Source: an uncultured delta proteobacterium (GTDB taxonomy: Bacteria > Desulfobacterota > Desulfobacteria > Desulfobacterales > JAFDCJ01). From it: a stretch of DNA of 64,000 nt. The notes below the pieces were generated by a model. That model was given only the letters and a program-made list of their open reading frames with translations, did not search any database and had not been told where the DNA came from. Shown piece after piece: positions 1 to 64,000 of this stretch. Position 1 is the stretch's first letter, and the number at the start of each line of letters is the position of its first letter. Where the stretch lies: NCBI GenBank assembly GCA_963769935.1, contig CAVYNY010000007.1, forward strand, positions 32,001-96,000, given 5' to 3'. Made by a program: the position numbers and the translations under genes.

Positions 1-654
1 TATGCCCCTGACGCGGTGGGCGAAGAAGCCGGCGAAACGATATTTTTCGGTACCGGCGATCGCAGTGATCCGGGAGAAACCAGTGTCGTCAACCGCATGT
101 ACGCCGTCAAAAATGACTGGGCCAGCTCCGCCACTCTGACCGATTCGGACCTGGTGGATGTGACCGATGATTTAATTCAGCTTGGAACCGAGGCCGAAAA
201 GGCGAGTGTCACAGCCACGCTGGAAAGTGCCGGTGGCTGGTTTATCCGTCTGGAAAATCCCGGTGAAAAAGTGGTGGCTTCCCCGCGCGTATATGGCGGC
301 GTCGTTTATTTTACGACCTATACCCCGTCTGCCGGCACCGAAGGCGACTCCGATGATCCCTGTGCTGTTTCCACTGTCCGGGGCGTCGGCCGGCTCTATG
401 CGGTTAATTACAAAACAGGCGGTTCGGTGCTTGAGCTCTCCAGTGACCTCGAAACAGATCATTCCGGCGGCAGTGTCGCGCTTGGCAAGAAGGACCGCAG
501 TGTGGCTATCGGAACGGCCATACCGTCGGCGCCGGTAATCGCTATTCTGGCAGGCGGGGCACGCATCTTTGTTGGGGTTGAGGGCGGTATCGTGAGTATG
601 CCGACCATCGCCACCCAGGATATGTACACCTATTATTGGACCCAGATGTTTTAG
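1..654 (+). CDS. PilY1/PilC-like type IV pilus tip adhesin, C-terminal part (5' end outside the window)
   Basis: Frame open from base 1. Motifs FFGTGDR, GWFIRL..GEKV, VYFTTYTP and G.GRLYAVN are typical of the PilY1 beta-propeller C-terminus. Confidence 0.8.
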   Translation, partial: YAPDAVGEEAGETIFFGTGDRSDPGETSVVNRMYAVKNDWASSATLTDSDLVDVTDDLIQLGTEAEKASVTATLESAGGWFIRLENPGEKVVASPRVYGGVVYFTTYTPSAGTEGDSDDPCAVSTVRGVGRLYAVNYKTGGSVLELSSDLETDHSGGSVALGKKDRSVAIGTAIPSAPVIAILAGGARIFVGVEGGIVSMPTIATQDMYTYYWTQMF

Positions 655-733
655 ACGATGATCACGAAACAAATGAAAAATGACAGGATTTCACATAGCT
701 CTTAAATTCGTATGTGGCCTGGGGGAGGACCAA

Positions 734-1186
734 ATGAATAACGTGCATTCACTCAAACGGTGTCTTTGGGCGCTGCTGACTGTGACTTTGATCGTTTACG
801 GGTGTCCGGATCAGAGCAGAGCGGCTTCCAAACCGATCACACCGGACGAATTATTATACAGCGGCCCCTTTGAAATCACCTCACGCATCATGGAGATCGA
901 CCATGGAAAAAACATGCTGGTCGTTGCTGAATATGGGATCTATGTGGTTGATGTCATGGTTGGAGAAGAACATCTATTAACGGTTCTTTCCGATGCCGAA
1001 GGCTCGACCGTGTCATATGAATCATTCGCTCGCGGACAAACTGTCCTGGTACGGGGGTTACAGCTGCCGGACGGCCGCGTCATTGCAGAGCTGATTCAAC
1101 TCGCCGGCGACCGGTCTTCCGGGAGACAATCAGACGATCGGCGGCCCGCAATTCGGCAGGTCCATGAAATTAGGCCGCTTAATTAA
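734..1186 (+). CDS. Hypothetical exported protein (possible OB-fold/DUF5666-like)
   Basis: GGAGG before the ATG at 734; hydrophobic N-terminus; GQTVLVRG..LPDGRVIAE.I segment. Confidence 0.55.
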   Translation: MNNVHSLKRCLWALLTVTLIVYGCPDQSRAASKPITPDELLYSGPFEITSRIMEIDHGKNMLVVAEYGIYVVDVMVGEEHLLTVLSDAEGSTVSYESFARGQTVLVRGLQLPDGRVIAELIQLAGDRSSGRQSDDRRPAIRQVHEIRPLN

Positions 1187-1275
1187 TCCGCCCGGAAAAA
1201 CAGGCCTGGCGGGGTTGCACCTTGCGCTTTAAAAAAGGAAGCAAGTCGTTCGATCGAAGGTCCGGCGGATTAATT
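1181..1275. repeat. 95-bp element with 12-bp terminal inverted repeats AATTAATCCGCC/GGCGGATTAATT (copy 1)
   Basis: Aligns without gaps to the reverse complement of 31416-31510. Confidence 0.8.
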
Positions 1276-1302
1276 GTTTTATGCTGCGCAAACTTTATTA
1301 AA

Positions 1303-1341
1303 AAAAAGCGCCATTTCCCAACGTGGGAAATGGCGCTTTTT
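1303..1341. terminator. Bidirectional intrinsic terminator
   Basis: Perfect stem AAAAAGCGCCATTTCCCA-ACG-TGGGAAATGGCGCTTTTT between convergent genes. Confidence 0.85.
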
Positions 1342-1455
1342 GTTTAGTTGTTCCAATTTCGCAGGCAAGGGCAATGGGCTTCGATCACCCAGCCGGTTAT
1401 CTTCTTTCTTTATAACCAACGGGATCGGGGTGCCAAGCCATCGCGCAGGGCCATT

Positions 1456-2508
1456 TTATTCCAGCTTAAACGGCGCAATAATTCTGGCGCCGTCCCTAAT
1501 GGCCTGGCGTGAATCTGTGATCATCACTGTGGAGGTTGTATTTTCGGTATGCAGCACCAGCAATTCACCCAATAGCACCGGTGTGAGTGTAACCGCATAT
1601 GGGTCCTTGGGATTTATGCGATATTCTTCCTGCTTAAAAATCCAGTAAAACTGGCCGGGTTCCACGCCGGCGCTCGCTCCTCTGTTGATGAACGCGATGG
1701 TGCTGTCGCCGAATATGGTCTGATGTTCTTCGGATATGATAACATTGCCTTCAAGACCCGGTGGGGTTGGCCGCATCGCAACAATTGGCATTTGCCGCAC
1801 ATAGGGCATCAGCAAATCACCGACTGCGATCGGCCGGTAACTGGCCACAACTCGGGCAACAACAAACTTGGGCCTTTTGAGCATAATCTCCACGGCGCCG
1901 GTAAGATAGTGCTGAATGCCGATAAATTCGTTGGTTTGCTTGTCGACGATCGGTTTTAAGGTGCGATAGACAGTGTATCTATCACCGGGAGTGAGCGCAA
2001 AATTCTCCCCGGGCTCGATATAAACCAGATCCCCGGTGCTGATCATCTCCTTCTGGCCTTCTACTTTGAATATGGTTCCGTGAGCGGGAACCGGTTCTTT
2101 GCGGATGAATCCGACCCGGTCGATGGCGGCATACGCATAGGACAGCATTTTGGTAAGCTCCGGATTTTCCTGCGGGGCTTTTTCCGTGCCGGCGGTCCCT
2201 TCGCCGGTGCCGCCGTATCCCTGAGCCACTCGCCGTCGGTACAGACGGATGCGTTCTCCCGGATATATGCGGTGAGGGTTGGCAATCTGATCGTTTTCCT
2301 TCCACATTTCCGGCCAAAGCCAGGGTGTATCGGAAAATTTTTTGGAAAGATCCCAGAGGGTGTCGCCCTTCTGGACGGTATAGTAGAAACCGGTTTCATA
2401 TTCGACGGGCTCCTGCGTTTCGGCCGAGCCTTGGGGGAGAGGAATTGCCAGCAGGAAGATAATTATGAACAAACTTGCGGTAAGGTACGATCTTATTTTG
2501 CTATCCAT
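1456..2508 (-). CDS. LysM peptidoglycan-binding domain protein
   Basis: Signal peptide followed by LysM motif YTVQKGDTLWDLS...WPEMW..N..I.NPHRIYPG. Confidence 0.9.
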   Translation of the reverse strand: MDSKIRSYLTASLFIIIFLLAIPLPQGSAETQEPVEYETGFYYTVQKGDTLWDLSKKFSDTPWLWPEMWKENDQIANPHRIYPGERIRLYRRRVAQGYGGTGEGTAGTEKAPQENPELTKMLSYAYAAIDRVGFIRKEPVPAHGTIFKVEGQKEMISTGDLVYIEPGENFALTPGDRYTVYRTLKPIVDKQTNEFIGIQHYLTGAVEIMLKRPKFVVARVVASYRPIAVGDLLMPYVRQMPIVAMRPTPPGLEGNVIISEEHQTIFGDSTIAFINRGASAGVEPGQFYWIFKQEEYRINPKDPYAVTLTPVLLGELLVLHTENTTSTVMITDSRQAIRDGARIIAPFKLE

Positions 2509-2624
2509 CAGATGCTCCGATTCCTTTTTCTAATTTGTTGTCCGAAAAATCAGCTTTTCTGTAATAAGATTATATGATTATCGGTAATTTGTCAAATTTT
2601 TCAAGGATGCAAATAACCTTAAAT

Positions 2625-2668
2625 AAAAAGCCCTTACGGCTATCTGACCTACCGTAAGGGCTTTTTTT
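2625..2668 (-). terminator. Intrinsic terminator of groESL
   Basis: Stem AAAAAGCCCTTACGG...CCGTAAGGGCTTTTT just past the groEL stop. Confidence 0.85.
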
Positions 2669-2692
2669 GTTGATTGTCGGGAATTTTGGCGT

Positions 2693-4375
<1,683 letters not shown>

Positions 4376-4390
4376 TCAGTATTATCTTTT

Positions 4391-4678
4391 TTAGTCAATT
4401 ATGCCAAGCACGTCGTCTTCGCGCATGATCAAATATTCTTCGCCGCTGATTTTTACTTCCGTGCCGGAGTATTTGCCGAACAGAATCCGGTCACCTTTTT
4501 TAATCTCCAGAGCAATTCTTTTGCCGTCTTCACCGACCTTGCCATTACCAACGGCAATAACTTTGCCTTCGGCGGGTTTTTCCTTAGCAGTATCCGGGAT
4601 GATAATGCCACCTTTGGTGGTGGTTTCTTCTTCGACGCGTTGGACTAAAATCCGATCCTGCAATGGTCTCAGTTTCAT
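4391..4678 (-). CDS. groS: Co-chaperonin GroES
   Basis: [12 protein letters not shown]..., [13 protein letters not shown]; directly upstream of groEL. Confidence 0.99.
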
Positions 4679-5075
4679 GGTTTAAAATCTCCTTTTAAAT
4701 TAAAAATTTCTTCATCACTTGATGCGACAGTAAAATACATCGTGTACGAATGGGTCGCCGCTTCAAACGGCGGTCAATTCCTCACCCCCTTTCGATTAAT
4801 GTCAGATTGAAATAAATGTTTATAATATTAAGTTGTTAGGAAAGGCTTTTTTTCTGAAATAATAATCACCGTTTTTGGTTTGTAAAGAGATCGGGCCGGA
4901 AAATTTTAAATTTTTGATAAAAAAATCGCCTGGAAAATAAAGGATTGCTATCCACAGACATCAGCAGGCTTGCCGGTGGTTCTTCAATTTCAACTCACCA
5001 AGATTTAGAGCACCTGCTGCAATTTGAGGAAGAGCGGTCTTCAAATCAAGGTTGGTTTGTCCGCCGGCATCGGTA

Positions 5076-5372
5076 TCAGGCTGACTTATCAGAAGAAGGG
5101 GTCTTTGCAGTTGCAGATCCGCTGTCGGACGATTTGACATCATCCGATTTGCTCTCTTTGGTTTTTTGAGACGGCTTCGAAGCGTCCCGGTTTTTGGCGG
5201 CATAGTCGGTGACGTACCAGCCGCTGCCTTTAAGGTGAAATGAACTCTGGGAAACCAGCTTGGTAAGCTTACCCGAGCAGTGTTTGCATTTGGCCAAAGG
5301 TTTATCTGAAAATTTTTGCAATGCTTCTTCAACCTTGCCGCACTTGGTACATTCATATTCGTAAATTGGCAT
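5076..5372 (-). CDS. FmdB family zinc-ribbon protein
   Basis: MPIYEYECTKC...CKHC...FHLKGSGWYVTDY signature. Confidence 0.92.
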   Translation of the reverse strand: MPIYEYECTKCGKVEEALQKFSDKPLAKCKHCSGKLTKLVSQSSFHLKGSGWYVTDYAAKNRDASKPSQKTKESKSDDVKSSDSGSATAKTPSSDKSA

Positions 5373-5408
5373 CTTTATTAGTTCCTTCTATTCAAATCAG
5401 GCTGACCT

Positions 5409-5436
5409 AATATAGTTAACGCGGTTCTTTTGTCAA
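5409..5436 (-). promoter_or_regulatory. Putative sigma70-type promoter of the FmdB-family gene
   Basis: TTGACA-N16-TATATT on the minus strand. Confidence 0.45.
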
Positions 5437-5449
5437 GAATCAATTTTGT

Positions 5450-6007
5450 TTATGGATCCCTCAGGCCCTCATACGACACGTTCCAATCATTGTAAAATTC
5501 CAGAACATTCTGCAGTCCGGCGAGCTGGACCGGTTTTAGAATTTCATGCGTTCCCTGATGAACCCGCTTTTCCTCTGCCATGCGTTCCTGGGCGGATGCC
5601 TCGAAGCTCTGCAGAAATTTACTGAACCGGACAATGTGAATGAGTTCGTGGGTGATGATGTAAAGGGAAAAGGGAAACAATTCAATCCCCGGCGAGTCTT
5701 CCACGGTCGACTGGATGGTATGATCCTGCAGGCAGATTTTATAAAAATCGTAGGTAGCCGATCCCAGGGATGTATTTTTGCGGCGTCCTTTGTAGCGAAT
5801 AATCTGGGCAAAAGGTCCTTCGACGATTTCCTCCGGATTAAGTTCAGCCAGTGTTTTGACATCGTAACGCGGACCGAGCCATTGACTGGCAGACATTTTA
5901 TAATGATTGCTGACCAGTTCCTCCGCCATGGCCACGGCATTATTTACGATTTTCAACTGGTCGGGATCGAAGCACTTAACTCTCTGCATTGTGATTTGTT
6001 TGGCCAT
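5450..6007 (-). CDS. Hypothetical protein with HExxH (zincin-like) motif
   Basis: ITHELIH followed by a downstream EE; 9-bp gap to the PilZ gene suggests an operon. Confidence 0.7.
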   Translation of the reverse strand: MAKQITMQRVKCFDPDQLKIVNNAVAMAEELVSNHYKMSASQWLGPRYDVKTLAELNPEEIVEGPFAQIIRYKGRRKNTSLGSATYDFYKICLQDHTIQSTVEDSPGIELFPFSLYIITHELIHIVRFSKFLQSFEASAQERMAEEKRVHQGTHEILKPVQLAGLQNVLEFYNDWNVSYEGLRDP

Positions 6008-6016
6008 TGTGATGAA

Positions 6017-6559
6017 TTACTTTTTAACCGCTGCCGCTTGTGACATTCGTAATCCAGTTGCTTCAATTTCTTCAAAGGCCGTGGTTATGGCTTCTTGAAG
6101 CCGCCGGCGCTCTTTTTCCTCGTTTTCTATAAATCTGATACCCATGCCGCGATTGACGACTTTGTCACTGGGAATATTCGCATTGGACCAGACAACTTCA
6201 GCATTCAGCGGCAAAGATCCCTGATCGGGTATATCAATGGTGATTATAAATCTGTCGTTTAATGCCAGGGGTTCCCGGCATACAACAAAAGCGCCTCCAA
6301 GGCTGATGTCCTTTAATTGAACCTCTTCGTGGTTACCGGATTGTTCAATTGCAGCCGGCCATGAGATTGCGACCCGAGGGTGGCGGCGTTTTTCCTGCCC
6401 GGCAAATTTGTTTGACATGGACACATCCGACCCCGGTTGATCCGGCATCATGCGTTTTTTGAGATAAACAAAAATAAACCAGAATAAAATCAATCCAACG
6501 AATAAGGCCCCGCCAATGCCAATGCTGTTGACAATAAGTTTGCTCTCCATATATGCCAT
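6017..6559 (-). CDS. Membrane-anchored PilZ domain protein
   Basis: N-terminal TM segment, EKRRHPR (RxxxR), DISLGG (DxSxxG), GMGIRF. Confidence 0.9.
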   Translation of the reverse strand: MAYMESKLIVNSIGIGGALFVGLILFWFIFVYLKKRMMPDQPGSDVSMSNKFAGQEKRRHPRVAISWPAAIEQSGNHEEVQLKDISLGGAFVVCREPLALNDRFIITIDIPDQGSLPLNAEVVWSNANIPSDKVVNRGMGIRFIENEEKERRRLQEAITTAFEEIEATGLRMSQAAAVKK

Positions 6560-6897
6560 GCCTTCCGTGAGCGTGGAAATTAAAACCGCAGCGAACCTTC
6601 AGCTGAGGTAGCGTGCCCGGCTTTCGGTTTAACCTTAGAATTGACCCAATTTATCGCATGACTTACCTTCGAACCTCACTATAGCATAGAGCATGGTATT
6701 GATCCAGAATTAACCTATCATATAAAAGATCGGCTTTTAAGGCCATCACATAACTAATTTAGTGTTTGGACCCATCGGGACCATAAATAATTGTAGACAC
6801 CCGCCTATCAGGTGTGTTAAACATGGCATTTATTAATTTGGGGGGGGCTGTTATTAGCGCCCACTTGTAAAGAATACGTTGCAAAGGAGGTGAGGAA

Positions 6898-6996
6898 TTG
6901 GGCAGTGTAGTTAAAAAGCGCAGAAAAAAAATGAGAAGGCATAAACACCGAAAGCTATTAGCCAAGACACGTCATCAGAGAAGGAAAGGTAAATAA
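6898..6996 (+). CDS. Small basic protein, bS22 / AURKAIP1-COX24 (DUF1713) family
   Basis: Not in the ORF track. AAGGAGGT RBS, TTG start, MGSVVKKRRKKMRRHKHRKLLAKTRHQRRKGK*, followed by a terminator. Confidence 0.9.
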   Translation: MGSVVKKRRKKMRRHKHRKLLAKTRHQRRKGK

Positions 6997-7026
6997 TGAT
7001 ACCGCTATACTTTTCTGGACCGAAAT

Positions 7027-7064
7027 AAAAACACCGGACATCAACCATGCTCCGGTGTTTTTTT
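7027..7064. terminator. Bidirectional intrinsic terminator
   Basis: AAAAACACCGGA...TCCGGTGTTTTTTT between the small ORF and hflC. Confidence 0.85.
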
Positions 7065-7097
7065 GTCTTGCGGTCCCTCGATTTGTTTATTGAACGT

Positions 7098-8030
7098 TTA
7101 TTCCTTGTATCCTTTCAGATATTTCAGAAATTCCGAATCGGTTGATAATATCAGGGTATTTTTATCATCCAGGGCTTCACTGTAAATTTTAAGGGTCTGG
7201 ACGAATGAATAGAACTCAGGGTCCTTGCCATAAGAATCTGCATAAATCACGGTGGCCTCGGCATCGGCTTTACCCTTGATTTCCTGGGCCTTGCGATAGG
7301 CCTCGGATGTTATCAGCTGCAACTCTCTTTCTTTTTCACCCAAGATTTTTTGGGCTTCGCCTTTCCCCTCAGAACGAAATTTTTCGGCAATCTGGTTGCG
7401 TTCCGCAATCATACGGCCGTATACGGATTTTCTGACCGCCTCGACGTAATTTATCCGTTTAATCTTAACGTCGACCAGCTCGATGCCGAAGGGGCTTAAT
7501 TTAGGCTGGGCCTGCGCCAGGATTCCCTGAGTAATTTTTTCTCTGCCTGTCGTAACCGTAAAATAAGCTTTCTCCGTGCTGTCCAGATCGGTTTCGGTGG
7601 TTTCCAATTCGCGGTTGGATTTGCGCACAGTTTCAATCAGGCTGTTGGAAGTAATAAAATTTCTGACGGCCGGATCAATAATATCGTTGAGTTTTCCCAT
7701 GGCATTAAGCCGATTGTTCACTGTTTGAAAAAATTTGATCGGATCAACGATTTTCCATCTGGCAAAAACATCGACCCAGAGATAGGTTTTATCCAGCGTG
7801 GGAATCTGGCCCGGGTCTCCGTCCCAATCCAGTAAATTCTTGGCGAAGAAATTAGCATTTTGGATAAACGGAAGTTTGAATTTCAGTCCCGGATCTTTTT
7901 TGGGCTCTCCGACGATGCGGCCGAATTGGGTGATGACCACCTGCTCGGTTTCATTGATGATATAGGCGGAATTGTAAGCCAGCACAACTGCCACAATCAA
8001 TATAACGATGATAATTCCTTTACTTTTCAT
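7098..8030 (-). CDS. hflC: Protease modulator HflC (SPFH)
   Basis: N-terminal TM, QVVITQFGR, RMIAER, DPEFYSF; overlaps the hflK stop. Confidence 0.95.
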   Translation of the reverse strand: MKSKGIIIVILIVAVVLAYNSAYIINETEQVVITQFGRIVGEPKKDPGLKFKLPFIQNANFFAKNLLDWDGDPGQIPTLDKTYLWVDVFARWKIVDPIKFFQTVNNRLNAMGKLNDIIDPAVRNFITSNSLIETVRKSNRELETTETDLDSTEKAYFTVTTGREKITQGILAQAQPKLSPFGIELVDVKIKRINYVEAVRKSVYGRMIAERNQIAEKFRSEGKGEAQKILGEKERELQLITSEAYRKAQEIKGKADAEATVIYADSYGKDPEFYSFVQTLKIYSEALDDKNTLILSTDSEFLKYLKGYKE

Positions 8031-9058
8031 TTTTGAGTACCACTCTGGTTTGCCATATTCAGCAAGGGTAGAAAGTTTTTCTGATCAGCATCGACGATAT
8101 ATTTCGGACCCAGCTTTGGAAAGAGCTCTCGCAGCGTTTCGAGATACAGCCGCCTTTTGGTTACATCCTTGGCTTTGACATACTCATTGTAGATCGATGT
8201 AAATCTGGCCGCGTCGCCTTTGGAGCGGTTGACGCGATTCAGCGCATAGCCTTCGGCTGTTTTGATGGTTCGTTCCGCTTCGCCGCGTGCGGCCGGAATG
8301 GCCTTGTTGTATTCTTCTTTTGCCTGGTAAATCATTTGCTCTCTTTCCTGGGTAGCCTGGTTGACCTCATTCCAGGATGGCTGGACGGGACCGGGAACAT
8401 TGGTCCTTTTCATTTCGATCGTCACGATGTGGATACCGGTTTCCGCCTGGTCAAGTTCTTTTTGCAGCAGTCCTTTGGCCTCCACGGCGATTTCATCACG
8501 TCTGTTGATCACCTCATCGATACTTCGGTCTCCCACAACCAGGCGCATCGCAGCTTCGGACATATCCGTCAGGATTCGGCGGACATCGCGGACCTTGAAT
8601 AGATAATCATAGGGATCTTTGACCCGGTATTGAACAATCCACGGCACCAGCGCGACATTCAGGTCGCCGGTGAGCATCAGCGCAACATTTTCGTTCTCAT
8701 TGCCGGAATTAAAGCGCTGTCTGTTGTCCGATCCGGCTGAAGTGAACCCGAACTCTTCGGTCCTGATTTGTTTGACATTTACTTTGGTGACTTTTTCAAT
8801 GCCGATCGGTAATTTAAAATTGAGCCCCGGCTGGGTGGTTCGAACGTACCTTCCGAACAGTTGAACGATACCCACTTCGTCTTGCTTCACCGTGTAAAAG
8901 GTGCTGGAAGCCAGTAAAATAATAACAATCACCAGGACCACCATCGGTCCGCCCGGCAGTTTGAATTTTTTAAATCTGTCCAGGATTTCATCCATTTGAG
9001 GTGGCGCGCCGCCCCTGGTATGCTGTTGCTGTTTCAGCTTATCCCAATCCCAACTCAT
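8027..9058 (-). CDS. hflK: FtsH modulator HflK (SPFH)
   Basis: MLTGDLN, VQYRV.DP, A.G.A.RF...Y.EY.KA.DVT..RLYLE. Confidence 0.95.
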   Translation of the reverse strand: MSWDWDKLKQQQHTRGGAPPQMDEILDRFKKFKLPGGPMVVLVIVIILLASSTFYTVKQDEVGIVQLFGRYVRTTQPGLNFKLPIGIEKVTKVNVKQIRTEEFGFTSAGSDNRQRFNSGNENENVALMLTGDLNVALVPWIVQYRVKDPYDYLFKVRDVRRILTDMSEAAMRLVVGDRSIDEVINRRDEIAVEAKGLLQKELDQAETGIHIVTIEMKRTNVPGPVQPSWNEVNQATQEREQMIYQAKEEYNKAIPAARGEAERTIKTAEGYALNRVNRSKGDAARFTSIYNEYVKAKDVTKRRLYLETLRELFPKLGPKYIVDADQKNFLPLLNMANQSGTQK

Positions 9059-9295
9059 AGTTTCTTTCCTGTATGCGGTTAAAAAGCAAGGGATTCAGGT
9101 CGTTCGGGCAGCCCTGAATCCGGTCTATCTGTTTAAAACCGGCAGAGGGCGACAACCGTCATCTCACGCCGGGTTTATCAAGGAGGAATATTTTTAAATG
9201 GTTGCCAAACAATAATTTACCCGGCCACTCAAGTCAAGTAAAAAGCTTTGGTTTTTCTTGACATGCAACTCGGCGGCTATGATATGGTTCCCATC

Positions 9296-9610
9296 ATGGA
9301 AAGAAAAAAACGCAAAGCCAACTTCGTCCATATCGGCCGCCTCATCGACGATGTTTTAAAAACCTACCGCCGTGAATCCGACAGTGAACTCATCCAGGTC
9401 TGGCAGGTTTGGGATGGCGCTGTCGGGGATGTAATCGCTCAAAATGCCAAACCGGCTGCCTTTAAGGGCAGGATATTACTGGTGCATGTGACAAGTTCAA
9501 CCTGGGTTCATCAGCTTCAGTTTTTAAAAAAAGAGATGATTGCAAAATTGGACCAAGCCTTGGGAAAATCGCTGATTGATGACCTTAAATTTAAAATCGG
9601 ACCGCTTTAA
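9296..9610 (+). CDS. DUF721 / DciA family protein
   Basis: W..AVG..IA....P......L.V.V.SSTWVHQLQF pattern; start codon uncertain (9248-9296). Confidence 0.8.
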   Translation: MERKKRKANFVHIGRLIDDVLKTYRRESDSELIQVWQVWDGAVGDVIAQNAKPAAFKGRILLVHVTSSTWVHQLQFLKKEMIAKLDQALGKSLIDDLKFKIGPL

Positions 9611-9614
9611 GAAC

Positions 9615-9750
9615 ATTGAAGATTTAAGATTGAAGATTGAATATTTGTGGTATCCTATCTTTATTATATGGGCATTTTTGCCGGTAATACCGGCGGAGAC
9701 GAAAAAATAATGGACAGTATTCCTTTAATCTTCAATCTTCAATATTCAAT
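9615..9750. repeat. Palindromic element with ATTGAAG/CTTCAAT heptamer arms (family C)
   Basis: ATTGAAGATTTAAGATTGAAGATTGAAT ... TTTAATCTTCAATCTTCAATATTCAAT; homologous to 28163-28287. Confidence 0.8.
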
Positions 9751-10468
9751 GCATATAACCACCGACACTTTTTTTGACGGTTCAATTCAGGTAATGCAAA
9801 GCCGGACCGGGTATCGCTTTTCAATTGATTCCGTCTTGCTGGCATTTCATGCCGGTCCGCGATCCGGTGATAAAGTTCTGGATTTAGGTGCCGGCTGCGG
9901 TATTCTCTCTCTGATCCTGGCTGTTCGCGCACCGGATATCAGAATTTTTGCGGTTGAATTGCAGTCGGAGCTGGCCGGCCTGGCTGAGGCCAATGTCCAA
10001 CGAAATCAGCTGGAGGATCGTATTCAAGTGATGTGTAAGGATATGAGATTGCTGAAACCGAAAATGACCGTTGGCCCGGTTGATTTAATTGTGTGCAATC
10101 CGCCTTATCGCAGGCCCGGTTCCGGTAGAATAAACCCGGCTGAACAACGTGCGGTCGCTCGTCATGAAATAAAAGTCACATTGAATGAAATCCTCGAGAC
10201 TGCTCGCCGGATGCTGCGAACGGGGGGGCGGTTTGTAACGATTTATACGGTCGAGCGGACAACCGACATCTTATTCGGGATGCGAAGTGAACATATTGAA
10301 CCGAAATTCATGCGATTGATTCACTCCACTCAGGATACAGAGGCCAAGCTGGTTCTCATCGAAGGTGTCAAGGACGGAAGACCGGGACTCAAAGTCGCGC
10401 CTGCTCTGATCCTTTACGATAATAACGGTGACTATACGAAGGAAGTGAAGCCGATGTTTGCGCCCTGA
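9749..10468 (+). CDS. tRNA1(Val) A37 N6-methyltransferase family (YfiC/TrmN6-like)
   Basis: GYRFSIDSVLL, VLDLGAGCG, CNPPY and ARHE; the upstream ORF extension runs through a repeat and is probably spurious. Confidence 0.85.
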   Translation: MHITTDTFFDGSIQVMQSRTGYRFSIDSVLLAFHAGPRSGDKVLDLGAGCGILSLILAVRAPDIRIFAVELQSELAGLAEANVQRNQLEDRIQVMCKDMRLLKPKMTVGPVDLIVCNPPYRRPGSGRINPAEQRAVARHEIKVTLNEILETARRMLRTGGRFVTIYTVERTTDILFGMRSEHIEPKFMRLIHSTQDTEAKLVLIEGVKDGRPGLKVAPALILYDNNGDYTKEVKPMFAP

Positions 10469-10605
10469 AAAATATATTTGCAATTCAGGCGGGCAGGTCT
10501 TAAAATAATCTGCTGGATCAGTGAGCCGGCTGCCAGATGATCGTTGACAGCTTGCGGCAAAAAGTATATTGAGACCTACTTAATTTTGATTTATTGGTTC
10601 AACCC

Positions 10606-10695
10606 GGAGAGGTGGCTGAGTGGTTGAAAGCGGCGGTCTCGAAAACCGTTGGGGGTTCGCGCCCTCCGCAGGTTCGAATCCTGTCCTCTCCGCCA
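10606..10695 (+). tRNA. tRNA-Ser(CGA)
   Basis: GGAGAGG acceptor stem, anticodon loop CT-CGA-AA, long variable arm, GGTTCGAATCC, 3' CCA. Confidence 0.95.
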
Positions 10696-10716
10696 TCTTT
10701 GATTTATCCGATATGC

Positions 10717-10810
10717 GGAGAGATGTCCGAGCTGGCTGAAGGAGCACGACTGGAAATCGTGTGTACTGCCAAAAGCGGTACCGAGGGTTCGAATCCCTCT
10801 CTCTCCGCCA
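10717..10810 (+). tRNA. tRNA-Ser(GGA)
   Basis: GGAGAGA acceptor stem, CACGA-CT-GGA-AA-TCGTG, long variable arm, GGTTCGAATCC, 3' CCA. Confidence 0.95.
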
Positions 10811-10820
10811 TCAGCAAAAT

Positions 10821-11068
10821 AAATGCCAAAAGTGATCTAAAGTGCCTAAAATGCCTAAAATTAATGTATTCTGTCCATTTAATGATAGATTGTCTAAATT
10901 CTGGCCCGGACCTTGATTAAAAGCATCCTAATCCAATGTTGGCATTTCGTATTTATAGATCGAAGTTTAGCTATTCAGAGGCGAGTCGCGCCAGTGCGAG
11001 TCTCAACTCAATTTAGTTTACTTTAGTTTACTTTAGGCAATTTAGGCATTTTTAATTTTAGGCACTTT
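10821..11068. repeat. Palindromic element with AAATGCCTAA/TTAGGCATTT arms (family B)
   Basis: Tandem AAAGTGCCT/AAATGCCTA units on the left and TTTAGGCA/TTTAGTTTAC units on the right; related copies at 13194, 47726 and 63755. Confidence 0.8.
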
Positions 11069-11071
11069 ATT

Positions 11072-12751
11072 ATGTCCTATCTTGTTCTCGCACGCAAGTA
11101 TCGCCCGCAAACCTTTGAACAGGTTGTTGAACAGGCACACATCACCCGAACATTGACCAACGCGATTTCGACGGGGCGCGTGGCCCATGCCATATTGTTC
11201 TCCGGACCTCGCGGCACCGGTAAAACAACCGTGGCCCGCATCCTGGCCAAAGCAATGAACTGCAAGGAAGGCCCGACGCCCGAACCATGCAATGTTTGCC
11301 GATCCTGTGCAGAGATCACCGCAGGGCATGCGGTTGACGTCTTTGAGATTGACGGCGCGTCCAACAACAGTGTCGACCAAATCCGGGAGTTGCGGGAAAA
11401 TATCAAATATATGCCTGCCCACAGTGCCTTTAAAATCTATATTATCGATGAAGTCCATATGCTCAGCACGGCTGCCTTCAACGCTTTGCTCAAGACCCTT
11501 GAAGAACCGCCCTCCCATGTCATGTTCATGTTTGCCACTACCGAACCGCACAAGATTCCGATTACAATTCTTTCCCGTTGCCAACGACATGATTTTAGAC
11601 GCATCAGCCTGGCGTCCATTTCCAATCACATGGCTTGGATTTGCGCCCAGGAAGGCTTTGAGAGCAGCGAACAAAGTCTTGGGCTGATTGCCCGGGAGGC
11701 CGGCGGGAGCCTGCGGGATGCCTTGAGCTTGCTTGACCAGATCATGGCGAGCGCCCAGGGAAAAATGACCCACGAACAGGTGCTTGACATTCTTGGAGTT
11801 ATCGACCGTAAGATGATATATGATCTTGCGACAGCGATTTTAGCTGCCGATATCCCGGCCGTTCTCGATCTTTTGGATGACATTTATGATCGTGGCCATG
11901 ATATGAAGAAGCTTTACGCGGATCTACTGGAACATTTCAGAAATCTGCTGGTTGCCGCCATAGGCCAGAAAGTTGACAAGCTGGTGGATCTTCCAGCCGG
12001 TGAAATTGAGCAATTAATGCAACAGGCCGGGCAGGTTTCGCATGGTGCCTTGAACCAGATTTTTGATTTGCTGTTCAGAGAAGAGCTTAACGTCAGACTT
12101 TCACCTCAGCCGAAGTTGGCCCTGGAGATGGCTCTGATCAGGTTGCTGCATGTCAAACCGGCGCTGCCGATAGATGTTTTAATCGATAAACTCGATGACC
12201 TCCGGCAGAGGATCCTGCCTTCCTCGCAACGGCCGGAGATCGCCGAGCGCCCAGCGATGGAATCCAACCCTGATGAAGATCTTTCCGGCCACTCCCGGAT
12301 GCTGCCGTCCTCAGGTGAATCAAAAAAAGAACCAATGCGGACCGACGCCGCAGCCGTCCCCCCGCTATCCGGGCCGGCTGAAACTCCGGTCGAGATTTGG
12401 CGGCACATTTTAGAACTCATCGCCCGCCATAGTCCGTCCCTGGCTGCCAACCTGTCCAAATGTCAAATCAAAGCAATCGCGGACCAAACCATTGAAATCG
12501 AGGTTCCCGGCAACGGCTTTACCTTAAATATGATTCAGCGTGAAAAAAATATGGCGGTGTTAACGAAAATCTGCGAGGACATCTTGGGCCGCCGCCATGA
12601 GATCCAATTTACGGCCAACAGCACTCTGGAAGATAATACGCGTAAAAAAAAAACGGCTAATCGACTGAAACAAAAAGCCATCAGTCATCCCCTGGTGGCT
12701 GATGCCATTGAGATTTTTAACGGCAAAGTGATCGATGTGAAAATATTGTAG
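11072..12751 (+). CDS. dnaX: DNA polymerase III subunit gamma/tau
   Basis: [29 protein letters not shown]. Confidence 0.98.
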
Positions 12752-12776
12752 GCACTTTTTTATTGGAGGTATGTAT

Positions 12777-13088
12777 ATGAAAGGAATGGCCAACATGATG
12801 AAGCAGGCTCAGAAGCTTCAAGCCCAGATGCTGAGACTGCAGGAAGAATTGGCAGAAAAAACTGTGGAATCCAGCTCCGGCGGCGGCATGGTGACGGTCG
12901 TCGCCAACGGTCGACAGCAGATCGTATCGATTAAGATAGAACGTGAGGTGGTTGATCCGGAAGACGTCGAGATGCTCCAGGATCTGATTCAGGCTGCCGT
13001 CAATGACGCTCTGGCTAAGGCCCAGGAGATGGTAAGCTCTGAAATGGGAAAACTGACAGGCGGTCTGAATATACCGGGTTTAACGTAG
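12777..13088 (+). CDS. ybaB: YbaB/EbfC nucleoid-associated protein
   Basis: [37 protein letters not shown]; lies between dnaX and recR. Confidence 0.95.
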
Positions 13089-13089
13089 G

Positions 13090-13224
13090 CGGGGTGCGCG
13101 TTGCGAGTTGCGGGGACCAACGGATTAACGAATGATCCGCCGAAGGCGGATCGAATGAAGGAATTCTACTGTTTTAAATAGACAGAGTACCCTAATTTTC
13201 AGGCATTTTCAAATTTAGGCATTT
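13090..13224. repeat. Composite repeat (TTGCG heptamers, ATCCGCCGAAGGCGGAT hairpin, family B right arm)
   Basis: Seen directly in the ybaB-recR gap. Confidence 0.65.
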
Positions 13225-13228
13225 ATCC

Positions 13229-13828
13229 ATGAGCTACTATCCGGCTTCAATACAGAATCTGATAAAAAATATCGCCAAACTTCCGGGCATTGGAGAAAAA
13301 ACGGCCGAGCGTCTGGCTATGCATATCCTGCGGGGTTCCCGGCAGGAAGCCGAACGGCTGGCGCACAGTATTCTGAATGTCAAAGACAAAGTGAAATTCT
13401 GCAGCACATGTTTTGCCTTAAGCGATGATGATATCTGCAGTATGTGCAGTGATCCGGCCAGGGATTCGACTTTTGTGTGCGTTGTGGAACAGCCGGCGGA
13501 CATGGTGGCCGTCGAAAGATCCGGAGCATTTCGAGGGAAGTATCACATTCTTTCCGGTGCCCTTTCTCCCATGAACGGCGTCGGTCCCGAGGATATCAGA
13601 ATCCGGGAGCTGCTGGCCAGAATCGAAAAGGATCAGGTAAAAGAGATTGTGCTGGCCACCAGTACCAACGTCGAGGGAGAGGCCACCGCATCTTATATGG
13701 CACAGGTCCTGGCAAAATATCCGGTTAAAATCACCCGCATCGCTTCCGGGGTTCCCATGGGGGGAGATCTCAAGTATGTGGACCAGGTCACCTTGAAAAA
13801 AGCCCTGGAGACCCGTCATGCCCTCTGA
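13229..13828 (+). CDS. recR: Recombination protein RecR
   Basis: LPGIGEKTAERLA, C4 zinc finger, Toprim EGEATA, RIASGVPMGGDL. Confidence 0.97.
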   Translation: MSYYPASIQNLIKNIAKLPGIGEKTAERLAMHILRGSRQEAERLAHSILNVKDKVKFCSTCFALSDDDICSMCSDPARDSTFVCVVEQPADMVAVERSGAFRGKYHILSGALSPMNGVGPEDIRIRELLARIEKDQVKEIVLATSTNVEGEATASYMAQVLAKYPVKITRIASGVPMGGDLKYVDQVTLKKALETRHAL

Positions 13829-14228
13829 CATGATTAAACCGCAAACGTTCTTTAAATGCCTCAAATGCGGCGATTGCTGCAAAGGATATGGCGGCACCCA
13901 TGTGACCGATCAAGATATTGAGGCCATCGCCGGGTTTATCGGCTCAGACCCCGGACGCTTTGTCGACCGGTATTGCACATTCTCGGGCAACAGGCCTATG
14001 CTGGCTCAGGGAAAAAACGGCTACTGCATTTTTTGGGATGGACTCTGCCGCATTCATGCGGTTAAACCCCTGATGTGCCGCAAGTGGCCGTTTATAGACA
14101 GCCTGCTGGTTGATTTGGATAACTGGCTGATAATGGCCGATTCATGCCCCGGAATTCGGACGGATGTCTCCGCTGATTTGCTTGGAAAATATTTAAAGCA
14201 GATAGTCTTGCATGATAGGAATATTTGA
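13818..14228 (+). CDS. YkgJ family CxxCxxCC cysteine-cluster protein
   Basis: FKCLKCGDCC, CIF, CRIH..KP..CR.WPF. Confidence 0.88.
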   Translation: MPSDMIKPQTFFKCLKCGDCCKGYGGTHVTDQDIEAIAGFIGSDPGRFVDRYCTFSGNRPMLAQGKNGYCIFWDGLCRIHAVKPLMCRKWPFIDSLLVDLDNWLIMADSCPGIRTDVSADLLGKYLKQIVLHDRNI

Positions 14229-14997
14229 CTCAGGTATCGGCGGCCTCACCGTCGTCAATGCTTTAAGGCAGCATCTTTCCGACTACGATTTAATCTACTT
14301 CGGTGACACCGCCCGTGCCCCGTACGGCAGTAAAAGCGCGGCGACCGTCCTGCAAAATGTAATCAACAAGGTGGAATTCCTGAGAGACTGCGGTGCCGGG
14401 ATTATCATTATTGCCTGCCAGACTTCAGCCGGCGTGGCCTGCGAACACCTTCGGCGCAAGTTTGATATTCCGGTTTTTGAAGTCATTTCTCCTGCCGTCA
14501 AATTTGCACTCCAGATCACGCTTCACGGCCGACTGGGAATCATTGGCACACGGACTACCATTGCCGGCGGTCTGTATACAAGCAAGATCGGCGAATTGAA
14601 TGCAGCGGCCAAGGTGTTTTCGGTGGCCTGCCCGCTGCTGGTCTCTTTGGCCGAAGAAGGCTGGCTCAAGCAACCGGTTACATCGATGATTGTAAAAAAA
14701 TATTTGTATCCCCTGAAAGTGAAGCAAATCGACACGCTCATTCTGGGCTGCAATTACTTCCCGCTTTTCAAGCGCATCATTCAGGCAAAAATCGGCCGGC
14801 GGGTTCAGGTGGTCGACCCATCGTTGACCCTGGCCGAGAGCCTGGTGCAGTATCTGCAGGAAAATGCCGCAATCCGCGGTCGGCTGACAAGAAATCAAAG
14901 CCTGCGGCTGATGGTGTCCGATCGCACCGATCAGATTGAAAAATCAGCTCAAATGATTTTGCAGCAGAAAATACCGGTGGAGCAAATTGTCGGCTGA
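14212..14997 (+). CDS. murI: Glutamate racemase family protein with atypical active-site motifs
   Basis: MIGIFDSGIGGLTV and GDTARAPYG present; ACQTS and GCNYFP replace canonical ACNT and GCTH. Confidence 0.85.
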   Translation: MIGIFDSGIGGLTVVNALRQHLSDYDLIYFGDTARAPYGSKSAATVLQNVINKVEFLRDCGAGIIIIACQTSAGVACEHLRRKFDIPVFEVISPAVKFALQITLHGRLGIIGTRTTIAGGLYTSKIGELNAAAKVFSVACPLLVSLAEEGWLKQPVTSMIVKKYLYPLKVKQIDTLILGCNYFPLFKRIIQAKIGRRVQVVDPSLTLAESLVQYLQENAAIRGRLTRNQSLRLMVSDRTDQIEKSAQMILQQKIPVEQIVG

Positions 14998-15031
14998 TCC
15001 CTAACCGGGTTAGACCGGAAAAATAGCTGAA

Positions 15032-16306
15032 ATGTCTAATATGACCGACGAGGACAAAACCAAAGAGCAGCTAATCGCGCAGGTGGCTGGAATGCAGCAG
15101 CGGATTGAGCAATTGGAAGCCCGGCATCGGCGCGACGCTCAGGTGCTGCGCGAAAACCAGCAGCAGCTTCACCAGGCCCAGAAGATGGAGACATTGGGGA
15201 CGCTGGTCGCGGGGCTGGCCCATGAAATCAATAACCCGATTAACCTGATCATGTACAACCTACCGCTTTTGCAAAAAATCTGGTCGGATTTCCTGCCGAT
15301 TATGCTGGAACGCAAGCAATCAGAACCGGAGCGTAAATTCGGTGGTTTTGACTATGACTTTTTAGCGGACAATCTGCTCCAACTCGTTGCCGATATGGAA
15401 ATGGCGGCCAATCGTGTTGCCAAGACGGTATCCGATTTAAAAAATTATTCCCGGCAGTCCAATGTGGCCGAGAAGGTGCCTTTGCAAATCAACCAGGCTG
15501 TGAGGAACGCCCTGCGGCTGGCCAAGACCACCTTCCGTAAATCGTCGGTTCACATCCGGCTGAATCTGACGGATGATCTTCCCGATATCGATGGTAATCT
15601 GCAAAGCATCGAGCAGATTATTTTAAATATTCTTATAAACGCCGTCCAGGCTATTGATCACGATCGGGGCGAGATCGAAATTGCCACCGGCTTCCAGGTC
15701 AAAGACGGCCGGGTTTTTATCAATATCAAGGACAACGGCCGGGGTATTTCACCATCGATCGCCGATAAGATTTTTCTCCCGTTTGTAACGGACAAGCAGT
15801 CCGAAGGGGGCACCGGTCTTGGACTTTCCGTTACCTATTCTCTCGTAAAAGCCCATGAAGGCGAGATCGGCTTTGAATCGCGTGCCGGCCGCGGAGCGTC
15901 ATTTACGGTATATTTGCCCACTCGGTTGAAGCGCGATGCAGCCAGGATTCTGGTGGTGGATGATGATCATGCAATTCGCGGGATGATTATCGAGGCACTG
16001 TCCATGGAGCGTCAGTACCTGGTGGAAGAGGCATCCAACGGCATTGAAGCCTCGATCAAGCTTGGTACCTATCGGCCGGATCTTCTCATATTGGACATAT
16101 TCATGCCCGAAATGGACGGCGTTGAGGTATGTCGCATTATCCGCGGCGAACCTCAACTCTCGGATATGAAAGTTATTATTACCACGGGACATCCGGAGCA
16201 TCCCAAGCTGGACGAGGTGGTCGAGTTGGGTTTCACCAATATATTTGCCAAGCCTTTTGACCTGCTGCAATTTCTTCAGAATATAAAGAAGATACTCGCG
16301 GGGTAG
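15032..16306 (+). CDS. Cytoplasmic hybrid histidine kinase / receiver protein
   Basis: AHEINNP H-box, N/G1/F/G2 boxes, C-terminal REC domain (ILVVDDD, LILDIFMP, KPF). Confidence 0.92.
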   Translation: MSNMTDEDKTKEQLIAQVAGMQQRIEQLEARHRRDAQVLRENQQQLHQAQKMETLGTLVAGLAHEINNPINLIMYNLPLLQKIWSDFLPIMLERKQSEPERKFGGFDYDFLADNLLQLVADMEMAANRVAKTVSDLKNYSRQSNVAEKVPLQINQAVRNALRLAKTTFRKSSVHIRLNLTDDLPDIDGNLQSIEQIILNILINAVQAIDHDRGEIEIATGFQVKDGRVFINIKDNGRGISPSIADKIFLPFVTDKQSEGGTGLGLSVTYSLVKAHEGEIGFESRAGRGASFTVYLPTRLKRDAARILVVDDDHAIRGMIIEALSMERQYLVEEASNGIEASIKLGTYRPDLLILDIFMPEMDGVEVCRIIRGEPQLSDMKVIITTGHPEHPKLDEVVELGFTNIFAKPFDLLQFLQNIKKILAG

Positions 16307-16342
16307 GATATCGGAAACGCAGGCCTGTTTATTCTAAGATTG

Positions 16343-16746
16343 AAACCCTGGTCCTCTGGGCAGGGTCCGAGAAGTTTTGTTGTGCCGTAAAGGTATGCGA
16401 TGCGGTATTGGAATAGTGGAATGTTGGCCCGCCCTGGCGCGACTCTTTTCTAAGTTGTTGGATCTAGTGCAATGATTAAATATTTTAGCCGAGCAGACTT
16501 TCTATGAGATCGGTCTGGGCCAGGGAATACTGGGTTTGGTGGAATGAGATCTATTTTTCCAGAGATGGCACTTAGCAGGAAATAAAATCAGACTATAATC
16601 CACTTTTCAGCCCCAATATTCCATTATTCTCTCCGATCCGTAGGCTCTAAGAGCCGGAGGCCAGTATTCCATCATTTCATGGGTTATCTGGCGGCAAACA
16701 CCACCCTTTTGGGTGAAGTCAAAGCCTGACCTTCTGAGCCATGATT
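16343..16746. mobile_element. Non-coding composite element bounded by degenerate direct-repeat hairpins (possible IS200/IS605-derived non-autonomous element)
   Basis: AAACCCTGGTCCTCTGGGCAGGGT at the left end and AAAGCCTGACCTTCTGAGCCATGATT at the right; nested GGAATA/TATTCC octamer arms. Confidence 0.45.
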
Positions 16747-16748
16747 TT

Positions 16749-17516
16749 CTACTGTCCTTCATTTGAAATGAAACTTGCCTTGAAAAATTCGCGATTCATC
16801 CGGGCAATGTTGATGATGGAAATTTCCTTGGGGCATTCGGCCTCACACTCTCTTTCATTGGTACAGTTGCCGAACCCCAGTTCATCCATCATACGCAGCA
16901 TTGCCAGCGCGCGCTTCGCGGCTTCCGGCCGTCCCTGGGGCAGCAGGGCCAGGTGGGAAATCTTGGCCCCCGTAAACAGCATGGCCGCGGCATTCGGACA
17001 GGCCGCAACGCAGGCGCCGCAACCGATGCAGGCGGCGGCATCCATGGCTTTTTCAGCTGCCTGTTGCGGCACCGCAATGGCGTTGGCATCCGGTGCGCCG
17101 CCGGTATTGACCGAAATGAATCCGCCGGCTTGGATAATCGTATCAAAGGCCGAGCGATCCACCGCCAGGTCCTTGATGATCGGAAACGCCTTGGCGCGCC
17201 AGGGTTCAATAACGATGGTGTCGCCATCCGAGAAGTGCCGCATATGCAGCTGGCACAGGGTCGTTCCTTTTTCCGGGCCGTGCGGCCGCCCGTTAATCAC
17301 CGCACCGCACATTCCACAGATGCCTTCGCGGCAGTCATGGTCAAAGGCGATGGGTTCCCGGCCTTCCAAGGTCAGTTTTTCATTGATAACGTCAAGCATC
17401 TCAAGAAACGACATGTCGGTTGAAATATCCTCGGCGGTGTAGGATTCGAGACGGCCCCTAACTCGGGACCCCTGTTGGCGCCATATTTTCAATGTTAAGC
17501 TGATCGTGGTTGTCAC
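16749..17516 (-). CDS. sdhB: Succinate dehydrogenase/fumarate reductase iron-sulfur subunit
   Basis: [32 protein letters not shown]. Confidence 0.95.
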
Positions 17517-19426
17517 TTGTAACTCCTTTGCGTCAGTTCGACATTTTCAAAAACCAGAGGCTCCTTGTGAAATCGAGGCGGATTGTCGTCGCCCGCGAAT
17601 TCCCAGGCTGCAGCGTGGCAGAAATTTTCGTCATCGCGTCGGGCTTCATTTTCCTCGGTTTGAAAAGCCTCGTTAAAATGGCCGCCGCAGGATTCCTGGC
17701 GGGCCAGGGCATCAATGAGCATCAATTCGCCGAATTCCAGAAAATCCGCCACCCTGCCTGCCCGCTCGAGGCTTTGGTTGAAATCTTTTTCGGTTCCCGG
17801 CACCTTGACATTTTCCCAGAATTCGGCCCGTAATGACTGAATGAGGCCGCGGGCCTTTGCCAACCCTTCATTATTGCGGGCCATGCCGCAGTGCTCCCAC
17901 AAAATCAACCCCAACTTTCGGTGGAAGTCGTCCACCGTGCGGTTGCCGTCTACGGCCAGAAGGGTGTTCAACCGGGAGCGCACGTGTTGTTCGGATTCTT
18001 TGAAAGCCGGATGGTCGGTGTTAATTTCCGGCAAATTCGTGCCTGTCAGATATCCGCCAATCGTGTAAGGCAGAATGAAGTAGCCGTCCGCCAGACCCTG
18101 CATGAGGGCACTGGCACCCAGGCGATTGGCCCCATGATCTGAAAAGTTGGCCTCCCCCAGGACAAAGAGCCCGTCAACGGTGCTCATCAGGTTGTAGTCC
18201 ACCCATAAGCCTCCCATGGTATAGTGAACGGCAGGATAGATCATCATCGGGGTCCGGTAGGGGTCCTGACCGGTGATCTTTTCATACATCTGGAAAAGAT
18301 TGCCGTATTTCTTTTCAATGACGGCTCTGGTATCCCGCTTGATGGCATCTGCAAAATCGAGACAGACCGCCAGGCCTGTTCCGCCCACCCCTTTGCCCAT
18401 ATCACACTGTTCCTTGGCATTGCGTGAGGCCACATCGCGCGGCACCAGATTGCCGAAGCTCGGATACTTTTCTTCCAGAAAATAACTTCTCTGCGACTCC
18501 GGTATCTGGGAGGGGGGTCTTTTATCGCCGGGATCTTTGGGCACCCACACCCGGCCGTCATTGCGCAGGCTTTCGCTCATCAGCGTCAATTTAGACTGAT
18601 AGGTGCCGTGCACCGGAATACAGGTGGGATGAATCTGCGTAAAGCATGGATTTGCGAAATAAGCGCCTTTTTTATAGGCTCTGAAAGCGGCGGTCACATT
18701 GGAAGCCATGGCATTGGTCGAAAGGAAAAACACGTTGCCATAGCCGCCGGTGCAGAGAACCACCGCGTGGGCATCGTGGCGTTCGATATCACCGGTGATC
18801 AGATTGCGCACCACAATCCCCCGCGCCTGACCGTCGACAACGACCAGGTCCAGCATTTCACGGCGGTTGAAAAGCTTTACTTTACCGGCCGCCGTCTGGC
18901 GGGATAAGGCACTGTATGCTCCCAACAGCAGTTGCTGCCCGGTTTGCCCCCGGGCATAAAATGTTCTTGAAACCTGAGCGCCGCCAAATGACCGGTTGGC
19001 CAGTAGTCCGCCGTAATCCCTTGCAAATGGAATACCCTGGGCAACGCAATGGTCGATAATCAGGTTGCTGATCTGCGCCAGGCGGTATACATTGGCTTCT
19101 CTGGCCCTGAAATCACCGCCTTTGACGGTGTCGTAAAACAGGCGCCAGATGCTGTCACCGTCGTTGGGATAATTTTTGGCGGCATTAATACCGCCCTGGG
19201 CCGCAATGCTATGCGCGCGGCGGGGACTGTCCTGGATGCAAAAGGTTTTGACCGTATAGCCCAGTTCAGCCAGGGCCGCCGAAGCGGAACCGCCGGCCAA
19301 ACCGGTGCCGACCACGATAATTTCAAACTTTCTCTTGTTGGCCGGATTGACTAACTTCAATTCGAAACGGTGCCTGTCCCATTTTTGTGTCAGGGGACCT
19401 CCGGGGATTTTGGCATCAAGGGTCAT
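17513..19426 (-). CDS. sdhA: Succinate dehydrogenase/fumarate reductase flavoprotein subunit
   Basis: [32 protein letters not shown]. Confidence 0.96.
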
Positions 19427-19438
19427 GGTATGTCCTTT

Positions 19439-20080
19439 CTAACCCGCTAAAGAAACGAAAACAGGCAGGAGCCCGAATCCAATTCCGACAATCAGGCTGA
19501 ATACAATACTGAATATCATTATAAACGGCATATATTTCTCGTGGTTGGCGCCGATCGTCTGGAATGCGCTCCAAAAGCCGTGGCTGACATGCACCGCCGC
19601 TACAACCATCGCCAGAACATAGAAGACCACCCAGAATGGATTTTCAAAGGTTTGCGCAACAATGTTCGCGATGTTCGTGCCGCTCTTATCCACAAAGTGA
19701 AAATTTTTCAAATGTATGACCACAAACACCAGTAAAAGAACACCGGTATACGGCATAGTGGCGGATCCGATGGTGCGTCCGCCCGCTCTTTTGCTGACGG
19801 CATAGCGCCCGCCCCGGGCGACGGTATTCTGATAGAACAGGGTCAGGCCGGTAAGAATGTGGATTATGGCGAGAACGGCGAGTCCCAGTTCCACGGCGGT
19901 AATCAGCGGTCCCAACGAATGTAGATGCGCGGCATATGAATTAAAGGCATCTTTTCCGCCGTAAATCGTCAGATTTCCCGCAAGATGTCCGGTCAAAAAG
20001 GCGCAGAATGCCAGACCGGTGACGGCCATCATCAGTTTTTTACCGATAGATGACCAGAAGGTTTGCTTCAACCAGTTCAT
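19439..20080 (-). CDS. sdhC: Succinate dehydrogenase/fumarate reductase cytochrome b subunit
   Basis: SSIGKK..MA.TG, five TM segments with conserved His, HGFWSAFQT; GGAGG before 20080. Confidence 0.92.
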   Translation of the reverse strand: MNWLKQTFWSSIGKKLMMAVTGLAFCAFLTGHLAGNLTIYGGKDAFNSYAAHLHSLGPLITAVELGLAVLAIIHILTGLTLFYQNTVARGGRYAVSKRAGGRTIGSATMPYTGVLLLVFVVIHLKNFHFVDKSGTNIANIVAQTFENPFWVVFYVLAMVVAAVHVSHGFWSAFQTIGANHEKYMPFIMIFSIVFSLIVGIGFGLLPVFVSLAG

Positions 20081-20130
20081 TGTTTCCTCCATCTTAAGCA
20101 TTGGACAAACCGATAAGGCAGGAAAAATTT

Positions 20131-20159
20131 TTATTATTGGTTCTGAGATTTTCTGTCAA
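20131..20159 (-). promoter_or_regulatory. Putative sigma70 promoter of sdhCAB
   Basis: TTGACA-N17-TAATAA on the minus strand. Confidence 0.4.
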
Positions 20160-20243
20160 TAGAATTGTTGCGGCACGCGGTGTCGACAGGGTAATCTCGA
20201 ATTAAATTCCAACAATAATTGCATTATAAATTTTTTTAAGACA

Positions 20244-20465
20244 ATGAAATTCCAAAGCTCAAGCACCAAATTACAAATAAATCTCAAATCTCAATATTCA
20301 ATGACCTAAACCTTCATCACAATTATATCGTGACGACTCGTAAACCCTGGTGTGCCGAAGATGATGCCCCTGGGCGCAGGAGTGGACGGTCCATTTGTTT
20401 GGGTTTTTGAATTTGGGTCATTGAGATTTGTTTGCGATTTGGTTTTTGGTGCTTGGAATTTTCAT
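20244..20465. repeat. Family A palindromic element (AAGCACCAAATTACAAATAAATCTCAAA arms), 85-nt spacer
   Basis: Arms homologous to 34348-34589 and 44873-45001. Confidence 0.85.
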
Positions 20466-20572
20466 GATTTTTGCTAAATAAATAATTTTATCCAAATCAG
20501 TTAATCGTTTTTAAATTAACTGTACCCTGGTGGGGCCGGCTGCCCTTCACGGGCACCCCTTCTGCATTTGCG

Positions 20573-21121
20573 TCAGGTTGTCGTGCTGGTCCACCAGTCA
20601 TCACGCTGGGTGCCCATAATTGCGTGCACGATTTTCCTGCCGGTTTCGGTTTTAACCCGCTTGATCACGTTTTCTATCCAGCCTAGGGGCGGTTTGTAAC
20701 CAATATCCATCAGGTCCTTTAGCTCTAAGATCAGCGCCAGTTGGTCGGCGTCATGGGACAACTTGGCCTCGGTTGTCTGAGCCTCGTTGTATTCCCGAAC
20801 GAGATTTAGCAGATTCTGGCCAAAAGCAAGTCCCCGGGCAGCATCTTCGAGTGCGGCCGGTTCATCGGCTTGAACGTATTTTTTATGGACGGTGTTCAGG
20901 TCTCCGGTCCTGGCTTCGGCAAGGTCATGGAGCAGGCACATGCTGATGAGTTTCAGGGCATCGGCGCCGGGTTCCAGCTGAGACATCACATAGGCAATGA
21001 AGGTCGTGCAAAAAGAATGTTCCGCCACCGACTCATGGCCGGCCCCCAGATAATGAAAACCTGAGCGGGGGATATCCTTCAGCATTTTGGCTTCAAACAG
21101 CAGGTTGGCAATATTTTTCAT
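20573..21121 (-). CDS. HD domain phosphohydrolase (YfbR/HDDC2-like)
   Basis: LK...RSG, ESVAEHS, LLHDLAEARTGD, DAD.L. Confidence 0.9.
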   Translation of the reverse strand: MKNIANLLFEAKMLKDIPRSGFHYLGAGHESVAEHSFCTTFIAYVMSQLEPGADALKLISMCLLHDLAEARTGDLNTVHKKYVQADEPAALEDAARGLAFGQNLLNLVREYNEAQTTEAKLSHDADQLALILELKDLMDIGYKPPLGWIENVIKRVKTETGRKIVHAIMGTQRDDWWTSTTT

Positions 21122-21134
21122 AAATATTCCTTTA

Positions 21135-21215
21135 GGTTGGATTGTTGAGATCGTTTGGATCGTTGAGATAGTTTAGATCGTTGAGATCGTTATATTCGGT
21201 TGAAATAGTTGGTTG
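21135..21215. repeat. Nonamer tandem repeat (GTTGAGATC-like, family E)
   Basis: About eight degenerate 9-mers; the reverse complement matches 27455-27514. Confidence 0.75.
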
Positions 21216-21504
21216 TTCATAGCTCATGGCTGATGGATTACGCCGCGGGCGCTGCAGTATTTTTATAAAATCGAAAGGATTCCATAATTCGTCATTCCTT
21301 AGCGGCCTCCGTCCCTGAAGGCAAGCCAAAAATTGCCGGGAATGCCGCAAATTCCAAATAGGTTGACACCCTATCCATTTTCATATAAGTAATAACAGTT
21401 AAAACAGAAAGTTATTAATCTTGCTTATTTTCAATTGATACTTATATTTCAACAAACTTCAGATCCGATTCATACACCAAATCTGATGGAAAACGGAGCC
21501 CCTT

Positions 21505-22242
21505 ATGACGGTTGGTAAAATTGATTTGATTCACATGATCGGCAATGCCGGTCTTGTGGTTCAGCTGGTGCTTTTATTGCTGTTGTTTTTTTCCGTAACT
21601 TCCTGGGCAATTATTTTAATTAAGTATCGTTACATCAGACGGGCATTCAGACAGTCGGCTGAATTCACGGAATTTTTTTGGAAAAGCCGCGATCTGTCCA
21701 ATGCCTTCGCCAAAGCCAAACAGCTTCATGGAAGCCCGTTGGCCAGAATTTTTCGAATCGGTTATGTGGAGCTAAAAAAAACGAGCCAATCCGGCGAGCC
21801 GACGATTTCGGGCTCATCCCCGCCTGCCGGTGAAAAACTCCCTTTCAGTACCAGATTCGCCGGGATCGATAATGTGAAGCGGGCCTTGCGCCGGGCAACC
21901 AACACTGAAATGACCCGCATGACCCAAATGGTGGCCTTTTTGGCGACGACCGGCAACACCGCACCATTTATCGGTTTGTTCGGTACGGTCTGGGGCATTA
22001 TCCACTCTTTCAGCGGAATCGGCCAACAAGGTTCAGCGAGTCTGGCGGTTGTTGCCCCCGGCATTTCCGAGGCGCTTGTGGCAACGGCCGCCGGTCTGGC
22101 GGCTGCCATACCGGCGGTGATTGCCTTTAATTTCTTTATGAATAAGATTCGTATCGTTGACACCGAGTTACAAAGCTTTGCCGCCGATTTTCTCAACATC
22201 ATTGAACGGGATATTCTGCGTATCGAGAGGAGAAAAGGATGA
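21505..22242 (+). CDS. tolQ: Protein TolQ
   Basis: LATTGNTAPFIGLFGTVWGI, APGISEALVATAAGL. Confidence 0.95.
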   Translation: MTVGKIDLIHMIGNAGLVVQLVLLLLLFFSVTSWAIILIKYRYIRRAFRQSAEFTEFFWKSRDLSNAFAKAKQLHGSPLARIFRIGYVELKKTSQSGEPTISGSSPPAGEKLPFSTRFAGIDNVKRALRRATNTEMTRMTQMVAFLATTGNTAPFIGLFGTVWGIIHSFSGIGQQGSASLAVVAPGISEALVATAAGLAAAIPAVIAFNFFMNKIRIVDTELQSFAADFLNIIERDILRIERRKG

Positions 22243-22676
22243 TCACCGGCGGCAGAAATAGTGAGTTGATGTCCGATATCAACGTGACCCCTTTCGTTGA
22301 TGTCATGCTGGTCCTGCTGATCATTTTCATGGTCACCGCGCCCATGATGATCCAGGGCTTGGACGTTGATTTGCCCGAGGCCACGGCCAAACCGCTTGAC
22401 TCCGAAAAGGAGCATCTGGTTATAACGATCAACAAAGAACAGCAGGTATTCATCAATGATTTTCAGGTAACGGTTGAGTCCTTGCAGGATAAGCTTATAA
22501 AAGTCGTTCAGGGTCGCAAGGATCGGGATGTTTATCTCAAAGCGGACAAGAGCATTCCGTATGGAATTGTCGTTCAAGTGATGGCGGAGATAAAGGCCGC
22601 CGGTGTTGAACAGCTTGGCATGATCACCGATCCGTCGGTTATCGAAAAGATACGCGAAGCACAAAAAAGCAAATAG
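22239..22676 (+). CDS. tolR: Protein TolR
   Basis: INVTPFVDVMLVLLIIFMVTAP, AD..IPYG. Confidence 0.95.
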   Translation: MITGGRNSELMSDINVTPFVDVMLVLLIIFMVTAPMMIQGLDVDLPEATAKPLDSEKEHLVITINKEQQVFINDFQVTVESLQDKLIKVVQGRKDRDVYLKADKSIPYGIVVQVMAEIKAAGVEQLGMITDPSVIEKIREAQKSK

Positions 22677-22679
22677 CCG

Positions 22680-23630
22680 ATGAAAACAATTTCTTCTGCG
22701 CATGCGTATCCGATGGGGCAGGACATTGATTCCCGTTCCATGGTATTGTACATTGGAATATCACTGTTATTTCATGTGATCTTCATTGGATCCGTTATTT
22801 TTATGCCCTCCGCCGCCGGCCGACCGAGATTGGGACCAGGGGCTATAAATGTCAATTTGGTTGCGATGCCCGGTCCTCCGGCAGCGGCACCGGCGCCGGC
22901 AGCCGAAGCTTCGGCCGCGCCGGCAACCAAACCGGCGGCTGTGCCGGTTGCCATACCAAAGAAGGAAGCAGAGCAAGCCCCGAAGGCGCCGGTTGTCGAA
23001 CCGCCGCCTCCCAAACCACTGCCCGTTGTACCGGCTCCCCCTAAAACCGTGTCATTGGCGCCGAAAGAGGACAAGCCCAAGGCTAAACAATCACTCAAGA
23101 AAAAAACGATCGATCGCCAAAAAATTATCGATCAGGCGGTGGCCAAGGTCGAACAAAAGGTTGAAGAATCCCGCTCGGATTCCGTCCAACAAGCCATCGC
23201 GCGTTTGAAAAAAAAGGTGGCGCAAGGCGAGGCCGCTGGTTCTAAGCCGGACGCCGCAGCCAAAGAAACAACCAATGCAGCGGGAGCCGGGGTGCCCGGC
23301 GGAACCGGCGGCGGTGGCGGCAAAGGTGAGCTTGAGACCACCGACTTGTATAAGATTGAAGTTGCTTTTCAAGTCGAAAGAAATTGGGCTTTTTCGCAAC
23401 AGCTGGCCGGAGACGATCGGGCCTTGCAGGCCAGCCTTGTATTCAAGGTTCTGCCGAGCGGTGAGATAACCGATATCCGGTTTACTCAAAAATCAGGCAA
23501 TTCGTATTTGGATGATTCAGCTTACAAAGCGATCGTCAAAGCCAATCCGGTTTCACCGCATCCTGCAGGGGTCAATGTGCCGTATGTGATCGTGGGGCTC
23601 AGATTTACCCCGGAAGGGTTGAGAAAATAA
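22680..23630 (+). CDS. tolA: TolA/TonB family protein
   Basis: TM segment with SxxxH, Pro/Ala/Lys-rich linker, TonB-C domain (SGN..LD.SA..AI); position in the tol operon. Confidence 0.85.
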   Translation: MKTISSAHAYPMGQDIDSRSMVLYIGISLLFHVIFIGSVIFMPSAAGRPRLGPGAINVNLVAMPGPPAAAPAPAAEASAAPATKPAAVPVAIPKKEAEQAPKAPVVEPPPPKPLPVVPAPPKTVSLAPKEDKPKAKQSLKKKTIDRQKIIDQAVAKVEQKVEESRSDSVQQAIARLKKKVAQGEAAGSKPDAAAKETTNAAGAGVPGGTGGGGGKGELETTDLYKIEVAFQVERNWAFSQQLAGDDRALQASLVFKVLPSGEITDIRFTQKSGNSYLDDSAYKAIVKANPVSPHPAGVNVPYVIVGLRFTPEGLRK

Positions 23631-23798
23631 TCTAAGGTTCAAGTTTTAAAGTTTTAGAGGTGCAAAATTACGTTGGAGACAAGTCTGAGCGGTGGACTCT
23701 GAACCGGTCCACGTTTGTATTTTTTTATTGACTGGCTGATGCGGAGCAGGCATATATACCAGTAATTTTCAATTCATTTCAACATTGACAGCAGCGAA

Positions 23799-25145
23799 AT
23801 GGTAATTATGGTGCGTTATCTGAGAAGTATTTTTACTATCGTTCTTGGGCTACTACTGATTGGGCCGGTTTTGGCGTTTGCGCAAAGCGACGCAGATCAG
23901 TATGAATACATAGATATCAGTAATCCTTTTTTACGGAAGATTCCATTGGCCGTCCCGCCGTTCAAAAATGTGACCGGAACTGCGGAAGAAATCCAATTGT
24001 CCAAATCATCTTCCGATCTGCTCGCGGCCAGCCTTGACTTTACCGGGTATTTCAAGATACTCGATCAGCAATCTTTTCTTTTCGATCCCGCCAAGGATGG
24101 CGTTATGACCCCCCAAATCAATTTCGCCAACTGGACGGTCCTCGGCGCCGAGCTGCTGGTCACCGGTCTTTTCGAGGTCAGTGACGGCAAAATTACGGCG
24201 GAACTCCGTCTATTTGATACCTTTAAGGCCAAGCGCATTTTGGGTAAAAAATATGGCGGCCGGCTGGCCGATCAGCGCAAAATCATTCATCGATTTTGCA
24301 GTGAAGTGATTCAGTATCTTGCCGGTCATCAAGGTCCGTTTGCCAGTAAAATCGCCTTTGTTTCCACCGGCACCGGAAATAAGGAAATTTACAGCTGCGA
24401 GTTTGATGGTTATGATCCTCAGCAGATTACCCGCAACCATTCAATTTCTTTGTTTCCGGCCTGGTCTTCTGACGGCAAATATCTGGCCTATACGTCGTAT
24501 AAAGCGGGCCATCCCGATCTTTACATAAAAAATCTGGCCGAAATGCAGGAAATATCGGTCGCCAAAAAAGGCATCAATATTACGCCGGCCTGGGTTCCGG
24601 GCAAATTTGAGCTGGCCGCTACGCTTTCCTTCTCAGGTGACCAGGAAATTTATCTATTGACTGGCGAAGGAAAAATTATTAAAAGACTAACCGACATGCG
24701 GGGCAGCGATGTTTCACCCACCTGGTCCCCGGATGGCAAAAAGCTGGCGTTTGTTTCCAATCGGTCAGGCAATCCCCAAATTTATATAACGGACTTGGAC
24801 ACCGATCGGACCAGACGGTTAACCTATGACGGCAACTACAATACCCAGCCGAGCTGGTCTCCGAGCGGAGGAAAAATAGCCTACGCCTCATTCATAGACG
24901 GCCGGCACAATATTTGCGTGATTGATGTTGAAGGCTCGGAACCGCACCAACTAACCCATGAATCAGGAGATAACGAATCACCCTCATGGTCGCCTGATGG
25001 AAACCTTATCGTTTTCAGCTCAAACCGTGAGGGACCTTCTCGATTATATGTGATGACTGCGTTTGGCACTGATCAACGCCGGTTACTCAAGATGAACGGC
25101 GAACAGACTAACCCTAAATGGTCGACGAACGATTTCAATTACTAG
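23799..25145 (+). CDS. tolB: Tol-Pal beta-propeller protein TolB
   Basis: Repeated PxWSPDG (PD40) motifs. Confidence 0.95.
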   Translation: MVIMVRYLRSIFTIVLGLLLIGPVLAFAQSDADQYEYIDISNPFLRKIPLAVPPFKNVTGTAEEIQLSKSSSDLLAASLDFTGYFKILDQQSFLFDPAKDGVMTPQINFANWTVLGAELLVTGLFEVSDGKITAELRLFDTFKAKRILGKKYGGRLADQRKIIHRFCSEVIQYLAGHQGPFASKIAFVSTGTGNKEIYSCEFDGYDPQQITRNHSISLFPAWSSDGKYLAYTSYKAGHPDLYIKNLAEMQEISVAKKGINITPAWVPGKFELAATLSFSGDQEIYLLTGEGKIIKRLTDMRGSDVSPTWSPDGKKLAFVSNRSGNPQIYITDLDTDRTRRLTYDGNYNTQPSWSPSGGKIAYASFIDGRHNICVIDVEGSEPHQLTHESGDNESPSWSPDGNLIVFSSNREGPSRLYVMTAFGTDQRRLLKMNGEQTNPKWSTNDFNY

Positions 25146-25173
25146 ATCTTTCCTAATGTGAAAGGAGGAAGAA

Positions 25174-25683
25174 ATGCAAAAGAAGAAATGGATTTTATTG
25201 GCTTTGATGTTTGTTATTCCTGGATTGCTGGTTACCGTTTCATGTCAGAAAAAGGTGATTAATGCGACCCCTCAGCCGGTGGTCGAAGAAAAGAAGGTGG
25301 AAGAAAAACCGCCGGAGCCAGTTGTGGTACCCCCCAAGGCGCCTGATATGATGGTAATGCAGGAAGACATATATTTTGATTTTGATAAATCCACCCTGAC
25401 CCCCGCAGCGCAGGATAACCTGCTGCGAAAGGCCGAATGGCTGCGCCAGAATTCCAATGCCACGATAACCATCGAGGGCAATTGTGATGATCGCGGCACC
25501 GAAGAGTACAACCTGGCGTTGGGGGACCGGCGCGCTGAAAGTGCCAAAGCTTTTCTGGTTGACCTGGGAATTGCTCCTGCCCGGATTTCGACCATCAGCT
25601 ACGGCGAAGAAAGACCTGTCGACCCCCGCAATAATGAAGAAGCCTGGGCCAAAAACCGGCGCGACCATTTCGTGGTCAATTAG
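25174..25683 (+). CDS. pal: Peptidoglycan-associated lipoprotein Pal
   Basis: Lipobox Cys, YFDFDKS, EYNLALGDRRA, SYGEE.P, NRR. Confidence 0.96.
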   Translation: MQKKKWILLALMFVIPGLLVTVSCQKKVINATPQPVVEEKKVEEKPPEPVVVPPKAPDMMVMQEDIYFDFDKSTLTPAAQDNLLRKAEWLRQNSNATITIEGNCDDRGTEEYNLALGDRRAESAKAFLVDLGIAPARISTISYGEERPVDPRNNEEAWAKNRRDHFVVN

Positions 25684-25872
25684 CAGGTGATTTTCCGGTT
25701 CTTGGGAAATGTCGCCCTTAAGGGGCGGCGAACCGGAAAGGGCGACGGTCCATAATTGTTTCAAATAGGCAGCCGGCGCCGGCCAAGCCGGTGCTTGCTG
25801 CCTTTTCACCGCCAAGCGGGGTAGGGCCGCGGGATATCTTTTGGCCAAGAATCCTAATTATTAAAGTATGGT

Positions 25873-26745
25873 GTGATGAAAATATCCGTTTTGAGATCTA
25901 CTATCCTGTTGAATTTAGCATGTCTGTTGCTTTTATTCGGCTGCGTAAGTCAGAACGAAGTCACCTCGCTCGACACACGCTTGAGTGAGCTGGAACTTCG
26001 CAACTCCGAAACTCGCGAAAAAAGTGCTGCCTTGAAATCCGAGTTGCAAACTCGCGCGGGTGACGAACAGTCAGTGCGGCTTCAAATTGCTTCATTGCGG
26101 CAGCAGCTGGCCGGGCTCAATGAAGACGTCCGATCCTTAACCGGCCGAATCGAAGAACTTGAACATACGCTAAATCGCCAAACTCAAGAAAATACGGAGT
26201 CGACGGGCAGCCGGCAGGATCAGTTAGACCAACTGGCAAAAGACGCCAGATCGAATGACGAGCGTATTCTGCGCATTGAGCAGTACTTGAATTTTGAAAC
26301 ATCGGCGTCGGCGAAGGCACCGGAGAGCTCCTCTGCCAAAATCGCACCGGCCGAGCAGGTCAAAAAAGAGACCTCCGAAGATGAGATTTACCGGCAGGCG
26401 AAACAGGCTTTTGATCAGGGAGACTCCGACGCGGCCCGCAACAAATTCAGTGAACTTATCAAGCGCTATCCCAAATCGGAGCGCGCTGATAATGCCCAGT
26501 TCTGGATCGGTGAAATATATTATCGTGAAAAATGGTATGAAAAAGCCATCCTCGAGTATCAGAAAGTTATCGAGAATTATCCTAAAGGCAATAAAGTTCC
26601 GGCATCCCTTCTAAAGCAGGGTTTCGCGTTTCTAAATCTGGGTGATAAAGCCAATTCCCGCATCATTTTACAGGAGTTGATCAAAAAATATCCCCAAACG
26701 AACGAAGCAAAGATCGCCCAAGATAAACTTAAAGATCTGAATTGA
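25873..26745 (+). CDS. cpoB: Tol-Pal protein YbgF/CpoB
   Basis: Lipoprotein signal, coiled coil, TPRs (ADNAQFWIGE, YP.GNK.P..LLK.G). Confidence 0.9.
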   Translation: MMKISVLRSTILLNLACLLLLFGCVSQNEVTSLDTRLSELELRNSETREKSAALKSELQTRAGDEQSVRLQIASLRQQLAGLNEDVRSLTGRIEELEHTLNRQTQENTESTGSRQDQLDQLAKDARSNDERILRIEQYLNFETSASAKAPESSSAKIAPAEQVKKETSEDEIYRQAKQAFDQGDSDAARNKFSELIKRYPKSERADNAQFWIGEIYYREKWYEKAILEYQKVIENYPKGNKVPASLLKQGFAFLNLGDKANSRIILQELIKKYPQTNEAKIAQDKLKDLN

Positions 26746-26757
26746 CATGAACGCGCG

Positions 26758-27246
26758 ATGATAACAATCATCGGTATAGATCCCGGACTTTCAGCAACCG
26801 GTGTCGGAATCGTGCGAGGAATCGGATCAAAAATCTCAGGCTATTCTTTTGGCAGCATCAACACCCTCAAAAACAATTCATTGCCCAACCGCCTCGATCA
26901 CATCTTTTCAAAAGTTCTGCAAATCTTAAAGGACGAAAAACCCGACCTCATGGTCATAGAGGACGTATTCTCCCTGTCCGAATACCCCAAGTCCGGCATA
27001 ACACTGGGACAGGTAACAGGCGTGGTGATGTTGGCGGCATGCCAAGCCGGGGTATCGTCGGTCGAAATTGCCGTCCGTGAGGCCAAACAGGTTCTGACCG
27101 GAAACGGCAATGCCAGCAAGATGCAGCTGGAGGAATCCGTGCGGCATCGATTGCACCACCATTCGATCATACGGCCTTATCACGCCTCCGATGCTCTGGG
27201 ACTTGCCCTAATCGGATTATATCGTTATCATAAGAACCATACCTGA
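26758..27246 (+). CDS. ruvC: Holliday junction resolvase RuvC
   Basis: IGIDPG..ATG, IEDVF, G.GNASK.Q, DAL.LA. Confidence 0.92.
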   Translation: MITIIGIDPGLSATGVGIVRGIGSKISGYSFGSINTLKNNSLPNRLDHIFSKVLQILKDEKPDLMVIEDVFSLSEYPKSGITLGQVTGVVMLAACQAGVSSVEIAVREAKQVLTGNGNASKMQLEESVRHRLHHHSIIRPYHASDALGLALIGLYRYHKNHT

Positions 27247-27250
27247 AAGC

Positions 27251-27514
27251 GCGTTACGGGTTGCGGGTTTGCGGGTTACGGTTTGCGGGTTGCGGGCGAA
27301 GGGCGCATAGGGCATGGGGCACAGCGCATAGCATAAAAAAGCAGAGTGTTGCCGGAGGGTACTTCAAGTGTCGACTCCCGGTTGATGGTTGATAGGCGAT
27401 ATTTCATAGTTGATAGGTGATAGTTCATGTCTCCCTTCGACTCAATCAACTCAATCAACTATTTCAACCGAAATTAACAATCTCAACGATGCAAACGATT
27501 CAAAACATCCAAAC
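27251..27514. repeat. Mosaic of short-period repeats (TTGCGGG, GCATAG, TTGATAG, TCAAC/nonamer)
   Basis: Four adjacent blocks fill the ruvC-ruvA gap. Confidence 0.75.
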
Positions 27515-27535
27515 AAAAGAAACGGATTTTGACTG

Positions 27536-28168
27536 GTGATCGGCTATCTCGAAGGTAAATTGTTAAAAAAAGAAGAGGATCGCGTGCTGATTCTCGCCAA
27601 CCAGATTGGCTATGAAGTTCTGCTTCCGGCCGTTGTGATGAAATCTTTGCAAAACCAAAGTATCGGGGGGCAGGTTTCGCTTTATATTTATTTTCATCAA
27701 ACCGAGCGACAACCGAAACCGGTTTTGATCGGCTTTAATCTTGAGGTCGAGCGCGAATTTTTCCAGTATTTTATTTCGGTGGAGGATATCGGCCCTTTAA
27801 AAGCCGCGAAAGCGCTGGAGGTTCCGGTCAGGGAAATCGCCACTGCCATCGAGTCCGGGGACATCGGCAAACTCACCCAACTAAAAGGCATCGGCCGGCG
27901 AACCGCACAAAAAATCATCGCCAGCCTGGGAGGTAAAATGGGTAAGTTCGCCCTGATTCGGACTGCCGAGAACCAGGAGCAGGCCCCCGCCGTGGAAGAT
28001 TTCTCGCAACAGGTGCTGGACGTGATGGTTAAACAGCTCGGCCACAAACCGGCCGACGCCAAACAGATGATTGTCAATGCCATGCAGCGCAACCGTTCCA
28101 TCACCTCCGCGGAAGCATTGTTTGATGAAGTGTATCGAGGAGAAAAAATGGAGGGCGAAGGAAATTGA
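27536..28168 (+). CDS. ruvA: Holliday junction branch migration protein RuvA
   Basis: MIGYLEG, IGYEV, HhH motifs IGP..A and LKGIGRRTA. Confidence 0.9.
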   Translation: MIGYLEGKLLKKEEDRVLILANQIGYEVLLPAVVMKSLQNQSIGGQVSLYIYFHQTERQPKPVLIGFNLEVEREFFQYFISVEDIGPLKAAKALEVPVREIATAIESGDIGKLTQLKGIGRRTAQKIIASLGGKMGKFALIRTAENQEQAPAVEDFSQQVLDVMVKQLGHKPADAKQMIVNAMQRNRSITSAEALFDEVYRGEKMEGEGN

Positions 28169-28287
28169 AAATTGTAAATTGAAGATTGAATATTTGTGGA
28201 AGTCGCTGCGCTCCGTCATTTCTATTTTAATTATTTAAATCGATAGCATACCTTAAATATTCAATTTTAAATCTGCAATATTCAATC
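28163..28287. repeat. Family C palindromic element with AGTCGCTGCGCTCCGTC core
   Basis: ATTGAA/TTCAAT heptamer arms; includes the ruvA stop codon. Confidence 0.8.
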
Positions 28288-28364
28288 ATTTAACACTTTC
28301 CACATTGGTTTTAAGATGGTAACTCTATTCGTATCACCACTTAATCGTAAGAGAACAACAGACC

Positions 28365-29405
28365 ATGTCCGACGACATCATTTCATTTTCTTCCGATAAA
28401 CAAGGCATCGTAACCAGCTCCCCCTTAGTCGAGGATCAGGAACCGGAAATATTGTCTCTGCGGCCTGAATACCTGGTGGATTATGTCGGTCAGTCGGAAG
28501 TGGTGGAAACGCTCAAGATCGCCATTGAAGCATCCTTGCAGCGCCGCGAGCCCATTGATCATGTTTTGCTGCACGGTCCGCCGGGCCTTGGGAAAACCAC
28601 GCTGGCCCACATCATCGCCAATGAGATGGGAGGTAATTTGACCGTTACCTCCGGTCCGGCCCTGGAAAAAGGCGGAGATCTGATCGGGATGCTGACCCAT
28701 CTTGAAAGCAGCGATATTCTTTTCATCGATGAAATTCATCGCATTCCCAAAGCCGTGGAAGAATTTCTCTATCCGGCGATGGAAGACTTTGCCATCGATT
28801 TTGTCTTCGACAAAGGCGTTCATGCCCGCAGCCACCGCTTTCAATTGAAACGCTTTACTTTGGTGGGGGCTACGACCCGGGTCGGGTTGCTCTCCGCACC
28901 GTTGCGGGACCGCTTCGGCATCTTCCGCAGCCTTGATTTCTATGCCGAACCTGATCTGGTGAAAATCACCAAACGTTCGGCAGCCCTGCTCGGAGTTGCC
29001 ATCAACGAACAGGGCGCCGTTGAGCTGGCCAAACGATCGCGCGGGACACCGCGCATCGTGAATCGTTTGCTGAAGCGGGTAAGGGACTACAGCCAGGTCA
29101 GAGCGGACGGCAAAATTTCCAAAGAAACGGTGTCGGCCGCTCTTGAGCTGGAAGGTGTTGATGAGAAGGGACTGACCGACCTGGATCGCCGTTATTTGAA
29201 TACGATTATCAAATTTTACCACGGCGGGCCGGTGGGAATTGAAGCCATCGCCGCCACATTGCAGGAAGAGTCCGACACTCTGGTGGATATCATCGAGCCT
29301 TACCTCTTAAAAATCGGGTTTGTTATCAGGACGTCTTCCGGTAGAAAGGCATCCGAGGCGTCTTTCCGACATCTGGGATTTAAAATTCAGACTAAGATAT
29401 TTTAA
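28365..29405 (+). CDS. ruvB: Holliday junction helicase RuvB
   Basis: [36 protein letters not shown]. Confidence 0.98.
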
Positions 29406-29410
29406 AGATT

Positions 29411-30211
29411 ATGTCCATCATAACGCTTCTGACCGATTTCGGCACCGAGGATGAGTATGTGGGGCTGATGAAAGGGGTTATCCTAACCATCAATCCGCAG
29501 GCTACCATCGTCGATATCACCCACCGGATCGGCAGCCAGGATGTGGCCCAAGCTGCTTTCACCATCGACGCTTCCTACCGATATTTTCCGGCGGGGAGCG
29601 TACATTTGGTCGTCGTTGATCCCGGCGTCGGTACCGGGCGGGGCCTGCTGGTCCTTAAAATGAGAAATCATTTTTTTATCGCACCCGACAATGGGATACT
29701 CACACTTTTATTGGCCGATGGCGGTTTAACTGCGCTCATTCGCCTCACCAATGCCGACTTTTTTTTACACCCGGTGAGCCGGACTTTCCACGGCCGGGAT
29801 ATCATGGCGCCGGTGGCCGCTCATCTATCCAATGGCGTGGAATTAAGCAAACTGGGCCCGGGAATGGATCCGCACGAAGCCGTTCGCCTGGCCGACCTTC
29901 AGGCGCGTCTGCTGCAGAACGGGCAGATCATCGGCAAAATTGTTGCGATCGACCATTTCGGCAATCTTATTTCAAATGTTGAGACACGGCAGCTGGCCGG
30001 ATATGGTCAAACCGGACCGTTAACCAGGCTGACGATTAAAATCGGATCACACGTCATCCATGGGCTGTCTGAGACATACGGGGACGTTCAATCCGACACC
30101 CCCCTGGCGCTCATCGGGAGTCGCGGGTATCTGGAGATCGCAGTAAACTGCGGCAATGCCGCCCGGATGTTAAAAGCCCGCCGGGGCGATACCGTGCGGG
30201 TAGCCATTTGA
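29411..30211 (+). CDS. SAM-dependent chlorinase/fluorinase family (DUF62, SAM hydroxide adenosyltransferase)
   Basis: ITLLTDFG, VVDPGVGT.R, APDNG, TFHGRD, DHFGN. Confidence 0.92.
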   Translation: MSIITLLTDFGTEDEYVGLMKGVILTINPQATIVDITHRIGSQDVAQAAFTIDASYRYFPAGSVHLVVVDPGVGTGRGLLVLKMRNHFFIAPDNGILTLLLADGGLTALIRLTNADFFLHPVSRTFHGRDIMAPVAAHLSNGVELSKLGPGMDPHEAVRLADLQARLLQNGQIIGKIVAIDHFGNLISNVETRQLAGYGQTGPLTRLTIKIGSHVIHGLSETYGDVQSDTPLALIGSRGYLEIAVNCGNAARMLKARRGDTVRVAI

Positions 30212-30312
30212 CAAGTCGCAGACAACGTGGTTGAATAAGTTTTAATAATCCACGGAAGAACCGGAATCAAAATATTTTTATAAGAAATTAAAATCAAGAC
30301 TATAGTACAGCA

Positions 30313-31320
30313 ATGGACAATTTCAGCGAAGCCTCGAAAAAGTCGGATCGTTTTTCGAATCCGGCCAAGCGTCCCAAACCTGCCGGGCGCTGGACCCTAT
30401 TATTTATCGGCAATCACGGTCGAACCATAACCCTTAAGCGTTTCAAAGGGATGGTATTGCTGACCCTGCTTGTATTGTGCATATCCATTGCCATTACCGT
30501 CGGTCTCCTGTTCTTGAGCCTGAACATCCGTCAGGATAAAGCTCAGCTTGAATCTCAGATGAACGATTTAAAGTCCCAAATTAAGACGCTGCGATATGAA
30601 AAAGACGTTCTCATGACCCGCTTGGTCCTGGCCGAGTCGCATTCGAAAGAAAACGCGGGCAAAATTCAGGAAAAGCAGGAAGCATCCGATCCCGCGGCGG
30701 AGGCCGGAAATGACAGCGCAAAACCGGAGCAACCCACAGCGGTGACAGCTTCCCCGAAAGCAGCGCCGGTCCCGGAGCAAAATGAATCGGACGAGGCTGC
30801 CGGCCAAGCCGATACGCAATTGAGTGTGGCGTTGGAAGATTTTCAGTTGTCCCCGAAACCTGACGAAAATTTACTGCGCTTCCAGTTTAAAATAAAAAAC
30901 ACCAGCGCCAATTCTCAGCGTGTTTCAGGCCACACGGTTGTGGTGTTGAAAGGGGATCAAATATCGCAGGCAAAATGGATGGCCATTCCGGCAATGCCGC
31001 TGGTCGATGGAAAACCTACCGGCAGACACAAAGGGCATACTTTCGGCATTAATTATTTCAAAACCTTAAGATTCTCGTCGAATTATCCGAAATACCCGGA
31101 TGAATATCAGGTTGCCACGGTCTATGTGTTCAGCCGCCGGGGAGAGCTGTTACTCGCAGAGGATTTTCCCGTTAAACTACCCCCCGCTTTCCATGAAGTC
31201 CCGGCGGAGTCTCCCGCTTCGGGCGAGACGTCGCCTTCGGCACCACCGGCAGCGTCCTCTGATGCGCCCCCTCCGGCCGCTGAAACGATAAATACACAGC
31301 CAAATACGACCACCCCGTAA
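30313..31320 (+). CDS. Hypothetical membrane protein (TM + coiled coil + beta-rich domain)
   Basis: 335-aa ORF with one TM segment, a heptad region and a Pro/Ala-rich tail. Confidence 0.7.
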   Translation: MDNFSEASKKSDRFSNPAKRPKPAGRWTLLFIGNHGRTITLKRFKGMVLLTLLVLCISIAITVGLLFLSLNIRQDKAQLESQMNDLKSQIKTLRYEKDVLMTRLVLAESHSKENAGKIQEKQEASDPAAEAGNDSAKPEQPTAVTASPKAAPVPEQNESDEAAGQADTQLSVALEDFQLSPKPDENLLRFQFKIKNTSANSQRVSGHTVVVLKGDQISQAKWMAIPAMPLVDGKPTGRHKGHTFGINYFKTLRFSSNYPKYPDEYQVATVYVFSRRGELLLAEDFPVKLPPAFHEVPAESPASGETSPSAPPAASSDAPPPAAETINTQPNTTTP

Positions 31321-31415
31321 AGTGAATTCTTAGCATTATACTAAAAAGCTTTCTTACCCTTTTATTATATGTATCTGATATGAAATAAAAAAAGAAACAA
31401 TGCGCAGCCTAAAAT

Positions 31416-31510
31416 AATTAATCCGCCAGGGCTTCGATTTAACTACTTACTTCAGTTTTCGAAGAGCAATTTACGAACCTGAATCTGCTATTTTTCAGGG
31501 CGGATTAATT
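31416..31510. repeat. 95-bp AATTAATCCGCC inverted-repeat element (copy 2)
   Basis: Reverse-complement homologue of 1181-1275, same length. Confidence 0.8.
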
Positions 31511-32129
31511 AATTTGTTTTTTTGTTGCGGGACTCAAGCAAGGGGATGAAGGTTTTCAAATCAAAACTGATATCCCGGAAATTGTGAAATGTGATATCTG
31601 TAAAGGGTAGATTCAATTTCGATCGCAGGATTTCAAACACTTCAAAGTAGTTCAATACGATTCGCCGCTCCCATTGCATGCCGATTTTTATGGCGACTTC
31701 TTTGATTTCCTGTTTGTCGCCTTCGATTTCCAGAAAACTACCGAACGGCATTTCATCGATACAGCAGACGGTGCCTTTTAAAGTGTATGAATCGCGCCAC
31801 TTCTCGTATATCTGTTCTTGGTGGTAGCCCAGCGATTCCAGAATTTGACCCATTATTGCAAAATCACTTACTTCGACTTCCAGCTCATTGAAAATTTTAT
31901 AGTTAACATCGTTGACAACAGGCTCACATTTGTAAGTCAGCGTTGTTTTTGTGTCTTGGCGTAGTCTCAAAAGGGACTTTTTTTCGATCAAACTATTTGT
32001 CCGATCTTCAAAACGGATATTGGTTTCAAACGAACGTCCTGCGGAATACGCCCCGAGGGTGCGAATTCGTTCGCGGGTGGTTTTAAGGTCGGACAGGAAA
32101 AATTTGACTTCAACTTCCAAGGATTCCAT
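31509..32129 (-). CDS. CYTH domain protein (class IV adenylate cyclase-like)
   Basis: EVEVKF (ExExK), LRLR, LTYK, ELEVEV, YEKWR, FLEIEG. Confidence 0.9.
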   Translation of the reverse strand: MESLEVEVKFFLSDLKTTRERIRTLGAYSAGRSFETNIRFEDRTNSLIEKKSLLRLRQDTKTTLTYKCEPVVNDVNYKIFNELEVEVSDFAIMGQILESLGYHQEQIYEKWRDSYTLKGTVCCIDEMPFGSFLEIEGDKQEIKEVAIKIGMQWERRIVLNYFEVFEILRSKLNLPFTDITFHNFRDISFDLKTFIPLLESRNKKTN

Positions 32130-32361
32130 TGCTGTTCGATTGCCTCCAACAACAAAGCGGCCTAATTTTAAGATTACTCCGGGAATTTTTCCGAGAGGGG
32201 TTCACGCAGCTGCCGGGCCGCTCGCAGATCTTTCGACTTAAACTGAATGCTGAAACCGCTTCAAATATTTTTTCATTTCTGGGCGGAAGACCGAGTTATA
32301 ATACATTTACAGCGCTTGCTTTTGCAATGTAATTATCATGTTATTTAAATTAGTTTTTCCC

Positions 32362-32390
32362 TTGACACCGTTAAAATTAGTATATATAAA
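32362..32390 (+). promoter_or_regulatory. sigma70 promoter of rplM-rpsI
   Basis: TTGACA-N17-TATAAA. Confidence 0.65.
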
Positions 32391-32423
32391 TACTGATTCA
32401 TTTAAAGATTGGAGTGGTAAACC

Positions 32424-32858
32424 GTGAAGAAATATACATACAGTGCTAAGAAATCGGATAATGATGGCAGGTGGTGTATGGTTGATGCCAGCGGCGCCGT
32501 TTTAGGTCGTCTGGCGTCTGTCGTGGCCGCGCGCCTGCAGGGCAAGCACAACCCCTTGTTTACGCCGCATGTCGATACCGGTGACTGGATCATCGTGATC
32601 AATGCCGACAAAGTAGTGCTTACCGGGAAAAAACTGGATCAAAAATGCTATTACCGGCACAGCGGGTATATCGGCGGTCTTAAGACGACCACTGCCAGAG
32701 AGCTCACCGAAAAACGTCCGGAAGATCTGGTGCGTTTTGCCGTCAAAGGCATGCTGCCCAAAAACAAACTCGGACGGAAGCAGTTCAAGAAGCTGAAAGT
32801 ATATGCCGGAGACCGGCACCCGCATGAAGCTCAGAATCCTGAAGTTCTGGAAATATAA
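32424..32858 (+). CDS. rplM: 50S ribosomal protein L13
   Basis: [31 protein letters not shown]. Confidence 0.98.
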
Positions 32859-32883
32859 ATAAAATTATTTTTAGGGGAATCCA

Positions 32884-33279
32884 ATGGAGCAAGAAAACGT
32901 TTTTTATGCAACCGGCAGACGCAAGACCGCCATTGCCAGGACGTGGTTAAAACCGGGCAGCGGTGAGATCATCATTAACAATCGTCCGGTGGAAGAATTT
33001 TTTCCGATTGAGACCATACGCAATGAAATGACCCATCCGTTTAAAATTACCAATACCTTGGGTTCCTATGATGTTAGAGCAACTGTCGTCGGCGGCGGTG
33101 TATCCGGTCAGGCCGGCGCCGTTCGGCACGGCATAACCAGGGCCCTGGTATTGGCCAACCCTGATTTGAGAATACCGCTGAAAAAAGCCGGCTTTATCAA
33201 GCGCGATCCAAGAGTCAAGGAAAGAAAAAAATACGGTCAGCGCGGTGCGAGAGCCCGATTCCAGTTTTCCAAGCGCTAA
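32884..33279 (+). CDS. rpsI: 30S ribosomal protein S9
   Basis: [26 protein letters not shown]...AR...QFSKR. Confidence 0.98.
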
Positions 33280-33301
33280 TCCATTTTTATTGACGCTCTA
33301 T

Positions 33302-33334
33302 AAGGGAATAGACTATTGTCTATTCCCTTTTTTT
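33302..33334 (+). terminator. Intrinsic terminator after rpsI
   Basis: AAGGGAATAGAC-TATT-GTCTATTCCCTT followed by a T-tract. Confidence 0.88.
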
Positions 33335-33512
33335 ATCCCGATACTTCAGCATTCCTGCGGTTTAAATTCAAAAGTCCCTTTGGGGGCGAGCCAACATGTG
33401 GTCCTCAGGGCCGGATTTTTTTACCAGACGGAGCAGGTGACTTTCACTTGTATTGCGGAGTGATTTGTGTCATAGATTTTTCGAGTTGCATCCGAAAAAT
33501 GGAGGTAAAATC

Positions 33513-34295
33513 ATGCCGGTAAATAAAATCGATCTGAATTCCGATTTGGGGGAAAGCTTCGGAAATTATAAACTCGGCCTGGATGAGCAGGTCATCCCGC
33601 TAATCAGCTCGGCCAACATTGCCTGCGGTTTTCACGCCGGCGATCCATCGGTGATGAAGCACACGGTGGCGATTGCCAAAGAAAACGGCGTGGCCCTCGG
33701 CGCCCATCCGGGATTTCCGGACCTGCTCGGCTTCGGCCGGCGCAATCTGGAAGCTTCCCTGGATGAAATCAAAGATTATGTAACTTACCAGATCGGCGCT
33801 CTTCAGGCATTTGCAACTGCCCAGGGGATGAAATTGCAGCATGTCAAACCCCACGGCGCCCTCTATAACATGGCCGTTCGGAATCCGGATATATGGCAAG
33901 CTGTTGCCCAGGCCGTTGCCGCCGTGGACAGGCGCCTTATTTTATTTGTCCTGGCCGGTTCCAATCGCCGGGATCTGGAAGCCATCGCCGCCGGAAACGG
34001 AATTCGCATGGCGTTTGAGTTCTTTGGCGACAGAGCTTACAATCCGGATGGATCTCTGGTTTCGCGCAAAGAACCCGGTGCGGTGATTCATGATCAACAG
34101 GCCGTGGCGGCAAAGGTTCTGAAGATGGTCAAGGAGGGCAGGGTGGTTTGCCGGGACGGCTCTGAAATTGAAATGGCGGCGGATACCATCTGTGTGCACG
34201 GCGACAACCCGGCTGCGGTGGCGTTGGTGAGAACAATCCGCGAGAGCCTGCAGGCATCAGGGGTCGAGATTGCTGCGCCGGAAACGTTTTTGTAG
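33513..34295 (+). CDS. pxpA: 5-oxoprolinase subunit A (LamB/YcsF)
   Basis: IDLNSDLGESFG, ANIACGFHAGDP, HVKPHGALYN, TICVHGD; GGAGG RBS. Confidence 0.95.
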   Translation: MPVNKIDLNSDLGESFGNYKLGLDEQVIPLISSANIACGFHAGDPSVMKHTVAIAKENGVALGAHPGFPDLLGFGRRNLEASLDEIKDYVTYQIGALQAFATAQGMKLQHVKPHGALYNMAVRNPDIWQAVAQAVAAVDRRLILFVLAGSNRRDLEAIAAGNGIRMAFEFFGDRAYNPDGSLVSRKEPGAVIHDQQAVAAKVLKMVKEGRVVCRDGSEIEMAADTICVHGDNPAAVALVRTIRESLQASGVEIAAPETFL

Positions 34296-34347
34296 ATGCG
34301 AATTTGGGCCGTGGCGCCTGGAAAGCCATGCTGATGAGAAATGGTAT

Positions 34348-34589
34348 AAATTACAAATTCCAAGCACCAACTTCCAAATAAATTCCAAATCACAATGATC
34401 AATAACCGAAACCGGCAACCAAGCAGGTCCAGCTGGTTAGTTTTCGGTGTTAAGAACTCGCGTACGTTCGTGATCAGGGATCGCTTTTTTATAAGAAGCA
34501 ATAACCAAAACCTGTTGAAGTGCAGTTTGGAATTTTGAATTTTGGGTATTGGAATTTGTTTGGGATTTGTTATTTGGAATTTGTAATTT
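34348..34589. repeat. Family A palindromic element, 112-nt spacer
   Basis: Arms homologous to the copies at 20244 and 44873; sits between pxpA and pxpB. Confidence 0.85.
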
Positions 34590-34670
34590 TGATTAACGTC
34601 TGCCTCTAGAACTGAACCATATAGCCGGATGGTTCATGGGAAACTCCATGAGCCTCAATGGCATCTTAGC

Positions 34671-35366
34671 ATGCTCTACAAAGAACCCATATTCCGTCTC
34701 ATGGGAGACCGCGCCCTTCTGGTCGAACTGGGGGATGAAATCAGTCCCGCCGTGAACCAGAGCATTCAGGAACTTTTTGCCGGATTAGACATTCAAAAGC
34801 CCCAAGGGATTCTCGAACTGGTACCCAGCTACCGATCCTTGCTGGTGATCTGTGATCCATTGGTTGTATCCCTGGCGGATCTCAAGCTTACCATAATTGA
34901 AATCCACAATAATCTGGATAGATCGCAATTGCCGGCACCGCGGACGGTCAAAATCCCGGTGGTATACGGCGGCAATTACGGGCCGGACCTGGCAGCGGTG
35001 GCAGCGTATCACCACATGAGCGCCGAGGAGGTGATCGGTTATCATACCCAAACAACCTACCGGGTGTATATGATCGGCTTCACGCCGGGATATCCCTATC
35101 TGGGTGAACTGCCGGATGCCATTGCCACCCCGCGGCGCCAAACCCCGCGAACCCTGGTACCTAAAGGATCGGTGGGGATAGCCCAAAAGCAGACCGGCAT
35201 TTACTCGGTTGACAGCCCGGGCGGGTGGCAGATTATCGGATGGACCCCCATCCCGCTCTTTGATTCGCGAAGCAATCCGCCGAGTCTGCTGGTAATGGGA
35301 GACCGGGTTGAATTTCATTCGATAACCGCTGAGGAAGCTGATCGATGGCAGCCGCACAGATTATAG
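34671..35366 (+). CDS. pxpB: 5-oxoprolinase subunit B (KipI-like)
   Basis: GDRALLVE, VPSYRSL, GPDL, IGFTPGYPYL, SPGGWQIIG.T. Confidence 0.93.
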   Translation: MLYKEPIFRLMGDRALLVELGDEISPAVNQSIQELFAGLDIQKPQGILELVPSYRSLLVICDPLVVSLADLKLTIIEIHNNLDRSQLPAPRTVKIPVVYGGNYGPDLAAVAAYHHMSAEEVIGYHTQTTYRVYMIGFTPGYPYLGELPDAIATPRRQTPRTLVPKGSVGIAQKQTGIYSVDSPGGWQIIGWTPIPLFDSRSNPPSLLVMGDRVEFHSITAEEADRWQPHRL

Positions 35367-36307
35367 AAATACTGTCGCCGGGTGCTTTGACATCGGTTCA
35401 GGATCTGGGGCGCTACGGCTACGGCCGGTTCGGCGTTGCGCCCAGCGGTGCGCTGGATGCATTTGCGCTTCGCGTCGCCAATCTGCTGGTCGGCAATCGC
35501 CAGGATCAGGCCTGCCTGGAGTCGATGCTGCTGGGCCCGAGGGCCAGGGTTTTAACCGATATCGTGGCGGCTGTTGCGGGCGGCGACTTGCAGCCCCGGC
35601 GCAACGGGCAGCCGATCCGGATGTGGCAGCCCTATGTGTTTAAAAGAGACGACATCTTGTCATTCAGGACGCCGCTCAGCGGGTTCAGGGCCTATATTGC
35701 CGTTGCCGGCGGCATCGATGTACCGGTTGTCATGGGCAGCAGGTCAACCAATCTGCCCTCCGGCTTGGGCGGTTATCAGGGACGGCAGTTGAGAAAAGGC
35801 GATGTCCTGCGGTCGGAATCGACCGGCTGTGATGTGGACATTACCGGTCGTGTCATTAATTCCGGCTGGATTCCGCAATATTCAAACAAATGGATTTTAC
35901 GGGTGGTCTGGGGGCCGCAGGATGACCATTTTCCGTCTAAAAGCCGGGATCTTTTTTTGAACTCCGTTTTTAAAATGTCGCCCGAATCCGATCGAACCGG
36001 CATCCGGCTGCAGGGCCAGGCGATACCGCCCAACGCAGACATCGCAGAATCGATCATTTCAGAGGGCGTCGTCTCGGGTTCCATTCAGATTCCGGGCGAC
36101 GGCCAACCCATTATTATTTTAGGGGAGACGGTGACCGGCGGCTACCGTAAAATTGCCACCGTGATTTCAGCCGATCTGCCGCTGCTGGGCCAAATCAAAC
36201 CGGGCGATGAAATACGATTCACCGCTGTTTCTTTGGAAGCGTCCTATCGAGCACTGCGGGAAACGGAAGACCTGATCCGCCGAATCGAACAGAGCTTATC
36301 GGTTTGA
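35345..36307 (+). CDS. pxpC: 5-oxoprolinase subunit C (KipA-like)
   Basis: SVQDLGR.G, SGALD, AN.LVGN, DRTGIRL, GSIQIP.DGQPII, TGGY.KI. Confidence 0.93.
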   Translation: MAAAQIIEILSPGALTSVQDLGRYGYGRFGVAPSGALDAFALRVANLLVGNRQDQACLESMLLGPRARVLTDIVAAVAGGDLQPRRNGQPIRMWQPYVFKRDDILSFRTPLSGFRAYIAVAGGIDVPVVMGSRSTNLPSGLGGYQGRQLRKGDVLRSESTGCDVDITGRVINSGWIPQYSNKWILRVVWGPQDDHFPSKSRDLFLNSVFKMSPESDRTGIRLQGQAIPPNADIAESIISEGVVSGSIQIPGDGQPIIILGETVTGGYRKIATVISADLPLLGQIKPGDEIRFTAVSLEASYRALRETEDLIRRIEQSLSV

Positions 36308-36360
36308 AGCTTTTTTGGTGGTAATTGAACCGACAGGCATCAAACAAAGGAGGATGGAAA

Positions 36361-37824
36361 ATGGCAACCAACAACTATAAGATGTACATCAATGGTGAGT
36401 GGGTTGGCAAAAATGAAAATTTTGCCGATTATAATCCTGCCAACGGGGCCGTCTGGGCCGAAATTTCCAACGGCACGCGCGATGATGCGAAAAAAGCCAT
36501 TGCGGCCGCGGCCGCCGCGCAGGCAGAATGGGCGGCTTTGCCTCACCCGCAGCGGGCCGGCTATCTGCTGAAGGCAGCCGATCTGCTGGAAAAGCGCCAG
36601 ATGGATTTCGTAAACGCGCTGATCGATGAAGGCGGGGGGTGGATCGGCAAGGGCATGTTTGAGAGCGGCTATACGCCCGGCATCTTTCGGTCCGCCGCCG
36701 CCGCGGTCTACCAGATGACCGGCGAGATCCTGCCTTCGGACCACGGCAAAATAAGCATGGTGGTCCGCCAGCCGCTGGGCGTCGTGTCGGTGATCTCGCC
36801 GTGGAATTTTCCGCTGTTGCTTTCTGCGCGCGGCTTGGCGGTCGCCCTGGCGGTGGGCAACACGGTCGTGCTGAAGCCTTCGGAGGAAACCCCGGTGGCC
36901 GGCGGCCTGCTGATCGCAGAACTCTTCGAGGAAGTTAAACTGCCGAAAGGGGTTTTTAATGTGGTGACCTGTTCACGGGACAATGTGGCCGAGGTCGGTG
37001 ATGAAATGGTAGTCAATCCGCGGGTGGGTGCCGTCAGCTTTACCGGATCGACAGCCGTCGGCAGGCAGTTGGCCGCCAAAGCCGGGCAGCTGCTCAAGAA
37101 AGTCTGTATGGAACTGGGCGGCAAAGATTCCCTGATCATTCTCGATGACGCCGACATGGAACTGGCACTGAATGCAGCCACGTTCGGCACCTTTATGCAC
37201 CAGGGACAGATCTGTATGTCGGTGGAGAAAATCATCGTCGATGAATCGATTGCCGACGAGTTTACCGAGCGGTTTGTGGCCAAGGTGAAAACGCTCAATG
37301 TCGGCAACCCCCGGGAGATGCCCAATGTGATCGGGCCGATTATCAACCAGCGGCAGCTGGATAAAATTCACGGGCAGGTTACCGATGCCGTCGAAAAAGG
37401 TGCCCGGCTTTTGACGGGCGGCACTTTCGAAGGTTTGTTTTACCGGCCGACGGTACTGACCGGCATCAAACCTGAAATGCGCATTTATCAGGAAGAAAAC
37501 TTCGGTCCGGTGGCACCGATTATTACGGTCAAGGGTGTCGATGAAGCGGTTGCGGTGGCCAATGATTCGGAGTACGGCCTTTCAGCGGGCATTATCACGC
37601 GCGACGAGGAAAAGGGTCTTGCGGTAGCCCATCGCCTGCAAACGGGCATGGCGCACGTCAATGACAGTTCGGTGAATGACGAGCCGCATGTGCCGTTTGG
37701 CGGCGTTAAAAACAGCGGCCTCGGACGCCACGGCGGCAGGGCATCCGTGGAGGCCTTTACCGAGCTTCGCTGGTTGACGCTGGAGCGGGGCGGCACGCAT
37801 TATCCGCCGCCGTTCGTCGTGTAG
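36361..37824 (+). CDS. NAD(P)-dependent aldehyde dehydrogenase (benzaldehyde/vanillin dehydrogenase-like)
   Basis: PWNFP, FTGS, MELGGK, HQGQICMS, EENFGP, PFGGVK.SG.GR. Confidence 0.9.
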   Translation: MATNNYKMYINGEWVGKNENFADYNPANGAVWAEISNGTRDDAKKAIAAAAAAQAEWAALPHPQRAGYLLKAADLLEKRQMDFVNALIDEGGGWIGKGMFESGYTPGIFRSAAAAVYQMTGEILPSDHGKISMVVRQPLGVVSVISPWNFPLLLSARGLAVALAVGNTVVLKPSEETPVAGGLLIAELFEEVKLPKGVFNVVTCSRDNVAEVGDEMVVNPRVGAVSFTGSTAVGRQLAAKAGQLLKKVCMELGGKDSLIILDDADMELALNAATFGTFMHQGQICMSVEKIIVDESIADEFTERFVAKVKTLNVGNPREMPNVIGPIINQRQLDKIHGQVTDAVEKGARLLTGGTFEGLFYRPTVLTGIKPEMRIYQEENFGPVAPIITVKGVDEAVAVANDSEYGLSAGIITRDEEKGLAVAHRLQTGMAHVNDSSVNDEPHVPFGGVKNSGLGRHGGRASVEAFTELRWLTLERGGTHYPPPFVV

Positions 37825-37862
37825 ACGATCGTCCAAACATCTAAAAAAGGAAAGGATGTAGT

Positions 37863-40523
37863 ATGGAACACTACAGGCTTTTTATCAACGGGGAATTTGT
37901 CGATGCTCAAAGCGGTGAGACTTTCGAATCCATTGATCCGGGAACCGGGCTTGCTATTGCCACCGTAGCAAAGGCCGGCGCGGCCGAGGCCGAAGCGGCC
38001 ATCTCCGCGGCGCGGCGGGCGTTCGACAGCGGGACCTGGAGCGGGCTGACACCGGCCGCCCGGGCGGAAAAGATCTATGATTTTGCCGATCAGATCACCC
38101 AACAAACCTTGCGTCTGGCGGTCACCGAAGCCATGGATTCCGGCCAGGTCATCGGACTGACCAAGTACTGGGGCATGCTCGGCTCCCAGCTGCTGCGCAA
38201 TTTCGCCCACTATGCGGCCACCAGGTTCCCCTGGGAAGAAGAAATTCCCTATGCCGGCAACGTCTTTGCCCCCGGTCGCGACTTTATCCGCCGCGAACCG
38301 GTGGGTGTCTGTGTGGGAATCATCCCGTGGAATTTTCCGCTGAGCATGGCTTTTTGGAAGATCGGCCAGGCCATTGCGATGGGCAACACCATCGTGTTGA
38401 AACCGGCCTCGTCTACCCCTCTCGGCGCTCTCATCATCGCGGAGGCCGCCCAGGCAGCCGGCATTCCCAAGGGAGTCGTCAACATCCTGGCCGGGCCGGG
38501 CGCGGAACTGGGCCAAATCCTCTGCACCCATCCCGCCGTAGACAAAATTGCCTTTACCGGCAGTACGCAGGTCGGACGGCAAATCATGAAAATGGCCGCC
38601 GATACGGTCAAAAAAGTCACCCTCGAGCTGGGCGGCAAGTCAGCCAATATCATCCTCGACGATGCCGATATGGACCTGGCGGTCGAAGGCGCCTGCTTCG
38701 GCACATTTTTTCACCAGGGGCAGGTCTGCGACTCCGGCACCCGTGTCCTGGTTTCGTCCGGGATTTACGATGAGTTTATCGACCGGATGAAAAAACGCAC
38801 CGAGAATCTGCGGGTCGGCTATCAGCTGGATCCGGCATCCCACCTGGGTCCGTTGGTCAATGCCACCCAGCTGGCCACGGTGGAACGCTATGTTGCCCTG
38901 GGACGTGAAGAAGGCGCGCAGCTGCTGACCGGCGGTCGTCGGATCGAAATTGCCGGGATGGCGAACGGGTTCTATTTTGCGCCCACCGTCTTTGCGGACG
39001 CCAGGAACAGTATGCGCATCGCCCGGGAAGAGATTTTCGGGCCGGTGGTCTGTGTTTTAAAATTCGACAGCGACGAAGAAGCCGTCGCGATCGCCAATGA
39101 CTCCATGTACGGTCTGGCCGGCGGCGTGTTTTCCGGCAGCAACGCGCGCGCCGATCGCATCGCCCGCCGGATTCAAACCGGGACCATGTGGATCAATAAC
39201 TACCACGCCTTCGGCGATTTTTGTCCTTTCGGCGGGTACAAGCAGTCCGGCGTCGGCCGGGAGCTGGGCCACAGCGGGTTGGCCGAATACACCCAGATCA
39301 AACGGCTGCATGTAACCGCCAGCGCGGATCACCAGAGCAATTTTACCATGAAAATACTCGCCGACGATCCGCGGGTGCCCTTTATGCAATATATTTCACC
39401 TACCCTGGTCATCTCCGGCCACGGGTGTTTGTCTTCAATTTACAAGGAAGTTGTCAGGCTCAACTGCCGCCGGGCGCTGATCCTGACCGATGCCGGCGTC
39501 CGCCAGGCCGGATTGACGCGCCTGGTCGAGGAAGCTCTGGCGGATTTTTGCGTAGGCGTCTTTGACGCCATCTCGCAGGATACCGATCTGGCTACAGTGG
39601 ATGCAGCCGTGGCATTGGCCCATGAAAGACAGGCAGACTGCATCGTCAGTGTGGGCGGCGGCAGCGTCATCGATACGGGCAAGGCGGTCTGCGTGACCCT
39701 GAAAAACGGGGGCCGCGCAAATGACCATATCGCCCTGATGCGGCTTAGCGAGCCGCAGACGCCGCATATCGTGGTTCCCACGACCTCGGGCACCGGCAGC
39801 GAAGTAACCAGTGCGGCCGTTATAAAAAGCAAGACGGCGGGGCGCAAGGTTTATATCGTCGATAACTATATCGTTCCGAATACGGCCATCCTGGACCCCC
39901 GTTTTACCATGACCCTGCCGGCATTTTTGACTGCCAGCACTGCCATGGATGCCATGACCCATGCCGTGGAAGCGCTGACCAGCATCATGTCAAACCCCAT
40001 TTGCGATGGACACGCCCTACACGCCATCCGTTTAATCGCAGAAAATCTGCCCAAAGTCATTGCCGACGGGAAAGATGAAAAGGCCCGCATCAATATGCAG
40101 CTGGCTGCTACCATGGCCGGTTGGGCCTTCAATATTGCCCAGGTAGGGCTGGCCCACTCCATGGCACACACGGTGGGCATGCTGCACAACGTTCCCCACG
40201 GAGCGGCCTGCGGCATCGTCCTGCCGGCGGTGATGCGCTATAACGTCGATCATGCCGCCGTCAAGCTGGCTCTGGTGGCCCAGGCGCTGGGAGTCAACAT
40301 TCACGGCCTGCAGGAACGCGAAGCGGCTCTGGCCGCTGCCGATGCCGTGGAAGCGCTGATGAAGGCCGCGGGCCATCCGCTGAAATTACGCGACGTGGGC
40401 GTTCCGGAAGAAGGCTTGGATCTGGCTGCTTTTCACGCGATTGCCGACACGCCTTCGCTTTTTAATGCGCGACCGGTCAATGATCCGGGGCAGGTGGCCC
40501 AGCTTTTCCGGCAGGTATACTAG
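37863..40523 (+). CDS. Fusion of a non-acylating aldehyde dehydrogenase and an iron-containing alcohol dehydrogenase
   Basis: N-terminal half: PWNFP, LELGGKS, GQVC, EEIFGP, PFGGYKQSG. C-terminal half: GGGSVID, PTTSGTGSE, DAMTHAVE, HSMAH, HG. Confidence 0.88.
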   Translation: MEHYRLFINGEFVDAQSGETFESIDPGTGLAIATVAKAGAAEAEAAISAARRAFDSGTWSGLTPAARAEKIYDFADQITQQTLRLAVTEAMDSGQVIGLTKYWGMLGSQLLRNFAHYAATRFPWEEEIPYAGNVFAPGRDFIRREPVGVCVGIIPWNFPLSMAFWKIGQAIAMGNTIVLKPASSTPLGALIIAEAAQAAGIPKGVVNILAGPGAELGQILCTHPAVDKIAFTGSTQVGRQIMKMAADTVKKVTLELGGKSANIILDDADMDLAVEGACFGTFFHQGQVCDSGTRVLVSSGIYDEFIDRMKKRTENLRVGYQLDPASHLGPLVNATQLATVERYVALGREEGAQLLTGGRRIEIAGMANGFYFAPTVFADARNSMRIAREEIFGPVVCVLKFDSDEEAVAIANDSMYGLAGGVFSGSNARADRIARRIQTGTMWINNYHAFGDFCPFGGYKQSGVGRELGHSGLAEYTQIKRLHVTASADHQSNFTMKILADDPRVPFMQYISPTLVISGHGCLSSIYKEVVRLNCRRALILTDAGVRQAGLTRLVEEALADFCVGVFDAISQDTDLATVDAAVALAHERQADCIVSVGGGSVIDTGKAVCVTLKNGGRANDHIALMRLSEPQTPHIVVPTTSGTGSEVTSAAVIKSKTAGRKVYIVDNYIVPNTAILDPRFTMTLPAFLTASTAMDAMTHAVEALTSIMSNPICDGHALHAIRLIAENLPKVIADGKDEKARINMQLAATMAGWAFNIAQVGLAHSMAHTVGMLHNVPHGAACGIVLPAVMRYNVDHAAVKLALVAQALGVNIHGLQEREAALAAADAVEALMKAAGHPLKLRDVGVPEEGLDLAAFHAIADTPSLFNARPVNDPGQVAQLFRQVY

Positions 40524-40591
40524 GTTTCTACGGTACTATTGCTATAAATAGGTTAATATACTGCTGACAAAAGTTCTTAAAAACCTGGACC

Positions 40592-40676
40592 TGGAGTACT
40601 GGAGCATTGGAGTATTGGAGTATTGAAAAATAAGCCATCAATACTTCAGGCATCACTCCATCACTCCAGCACTCCA
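40592..40676. repeat. Family D palindromic element (TGGAGTAT/ACTCCA octamers)
   Basis: TGGAGTACTGGAGCATTGGAGTATTGG ... CACTCCATCACTCCAGCACTCCA. Confidence 0.8.
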
Positions 40677-40761
40677 ACATGTCCGGAAGAAATCACGCCT
40701 CGGCGTAACGAAGTCGGCCATTCGGAAATTTTATGACTTTATTCGATACAGGATAACTCCT

Positions 40762-41775
40762 ATGAGCAAAATGATCATTAAAGGATCCTTCGTCGCTTTG
40801 ATCACGCCCTTTAAAAACGACGGTTCGGTCGATATAGAGGGATTCCGCCAACTGATTGAATTTCAGGCGCGCAACGGCACCAGCGCGCTATTGATCATGG
40901 GCTCGACCGGTGAAGTGTCGCTGCTCTCAGGGGAAGAGCGGCAGCAGGTCATCTCCGAAACAGTGGCGTTCAGAAAAGCCGGCCTGCCGCTTTTCTACGG
41001 CTGTACCGGCAACAACACCCGGGAGACGATCAGGATGGTTGAATACGCCGCCAAGGCCGGGGCCGATGGTGCCATCATCACTGTCCCATCCTACATCTAT
41101 GCTCCGGTTGAGGCTGCGATCATGTATTTTATGGAAGTGGCCGACGCCAGCCCCATTCCGGTGGGAATTTACAATAACCCGGTGCGCGTAGGCACGGACC
41201 TGCCGCCGGAAGCCATCATTGAACTGGCCGGTCACCCCAATATCGTCATCGACAAAGAGGCCATGGCCCGCCCCGGCCAGATTGCCCAAATTCTGGCAGC
41301 TGAAAAAGAAATGTCGCTGATGTGCTGCGACTCGCCAAACCTGGGCCTGGTGCCGGCGGTAATGTCCCTGGGCGGCCAGGGAACCGCCAATATGTCGGGC
41401 AATATTGCACCGCGGGAGATGGCCGCTATCTCCAAACCCTGGGAGACCTATGCGGATGCGGTCAATTTCCGGCAGACCTACCTGAAAATGCTGCCCCTGA
41501 TTCAGTTCAACTATTGCCGGGTGAATCCGGTGCCGGTGAAATCCCTTGCCAAAGCCCTTGGAATGCCGGCGGGCGACCTGCGCAAACCCTATCTGAATAT
41601 GACCGGCCCGGCGTTGCAGCGCGGAGTGGAAATCGTAAAAAAACTGGGTTTGGTCGCGCAGTACGATTTTCAGATCAATGAGAATGATTTCGCGGATCAG
41701 CAAGCATCTGCCTCGCTGAATGCATCGGCAGCCTCCCAGGTGCAGACGAATCCGGGGAAATGCTTTATCGGTTGA
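40762..41775 (+). CDS. DapA/NanA-family (dihydrodipicolinate synthase-like) lyase
   Basis: ALITPF, GSTGE, YNNP, Schiff-base lysine in DKEA, NPVPVK. Confidence 0.85.
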   Translation: MSKMIIKGSFVALITPFKNDGSVDIEGFRQLIEFQARNGTSALLIMGSTGEVSLLSGEERQQVISETVAFRKAGLPLFYGCTGNNTRETIRMVEYAAKAGADGAIITVPSYIYAPVEAAIMYFMEVADASPIPVGIYNNPVRVGTDLPPEAIIELAGHPNIVIDKEAMARPGQIAQILAAEKEMSLMCCDSPNLGLVPAVMSLGGQGTANMSGNIAPREMAAISKPWETYADAVNFRQTYLKMLPLIQFNYCRVNPVPVKSLAKALGMPAGDLRKPYLNMTGPALQRGVEIVKKLGLVAQYDFQINENDFADQQASASLNASAASQVQTNPGKCFIG

Positions 41776-41851
41776 AGGTTATCAATATAGATAGATCCGT
41801 TTGATATGTGAATGCCGTTCGTTAACTATCTGCTGTATACAAGGAGTCGTT

Positions 41852-43151
41852 ATGACATTTCAGGAGGTGCTGGCCAAAGTCGTTGACTGGCTTCAGCACA
41901 GCGAACGGGTCTCCTATCGGGCAATCAAACGGCAGTTTGAGCTGGATGATGAATACCTTGACGATCTGAAGGAGGCAATCCTCTTTGCGCACCCCCAGGT
42001 TGTCGATGAAGAAGCGCGGGGTCTGGTCTGGACTAATGAAGCCAGCCCACCGCCCGAGTCGATTCCCGGACCTATTCCTCCAAAAGAAATGCCTCGAGAC
42101 AACCACAACACACAAAGCGAAGTCCAGCCGTCCACGTCTTATACTTCGGATGCCGAACTCCGCCAACTGACCGTAATGTTTTGCGACCTTGCAGAATCGA
42201 CCAGTCTTTCCGGCCGATTGGAGCCGGAAGAATATCGGGAGGTGGTTCGGGCCTACCAATCCGCCTGTGAGAAAGCCATCCAATCCTATGATGCCTATAC
42301 CGCCCAGCACCTTGGGGATGGGATGCTTATCTATTTTGGTTTCCCGCAGGCCCATGAAGATGACGCCCTGCGAGCCGTGCGGGCAGGTCTGGATTTAATA
42401 AAGGCCATCGGGTCCCTCAACCCTCAGTTGCATCGAGACAAAGGCATCCGACTCGAGGTGCGCATCGGCGTTCATACCGGGCCGGTTGTCGTCGGCCAGA
42501 TCGGTTCGGGTGCACGGCAGGAACTGCTTGCCTTGGGGGAGACGCCGAATATTGCAGCACGCATCCAGGGGATTGCAGCGCCCGACACGGTTGCAGTCAG
42601 CTCAACGACTTTTAAGATGGTTGAAGGATACTTCACGGCGAAGGACCTGGGGCTTCAGCCGGTGAAGGGTATCGCAGCGCCGATGCAGATTTACAGCATC
42701 CTGGGGGAAAGCGGCGTCCAAAGCCGGCTTGACGTAGCCCTAATAAGAGGACTTACACCGTTGGTTGGACGCGAATCGGAAGCCAATCTGCTCTTCGAAC
42801 GATGGGACCAAGTAAAAGAGGGGATGGGACAAGCCGTGCTGCTGACAGGTGAAGGCGGGATCGGGAAGTCGCGCTTGCTCCAGGTCATGAAAGCGCACAT
42901 CAGAGGTAAAACTTGAAGCAGAAGTTGAAGCCTGCTTTCAGCAAGCCATCGAAATAGCCCGACAACAGTCGGCGAAGTCCTGGGAATTGCGGGCGGCCAC
43001 GAGCTTAAGCCGTTTATGGCAAAAGCCGGGTAAAAAGGCCAGGGCCCTTTCGCTGCTGCAGGAAATCTACGACTGGTTCAAGGAGGGGTTTGATACAGCC
43101 GATCTGAAAGAGGCCAAAGCGCTCCTTGAAGAATTGTCCGAAGAGAAATAG
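41852..43151 (+). pseudogene. Class III adenylate/guanylate cyclase-AAA-TPR gene with a large internal deletion
   Basis: 41852-42916 encodes the cyclase (TVMFCDL, LGDG) and stops just after Walker A GEGGIGKS. 42915-43151 (+1 frame) encodes the typical C-terminus EACFQQAIEIARQQ.AKSWELRAATSL...YDWFKEGFDTADLKEAKALL. Confidence 0.85.
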
Positions 43152-43209
43152 GCGCATCTACAGGGATAGTTGATCTTTATGGCAATGCACTCGGCTGCCG
43201 ACAAAATCC

Positions 43210-43240
43210 AAAGGGCGGTTCAAAAGCGCAACCGCCCTTT
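43210..43240. terminator. Intrinsic terminator-like hairpin between convergent genes
   Basis: AAAGGGCGGTT...AACCGCCCTTT. Confidence 0.7.
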
Positions 43241-43287
43241 CAACGAGAGGATAAAAAAGGTCAATGCGGCCTCCCGCCTCTCGATAT

Positions 43288-43482
43288 CTAATTTTTAGCC
43301 GAAAACACCGAATCGGAACTGGATCTCGAATTGCCTGTCAGACAAAATTTCACAAATTTTTTTTCGGCCTCCTTAAAACTATTTTCCGAATAAAAATAAA
43401 TATTTTCAGGCCGTCTAAATTCTTTACGGCATTTTTGGATCAACAAGCGGATCCCTTGATCTGTGTTCGAGTTATTGGCCAT
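43288..43482 (-). CDS. Small hypothetical protein
   Basis: 64-aa ORF (..RKEFRRPENIYFYSE..F.EAEKKFVKF..) with a sigma54-like site upstream and a hairpin downstream. Confidence 0.55.
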   Translation of the reverse strand: MANNSNTDQGIRLLIQKCRKEFRRPENIYFYSENSFKEAEKKFVKFCLTGNSRSSSDSVFSAKN

Positions 43483-43517
43483 GATAAAACCGTTTCGCAT
43501 TTAGTCATTGTTTTTTT

Positions 43518-43532
43518 ACAAAATATATGCCA
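43518..43532 (-). promoter_or_regulatory. Putative sigma54 -24/-12 promoter
   Basis: TGGCAT-N5-TTGT on the minus strand. Confidence 0.4.
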
Positions 43533-43589
43533 GGTTCAAATCTTGTCAAGCTGTGAAAATTGCCTGAAACTCGCAAAAGGAGACAGACC

Positions 43590-43847
43590 ATGAAAAAGAC
43601 GCTTATGGTAATTTTAACTTTAGTTATCGGGCTTGCGCTGCTCAGCGCTGTCAACGGATGCACCAGTTACTACATGGTCAAGGACCCCGGGAACGACAAG
43701 GTGTATTACACTACCCAGATCGATCGCAACAAGAGTGGCAGCATTCGTTTCGTCGATGAAAACTCTCAGAGCGTCGTCACGCTGCAAGACTCGGCGGTCA
43801 CTGAAATCAACTCGGAAGAGTTCAAAGCCAACACAAAGAAGAAATGA
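43590..43847 (+). CDS. Small lipoprotein
   Basis: AGGAG RBS, MKK start, hydrophobic stretch, VNGC lipobox. Confidence 0.75.
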   Translation: MKKTLMVILTLVIGLALLSAVNGCTSYYMVKDPGNDKVYYTTQIDRNKSGSIRFVDENSQSVVTLQDSAVTEINSEEFKANTKKK

Positions 43848-43979
43848 CGCCGCCGGTGCCGGGAGCGTCACTTGCAGCTATCGAGGCCCCGGCCATTTAG
43901 TTCAACCCAACACGAGAAGGAGAGGTGAAGCCCAAATGGGTTTAATCATAATCGAATTGAGACATAGAAAGTGTGCAAT

Positions 43980-44016
43980 AATTCGTGGTTATTCGTGCCC
44001 ATTCGTGTTCGTGGCT
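43980..44016. repeat. ATTCGTG short-period repeat
   Basis: AATTCGTGGTTATTCGTGCCCATTCGTGTTCGTGG; similar block at 49478-49501. Confidence 0.55.
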
Positions 44017-44060
44017 AACGAATCTTTAAAGGGATAGTATCCTACTATCCTGCAGCAAAC

Positions 44061-44778
44061 CTAAATCCCCAGAAACGCTTTTCGGAACAAATCGCTGTCC
44101 AGCAACTCCCGGCCGGAGCCTTCGCCGACGATGCGACCGGTCTGCAGCACATATCCGCGGTCGGCCAGATCCAGGGCTTCACGCACGTTCTGCTCCACCA
44201 GCAAAATGGTGATGCCTTCTGCTTTGAGCCGGCGAACCGTGTCGAGAACTTCATCCACCAGAATCGGAGCCAGGCCCAGTGAAGGTTCGTCCAGCATCAG
44301 AATCTGGGGGTTGGACATCAAGCCGCGGCCGATGGCCACCATCTGCTGTTCGCCGCCGGAAAGCGTTGAAGCCGGCTGGTTGCGGCGCTCCTTTAGCCTC
44401 GGAAATAGCTTGTAGACGAAATTTAAATTCTCTTTGATCTGATTTTTTTCATCCAGAACATACGCCCCCAGGTAAAGGTTTTCCTCCACCGACAACGGGC
44501 TGAAAAGCATTTTTTCCTCCGGAACATACACGATTCCCAGGCGGACGATGGCCTCCGTGTGCCGCGTTTGAATTTCCTCGCCTTTAAAACGGATCCGGCC
44601 TTCAAAGGCGTGTTGGGTTCCCATGACGGCCCGCAGCAGGGTCGATTTGCCCGCCCCGTTGGAACCCAGCACACAAACGGTTTCGGCCTGATTCACCTGA
44701 AGCGAGATGCCCTGCAGGACCGGCAGGCCGGAATACCGGACTTTGATGTTTTCGAGTATCGAGAATTGGATCACTCAT
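44061..44778 (-). CDS. livF: Branched-chain amino acid ABC transporter ATPase (LivF-like); possible frameshift near the start
   Basis: GSNGAGKS, LSGGEQQM, LDEPSLGLAP. The RBS-linked ATG at 44778 is out of frame by 1 nt; an in-frame GTG lies at 44774. Confidence 0.85.
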
Positions 44779-44872
44779 CGAAATTGTCTCCGCTGCGGCA
44801 TGATCAAGAAATATTGGAAAATTGGAAGGCAGATTCTGTTTGATAATACCTTATGTTAATGCGCCGACGCTT

Positions 44873-45001
44873 AAAATCACAAATTACAAGCACCAAATTA
44901 CAAATAAATCTCAAATTCCAATAATCAATGACCGAAACCACTAGTTTTGAATTTTGAATTTTGGTCATTGTTATTTGTTTGTTATTTGTGATTTGTCATT
45001 T
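44873..45001. repeat. Family A palindromic element, near-empty form (5-nt spacer)
   Basis: Arms homologous to the copies at 20244 and 34348. Confidence 0.85.
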
Positions 45002-45060
45002 ATACTGCTCCGATATTCAAGGCCTCATGTCCTCATAGGCATCAACGCTAACTTAGAAGT

Positions 45061-45810
45061 TTACAAATAGGTATCTTCTGCATGTTCCTTTGCATAGCGC
45101 TTTCCCAGATAGGCCTGGATTACACCGGGATCTTTGGCGACTTCAGACGGGTTGCCGTCTGCAATTTTTTGGCCGTAGTCCAGGACAACGATGCGGTCGC
45201 TTATTTTCATTACCAGATCCATGACGTGCTCGATCAACATGACGGTCACCCCCAGATCGTTATGGATGCCACGAATGCTGGACATGATTTCTTCAATTTC
45301 GCCGGGATTCAGGCCGGCTGCCACTTCATCCAGCAGCAGGAGCTTGGGACCCGAGCCCAAGGCGGTGGCCATGGTGACCCGTTTCTGGGCGGCCACTGGC
45401 AGCTCACTGACCAGGTAATTGGAAAGCTCCTTCAATTTTAAAAAATCCAGGATTTCCGCTGCGCGGGATTTGGCCTCCGAACGGGAGCGGGCCCGCATGA
45501 AACAGCCGACCATCACGTTTTCTTCAACATTCAGATCGCCGGAGGCAGCGTAGACCTGAAAGGTGCGGGCCAGGCCCCGGCGGGCGACTTCATGGGCTTT
45601 TAAATCCGTGACGTCGTCACCGTCGAAAAGGATCCGGCCCGAGGTCAGGGGGTGTAACCCGCTGATACAGTTGAAGAGCGTGGTTTTGCCGGCGCCGTTG
45701 GGCCCGATCAGTCCCAGCAGCTCTCCTTTTTGCATGGCAAACGATATATTGTTGTTGGCCCTCAATCCGCCAAAATATTTGGTGACATTTCGCACATCCA
45801 GCAGCGCCAT
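45061..45810 (-). CDS. livG: Branched-chain amino acid ABC transporter ATPase (LivG-like)
   Basis: FGGLRA, GPNGAGKTT, GLARTFQ, LLDEVAAG, IEH.M, V..AYLG. Confidence 0.9.
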   Translation of the reverse strand: MALLDVRNVTKYFGGLRANNNISFAMQKGELLGLIGPNGAGKTTLFNCISGLHPLTSGRILFDGDDVTDLKAHEVARRGLARTFQVYAASGDLNVEENVMVGCFMRARSRSEAKSRAAEILDFLKLKELSNYLVSELPVAAQKRVTMATALGSGPKLLLLDEVAAGLNPGEIEEIMSSIRGIHNDLGVTVMLIEHVMDLVMKISDRIVVLDYGQKIADGNPSEVAKDPGVIQAYLGKRYAKEHAEDTYL

Positions 45811-46817
45811 TATTTGCGTTTCCTCCGCCGTATTTTTTCAACGATACCCCAGATCCCGCGGGGTTCAAATGCCGAAACGACCATAATGATCAGGGCATAA
45901 ATAACCAGATCGATACCTGCCAGTCCCGCAGTTGCCCCCAGCCATTCCTTGAGATAGCTCTTTAGCGGGATCAGAATGCCGGCCCCGATGATCGGCCCCC
46001 ACAACGATCCGGCCCCTCCCAGCATGGCCATCAGGGCGATCAGAATTGAAATCGACAGGCTCATGGTGTCTTCCGGCTCGATATTCTTGATGTAGCAGGC
46101 ATGAAAGGACCCTACCACGCTCACAAAGCTGGTGGCGATGGCATAGGTTTTGACCTTGGCCCAGCGCACATTGACCCCCAGCGAGCGGGCCACATCCTCA
46201 TTGTCCTTGATGGATCGCAGCTGGTATCCCAGGCGGGATTTGCGAAACCAGTTGATATACAGAATTCCGGCCAGAAAAAAACCTAAAAGGATGTAGTAAT
46301 AATAAATGTCTTCCTTGAAAATCAGCCGTAAAAAATCCGGGGGCGGATATTTGATGGGGGAAATTTCCAGACCCCGGGCAGCTCCCACAAAATTCCAAAC
46401 CTCAAAGAGATCTTTGAGCACCAACGATGTGGCGATCGTGGCAATGGCAAAATAATGGCCTTTGAGACGGAAGAGGGGGTATCCGATGATAAAGGACCAG
46501 GCGACGGAAAAGCACACCCCGATGGGCATGGATACCCAGAATGGGATATTCCAGCGAATCAGCATGACCGCGGTGGTATACGCCCCGATTCCCACATACT
46601 GGGCCTTGCCCAGATCCACTTGTCCGCCGTATCCGCCGATGGTGTTCCAGCCCATGCCGTAAAGGGAGAACATCATAAACTGGATCATGGTGGCCATGGC
46701 AAAGGAGGAGAGCGACAGCAGTGGAAAGATCAGCAAGAACATCAACACCGCCCCGGCCACCGTCAGATCGATGCGGGGAAAGTCGGAAAAGTCTAACGTG
46801 TTTTTTATTGTTTCCAT
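45810..46817 (-). CDS. livM: Branched-chain amino acid ABC transporter permease (LivM-like)
   Basis: GYGGQVDLG, RLKGHYFAIAT, LGGAGSLWGP..GA. Confidence 0.88.
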   Translation of the reverse strand: METIKNTLDFSDFPRIDLTVAGAVLMFLLIFPLLSLSSFAMATMIQFMMFSLYGMGWNTIGGYGGQVDLGKAQYVGIGAYTTAVMLIRWNIPFWVSMPIGVCFSVAWSFIIGYPLFRLKGHYFAIATIATSLVLKDLFEVWNFVGAARGLEISPIKYPPPDFLRLIFKEDIYYYYILLGFFLAGILYINWFRKSRLGYQLRSIKDNEDVARSLGVNVRWAKVKTYAIATSFVSVVGSFHACYIKNIEPEDTMSLSISILIALMAMLGGAGSLWGPIIGAGILIPLKSYLKEWLGATAGLAGIDLVIYALIIMVVSAFEPRGIWGIVEKIRRRKRK

Positions 46818-47719
46818 CCAAACAAGCCCCTGGGACGGATTATCATGATCAGAAAATACGCCAGGTAAACCCACATGTACTTAAACGATGTCATGGGAAC
46901 ATTGGCCATCCAGTCGATATTAAAGGTATAGGTGATAAAATCCCAAAAGCCCGGAATTTCCATAATCAGGCCCACCACGATTCCGGCAAAAAAAGCGCCG
47001 GGCACGCTGCCGAATCCGCCCAGGGCCACGATGGCAAAAGCGATCATGGTAAACAGCAGCCCGATGAACGGGCTCACCGACCAGAAGTTGACAATGAGCG
47101 CCCCGGCGATGCAAACCGTGGCGCCTCCGATTCCCCAGGCCAGGGCATTCATCCGCTCGGTCGGTATGCCCATATAGCGAGCGCCCTGTGCATTGAGGGC
47201 CGTGGCTCTTAAAGCATTGCCGATTTTGGTGCGGTGCATCATCCACCAGACCCCCCAGAAGGACAGCACGGAAAGTGCGGCCGCGGCCAGCTTGGTGGCC
47301 GGCAGGATGACGCCCATGCCGATATCGAAACTTTTGCCGACCAGGATGCCGTGATGCAAGGCGCGGTCTTCCGAACCGAAAATCAGCAGCGCCAGATTTC
47401 TTAAAAGCAGCATCAGGCCGAACGTGCCCAGCAATTGCGCAATCATCGGGCCGCGCAACAAAAATTTCACAAAACCGGCATAACATGCTACGCCCAGCAA
47501 AAATCCGACGAGCGCGGCAACCGGCAGCGTCAGCAATGGATCGATACCCGTGGCCTGGGCCGTCAGCAGGCCGGTATACATGCCGATCATCAGGAATTCG
47601 CCATGGGCAAAATTAACGATGTCCATGACACCGAAAATGATAGTCAATCCCAAGGCCACCATTGCCAGGACCATGCCCAGCAACAGACCGGCGACGATGG
47701 AGCTTAGCAGGATGTCCAT
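46805..47719 (-). CDS. livH: Branched-chain amino acid ABC transporter permease (LivH-like)
   Basis: ALGLTIIFGVM..VNFAHGE, LGGFGS, RPRGLFG. Confidence 0.9.
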   Translation of the reverse strand: MDILLSSIVAGLLLGMVLAMVALGLTIIFGVMDIVNFAHGEFLMIGMYTGLLTAQATGIDPLLTLPVAALVGFLLGVACYAGFVKFLLRGPMIAQLLGTFGLMLLLRNLALLIFGSEDRALHHGILVGKSFDIGMGVILPATKLAAAALSVLSFWGVWWMMHRTKIGNALRATALNAQGARYMGIPTERMNALAWGIGGATVCIAGALIVNFWSVSPFIGLLFTMIAFAIVALGGFGSVPGAFFAGIVVGLIMEIPGFWDFITYTFNIDWMANVPMTSFKYMWVYLAYFLIMIIRPRGLFGWKQ

Positions 47720-47725
47720 ATAGTT

Positions 47726-47872
47726 AAAATGCCTAAATTCTAAAATGCCTAAAATTACGGCACTGTCAAATTACCAGGACTTTGGGACTAGTTGGGGAGT
47801 GTCGGAGTATTGGAATGTTGGCGTATTGGTATTTTCCATTACTCCATTACTCCATTACTCCAGTTCCAATAC
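47726..47872. repeat. Family B half-element plus family D octamer palindrome
   Basis: AAAATGCCTAAA twice, then GGAGTATTGGAATGTTGG ... CCATTACTCCATTACTCCATTACTCC. Confidence 0.75.
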
Positions 47873-47882
47873 AGACTAATAT

Positions 47883-47927
47883 CCCCCAACCCACCCCTCT
47901 AAAACAAAGAGGGACGGGTTGGGGGGG
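47883..47927 (-). terminator. Stem-loop after the binding-protein gene (terminator or mRNA stabiliser)
   Basis: CCCCCAACCC..CCCTCT / AGAGGG..GGGTTGGGGG. Confidence 0.55.
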
Positions 47928-47944
47928 GCAGATATAAATTTTCA

Positions 47945-49257
47945 CTAAAACTTCTGGAAGGGATAAATCATGTCGGCTGAAGCGACATCAAAGGGGTAGA
48001 CGATCTCCAGCACGATCTGGCCGTCGGCGCTTTTTTGGTACTGTCCGATCAGGCCGGAGCCCAGTGTATTCTGGCCGAGCTCATCCCCGGAGGTGGAAAA
48101 TTTAATTCCGGCCCACGGCACTACAAGCTCGCTGCCCGGAATGTCTATCTCATTGGCGGCCTTTTGGATGGCAGCCGGTTCGGTCGATGCGGATTTTTCC
48201 AGCACCTGCACCCAGGTTTGCAGACCGGTGAAGGATCGGGCGGAGGCGCCGGTCAGATCATTGCCGGTTTTAGCCTTGTAAAGCGCGTTGACCTGTCCGG
48301 CAACCTTTTTCAGCTGAACGACCTGGGGCAGAAATACGGTGCGGGTCAGAATACCGACGACACTGTCCCTAGCGTCGTCGCGGAATTCCGGCACCTCGAA
48401 TCCGGCGTCCTGACCCCAGATGATCTTCGGTTGGGCCTTCTGAGCCTTCATCGTTTTGATCATCAGAATGGCGTCCGAGGTGTAGGAGGCAAACAACATC
48501 ACATCTGCACGGGAGGCTTTTAAAGACCGCACCTCACTGGAGAGATCGGGTGCTTCCTTGGCATACAGCATGGATTTTCGCAAATTGTAGCCGTAATCTT
48601 GGCAAACTTCTGAATCACTTCCGAGACAAATGAGCCCCATTCGGTTTTTTCGCAGGCCGAGGATAGGTTCATGATATCTTTTTTGGGGACTGCCGCAACC
48701 CCTCTAACCTTACCCTCGGTCAGGCCTTTTAAGAATTCAAAGAGGTCTTTGGTGAACCAGACGTCGTGGGGGGTCGTGCGCCAGAACCATTTGAAACCGC
48801 GTTGGGTCAGGGACGGGGACGTGGATGAACCGTTGATCATGGGAACGCCGTACTGTTCGGCGACGGCACTGACGGTTTTGGTGACGGAGCTGTGGTAACA
48901 GCCCAGCAGACCATCCACCTTGTCATCCAATATCAGTTTCTTGGCCAGGTCGGCTCCCAAGGTGGGATTTCCCTCATGATCCTTGAAGATGATTTCAATC
49001 TTGGCTCCACCCATGCTTTTGATGCCGGCGTTTCTGGCCATGCTCATATCGATATCAGCCATCGCATTATTGGCGATCTCCACGGCGAGCTCCACGCCGG
49101 CGCGCAGCTCGCGACCGGCCGCAGCCGCACCGCCGGTCAGCGGATAGAGGGCGCCGATTTTAATTGTCTTTTGCGCCAGAACCCCCGCCGGGAAAATCAT
49201 CCCGATCGCCAATATCAGACTCAACAGGCCCAATCCGTATCTCAAAACTTTTTTCAT
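47945..49257 (-). pseudogene. Liv-type ABC substrate-binding protein split by a 1-nt frameshift near 48598 (pseudogene or sequence error)
   Basis: ORFs 48520-49257 (signal peptide, IKIGALYPLTG) and 47945-48640 join at ..KFAK|DYGYNL.. if one base is restored. Confidence 0.8.
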
Positions 49258-49545
49258 ACCAAAACCTCCTTTCAGATTTTATGAGCGCCTAATTTTAAGG
49301 TCGGTGTGTATCTATGATTCAGATTCAAAATCTTTATAGGAATCATTGCAGCCTGTCAAGGTTCAAACAGCTATTTAAATCAGGTGGTCGGGGTGAGATG
49401 GGATGGGGCTGCGGGAAAATAAAGCGATTGCGTTTGAAGGAGGCGTCAGTTGTTGGTTGTCGGTTGAAAGTTGGTTTATTCGAGTTCGTGCTTTCGTGAT
49501 TAATTTCTTTTTTAGCTCCAGCTTACCCGGGTTAGGTAAGTTGCC

Positions 49546-50973
49546 TCAGGACTTGGCGGCAGGCTTGCGGCTTGACCGTTTCTTTTTCTTTCTCAGCGGC
49601 AGTGCCTGCTGAATTTTTTTCATCCCATCCTCAAGGCCAGGCAGGTTGATCTTGCTATCGACAAGCGTTTCTTGCAGCGCCCGTTGAAAAGACTCGATCT
49701 GCCAGTCTTCCGAGTGGCTGATGCCCTCGTCCAGATAGCTGAGGAAACCGTCCCGGTCCCCCTGGTACAGCTTCATTTCGGCAAGGTCATAGTAACACCA
49801 GGGTATGTCTGTGGGCGGTTCCGTCAGGCTCTGGCTCTTTCGCAATTCCTCCGCGGCCAGCAACTGTTCTTTCCGGTTCGCCAGATTTATTTTTTCGGTC
49901 GTCTTTGCCTCCAGCTTAAGAGCATTGAGAAGGGGGTACGGGTGCCAATTTGAGACTTCTGCGGCTCGCTGGTATTTCTCGTAAGCGCCGGAAAAGTCCA
50001 GCTTGCGCCGCAACATACCGCCCCAGATTGCCCAGGCATCAAAATCTTGAGGATTAAGGACAGTCGCCTGTCTCAACGATTCTTCGCCGCTCGGCAGCCA
50101 GTCCGGTCTATCGTTTTCCGGTATGAGCCGACTGATAAGGCTCTCGACCAGCCCTTTTTCACGCCAGGCTTCCGCGTAGTCAGGCACCAGCTGAGTGAGG
50201 TACGAGAATTGTACCAACGCATCGAAGTGCCGCTTCATTCTCTTGAGGATCAGACCAAGGCGCATGCGCGAAACGACATTCGCGGGGCTGATTCGAAGGA
50301 CGACCCTGTAAATAGCCCTGGCTGTCGTCAAGTCGCCCGTGCGCAGGGCCTCTTCGGCCTCGCACAAAACGGCATCCAGCAGCGTTTGCTGTTTGTATCC
50401 GGCATCTCCGGCTTCGGCTGGATTTTGTTGCTGCGCCGCCAAAGAGGCCTCATTTCCTGGAAGCGGCTGTCGTTGTGCCCGAAGTGCAATTCTCACGGGG
50501 CTGTCCAGGCGATTGCGTTTCAAGGATTCGGTCAACACCTCGGTTATTAAATCCTTGGAGGCGGAAACTTTCTCTTTTGTATCAATTTCATAATCGAATA
50601 CCTTTATCGAGTTGATGTCAAATGGGATAGCAATGCCCGGTTGTCTGAAAATAACAGTACCTGATTCCTGGGCCCCGTGTCGTACACCAAGCTCATAGAA
50701 TACATTGGGATTGAAGCCGCTGATGTCGGTGAACGCAATCCGGCTGTACATGATGTACTCGAACATATCCTGACTGATCGAGCTCGAAAACTTATCGACA
50801 TCGGTGCGCTGGGGCTCGAGGGTCCCGCCCTCCGGGAGAACGGCGTTCCTGATCGCCGGTTCGAAGATATTTTCATAAATATAGTCAAAATCGACGACCT
50901 TGGCGCCCACCTTTTTCTTGTTGAATGGCATGATGACAAAACATATTTTTTCGAACTCGGCCAGTACGGTCAT
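49546..50973 (-). CDS. NDT/DRHyd-like (TIR-related flavodoxin fold) domain fused to TPR repeats
   Basis: CFVIMPF...R.D...DIS..NPNVFYELGVRH N-terminal domain, then TPR-like helices; GGAGGT RBS. Confidence 0.75.
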   Translation of the reverse strand: MTVLAEFEKICFVIMPFNKKKVGAKVVDFDYIYENIFEPAIRNAVLPEGGTLEPQRTDVDKFSSSISQDMFEYIMYSRIAFTDISGFNPNVFYELGVRHGAQESGTVIFRQPGIAIPFDINSIKVFDYEIDTKEKVSASKDLITEVLTESLKRNRLDSPVRIALRAQRQPLPGNEASLAAQQQNPAEAGDAGYKQQTLLDAVLCEAEEALRTGDLTTARAIYRVVLRISPANVVSRMRLGLILKRMKRHFDALVQFSYLTQLVPDYAEAWREKGLVESLISRLIPENDRPDWLPSGEESLRQATVLNPQDFDAWAIWGGMLRRKLDFSGAYEKYQRAAEVSNWHPYPLLNALKLEAKTTEKINLANRKEQLLAAEELRKSQSLTEPPTDIPWCYYDLAEMKLYQGDRDGFLSYLDEGISHSEDWQIESFQRALQETLVDSKINLPGLEDGMKKIQQALPLRKKKKRSSRKPAAKS

Positions 50974-51024
50974 CGTGGTGACCTCCTGTTGCTGAATATA
51001 CAATTAGCCCTATAGCTGCCTAAA

Positions 51025-51507
51025 TTATTCCATTGGACTTAGGCGGTTCCGAATATCAGCCAAATGCAGGCGGGCGTGCTCATAGGCCCAAACGATAAAT
51101 CGCTCCAGCTTGCCGTGGCCATGGAAGGCGTGGCGGCCTTCGCGATCCAGGTCTTTATCCTCCATCCCCTCGACGATCGCAATCGTTTGCAGCCGCACGA
51201 ACCGGAATTTATCCAACAGTTCATCGAGCGACAGCCCATCCAGCTTTCGGGGCTGGGTGCGGTTGAAGCGGTCGAGATCAAAATCTTCCGGAGTGCCGGG
51301 GCCGCCGGCCAGAATATCCTTAAATAGCCAATGCATGGTGCCTTCGATGGTAATAAAATGCGCCAGGACCTGCTGAACGGACCAGCCGGGATCTTCCGGA
51401 TAAACGGTCATCCCGAGCTGCCTATGATTCAGGCCTTTAAAAAAGGTGATGATTTCTTCCTGGTTATTTCTCAATTCTGCGATGATGCCATCAAGTCTGT
51501 TTTCCAT
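51025..51507 (-). CDS. DinB/YfiT family protein
   Basis: WSVQQVLAH, H..HG, EH...H. Confidence 0.8.
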   Translation of the reverse strand: MENRLDGIIAELRNNQEEIITFFKGLNHRQLGMTVYPEDPGWSVQQVLAHFITIEGTMHWLFKDILAGGPGTPEDFDLDRFNRTQPRKLDGLSLDELLDKFRFVRLQTIAIVEGMEDKDLDREGRHAFHGHGKLERFIVWAYEHARLHLADIRNRLSPME

Positions 51508-51524
51508 TGAATTCCCCTATGATT

Positions 51525-51680
51525 TCAAATACGGTAATCCATGTGGGGTTTCAACGATACGATGACATGACCCGGATTCACCTGGCCCATGTCCATAAAT
51601 ACGATATGGTGATCGTCTTCATACACTTTATGGCAGGGAATCTCGCCAGCTGCAATTTTACAAAAAACACAATCAGTCAT
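51525..51680 (-). pseudogene. Truncated HIT family nucleotide hydrolase (51 aa)
   Basis: Not in the ORF track. AGGAGGAG RBS; MTDCVFCKIAAGEIPCHKVYEDD..IVFMD....NPGHVIV..K.H then stop; no HxHxH motif. Confidence 0.8.
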
Positions 51681-51775
51681 TTTCTCCTCCTTTTATCCTC
51701 CTCATTATCTGAGATAAGTTAAACCTAAATTGAGCGGTTTCAATAAAAAGTTTGGAACAATGGTCCGTTTCGTGC

Positions 51776-51847
51776 GGGCGGGGAAAACCCTGCTCCCTAC
51801 CAAATAGGTTAAGGAAAGTCGTGTAGGGGCGGGCTTTACGCCCGCCC
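51776..51847. repeat. Divergent pair of GTAG-type REP palindromes
   Basis: GTAGGGGCGGGCTTTACGCCCGCCC (+) and GTAGGGAGCAGGGTTTTCCCCGCCC (-). Confidence 0.7.
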
Positions 51848-51930
51848 GGACTCGGTATCGGCCCTTGAAAATCGCTCAGGTTAGGTTAAAATTTTGTTTG
51901 TCCGGGGCGTGGCAAACGAAATATTTTCGG

Positions 51931-53430
51931 CTAATTCGAGAGATTCTTTGGATCCAGCTGCGCCGCTGCCTCTTGGTCCTGCTCATCCCTCCAGCCGCCG
52001 CCCAGGGCTTTGAAAAGCGCCACCAGGTTGGTGGACACGCTGCCGGTGCTTTGGACCAGGGCGTCCTCGGTAGCGTATAACGATCGCTGGGCATCCAGGA
52101 CGTTCAGAAAATCCGTTTGCCCCTGGGTGTAAAGCATTGTCGCCAGGTCGACGGCCTTTCGGTTAGCGCCGACTGCATCAACCAGGCTCCGGCGATGTTC
52201 TTCTTCCTTTGAGGACGCAATCAGCGCATTTTCGACTTCCTGCAGCGCGCTGAGTACAGTCTGCCGGTAGGCGATCAATGATTGATCCTGCACGGCTTTT
52301 TGCAGCTCGATGTTGGAGCGGGTGCGGTTCATATCGAACACATTCCAGCTCACCGAAGGACCAAAAGACCATATCCGACTGGTCCAGTCGAACCATGAAC
52401 TGAAATCAGCAGACCTCAGTCCGGCGGAGCCGAATATGGTAAATTTGGGAAACAGGTCGGCCGTGGCCACGCCGATACGCGCCGTGGCAGCATGAATTTC
52501 CGCTTCTGCAAGGCGGATGTCCGGACGCCGGCGAAGCAGGTCAGCCGGAACGCCCGGCGGCGGTGAGGGGGGAGCCGGGGGAATAATCTCCGGCGGAGAC
52601 AATTCCGGGAGCAGGGCCGCCGGATCCATGCCCAGCAGGACACTCAGGCTGTAAATCGACTGACGGGCCGCGGACTCCAGCAGCGGGATCTGGGCCGCCG
52701 TGGTTGCCACCTGGGCGTCGGCGTTGGCGACGTCCAGACCGCCGACGAATCCGCCCTGAAACCGTTGGCGGGTCAGGTCGGCGCTATGCTTTTGGGCGGC
52801 AAGATTCTGACGGGCTATGGCGATTCGCTGCTGAAATGCGCGCAAATCGATGTAGTTTCGCGCCACCTCGGCCGTCAATGTTACCAGCACGTCCCGCCGT
52901 GTCTCCACAGCGGCTTGCAGGTCGGCGTCGGCGGCTTCGATCTCGCGCCGGACGCCGCCGAAAATGTCAAGTTCCCAGCCGGCATCGAAACCGGCCTGAT
53001 ACTGATTGGAAATAACACCTTCACTTTTGCCGTTGCCGGCTCCCGACGACCGGCTGCGCTGGTAGGCGCCGGTGGCATCCACCGTGGGTCCGATACCGGC
53101 CGCGACGACGCCGCGCGCCGCCCGTGCCTGGCGGATCCGTGCTTCGGCCTGCCTGAGGTCCAGGTTGGATTGAACGGCGCTGTCAACCAGGGAAACCAGC
53201 GTCGGATCGTCGAAAAGGGTCCACCAGCGGGCCAATTCCGTCTCAGCCGCAGTGGCTGATCGGGGCTCAACGGTCGGTCCGGACCAGTCGGCCGGCAGCG
53301 TTGTATGCGGCCGCTGGAAATTCGGCCCGACCATACAGCCGCTCAAGATCGCCGCAGAGAGCCATATCACTAGGACCAAATTTCGTCCGCGCATTCGTTT
53401 TTGAAAAACCGGATTTGCTGTATGTTGCAT
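51931..53430 (-). CDS. Outer membrane efflux lipoprotein (NodT/OprM/TolC family)
   Basis: LSGCMVGP lipobox, WW..F.DP.L, WELDIFG..RR, LLRRRPDI, KALGGGW. Confidence 0.93.
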   Translation of the reverse strand: MQHTANPVFQKRMRGRNLVLVIWLSAAILSGCMVGPNFQRPHTTLPADWSGPTVEPRSATAAETELARWWTLFDDPTLVSLVDSAVQSNLDLRQAEARIRQARAARGVVAAGIGPTVDATGAYQRSRSSGAGNGKSEGVISNQYQAGFDAGWELDIFGGVRREIEAADADLQAAVETRRDVLVTLTAEVARNYIDLRAFQQRIAIARQNLAAQKHSADLTRQRFQGGFVGGLDVANADAQVATTAAQIPLLESAARQSIYSLSVLLGMDPAALLPELSPPEIIPPAPPSPPPGVPADLLRRRPDIRLAEAEIHAATARIGVATADLFPKFTIFGSAGLRSADFSSWFDWTSRIWSFGPSVSWNVFDMNRTRSNIELQKAVQDQSLIAYRQTVLSALQEVENALIASSKEEEHRRSLVDAVGANRKAVDLATMLYTQGQTDFLNVLDAQRSLYATEDALVQSTGSVSTNLVALFKALGGGWRDEQDQEAAAQLDPKNLSN

Positions 53431-53481
53431 ATTCCATGTCCTTTTAAGGCCGAGCCCGGATCCTGCCGCTGGACACCGCTA

Positions 53482-54855
53482 TCATTCGTAGCGCAAGGCT
53501 TCAATCGGGTCCAAGCGCGAGGCTTTCCAGGCCGGGTAAAATCCAAAGACCATGCCGACGCCGGCTGAAACCAGTACAGCAGCGGCAACAGCCGCCGGTG
53601 AAGTTTCCACCGGCCAGTGCAGCAGCAGCCATACGAGGTACGATCCGCCGTGACCCAGCAGGATACCCATGGCACCGCCCACCATACAAAGGACCACGGC
53701 TTCCACCAGGAATTGGCGCAAAATGTCCCGGCCACGGGCACCGACCGCCATGCGCAGCCCGATCTCGCGCGTTCGCTCGGTAACCGAAACGAACATGATG
53801 TTCATGATGCCGACGCCGCCGACCACCAGCGAGATCATGGCCACACACAAAAGCAGATTGGTCATCAAGGTCGTGGTGGAGGAGAGGGTATTGGTCATTT
53901 CGGTCATATCGCGTACGGTGAAGTCTTCCGGCTCACCGGGTTGAATGCGATGACGCTCGCGCAGCACGGCCGTGATTTCCTTGATGGCGGCCGGGATCTC
54001 AGCGGTGCTGCGCGCCGCCGTATAGATCTGGTCGATGTTGGCAAATCGCACCGGCATGGGATTATCGGCCGCCTGAACTGCGGATCTTGCGGGGTAGAGG
54101 CTCGGCGCATCGCCGGGATAAAGGTTGCTCAAAGTGTTGACTGAGCTGGAGGCGGTGTCGCTGCCGGCGCTTTGATTCGTATTTTCCAGGGCGGCGCCCG
54201 TCACGCGGTACTTGATCGTCGTCCAGGGCGCCAGGAGGATATCGTCCTGGTCGCTGCCCATCATGTTGGCCCCCTTGGCGCTCAGCACCCCCACCACTCG
54301 AAAGGGAACGTTTTTTACACGGATCTCCTTGCCGACGGGAAACTCCCCCTGAAACAACTCCCGCGCCACGGTCTGTCCGAGCACGCAGACCTTGCCGGCG
54401 GTGAGAACGTCGCGTTCGCTGAACATCTCGCCTTCGGCCAGGTTGCTCCATTCCCGTATATCCAGAAAAGACGGGGTCGTGCCGTAAATGGACGAAGGCA
54501 CCCAGTTGCGGCTGCCGTAAACCACCTGGGTACGGGCACGCACAACGGGGGCGGCGCTGCGGACGGATGGACACGCGCGCAGGATCGCCTCATAGTCCTG
54601 AGGCTTCAGGGTGGTGACGGTTCCGGCACCGAAGCTGATGCCTCCGCTGGCCGCCGTACCGGGCCTGATCATCATAACGTTGGCACCCATGCTGGCAATG
54701 GTTTTTTGCAGGGCCGACGAGGAGCCGGTACCGATTTCCATCATGGCGATCACAGCTGCCACGCCGATGACGATCCCGAGCGTTGTCAGCATGGCGCGCA
54801 TCGGGTTGCGCTGCAAGGCTTTCATGGCAGTTCGGACGATGCGGTAGGCAGTCAT
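53482..54855 (-). CDS. MacB-like ABC transporter permease
   Basis: LT.LGIVIGVAAVI, SLVVGGVGIMNIM.VSVTERTREIG.R.AVGA, DPIEALRYE. Confidence 0.93.
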   Translation of the reverse strand: MTAYRIVRTAMKALQRNPMRAMLTTLGIVIGVAAVIAMMEIGTGSSSALQKTIASMGANVMMIRPGTAASGGISFGAGTVTTLKPQDYEAILRACPSVRSAAPVVRARTQVVYGSRNWVPSSIYGTTPSFLDIREWSNLAEGEMFSERDVLTAGKVCVLGQTVARELFQGEFPVGKEIRVKNVPFRVVGVLSAKGANMMGSDQDDILLAPWTTIKYRVTGAALENTNQSAGSDTASSSVNTLSNLYPGDAPSLYPARSAVQAADNPMPVRFANIDQIYTAARSTAEIPAAIKEITAVLRERHRIQPGEPEDFTVRDMTEMTNTLSSTTTLMTNLLLCVAMISLVVGGVGIMNIMFVSVTERTREIGLRMAVGARGRDILRQFLVEAVVLCMVGGAMGILLGHGGSYLVWLLLHWPVETSPAAVAAAVLVSAGVGMVFGFYPAWKASRLDPIEALRYE

Positions 54856-55610
54856 CGCACACCTCCCGCTGCCGCTGCGACGGGCAGGGCGTCTATCGGC
54901 AAATCGTCCGCTTTTGCATGCACATCGAAGCTTCCGGCCCTGATCACGCCGTCGTGAATATTGATGACACGCCTGGCATGGCAGGCCACATTGGCGTCGT
55001 GGGTGACCAGGATGATGGTGATGCCCTCCTGTTCGTTGAGCTGCTGGAACATGTGCAGGACGTCTGCGCTGGTGCGTGAGTCCAGGTTGCCCGTGGGCTC
55101 GTCGGCAAAGAGCACCGCCGGACGGTTTACGAGCGCCCGGGCAATCGCCACGCGCTGCTGCTGGCCGCCGGAAAGTTGAGAAGGCTGGTGATCCAGACGC
55201 TCTTGCAGTCCGACCCGGCAGAGCATTTCCTCGGCCCGGCGCCGGGTCTCACGGTCGGATAGACGGGCGGATGCATAGGTCAGCGGCATGGCCACGTTCT
55301 CCAGGGCACTGGTGCGCGGCAGCAGGTTGAAGTTCTGGAAAACGAAGCCAATCTTGTGATTGCGTGCTATGGCACGCTGATCGGGGGACAGCCGGGACAC
55401 TTCCTGCCCGTCGAGCCAGTATTCACCGGAACTCGGACGGTCCAGGCACCCGAGGATATTCATCAGCGTGCTCTTGCCGGATCCGGATGCACCCATCAGG
55501 GCCACCAGCTCTCCCCGGGCCACGACCAGCGACACTCCCTTGAGCACCGGAACATCGAGGTCCCCCATCTGATAGGTTTTGCAAATATGACGCAGTTCAA
55601 TCAGTTCCAT
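54852..55610 (-). CDS. MacB/LolD-like ABC transporter ATP-binding protein
   Basis: GASGSGKS, LSGGQQQRVAIARAL, ADEPTGNLD, VTH. Confidence 0.93.
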   Translation of the reverse strand: MELIELRHICKTYQMGDLDVPVLKGVSLVVARGELVALMGASGSGKSTLMNILGCLDRPSSGEYWLDGQEVSRLSPDQRAIARNHKIGFVFQNFNLLPRTSALENVAMPLTYASARLSDRETRRRAEEMLCRVGLQERLDHQPSQLSGGQQQRVAIARALVNRPAVLFADEPTGNLDSRTSADVLHMFQQLNEQEGITIILVTHDANVACHARRVINIHDGVIRAGSFDVHAKADDLPIDALPVAAAAGGVR

Positions 55611-55624
55611 GACTTAGTTGCCTC

Positions 55625-57001
55625 CTAAGAACCGGACTTCCGTCCGGCGCTGCCGCTGCCGCGCCGCGGGATCTTCGGTGCGAACGGGTTGGTCGTATCG
55701 CTGCCTTCGGCGGCCCGGCTCTGTTGTCCAATAATAATTTCAAGTCCTTCCGTGAGATGATCACCCTCGACTTCCGTCATGCCGCCGTCGGTCAGCCCGA
55801 GGCGTACCCGCACAGGCCGCACCTGTTCACCGTCCGGAATCCAGAGGATTCCTCCCTTCGCTGCGTCGCCGGCAGTCCGGTCCGTTGTTGAGGAATTCGG
55901 CCGGGTGCCTTTGGATTTACCGTCTTGCGCGGCATTGGTCGTCGATGTCTCTTTAAATTGCGGTGCAACTTGCGCCTGAGGCGGCTGCCACCGCAGGGCT
56001 GCGTTCGGAACGAGCAGGACATCGCTGCGGCGGTTCAACTCAAACTGCACATTGGCGCTCAGGTAGGGCAGCAGGCGCCCGTTGCGGTTTTCGGTGACGA
56101 TTTCTACAGTGTAGGTCACGACGTTCTGGGTCATGGAGGCGTTCAAGCGGATTTTTCCGACCTGGCCTTCAAACGTCTCGCCGGGGAACGCATCCAGCGT
56201 GAATGTGACCGGCTGGCCCTGCTGAATCTTGCCGATGTCGGCCTCGTTCACCGCCACCCAGACCTGCATACGGGTAAGGTCTTTGGCAATCAGAAAGAGG
56301 CTGGGGGCATTCAGACTGGCGACGACCGTCTGGCCGATATTGACCCGGCGATCGATAATAACTCCGCTTACCGGAGACGTGATCGTACAGTAGCTGAGGT
56401 TGCGTTGCGCCCGCCGCAAAACGGCCTGCGCCTGGGCCCGACCGGCCTGGGCCTGCAGGATGGCCGCCTTGCCGATCGCCACATTGGCGACCGCGGTCTG
56501 ATAGGCCGCCTGGTAGGCATCGTAGCTGGATTCGGCCAAGGCTTGCGAAGGTCCAAGCTTTCTGGCGCGCTGCCAGTCGCGTTGGGCTTGGTTAAGCTTG
56601 GCATTCAATTGCTGCAAGTCGGCTTCGGCGCGCTGCAGATTCGCCTCGGCGGCCTGAACCTGGGCCTCTGCCTCGGCCGCCTCCGCCGTATACAACGAAT
56701 CATCGATTTTGGCCAAAACCGTACCTTCCGTGACCTTCGAACCGTAATCAACAGATTTGCCGTCCGCGTCCAAGCCGAAAGACAGGATTTGTCCGGCGAC
56801 CTGGGCCCCGACGTCGATCACTTCCTCAGGCTCCACGGTTCCGGTGGCGCTGATGGCAAGGAGCAGATCTCCGCGGGTTACCTGTGCCGTTTGATACGAA
56901 ATTGCCCCTTCACTACCGGGGTTGAGATACCAGCCGGCAACCACAGCGGCCGTTCCCAATACAATGATTGCGATCACTGCTTTTTTTATCAGATGTTGCA
57001 T
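55625..57001 (-). CDS. MacA-like periplasmic adaptor subunit
   Basis: ATGTVEP...VGAQVAG, I.SPVSG, GQTVVAS...P.LF.IA.DL, VPNAALR. Confidence 0.92.
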   Translation of the reverse strand: MQHLIKKAVIAIIVLGTAAVVAGWYLNPGSEGAISYQTAQVTRGDLLLAISATGTVEPEEVIDVGAQVAGQILSFGLDADGKSVDYGSKVTEGTVLAKIDDSLYTAEAAEAEAQVQAAEANLQRAEADLQQLNAKLNQAQRDWQRARKLGPSQALAESSYDAYQAAYQTAVANVAIGKAAILQAQAGRAQAQAVLRRAQRNLSYCTITSPVSGVIIDRRVNIGQTVVASLNAPSLFLIAKDLTRMQVWVAVNEADIGKIQQGQPVTFTLDAFPGETFEGQVGKIRLNASMTQNVVTYTVEIVTENRNGRLLPYLSANVQFELNRRSDVLLVPNAALRWQPPQAQVAPQFKETSTTNAAQDGKSKGTRPNSSTTDRTAGDAAKGGILWIPDGEQVRPVRVRLGLTDGGMTEVEGDHLTEGLEIIIGQQSRAAEGSDTTNPFAPKIPRRGSGSAGRKSGS

Positions 57002-57075
57002 GAGTCCATCCTCCCTGAAACGTATTAAACAGTCGTTAAGTGTTCCGAGGTTTAATCATATGATAGCAATCAATT

Positions 57076-57119
57076 GTGGAGAAAATATGAAGCAAAAGTG
57101 GGGAAATTGTAGAAAATGA
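57076..57119. promoter_or_regulatory. Four 11-bp phased direct repeats upstream of the macA-like gene (putative OmpR-family operator)
   Basis: GTGGAGAAAAT-ATGAAGCAAAA-GTGGGGAAATT-GTAGAAAATGA. Confidence 0.45.
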
Positions 57120-57398
57120 TAATTGCGCGCTTTACTCGGTTGAGGACGCATCGGCCTGCAGGATCAATGACTGGAATTCCATTGCCTGCAACGCCACACA
57201 GGTGTCGGGAGATTGCATGACCGTTGTCGATAACACCTGCCGCAATGTGAATTTCGGCATTATTTTGAATGGTTAGGGAGAAGTAGGTTGACAATGATAC
57301 CGGTATTGGATATTTTGATCGTATTGATGACATCTGGCTGGAAGCATTCCCAACCTGCAGGTTTCCCGAAAAATGACAGCTCAACGGAAAGTAAGGCT

Positions 57399-57806
57399 AT
57401 GGCAAACAGAGCCATCGATTGGCTGAATCAGGCGGAAGGTGACTTGAATCACAGCAAGAATGCCAGGAAGGTCGGCGATTACGACTGGGCGTGTTTTGCC
57501 GCCCAGCAGGCTGCGGAAAAGGCGGTTAAGGGGCTGATGCTTTCAAAAGGCGGTGAGGGCTGGGGCCATTCGGTGATGCGGCTGCTCAAGGATCTTTCCG
57601 CAATTATGAAGATTTCGGAAAGTTTGATCCGATCCGGTATGATGCTGGACAAACATTATATTCCTACCCGCTACCCCAATGGTTTCGACACCGGCGCACC
57701 CAAAGAGTATTACACCGATGAAGAAGCAGAAAAAGCCATCCGGGACGCGCAGCAAATATACGACTTTTGCCGTCAGTCGTTTTCTAAATCCGGAGCCGGT
57801 GATTGA
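57399..57806 (+). CDS. HEPN domain protein
   Basis: W..QA..DL, ACF.AQQAAEKAVK, GHS, LD.HYIPTRYP. Confidence 0.9.
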   Translation: MANRAIDWLNQAEGDLNHSKNARKVGDYDWACFAAQQAAEKAVKGLMLSKGGEGWGHSVMRLLKDLSAIMKISESLIRSGMMLDKHYIPTRYPNGFDTGAPKEYYTDEEAEKAIRDAQQIYDFCRQSFSKSGAGD

Positions 57807-58089
57807 CGAGCTCAAAGCAGCCGTACGGAGGCTAAAAAAACGCCGCCCTGATATACAGGCCGTATATCTTTTCGGCTCTTATGCCTCAGGGACCCCGGGG
57901 CCGAAAAGCGACGCGGATCTCATCATCGTCACCGAAGAAAGCTCCATGGAGGACATCCAAACGCAACTCCTGCAGGTTTCCGTTCCGGTGGATCTCTATC
58001 TGCTGAATCCTACCGTATTCCGGCAAAAAGCGGCTGCGGAAGAAGGCATTGCAGCTGTCGCGGTCCGCAGCGGCATCAAACTCCTTTAA
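57718..58089 (+). CDS. Minimal nucleotidyltransferase (MNT)
   Basis: LFGSYA.G.....SDADL, PVDL; overlaps HEPN; start uncertain (57718 or 57799). Confidence 0.85.
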   Translation: MKKQKKPSGTRSKYTTFAVSRFLNPEPVIDELKAAVRRLKKRRPDIQAVYLFGSYASGTPGPKSDADLIIVTEESSMEDIQTQLLQVSVPVDLYLLNPTVFRQKAAAEEGIAAVAVRSGIKLL

Positions 58090-58155
58090 CCTCCGCCGAA
58101 TATAATAAATACATGTATGATCGACTCTTTTTTTAACGGCGGGAGGTGTAGACCT

Positions 58156-59187
58156 ATGAAGGCACTGGTTTATAAAGGACCTGGAATCATTGAACTCGAA
58201 GATATTGAGCATCCGGTACCGGTTGAAGATGAATCACTCGTCAAAGTTCGGGCTGTGGGTATTTGTGGATCGGATTTTGAGGGGTTTTTAGGTAAGACCG
58301 GCAGGCGGACGCCTCCCATGGTCATGGGCCATGAACTGGCAGGCACAATCGAGATGCCTGCGGCAAAGAGCCGGCTGGAAAAAGGAGATAAAGTCGTCAT
58401 TCAGCCTAAACTTTATTGCGGTGAATGCGCATTTTGCGGCCAGGGTCTCACGAATCTATGCCCCGGGGCCGAGTTTTTCGGTGTCATGTCCAAAAACGGC
58501 GGTATGGCAGAATATCTGGCGGTGCCGGAGCGATGTCTGCATCGCGTCAGAGAGGATCTAAAGGTCCAAAAGGCCTGCATGACTGAACCGCTGGCCGTGG
58601 CTTACCGGGCGGCCCATCAGGTCCCGGAGAACACCCTGCGCCGGGCTGGATACACGCTGCTGGTGGGGGCAGGCACCATTGGGCTTTTGATTTTACAGTT
58701 GATCAGACTCCGAGGCGCTCGCAACATCATCGTCAGCGACATGTCCGATTACCGTCTGGACATCGCTCAAACTTTGGGGGCTGAATTTCGCATCAATCCG
58801 CAGAAAGAAGACTTTCCGGCACGTATTCGGGAGATAACCGCCAACGAGATGGTGGATGTTGCCTTTGAGGCGGTCGGATTTGCCGCATCTGTTTCCCAGG
58901 CCCACAGTGCCCTGAAAAATCGTGGAACCATCGTATGGGTGGGTCTTGCCCAGCAAATGATTGAGATCAGTATGCATCGAATCGTAACTGCAGAATTAAA
59001 TGTTTGCGGCTCTTTTCTCTATTCGGAAAAAGATTTCAGCGATAGTTTGAAGTTGATCGAGGCCGGTAAAATCCAGTTGGATCCAATCATTACAAAGTCA
59101 GTGGACCTGGAGGAGGGTGTAGGAGCTTTTAAGAATCTTCAAAACAACCAAGACGGTCAGATTATAAAGATAATTCTTCAAAGATGA
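58156..59187 (+). CDS. Zinc-dependent MDR dehydrogenase (sorbitol/galactitol-1-P/threonine dehydrogenase-like)
   Basis: GICGSD, GHE, CGECAFC..G..NLC, GAGTIG. Confidence 0.9.
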   Translation: MKALVYKGPGIIELEDIEHPVPVEDESLVKVRAVGICGSDFEGFLGKTGRRTPPMVMGHELAGTIEMPAAKSRLEKGDKVVIQPKLYCGECAFCGQGLTNLCPGAEFFGVMSKNGGMAEYLAVPERCLHRVREDLKVQKACMTEPLAVAYRAAHQVPENTLRRAGYTLLVGAGTIGLLILQLIRLRGARNIIVSDMSDYRLDIAQTLGAEFRINPQKEDFPARIREITANEMVDVAFEAVGFAASVSQAHSALKNRGTIVWVGLAQQMIEISMHRIVTAELNVCGSFLYSEKDFSDSLKLIEAGKIQLDPIITKSVDLEEGVGAFKNLQNNQDGQIIKIILQR

Positions 59188-59350
59188 AAAATCATTTGAA
59201 ATTCTTCTTGAACGCGAAAGCAATACAAGTATATTGAGAACTTTTGATCTTCCGGTCATCGGCCGCTACTTTCCGGAATATGAAAAGGTGATTCGTAAGA
59301 TGATTAGCGGTTAAATTAAGAGCAGAAATCGCCTCATTGCTCAATTGCTC

Positions 59351-60133
59351 TCAGAGTATCGTCAGATCTTCATCTTTGAGGTCCGAGACAAACATATGGC
59401 CCGGGGCATGGGTGATCACCCGGAAAAGCGGGACGGAGGTTGCCGCCAGCTGGGAGGTGACGCCGCAGGCCCAGAAAACGGGAATTTCGCCGGACCGAAT
59501 CGTAACGGGATCACCGAATTGCGGATGATCCAGGTCCTTGATTCCTATTTTCTCTGGATCTCCCAGGTGCACCGGAGCGCCGTGAGTCAAATGAAAGCGG
59601 GTGGTCACCTGAACAGCCCGGATGGCCTGCCGGGGTGTCATGGGGCGCATGGTGACCACCAGCGGCGCCGAAAAGGGGCCGGCCGGGACGCAATTTTGGT
59701 TGGTGGTATACATCGAGACATTTTTGTTTTCTTCGATATTTCTGATCGGCAGACCGGCGGCGAGCATGGCGTTTTCAAACGAAAAACTGCAGCCCAGCAA
59801 AAAGCTGACCGTATCATCCGTAAAAAAATCGCGCACATCTTCGACGTCGGTTTGGTATTCGCCGTTCTCAAAAATTTTGTAGCGCGGAAGATCCGTGCGC
59901 AGATCAGCGCCAGGCGCGATGAGCGGTTCGACCCGACCGGGCTCCAGCACATCCAGGATGGGGCAGGGTTTGGGATTGCGGACGCAGAAAAGCAGAAAAT
60001 TAAAGGCCTCATCCGCCGGCAGCATCACCAGGTTGGCCTGCAGATAGCCTGAGGCGGCGCCCGAGGTGGGTGTGGTCCATTCGCGGTTGCGGATGAGATT
60101 GCGTAATTCTTTGGGGTTTAGATTAGGGTTCAT
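59351..60133 (-). CDS. DUF1445 putative hydro-lyase (YcsI / D-glutamate cyclase family)
   Basis: QANLV, FC.RNPKPCP, GCSFSFE, HGAPVH.GDP, FWACGVT, THAPG.M. Confidence 0.9.
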   Translation of the reverse strand: MNPNLNPKELRNLIRNREWTTPTSGAASGYLQANLVMLPADEAFNFLLFCVRNPKPCPILDVLEPGRVEPLIAPGADLRTDLPRYKIFENGEYQTDVEDVRDFFTDDTVSFLLGCSFSFENAMLAAGLPIRNIEENKNVSMYTTNQNCVPAGPFSAPLVVTMRPMTPRQAIRAVQVTTRFHLTHGAPVHLGDPEKIGIKDLDHPQFGDPVTIRSGEIPVFWACGVTSQLAATSVPLFRVITHAPGHMFVSDLKDEDLTIL

Positions 60134-60156
60134 TACTATTGCGACCTCCATAATTC

Positions 60157-60231
60157 GTTTGCCGGTTTGCCCGTTGCCCCGTGGCCCGTTCTGCATTTAT
60201 ACCGGCTCAACTGGCAAACGGGCAAACCGGC
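60157..60231. repeat. TTGCCCG/CGGGCAA short-period palindrome
   Basis: GTTTGCCGGTTTGCCCGTTGCCCCG ... ACTGGCAAACGGGCAAACCGGC. Confidence 0.65.
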
Positions 60232-60249
60232 CTACTTTTATAAGTACTT

Positions 60250-61449
60250 TTAAATAATCATTATCTCCTCCGGATACTTCCCCAACTGCTCCAAGCCATC
60301 CCGGGTCACCACATGGGTGTTTTCGATGCCGACCACCCCCCGATCCGGAAAGATCAGCTTGGGTTCCAGGGCGATGGTCATGCCTTCCTTTAATTTGAGT
60401 TTTTGACCGGTGGCCAGAAAAGGAAATTCATCCACTTCCAGTCCGATCCCGTGACCGACAAAGCGCACGCGCTCTCTGCCGGTTCCCATAAAATATTGCT
60501 CATAGCCTAATTCAGCGGTTTTTTCCAGGGCCTGATCGTAAATTGCGCCGGAGGGTGTGCCCGGTCTGGCAATTTTTTTTATCATCTCCTGGACCTGCAG
60601 CATGGCGGCATGCGCATCCAGCAGTTCCTGCGGCAAAGCCCCCAGTGAGTAGATGCGGGTATGATCGGAAAGATAGCCGTTGTAGGCAAAGACATAATCA
60701 ACCATAACCGGTTCATGGCGCCGTATGATTTTATAGCCTGGTCCCTGGGCCATCGCCGGACCGGGACCGGCGCCGCCGGTGGGAGAGGACAGATAACTGG
60801 GCACGGCGCCGCTGGGGCCTGACAGCAGATGCCCGTAAAACATTTCACTGCCCCACAGCCGCATCCGTATGGCCCCCTGGTGCCCCAGCCTTCTGGCTTC
60901 GGCTTCAATCAACCCGGCAAGCTCCAGCTCCGTTGCACCTTCGCGCAGGACGCTGGGAACCCAGGCGGCGACCTGATCCGAGAGTGCGGCCGCCCGCCGC
61001 ATGATGCCGATTTCATGGGAAGATTTTACGGCGCGCAGCAGCCGGATCGGATAGGAGATATCCGTTATCTCGATGCCGTTGAAAATCCGTTGATAGTTGA
61101 GAAACATATTGGTGGGCAGGACATCCAACTCCAAGCCCAGGCTTTTGGGCAGGTCATAGCCCCTTGCGTTAAGGATATCCGGAATGTGTCTGGGACTATC
61201 CAGGTGTACGATGGTTGCCAGGTTGGATTCGGCCCTGGCCCGTTCCGTGTTTTTGTTCACCATCAGGACGGGGTCTGCCTCAGCCGGTACGTAGAGACAG
61301 GCCTGCTGGAAGGTGCCGGAAAAATACAGCAGATCGACGCGTTGTACAATCAGGGCGGCATCGATGCCGTTTTGGCTGAGATGGTCCTTTAGGTTATTGA
61401 TGCGCTGTTCAAGTTCCGCCCCGGGGGTGTTGAATTCAGAATTGTACAC
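60250..61449 (-). CDS. M24 family Xaa-Pro peptidase-like protein
   Basis: RAVKS..EI, GY.SD.TR, GHGIGLEVDE.P, ALEP, GIE. Confidence 0.9.
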   Translation of the reverse strand: MYNSEFNTPGAELEQRINNLKDHLSQNGIDAALIVQRVDLLYFSGTFQQACLYVPAEADPVLMVNKNTERARAESNLATIVHLDSPRHIPDILNARGYDLPKSLGLELDVLPTNMFLNYQRIFNGIEITDISYPIRLLRAVKSSHEIGIMRRAAALSDQVAAWVPSVLREGATELELAGLIEAEARRLGHQGAIRMRLWGSEMFYGHLLSGPSGAVPSYLSSPTGGAGPGPAMAQGPGYKIIRRHEPVMVDYVFAYNGYLSDHTRIYSLGALPQELLDAHAAMLQVQEMIKKIARPGTPSGAIYDQALEKTAELGYEQYFMGTGRERVRFVGHGIGLEVDEFPFLATGQKLKLKEGMTIALEPKLIFPDRGVVGIENTHVVTRDGLEQLGKYPEEIMII

Positions 61450-61566
61450 GTGCTAAGAATTCCTTTCCTTTCTGGATACTGGATGCTGGATGTTTTAGGT
61501 GTGCACAACCTAACAATACCGGATACCTTGTGATCATTTGTCATTTGGGGAATTGCGGCGCGTGCT

Positions 61567-62556
61567 TTATTCTTCCGCATTCCAGCAGCGCACGTAGTGA
61601 TTGTCTCCAACCTCAATAAACGCCTGCAAGCCTTCATCGCAGCGGGATTGGTGTAAAGGACATTTTTGACCGAAATTGCAGCCGGCGGACGGATTCAATG
61701 GCTCCGGCGGAACTTCTTCCGCGCTCATTACGGCACGTTCTTTCTCTATTCCTGAATCCGGTGCAGCCGACAGCAGCAAATGGGTATACGGATGGCAGGG
61801 ATTGTCAAAAAGCGCATCGGCCGGCCCATACTCCATGATCTGGCCGCGGTACATCACGGCAACATCATTGCACAGATATCCAACGACGTTCAAGTCGTGC
61901 GATATAAACAGATAGCTTAATTCCAGCTGATCCTGCAAGTCTTTTAGCAGATTAATGATTTGAGCCTGGATTGAGACATCCAGGGCTGAAACCGGCTCAT
62001 CGCAGATAACCAGTGACGGTTGCACGCTTAAGGCCCGTGCGATGCCGATCCGCTGGCGCTGTCCGCCGCTGAATTCATGGGGATAGCGGTCGATGCTGCG
62101 CGGAGACATTCCAACCATCTTAAGCAGCTTTTCGAGCTGCGCGTCTTTTTCCTGATTGTCCCGGAGGCCATTCATCTGAAGTCCTTCCGAGAGCGTTTGT
62201 CCAACGGTCATTCTAGGGTTCAGGGAACCATAGGGATCCTGAAAGATGATCTGGATCTGCTTGCGAAAAGGCTTCATTTCTTTTTCGGTCAGTTCGGTTA
62301 TATCCCGTCCGTCGAAGATGATTTTGCCGTCGTCGCTAGGCAATAACTTGAGTATCAGCCGGGCCACAGTCGTTTTACCGCAGCCGCTCTCACCCACCAG
62401 GCCGAGTGTCCGGCCTTTTTCGATTCGAAACGATACGTCTTCAACCGCATTGACCCAACCGGTGACCCGTTGTAAAAATCCGCGGCGGATCGGGAAGTAT
62501 TTTTTCAAGTCCTCGACTTGGAGGATGATGGTATCGGTTTTTGCGTTAAGTGCCAT
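61567..62556 (-). CDS. Oligopeptide/dipeptide ABC transporter ATPase (OppF/DppF-like)
   Basis: [42 protein letters not shown], Cys-rich tail. Confidence 0.92.
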   Translation of the reverse strand: MALNAKTDTIILQVEDLKKYFPIRRGFLQRVTGWVNAVEDVSFRIEKGRTLGLVGESGCGKTTVARLILKLLPSDDGKIIFDGRDITELTEKEMKPFRKQIQIIFQDPYGSLNPRMTVGQTLSEGLQMNGLRDNQEKDAQLEKLLKMVGMSPRSIDRYPHEFSGGQRQRIGIARALSVQPSLVICDEPVSALDVSIQAQIINLLKDLQDQLELSYLFISHDLNVVGYLCNDVAVMYRGQIMEYGPADALFDNPCHPYTHLLLSAAPDSGIEKERAVMSAEEVPPEPLNPSAGCNFGQKCPLHQSRCDEGLQAFIEVGDNHYVRCWNAEE

Positions 62557-62605
62557 TATGATTCTGATAAATTTTAAATGATTTGCCCTCTGTTGATAAA
62601 CTATC

Positions 62606-62714
62606 TGGCGTACTGGAGCAATGGAGTGCTGGAGTATCGGAAAATGAGGATGCCGTCGACACTCTCCGGACAGATATTTTTTCTACCGCATTACTCCAAT
62701 ACTCCATCTTTCCA
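62606..62714. repeat. Family D octamer palindrome overlapping the oppD-like stop codon
   Basis: TGGCGTACTGGAGCAATGGAGTGCTGGAGTATCGG ... CATTACTCCAATACTCCATCTTTCCA. Confidence 0.75.
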
Positions 62715-63698
62715 ATTTATTTTCTCATACAACACCGGACATCGTGCCAGATGCCCCTCACCGTAGTTACTGATGCCGGGAAACTGTTCCCGGCAGGTCT
62801 GGATTGCATGGGAGCAGCGCGGATGAAACGGGCAGCCGTTGGGTTTGTAAGCCGGATTCGGCACGCTCCCGGGAATACTGTGAAGCCTTTGTCCGCGCTT
62901 TGACCGGTGCGGCAGAGATGCCAGCAAGGCTCGCGTATAGGGATGCTGCGATGTGCGAAAAATATGATCCTTGTTGCCCTGCTCGACAATAATGCCGGCA
63001 TACATGACGTAGATCCGATCCGCTACCTTCGAGACCACACCCAGGTCATGGGTGATGTAAAGCACCGACATGGCGCGGTCCTTCTGAATGGTGTTCAGCA
63101 GTTTCAATATCTGAGCTTGAACGGTCACATCCAGCGCGGTGGTGGGCTCATCGGCGATAATCAATTCGGGACTGCAGGCCAGAGCCATGGCAATCATGAC
63201 GCGCTGGCGCTGGCCTCCGCTTAACTGGTGCGGGTAATCACTTAGGCGTTCATCGGCCGAGGGGATTCCCACATCTTCGAGCAGTTGGAGACAGCGGGAC
63301 TCTATTTCTTCTTTCGGTACCGTTTTGTGGGTTCCGAGGGCTTCGGCAATCTGATCTTTGATTGTGAAAACCGGATTCAAGGAGGTCAGGGGTTCCTGAA
63401 ACACCATGGCAATATGGTTGCCCCGAATGCGCTGCATTGCCTCCTCATCATAATCGATGAGGTTTTGATCCTTGAATAAAATTTTTCCGCTGACGATTTC
63501 ACCCGGTGGTACAGGAACGAGTCCCATGATGCTGAGAGCCGATACGGTTTTACCGCAGCCGGACTCGCCTACCAGGCACACCGTCTCCTCGCGCTGCACA
63601 TCAAAACTAACGCCGTCCACGGCCCGCGCCACTTCGTCCTCACTGCGGAAATAGATCCTTAGATCTTCAACGGACAGTAATATGTCTCCGCCAATCAT
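62691..63698 (-). CDS. Oligopeptide/dipeptide ABC transporter ATPase (OppD/DppD-like)
   Basis: [44 protein letters not shown]. Confidence 0.92.
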
Positions 63699-63754
63699 AA
63701 CATCGTCCAGGGCAAATTACTTTTTGCCGCTTAATAGAGTGATCCAGATTGCTG

Positions 63755-63933
63755 AAAAATGCCTAAAATCGATGAGTCGCTGCGCTCCGTCTTTTAAAAA
63801 GTAGAATTCTTTCTATGAGAACCAATCGAGAGGATGGTTTGAATTCGCTTCCCTCTAAATTATCCTTAATATTTTTAATCGATAGCATACCACAATTTTA
63901 GGCATTTTAGGCACTTCGCATTTTAGGCATTTT
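63755..63933. repeat. Family B palindromic element with AGTCGCTGCGCTCCGTC core
   Basis: AAAATGCCTAAAA left arm, three TTTTAGGCA units on the right. Confidence 0.8.
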
Positions 63934-63936
63934 CCC

Positions 63937-64000
63937 CTACTGTCTTTCCCGCAGCTTGGGGTTCAGAACATCCCGCAAGCCCTCACCGAATAGATTAAAA
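63937..64000 (-). CDS. Oligopeptide ABC permease (OppC/DppC-like), C-terminal end only
   Basis: Minus strand reads FNLFGEGLRDVLNPKLRERQ*. Confidence 0.8.
   Translation of the reverse strand, partial: FNLFGEGLRDVLNPKLRERQ

Follow-up and report, generated by a model that had tools for sequence, protein, structure and literature searches.

Short-period array elements between the genes of a Desulfobacterales genome as predicted gene-less copies of PF05635 cassettes

A stretch of 64,000 nucleotides from an uncultured delta proteobacterium of the Desulfobacterales (hereafter the window; contig CAVYNY010000007.1, positions 32,001 to 96,000) carries arrays of short tandem units in many of its intergenic gaps, which raises the question of what these arrays are and how they came to their present places. 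A previous sequence-only reading proposed one family of mobile or structured-RNA elements that is neither CRISPR, REP, nor a standard IS.

Array elements in the window

Between 9611 and 64000, 30 intergenic gaps of 40 bp or more were examined, and 17 of them contain arrays of 7-9-base units, in agreement with the at least 15 gaps previously counted; the units named earlier were all found in their places by TRF, and the gene names given to the operon gaps agree with Pfam (YbaB, RecR, RuvC/A/B, LamB_YcsF + CT_C_D, two liv ABC ATPases, and two opp ATPases). As also proposed, the elements are non-coding and multi-copy (5 to 251 blastn matches genome-wide per window element, self included), no gene body of the window holds any of them, and stop or start codons are abutted or supplied: the ruvA stop TGA lies within the first ATTGAA units of the ruvA-ruvB element, the dciA stop directly abuts an element arm, and an ATG is present in the last unit at 9748-9753. 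No strand is assigned to the elements described below.

Ten array-bearing elements have arms that face their reverse complements. An ATTGAAG-type-arm hairpin lies between dciA and a methyltransferase gene (9611..9751; 211 blastn genome matches), with 5.0 copies of GAAGATT at 9611-9645 facing 4.0 copies of CTTCAAT at 9723-9750 (TRF; inverted repeat I7, 28 nt, 89%) and an RNA fold of -43.4 kcal/mol (z -5.25). Immediately after two tRNA-Ser genes (tRNAs 10606-10810) and ahead of dnaX lies a AAATGCCTA-type-arm element (10821..11069; 93 matches), in which 4.4 copies of AAATGCCTA at 10821-10861 face TTTAGGCAA at 11032-11052 (TRF; inverted repeats I9 and I17) across a loop of 160-190 nt. Three elements share the arm type TIR_A: one in the sdhC / HD gap (20247..20461; 123 matches), which consists of quasi-heptamer arms of 65 nt (built from AAATTCC, AAATTAC, and AAATCTC; inverted repeat I2, 72%) and an 85-nt loop; one in the pxpA-pxpB gap that has a long core (34348..34589; 139 matches), with AAATTCC at 34348-34390 and TTTGGAA at 34526-34589 (TRF; inverted repeat I1, 65 nt, 75%); and a short, nearly loopless one in the livF-livG gap (44875..45001; inverted repeat I6; 183 matches), the fold of which is weak (z -1.82 vs shuffles).

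The ruvA-ruvB gap holds an ATTGAAG-arm hairpin of 128 bp (28156..28283; 28156-28286 as counted among the facing-arm elements), which has the core GTCGCTGCGCTCCGTC ... ATCGATAGCATACC (inverted repeat I4; fold z -2.75) and is covered over at least 86 of its 128 bases in 47 of 184 blastn matches. Both halves of this core recur between other arms, AAAATGCCT ... ATTTTAGGC, at 63745..63933 (TRF 63895-63933; 65 genome matches), which is the modular case, one core with different arms. Between adhE and a DHDPS-family gene lies a TGGAGTAT / CATCACTC hairpin (40585..40680), with 4.2 copies of TGGAGTAT at 40592-40625 facing CATCACTC at 40651-40676 (TRF; fold -38.9 kcal/mol, z -6.67). At 47725..47862, a solo array of 3.7 copies of TAAAATGCC (47725-47755) is followed by a GGAGTATT / TCCATTAC hairpin (47796-47862; TRF; fold of 47790-47865, z -6.61). 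The remaining paired element is a GC-rich TTGCCCG / AACCGGCA hairpin (60156..60231; TTGCCCG at 60167-60190 by TRF; inverted repeat I13, 22 nt, 86%; fold -44.3 kcal/mol, z -5.44), the left arm of which overlaps the initial codons of the D-glutamate cyclase gene, taken as its longest ORF.

The other elements are solo or composite arrays. The ybaB-recR gap (13089..13228; 9 matches; fold z -1.67) begins with a degenerate array of the TTGCGGG type and ends with one of the TTTAGGCAT type, both recognised by eye and under the TRF threshold; because the two are dissimilar, they count as two solo half-elements. In the HK-RR / sdhB gap, TGGAATA-type arrays stand on either side of a long loop (16380..16700; 64 genome matches), and the ruvC-ruvA gap holds a composite of five arrays (27249..27504; TRF), namely GCGGGTT x6.7 (27249-27296), GCATAGG x3.9, GTTGATA x6.4, ACTCAATCA x2.3, and AACGATGCA x2.2. 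Further solo arrays are GTTGAGATC x6.3 (21136..21191; TRF; fold z +1.16; 49 matches), GTCGGTT x3.1 (49445..49466; TRF), CTGGATG x3 (61472..61492; TRF; fold z +1.25), and, between oppF and oppD, a degenerate array of the TGGAG type (62605..62640; fold z -1.10), which was recognised by eye and is absent from the TRF list. Five paired elements (9611-9751, 28156-28283, 40585-40680, 47796-47862, and 60156-60231) thus fold better than their shuffles, and the five solo arrays tested fold no better than theirs (z +1.25 to -1.67). No partner gene is encoded within the window, in keeping with the earlier statement that it holds no mobilising enzyme.

Genome-wide abundance and turnover

Short-period arrays are abundant throughout the genome, the TRF rows of period 7 numbering 1553 against 129 in a 300-bp-block shuffle (12-fold), those of period 8 873 against 162, and those of period 9 868 against 146. 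On the crude longest-ORF gene map used for the genome-wide counts, 1188 of 1499 period-7 arrays lie mainly outside ORFs, where the non-ORF share is 18% of the genome. A best ungapped stem score of at least 14 was reached in 588 of 4674 real gaps and in 8 of 4674 shuffled gaps. The genome has 1647 distinct canonical units, and its elements are many dispersed families, not one. Of the proposed single mobile family, the non-coding nature is retained and the singleness is not.

Whether an orthologous gap is occupied differs from species to species. Across 12 same-genus genomes, a block of 16 syntenic genes shows different units in different genomes at its gaps, which range from -20 to 289 bp (ruvC/ruvA), 18 to 292 bp (ruvA/ruvB), 5 to 335 bp (ruvB/SAM_HAT), and -26 to 333 bp (pxpA/pxpB). 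The ruvC-ruvA gap measures 289 bp here against a span of -20 to 135 bp among 11 genomes of the genus, the pxpA-pxpB gap measures 333 bp here against -26, 76, and 164 bp in three relatives, and related elements occupy the ruvA-ruvB site in 3 of 10 same-genus genomes. Among 80 metagenome relatives, the ruvC/ruvA gap spans -17 to 459 bp (arrays in 17 of 74) and the ruvA/ruvB gap -50 to 507 bp (arrays in 22 of 66). One arm type is found at the ruvB/SAM_HAT site of five species, with loops from 23 nt to ~270 nt, a pattern that agrees equally with decay in place and with transposition.

Occupancy apparently also changes between strains. In contigs of runs X3 and X4, which differ in ~2% of letters (a ~98%-identical strain), 28155 is joined to 28284, and exactly the 128-bp ruvA-ruvB element is missing; this joint comes solely from contigs of two RNA libraries of one study, the DNA runs examined having the filled form, and a near-identical strain probably has an empty site at the DNA level. 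In run X4, an RNA library, one contig skips the whole ruvC-ruvA gap (293 bp; intervening letters not known), and DNA run X2 has a 22-bp deletion in the GCGGGTT array, the first of the composite at 27249..27504.

Target duplication is absent in 98 elements, with a mean end repeat of 1.99 nt vs 1.90 nt in permuted pairs; the comparison of orthologous gaps suggested earlier has revealed presence and absence among relatives. Relative to co-directional neighbours, the core of the 128-bp element lies 15 times in sense and 18 times in antisense, and TIR_A 25 and 26 times. The non-coding core of the 128-bp element is common to 47 matches, and ~50 TIR_A elements at unrelated sites have common non-repetitive cores and inner stems.

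PF05635 cassettes and the proposed origin

PF05635 is the 23S-rRNA-IVS/Avd-like four-helix-bundle family, first known from ribosomal-RNA intervening sequences (IVS); to our knowledge, its proteins have neither a known mobilising activity nor a known nuclease fold. The genome has seven PF05635 matches (Pfam profile), and all seven genes lie between complementary upstream and downstream arms scoring at least 12, which bears out the suggestion of the sequence-only reading that such arms might enclose four-helix-bundle/Avd-like genes. Reverse transcriptases had been suggested as well; none lies near any of the seven cassettes, the closest RVT_1 match on a shared contig being ~90 kb off. In the same genus, matching arms occur at 32 of the 36 PF05635 loci examined, out of ~150 matches listed, vs 12 of 108 permuted upstream/downstream pairs. 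In all seven cassettes the only parts repeated elsewhere are the arms (3 to 163 matches), and the ORFs are single copy.

The cassette G000:C13:92533-92904 has arms and inner stems in common with the window elements 9611-9751 and 28156-28283. Gene-less ATTGAA elements align to it only at positions 83-127/130 and 528/539-580, and therefore have a short loop in place of the ORF; the element 9611..9751, with 91% identity to positions 83-127 and 95% to 561-580, is a putative gene-less form of this cassette. The unit of 40585..40680 is also the arm unit of the PF05635 cassette G000:C9:239319-239618, and the CTGGATG of 61472..61492 that of G000:C20:251437-251760. In the 45 largest unit families (1247 arrays), 432 arrays use a unit from the cassette arms of this genome, and 761 do so when the cassettes of 29 relatives are added; large families without a cassette among the 36 examined are ACACCTG (56 arrays), AAAGCACG (49), and AAACCTG (43). 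Protein similarity follows the arms in close pairs only, arm 7-mers being shared by 9 of 15 protein pairs with at least 70% identity vs 3 of 615 pairs below, which may be plain shared descent.

The 21-base TIR_A motif was found in at least 124 stretches of other genomes, with record titles, among the matches listed, from Desulfobacterales, Bacteroidota, Acidobacteria/Aminicenantes, Omnitrophota, Patescibacteria, Verrucomicrobiota, Nitrospirae, Elusimicrobia, and Gammaproteobacteria. This arm type borders PF05635 genes in other phyla, with the start codon inside the arm: three downstream ORFs, picked by look from 29 of at least 55 aa, were scanned, and all three pass the PF05635 cut-off.

With moderate confidence, we favour the explanation that the elements are gene-less copies of hairpin cassettes with a PF05635 gene, predicted to be mobilised in trans without target duplication, with the cognate protein recognising the arrays. 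They would form dispersed repeat families with inverted arrays of 7-9-base units as arms, and gene-less copies would multiply after gene loss; such multiplication is suggested by shared non-coding cores and by a random orientation, in contrast to the cassettes, which follow the direction of their operons (5 of 7 that of both neighbouring ORFs). The arrays may be binding sites of the cognate PF05635 protein, and their unit number would be altered by replication slippage, as the 22-bp length variant in a DNA run supports. In operons, the transcribed arms would pair and keep the flanking RNA joined, by analogy with RNase III-cut rRNA intervening sequences, which would make an insertion behind one gene's stop and ahead of the following start tolerable; the mismatch and arm-pairing comparisons given below lend this RNA part no sequence support. 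Speaking against the explanation as a whole are the large unit families that lack a cassette among the 36 examined, the arm likeness confined to close protein pairs, the joint at 28155 to 28284 seen solely in RNA libraries, and the pattern at ruvB/SAM_HAT. If true, this explanation would tie together two long-unexplained features of bacterial genomes.

Alternative explanations and known systems

The elements might instead be plain simple-sequence repeats (like cyanobacterial STRR heptamers) grown in place by slippage, with palindromes formed via template switching and PF05635 genes as bystanders. The 22-bp variant, the 1647 units, and the many solo arrays (only 423 of 4268 arrays are in a strict same-unit inverted pair) agree with this, as does the heptamer excess reported for many genomes (PMC4692102 and PMC4679880). 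However, non-repetitive cores and inner stems are common to unrelated sites, the 21-base arm motif occurs across many phyla, arms and core are present or absent as a single piece at ruvA-ruvB, and PF05635 loci have their own matching arms far above permuted pairs. As the sole explanation it is already weakened, and we consider it improbable.

Host-selected RNA signals in operons (RNase III sites, stabilisers, attenuators, or coupling devices), spread via selection for function and not selfishly, are similarly unlikely. Many elements do lie between co-transcribed genes, four in the window have stable stems (z -5.2 to -6.7), 275 of 413 stems are closer to the upstream stop than to the downstream start, 108 of the 413 start within 10 nt of the upstream stop or overlap it, and RNase III acts on rRNA IVS stems (PMC4990558). 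Against this stand the random orientation and the same gaps being empty or holding unrelated units in sister genomes. Moreover, the elements have no Rfam match even at E 0.1, the sense strand has no excess of G.U-type (527) over A.C-type mismatches (516), and rare arm variants are compensated in 36 of 727 cases vs 45.9 expected; selected RNA structure, which had been offered as one option, is therefore not supported by these comparisons. Pairing between the two arms of an element (24.29 of 36 pairs) is also no better than pairing with the arm of a different copy (25.12), the real value being reached in 300 of 300 permutations.

Ordinary MITEs moved by the DDE transposase of an IS elsewhere in the genome are very unlikely: small size, partial AT-richness, multiple copies, inverted ends, and variable internal parts would suit them, but 98 copies lack a target-site duplication, same-unit pairs spaced 250-4000 bp are inverted (110) about as often as direct (103) and enclose ordinary host genes (judged from translations), and dozens of unrelated arm types have no matching IS. 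Least probable is mobilisation by a RAYT (HUH Y1 transposase), as for REP/REPIN-type elements, which would agree with the population structure of a single-copy gene between repeats plus many gene-less doublets, the 11 Y1_Tnp matches in the genome, and the missing target duplication, but tandem-repeat arms occur at 0 of these 11 genes, where the best flanking complements are non-repetitive, and the gene between arms is PF05635, not an HUH enzyme. The exclusion of CRISPR, classic REP, and a standard IS by the sequence-only reading is upheld, and the HUH/RAYT nucleases it suggested as enclosed genes showed no link to the arms.

The gene-less copies of PF05635 cassettes favoured here resemble REPIN-RAYT systems (PMC3116915) in three ways: a single-copy gene stands between repeats of its own type, gene-less hairpin doublets of that type form a large intergenic population, and target duplication is lacking. 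They differ in that the flanked gene encodes a four-helix-bundle protein and in that the arms consist of tandem units, where REPINs have single palindromes of 20-40 bp. With MITEs they have in common a small size, no coding content, many copies, inverted ends, and descent by deletion from a gene-bearing unit, but neither target duplication nor a DDE transposase parent was found here. The protein family is shared with Avd of diversity-generating retroelements, which PF05635 resembles according to PMC10053308, but the cassettes have no reverse transcriptase nearby.

Tandem 7-mers concentrated in intergenic DNA are also known from the STRR of Calothrix/Nostoc and the inverted GGGAATC pairs of Xanthomonas (70-75 pairs convergent, length strain-variable), which are treated in PMC4692102 as simple-sequence or G-quadruplex repeats; neither 'four helix' nor 'intervening sequence' occurs as a term in that text, and the elements described here differ in their many unit types per genome and common non-repeat cores. 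The TAACTGA repeats of marine Beggiatoaceae likewise form abundant intergenic heptamer arrays near gene ends, but consist of one direct unit upstream of start codons, with a single inverted set reported (PMC4679880).

A published general link between heptamer-repeat arrays and PF05635 genes was not found in the papers searched, such a link being printed only for single rRNA IVS cases. The closest likeness is to the ORF-bearing 23S rRNA IVS of Coxiella burnetii and Leptospira, in which terminal inverted repeats enclose a PF05635/S23p ORF, tandem heptamers precede it, the insertion is in a transcribed region, and the repeat number is strain-variable (PMC4990558). The units described here differ from that description in lying between protein genes of operons and not in rRNA helices, in having multi-unit arrays of dozens of sequence types as arms, and in reaching hundreds of gene-less copies per genome. 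The Coxiella 23S IVS combines an S23p ORF, tandem GACAGAT heptamers, and a 28-bp terminal stem cut by RNase III (PMC4990558), and this layout provides a printed precedent for the cassette design.

Arrays and hairpins in the window and in the source genome

The source genome comprises 7.99 Mb in 41 contigs (about 51% G+C) and is 96.7% complete according to marker genes. Pfam searches of the window supported the gene map of the sequence-only reading, with DciA, methyltransferase, dnaX, ybaB, recR, sdhCAB, tolQRAB-pal-ybgF, ruvCAB, and rplM-rpsI, as well as pxpABC, aldehyde/alcohol dehydrogenases, livFGMH, a MacAB-type pump, and oppDF; two tRNA-Ser genes are located at 10606-10810. The liv periplasmic binding protein gene falls into two ORFs that overlap (47945-48640 and 48520-49257, minus strand), both matching Peripla_BP_6, which reflects either a frameshift or a sequencing error. 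The adenylate-cyclase gene (41801-43150) stops 50 positions into an AAA_16 domain (Pfam), and by our reading the apparent gap behind it still codes for the C-terminus of a large regulator; the locus resembles a gene that has lost a large internal part. Beside the efflux operon, a HEPN-domain ORF (Pfam) followed by what we read as a minimal-nucleotidyltransferase-like sequence (57288-58100) would be a HEPN/MNT toxin-antitoxin-type pair.

TRF returned 63 rows for the window, those of period 7-9 mostly in gaps between genes, and every repeat unit named in the sequence-only reading was present. Arrays of 7-9-base units occupy 17 of the 30 gaps of at least 40 bp between 9611 and the window end, and the elements are all sited between protein or tRNA genes. 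Facing reverse-complement arms are found in 10 elements, and the loops between them measure from 6 to about 190 nt. Compared with 200 shuffles, RNA folding was far better in five paired elements (z of -5.25, -2.75, -6.67, -6.61, and -5.44), weakly better in one (z -1.82), and no better in five solo arrays. The elements had also been said to abut or supply stop and start codons, and this holds for several of them: the ruvA stop is a TGA within an ATTGAA unit, the base after the dciA stop is the first base of an arm, and the last unit at 9745-9751 continues into an ATG. Pfam and the gap sequences revealed no ORF of PF05635 (the 23S-rRNA-IVS/Avd-like four-helix-bundle family) in any window element.

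Genome-wide, TRF produced 5878 rows, against 1067 in the same genome shuffled in 300-bp blocks. The difference was 12-fold for period 7 (1553 vs. 129), and was also seen for periods 8 (873 vs. 162), 9 (868 vs. 146), and 14 (425 vs. 28). On a crude longest-ORF gene map (6908 ORFs over 81.9% of bases), 1188 of 1499 arrays of period 7, 584 of 809 of period 8, and 345 of 827 of period 9 (3135 arrays in all) lie mostly outside ORFs, and one array or more is present in 1557 of the 4958 gaps that reach 40 bp. Strict same-unit pairing placed 423 of 4268 TRF arrays in an inverted pair, but was replaced by a stem scan because it under-counted degenerate partners; a symmetric ungapped stem (score >= 14) was then present in 588 of 4674 gaps of 40-700 bp, against 8 in the same gaps shuffled. 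In blastn searches of the genome, 16 window elements gave 5 to 251 matches each, self included; the window elements are dispersed families, not local oddities. Among stems in co-directional gaps, the 5' arm is G-rich (on both strands) in 198 and C-rich in 75, a built-in polarity.

PF05635 cassettes and their probable gene-less copies

[quoted passage not shown] Searching the whole genome for this family identified seven PF05635 matches, all above the curated cut-off and all between inverted arrays; the sequence-only reading had named four-helix-bundle/Avd-like proteins among the genes to look for beside such arms. Each of these cassettes has its own arm unit (ATTGAAG, CTGGATG, TGGAGTA, GAGTTGATT, GGCCCGTT, GAGGTTG, and the purine-rich AGAAGAGC type), and in all seven the copies elsewhere in the genome are confined to the arms (3 to 163 matches), the ORFs being single copy. 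The left arm starts at or within a few bases of the preceding gene's stop in four cassettes (contigs C19, C20, C13, and C9), and five point the same way as both neighbouring ORFs of the crude map. PF05635 is present in all 23 genomes of the genus, with 1 to 13 matches each. Among 36 loci taken from about 150 in the genus, 32 had a complementarity score of 12 or more between their own arms, compared with 12 of 108 permuted partners. The protein of the C13 cassette (C13:92533-92904) is closest by sequence, among solved chains, to 2rld_A, an uncharacterised protein (E 2e-12). Co-variation between protein and arms was discounted as evidence of recognition, being indistinguishable from shared descent.

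The C13 cassette carries ATTGAAG arms, and its PF05635 gene runs into the right inner arm, where it ends with a TAA stop. Gene-less members of the ATTGAA family match this cassette from position 83 (the first arm base) to 127-130 and from 528-539 to 580, with no match between the two blocks; window element 9611-9751 is 91% identical over positions 83-127. Both this element and 28156-28283, the 128-bp element of the ruvA-ruvB gap, have homologous arms and inner stems with the ORF missing, and we refer to them as gene-less PF05635 hairpin cassettes, which is a working class and not a published family. The three TIR_A window copies belong to the same class through cassettes in other phyla; no gene-bearing TIR_A copy is found in their own genome. 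Among the matches listed, the TIR_A motif occurs 128 times at 124 loci of other genomes and is followed just downstream by an ATG-initiated ORF of at least 55 aa in 29; three of these ORFs, picked as family-like, were scanned and all passed the PF05635 cut-off. One of the three has its start ATG within the inner end of the arm, and the gene-less TIR_A copies of the window's own genome retain that ATG.

The 45 largest unit families account for 1247 of the 3135 arrays; 432 of these arrays share a unit with the genome's own cassette arms, and 761 do so when the cassettes of 29 relatives are added. Families such as ACACCTG, AAAGCACG, and AAACCTG have no cassette with that unit in the examined sample.

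An anchor search detected 98 distinct copies of the ATTGAA family, each consisting of 3-5 ATTGAAN units, an inner stem, a short variable loop, and a mirror-image arm. The non-coding core of the 128-bp element is common to 47 of its 184 blastn matches, and modules recombine, since both core halves of 28156-28283 recur at 63763-63893 between AAATGCCT-type arms. Many ATTGAA elements are also adjoined on the left by a small CCGG-loop-CCGG hairpin (TCCGGACGAGCCGGA type), or on the right by its complement, as a further outer module. TIR_A has quasi-heptamer arms of about 65 nt at about 100 arm loci, with loops from near zero to about 130 nt. Its 21-base arm motif (window 44897-44919) was found in at least 124 stretches from other genomes, where by our own estimate less than one match would be expected by chance under uniform base composition. 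Among the matches listed, the labels of the MAGs carrying it name at least nine groups of phylum level, among them Patescibacteria, Bacteroidota, and Desulfobacterales. The distribution of this motif points to one cassette lineage spread between phyla.

Turnover, position, and orientation of the elements

The sequence-only reading had called for a comparison of orthologous gaps, and presence or absence of the elements does differ among same-genus genomes. A 16-gene block (HD, tolQRAB, pal, ybgF, ruvCAB, SAM_HAT, one hypothetical gene, rplM, rpsI, and pxpABC) is syntenic in 11 of them (RuvA identity 73-78%). The tight tolQ-tolR, tolB-pal, rplM-rpsI, and pxpB-pxpC gaps never vary, and the variable ones range from -20 to 289 bp (ruvC-ruvA), 18 to 292 bp (ruvA-ruvB), 5 to 335 bp (ruvB-SAM_HAT), and -26 to 333 bp (pxpA-pxpB), with units differing from genome to genome. 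Three relatives share the ATTGAA element between ruvA and ruvB and one has it in reduced form; three carry other families in its place, and others lack it. The ruvB-SAM_HAT gap is 5 bp in the window's own genome; in five relatives it holds GGTTCAGR-type arms with loops of 23 to about 270 nt, or one arm alone, which suggests that elements also decay in place.

Since the 80 metagenome relatives had RuvA identities of 66-88%, none closer than 88%, they widened the comparison between species only. In these, ruvC-ruvA gaps range from -17 to 459 bp (50 of 74 at most 40 bp; arrays in 17 of 74) and ruvA-ruvB gaps from -50 to 507 bp (28 of 66 at most 40 bp; arrays in 22 of 66). A nested insertion, a GC-rich palindromic repeat of about 110 bp, was observed within the loop of the ruvA-ruvB ATTGAA element of a sister genome. 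At the same gap, one sister genome has the outer ends of the element alone, joined at a perfect TTGAATATTCAA palindrome, and another has about 87 additional central bases; this is either growth from the palindrome centre or internal deletion.

Public runs contain the window stretch. In two metatranscriptome libraries of one study, contigs covering ruvA and ruvB with about 2% other letters join 28155 to 28284, the exact absence of the 128-bp element, and RuvA ends in GEGN-stop with the element and GII-stop without it. The joint was seen only in RNA-library contigs, while the two DNA runs examined have the filled form; the simple reading of these RNA-library contigs would be an empty site in a close strain. 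One joint-bearing contig also skips 293 bp between ruvC and ruvA, with unread letters in between, and a DNA run carries a 22-bp deletion inside the GCGGGTT array, the first array of 27249-27504 in the ruvC-ruvA gap. At the CYTH-rplM gap (32149-32341), an RNA-library contig skips 128 bp, and in a DNA run 188 bp are replaced by 12 other letters; as this gap has no heptamer array, other indel-prone DNA is present in these gaps too.

Among 413 stems between co-directional genes, 275 are nearer the upstream stop and 134 nearer the downstream start, and 108 overlap the stop or begin no more than 10 nt from it, compared with 28 for the downstream start. Since an empty operon gap often has only a few bases, this position may mark where insertion is tolerated rather than a target preference. 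Relative to co-directional neighbours, polar gene-less copies stand in the two orientations almost equally (15 vs. 18 for the 128-bp core; 25 vs. 26 for TIR_A), whereas the gene-bearing cassettes run in the direction of their operons. Decay in place would be expected to leave a sense bias, and from this random orientation we infer that at least the ATTGAA-core and TIR_A families spread after losing the gene.

A structured-RNA nature, proposed as one option in the sequence-only reading, has in its favour the folding of the paired elements, but did not stand up to comparison of their arms. On the sense strand of the 413 stems, G.U-type mismatches (527) barely differ from A.C-type ones (516), with 136 elements leaning one way and 128 the other. 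In the 98 ATTGAA copies, a copy's own arms pair at 24.29 of 36 positions against 25.12 for arms of different copies (300 of 300 permutations reach the real value), and 36 of 727 rare variants are compensated, where 45.9 are expected. Selection at the RNA level was dropped, as the wobble and compensatory-change tests were both negative and Rfam gave no match. The complementarity is thus a family design and is not maintained copy by copy, which fits either binding sites, where the sequence of the ends is what is recognised, or neutral decay of young copies.

Proposed mechanism and comparison with known element classes

Family structure, the link to PF05635 cassettes, turnover, random orientation, length variation, and the lack of target duplication are the observations to which a mechanism can be fitted. 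The arrays would be putative binding sites for a cognate four-helix-bundle protein, and gene-less copies may have been moved in trans, the moving enzyme presumably being a host or other factor. Once transcribed, the arms might fold and hold stop and start close, and could perhaps be cut by RNase III by analogy with rRNA IVS. Solved relatives of the four-helix-bundle protein are reported to be pentamers (PMC4990558). The mode of units per arm is about four (446 of 1499 period-7 arrays have 3.5-4.5 copies), and unit numbers gave no clear support for a match of one unit per subunit to a pentamer.

In the broadest form of this proposal, four-helix-bundle (IVS/Avd-family) proteins would confer specificity on a separate class of mobile hairpins that spans phyla, with arrays of 7-9-base units as protein-binding ends and insertion without target duplication between a stop and the next start. 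Such a class would be the common origin of ORF-bearing rRNA IVS, cyanobacterial STRR, Xanthomonas heptamer pairs, and the hundreds of gene-less hairpins per genome, those of the window included; we put this forward tentatively, and consider it rather doubtful as a whole. To our knowledge, intergenic heptamer repeats (reported since 1990), ORF-bearing rRNA IVS, and the very large PF05635 family are each still without explanation. In this genome, heptamer repeats, IVS-type cassettes, and PF05635 appear as one system at high load, in which the same arms are found with and without the gene and species, perhaps also strains, differ by visible turnover. In practical terms, the elements donate stop and start codons, alter C-termini, break assemblies, and mislead gene callers.

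Among mobile element classes, a DDE-type MITE would agree with facing arms, but was dropped for lack of target duplication and of an excess of long-range inverted pairs: the 98 ATTGAA-family elements have no target duplication (mean end repeat 1.99 nt vs. 1.90 nt in permuted pairs), and same-unit arrays 250-4000 bp apart form 110 inverted and 103 direct pairs. No full-length IS with such arms as its terminal repeats emerged from these pairs. Besides PF05635, small ORFs between arms 300-1100 bp apart were read from their translations as rhodanese, thioredoxin, NuoE, KptA, MeaB, and similar, and look like ordinary host genes. A RAYT/HUH link of REP/REPIN type was likewise dropped, none of the genome's 11 Y1_Tnp genes having tandem-repeat arms; the elements are not classic REP, in agreement with the sequence-only reading. 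Two Y1_Tnp matches lie within 1 kb of a reverse-transcriptase match (C11:462316-463941 and C17:221555-223181) with identical RT scores, and represent a repeated RT plus IS200-like unit. The elements also differ from a diversity-generating retroelement, although PF05635 resembles Avd according to a DGR paper (PMC10053308): the 10 RVT_1 and 7 PF05635 matches are at separate places, and about 90 kb separates the closest two that share a contig (C13:456-1148 and C13:92588-92890). They are not CRISPR either, as their 7-9-bp units run head to tail with no spacers, instead of 24-48 bp direct repeats with unique spacers of similar length.

Whether the gathering score or E 0.1 was applied, Rfam matches in the window were limited to two tRNAs and, below threshold, a plastid motif over a tRNA, with nothing on the elements and no rRNA. 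In the literature searched, which excludes subscription journals, no paper linked PF05635 cassettes in general with heptamer arrays between genes. As in STRR-type repeats, tandem heptamers here are concentrated in intergenic DNA. Related patterns include the TAACTGA direct repeats of MacGregor (PMC4679880) and the 70-75 inverted GGGAATC pairs of Xanthomonas described by Rehm et al., who do not mention the four-helix-bundle protein (PMC4692102). The Coxiella IVS has an S23p ORF, a variable number of tandem GACAGAT heptamers, and a 28-bp terminal stem, and is cut by RNase III; the same paper quotes older ideas that IVS are mobile (PMC4990558). Unlike 23S rRNA IVS, the window elements are not insertions into helix 25 or 45 of 23S rRNA, and unlike the ORF-bearing ones they have no S23p/PF05635 ORF in the loop, which the seven cassettes elsewhere in the genome do have. 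Like 23S rRNA IVS, 10 window elements and all seven of the genome's own cassettes have stem-forming terminal inverted repeats.
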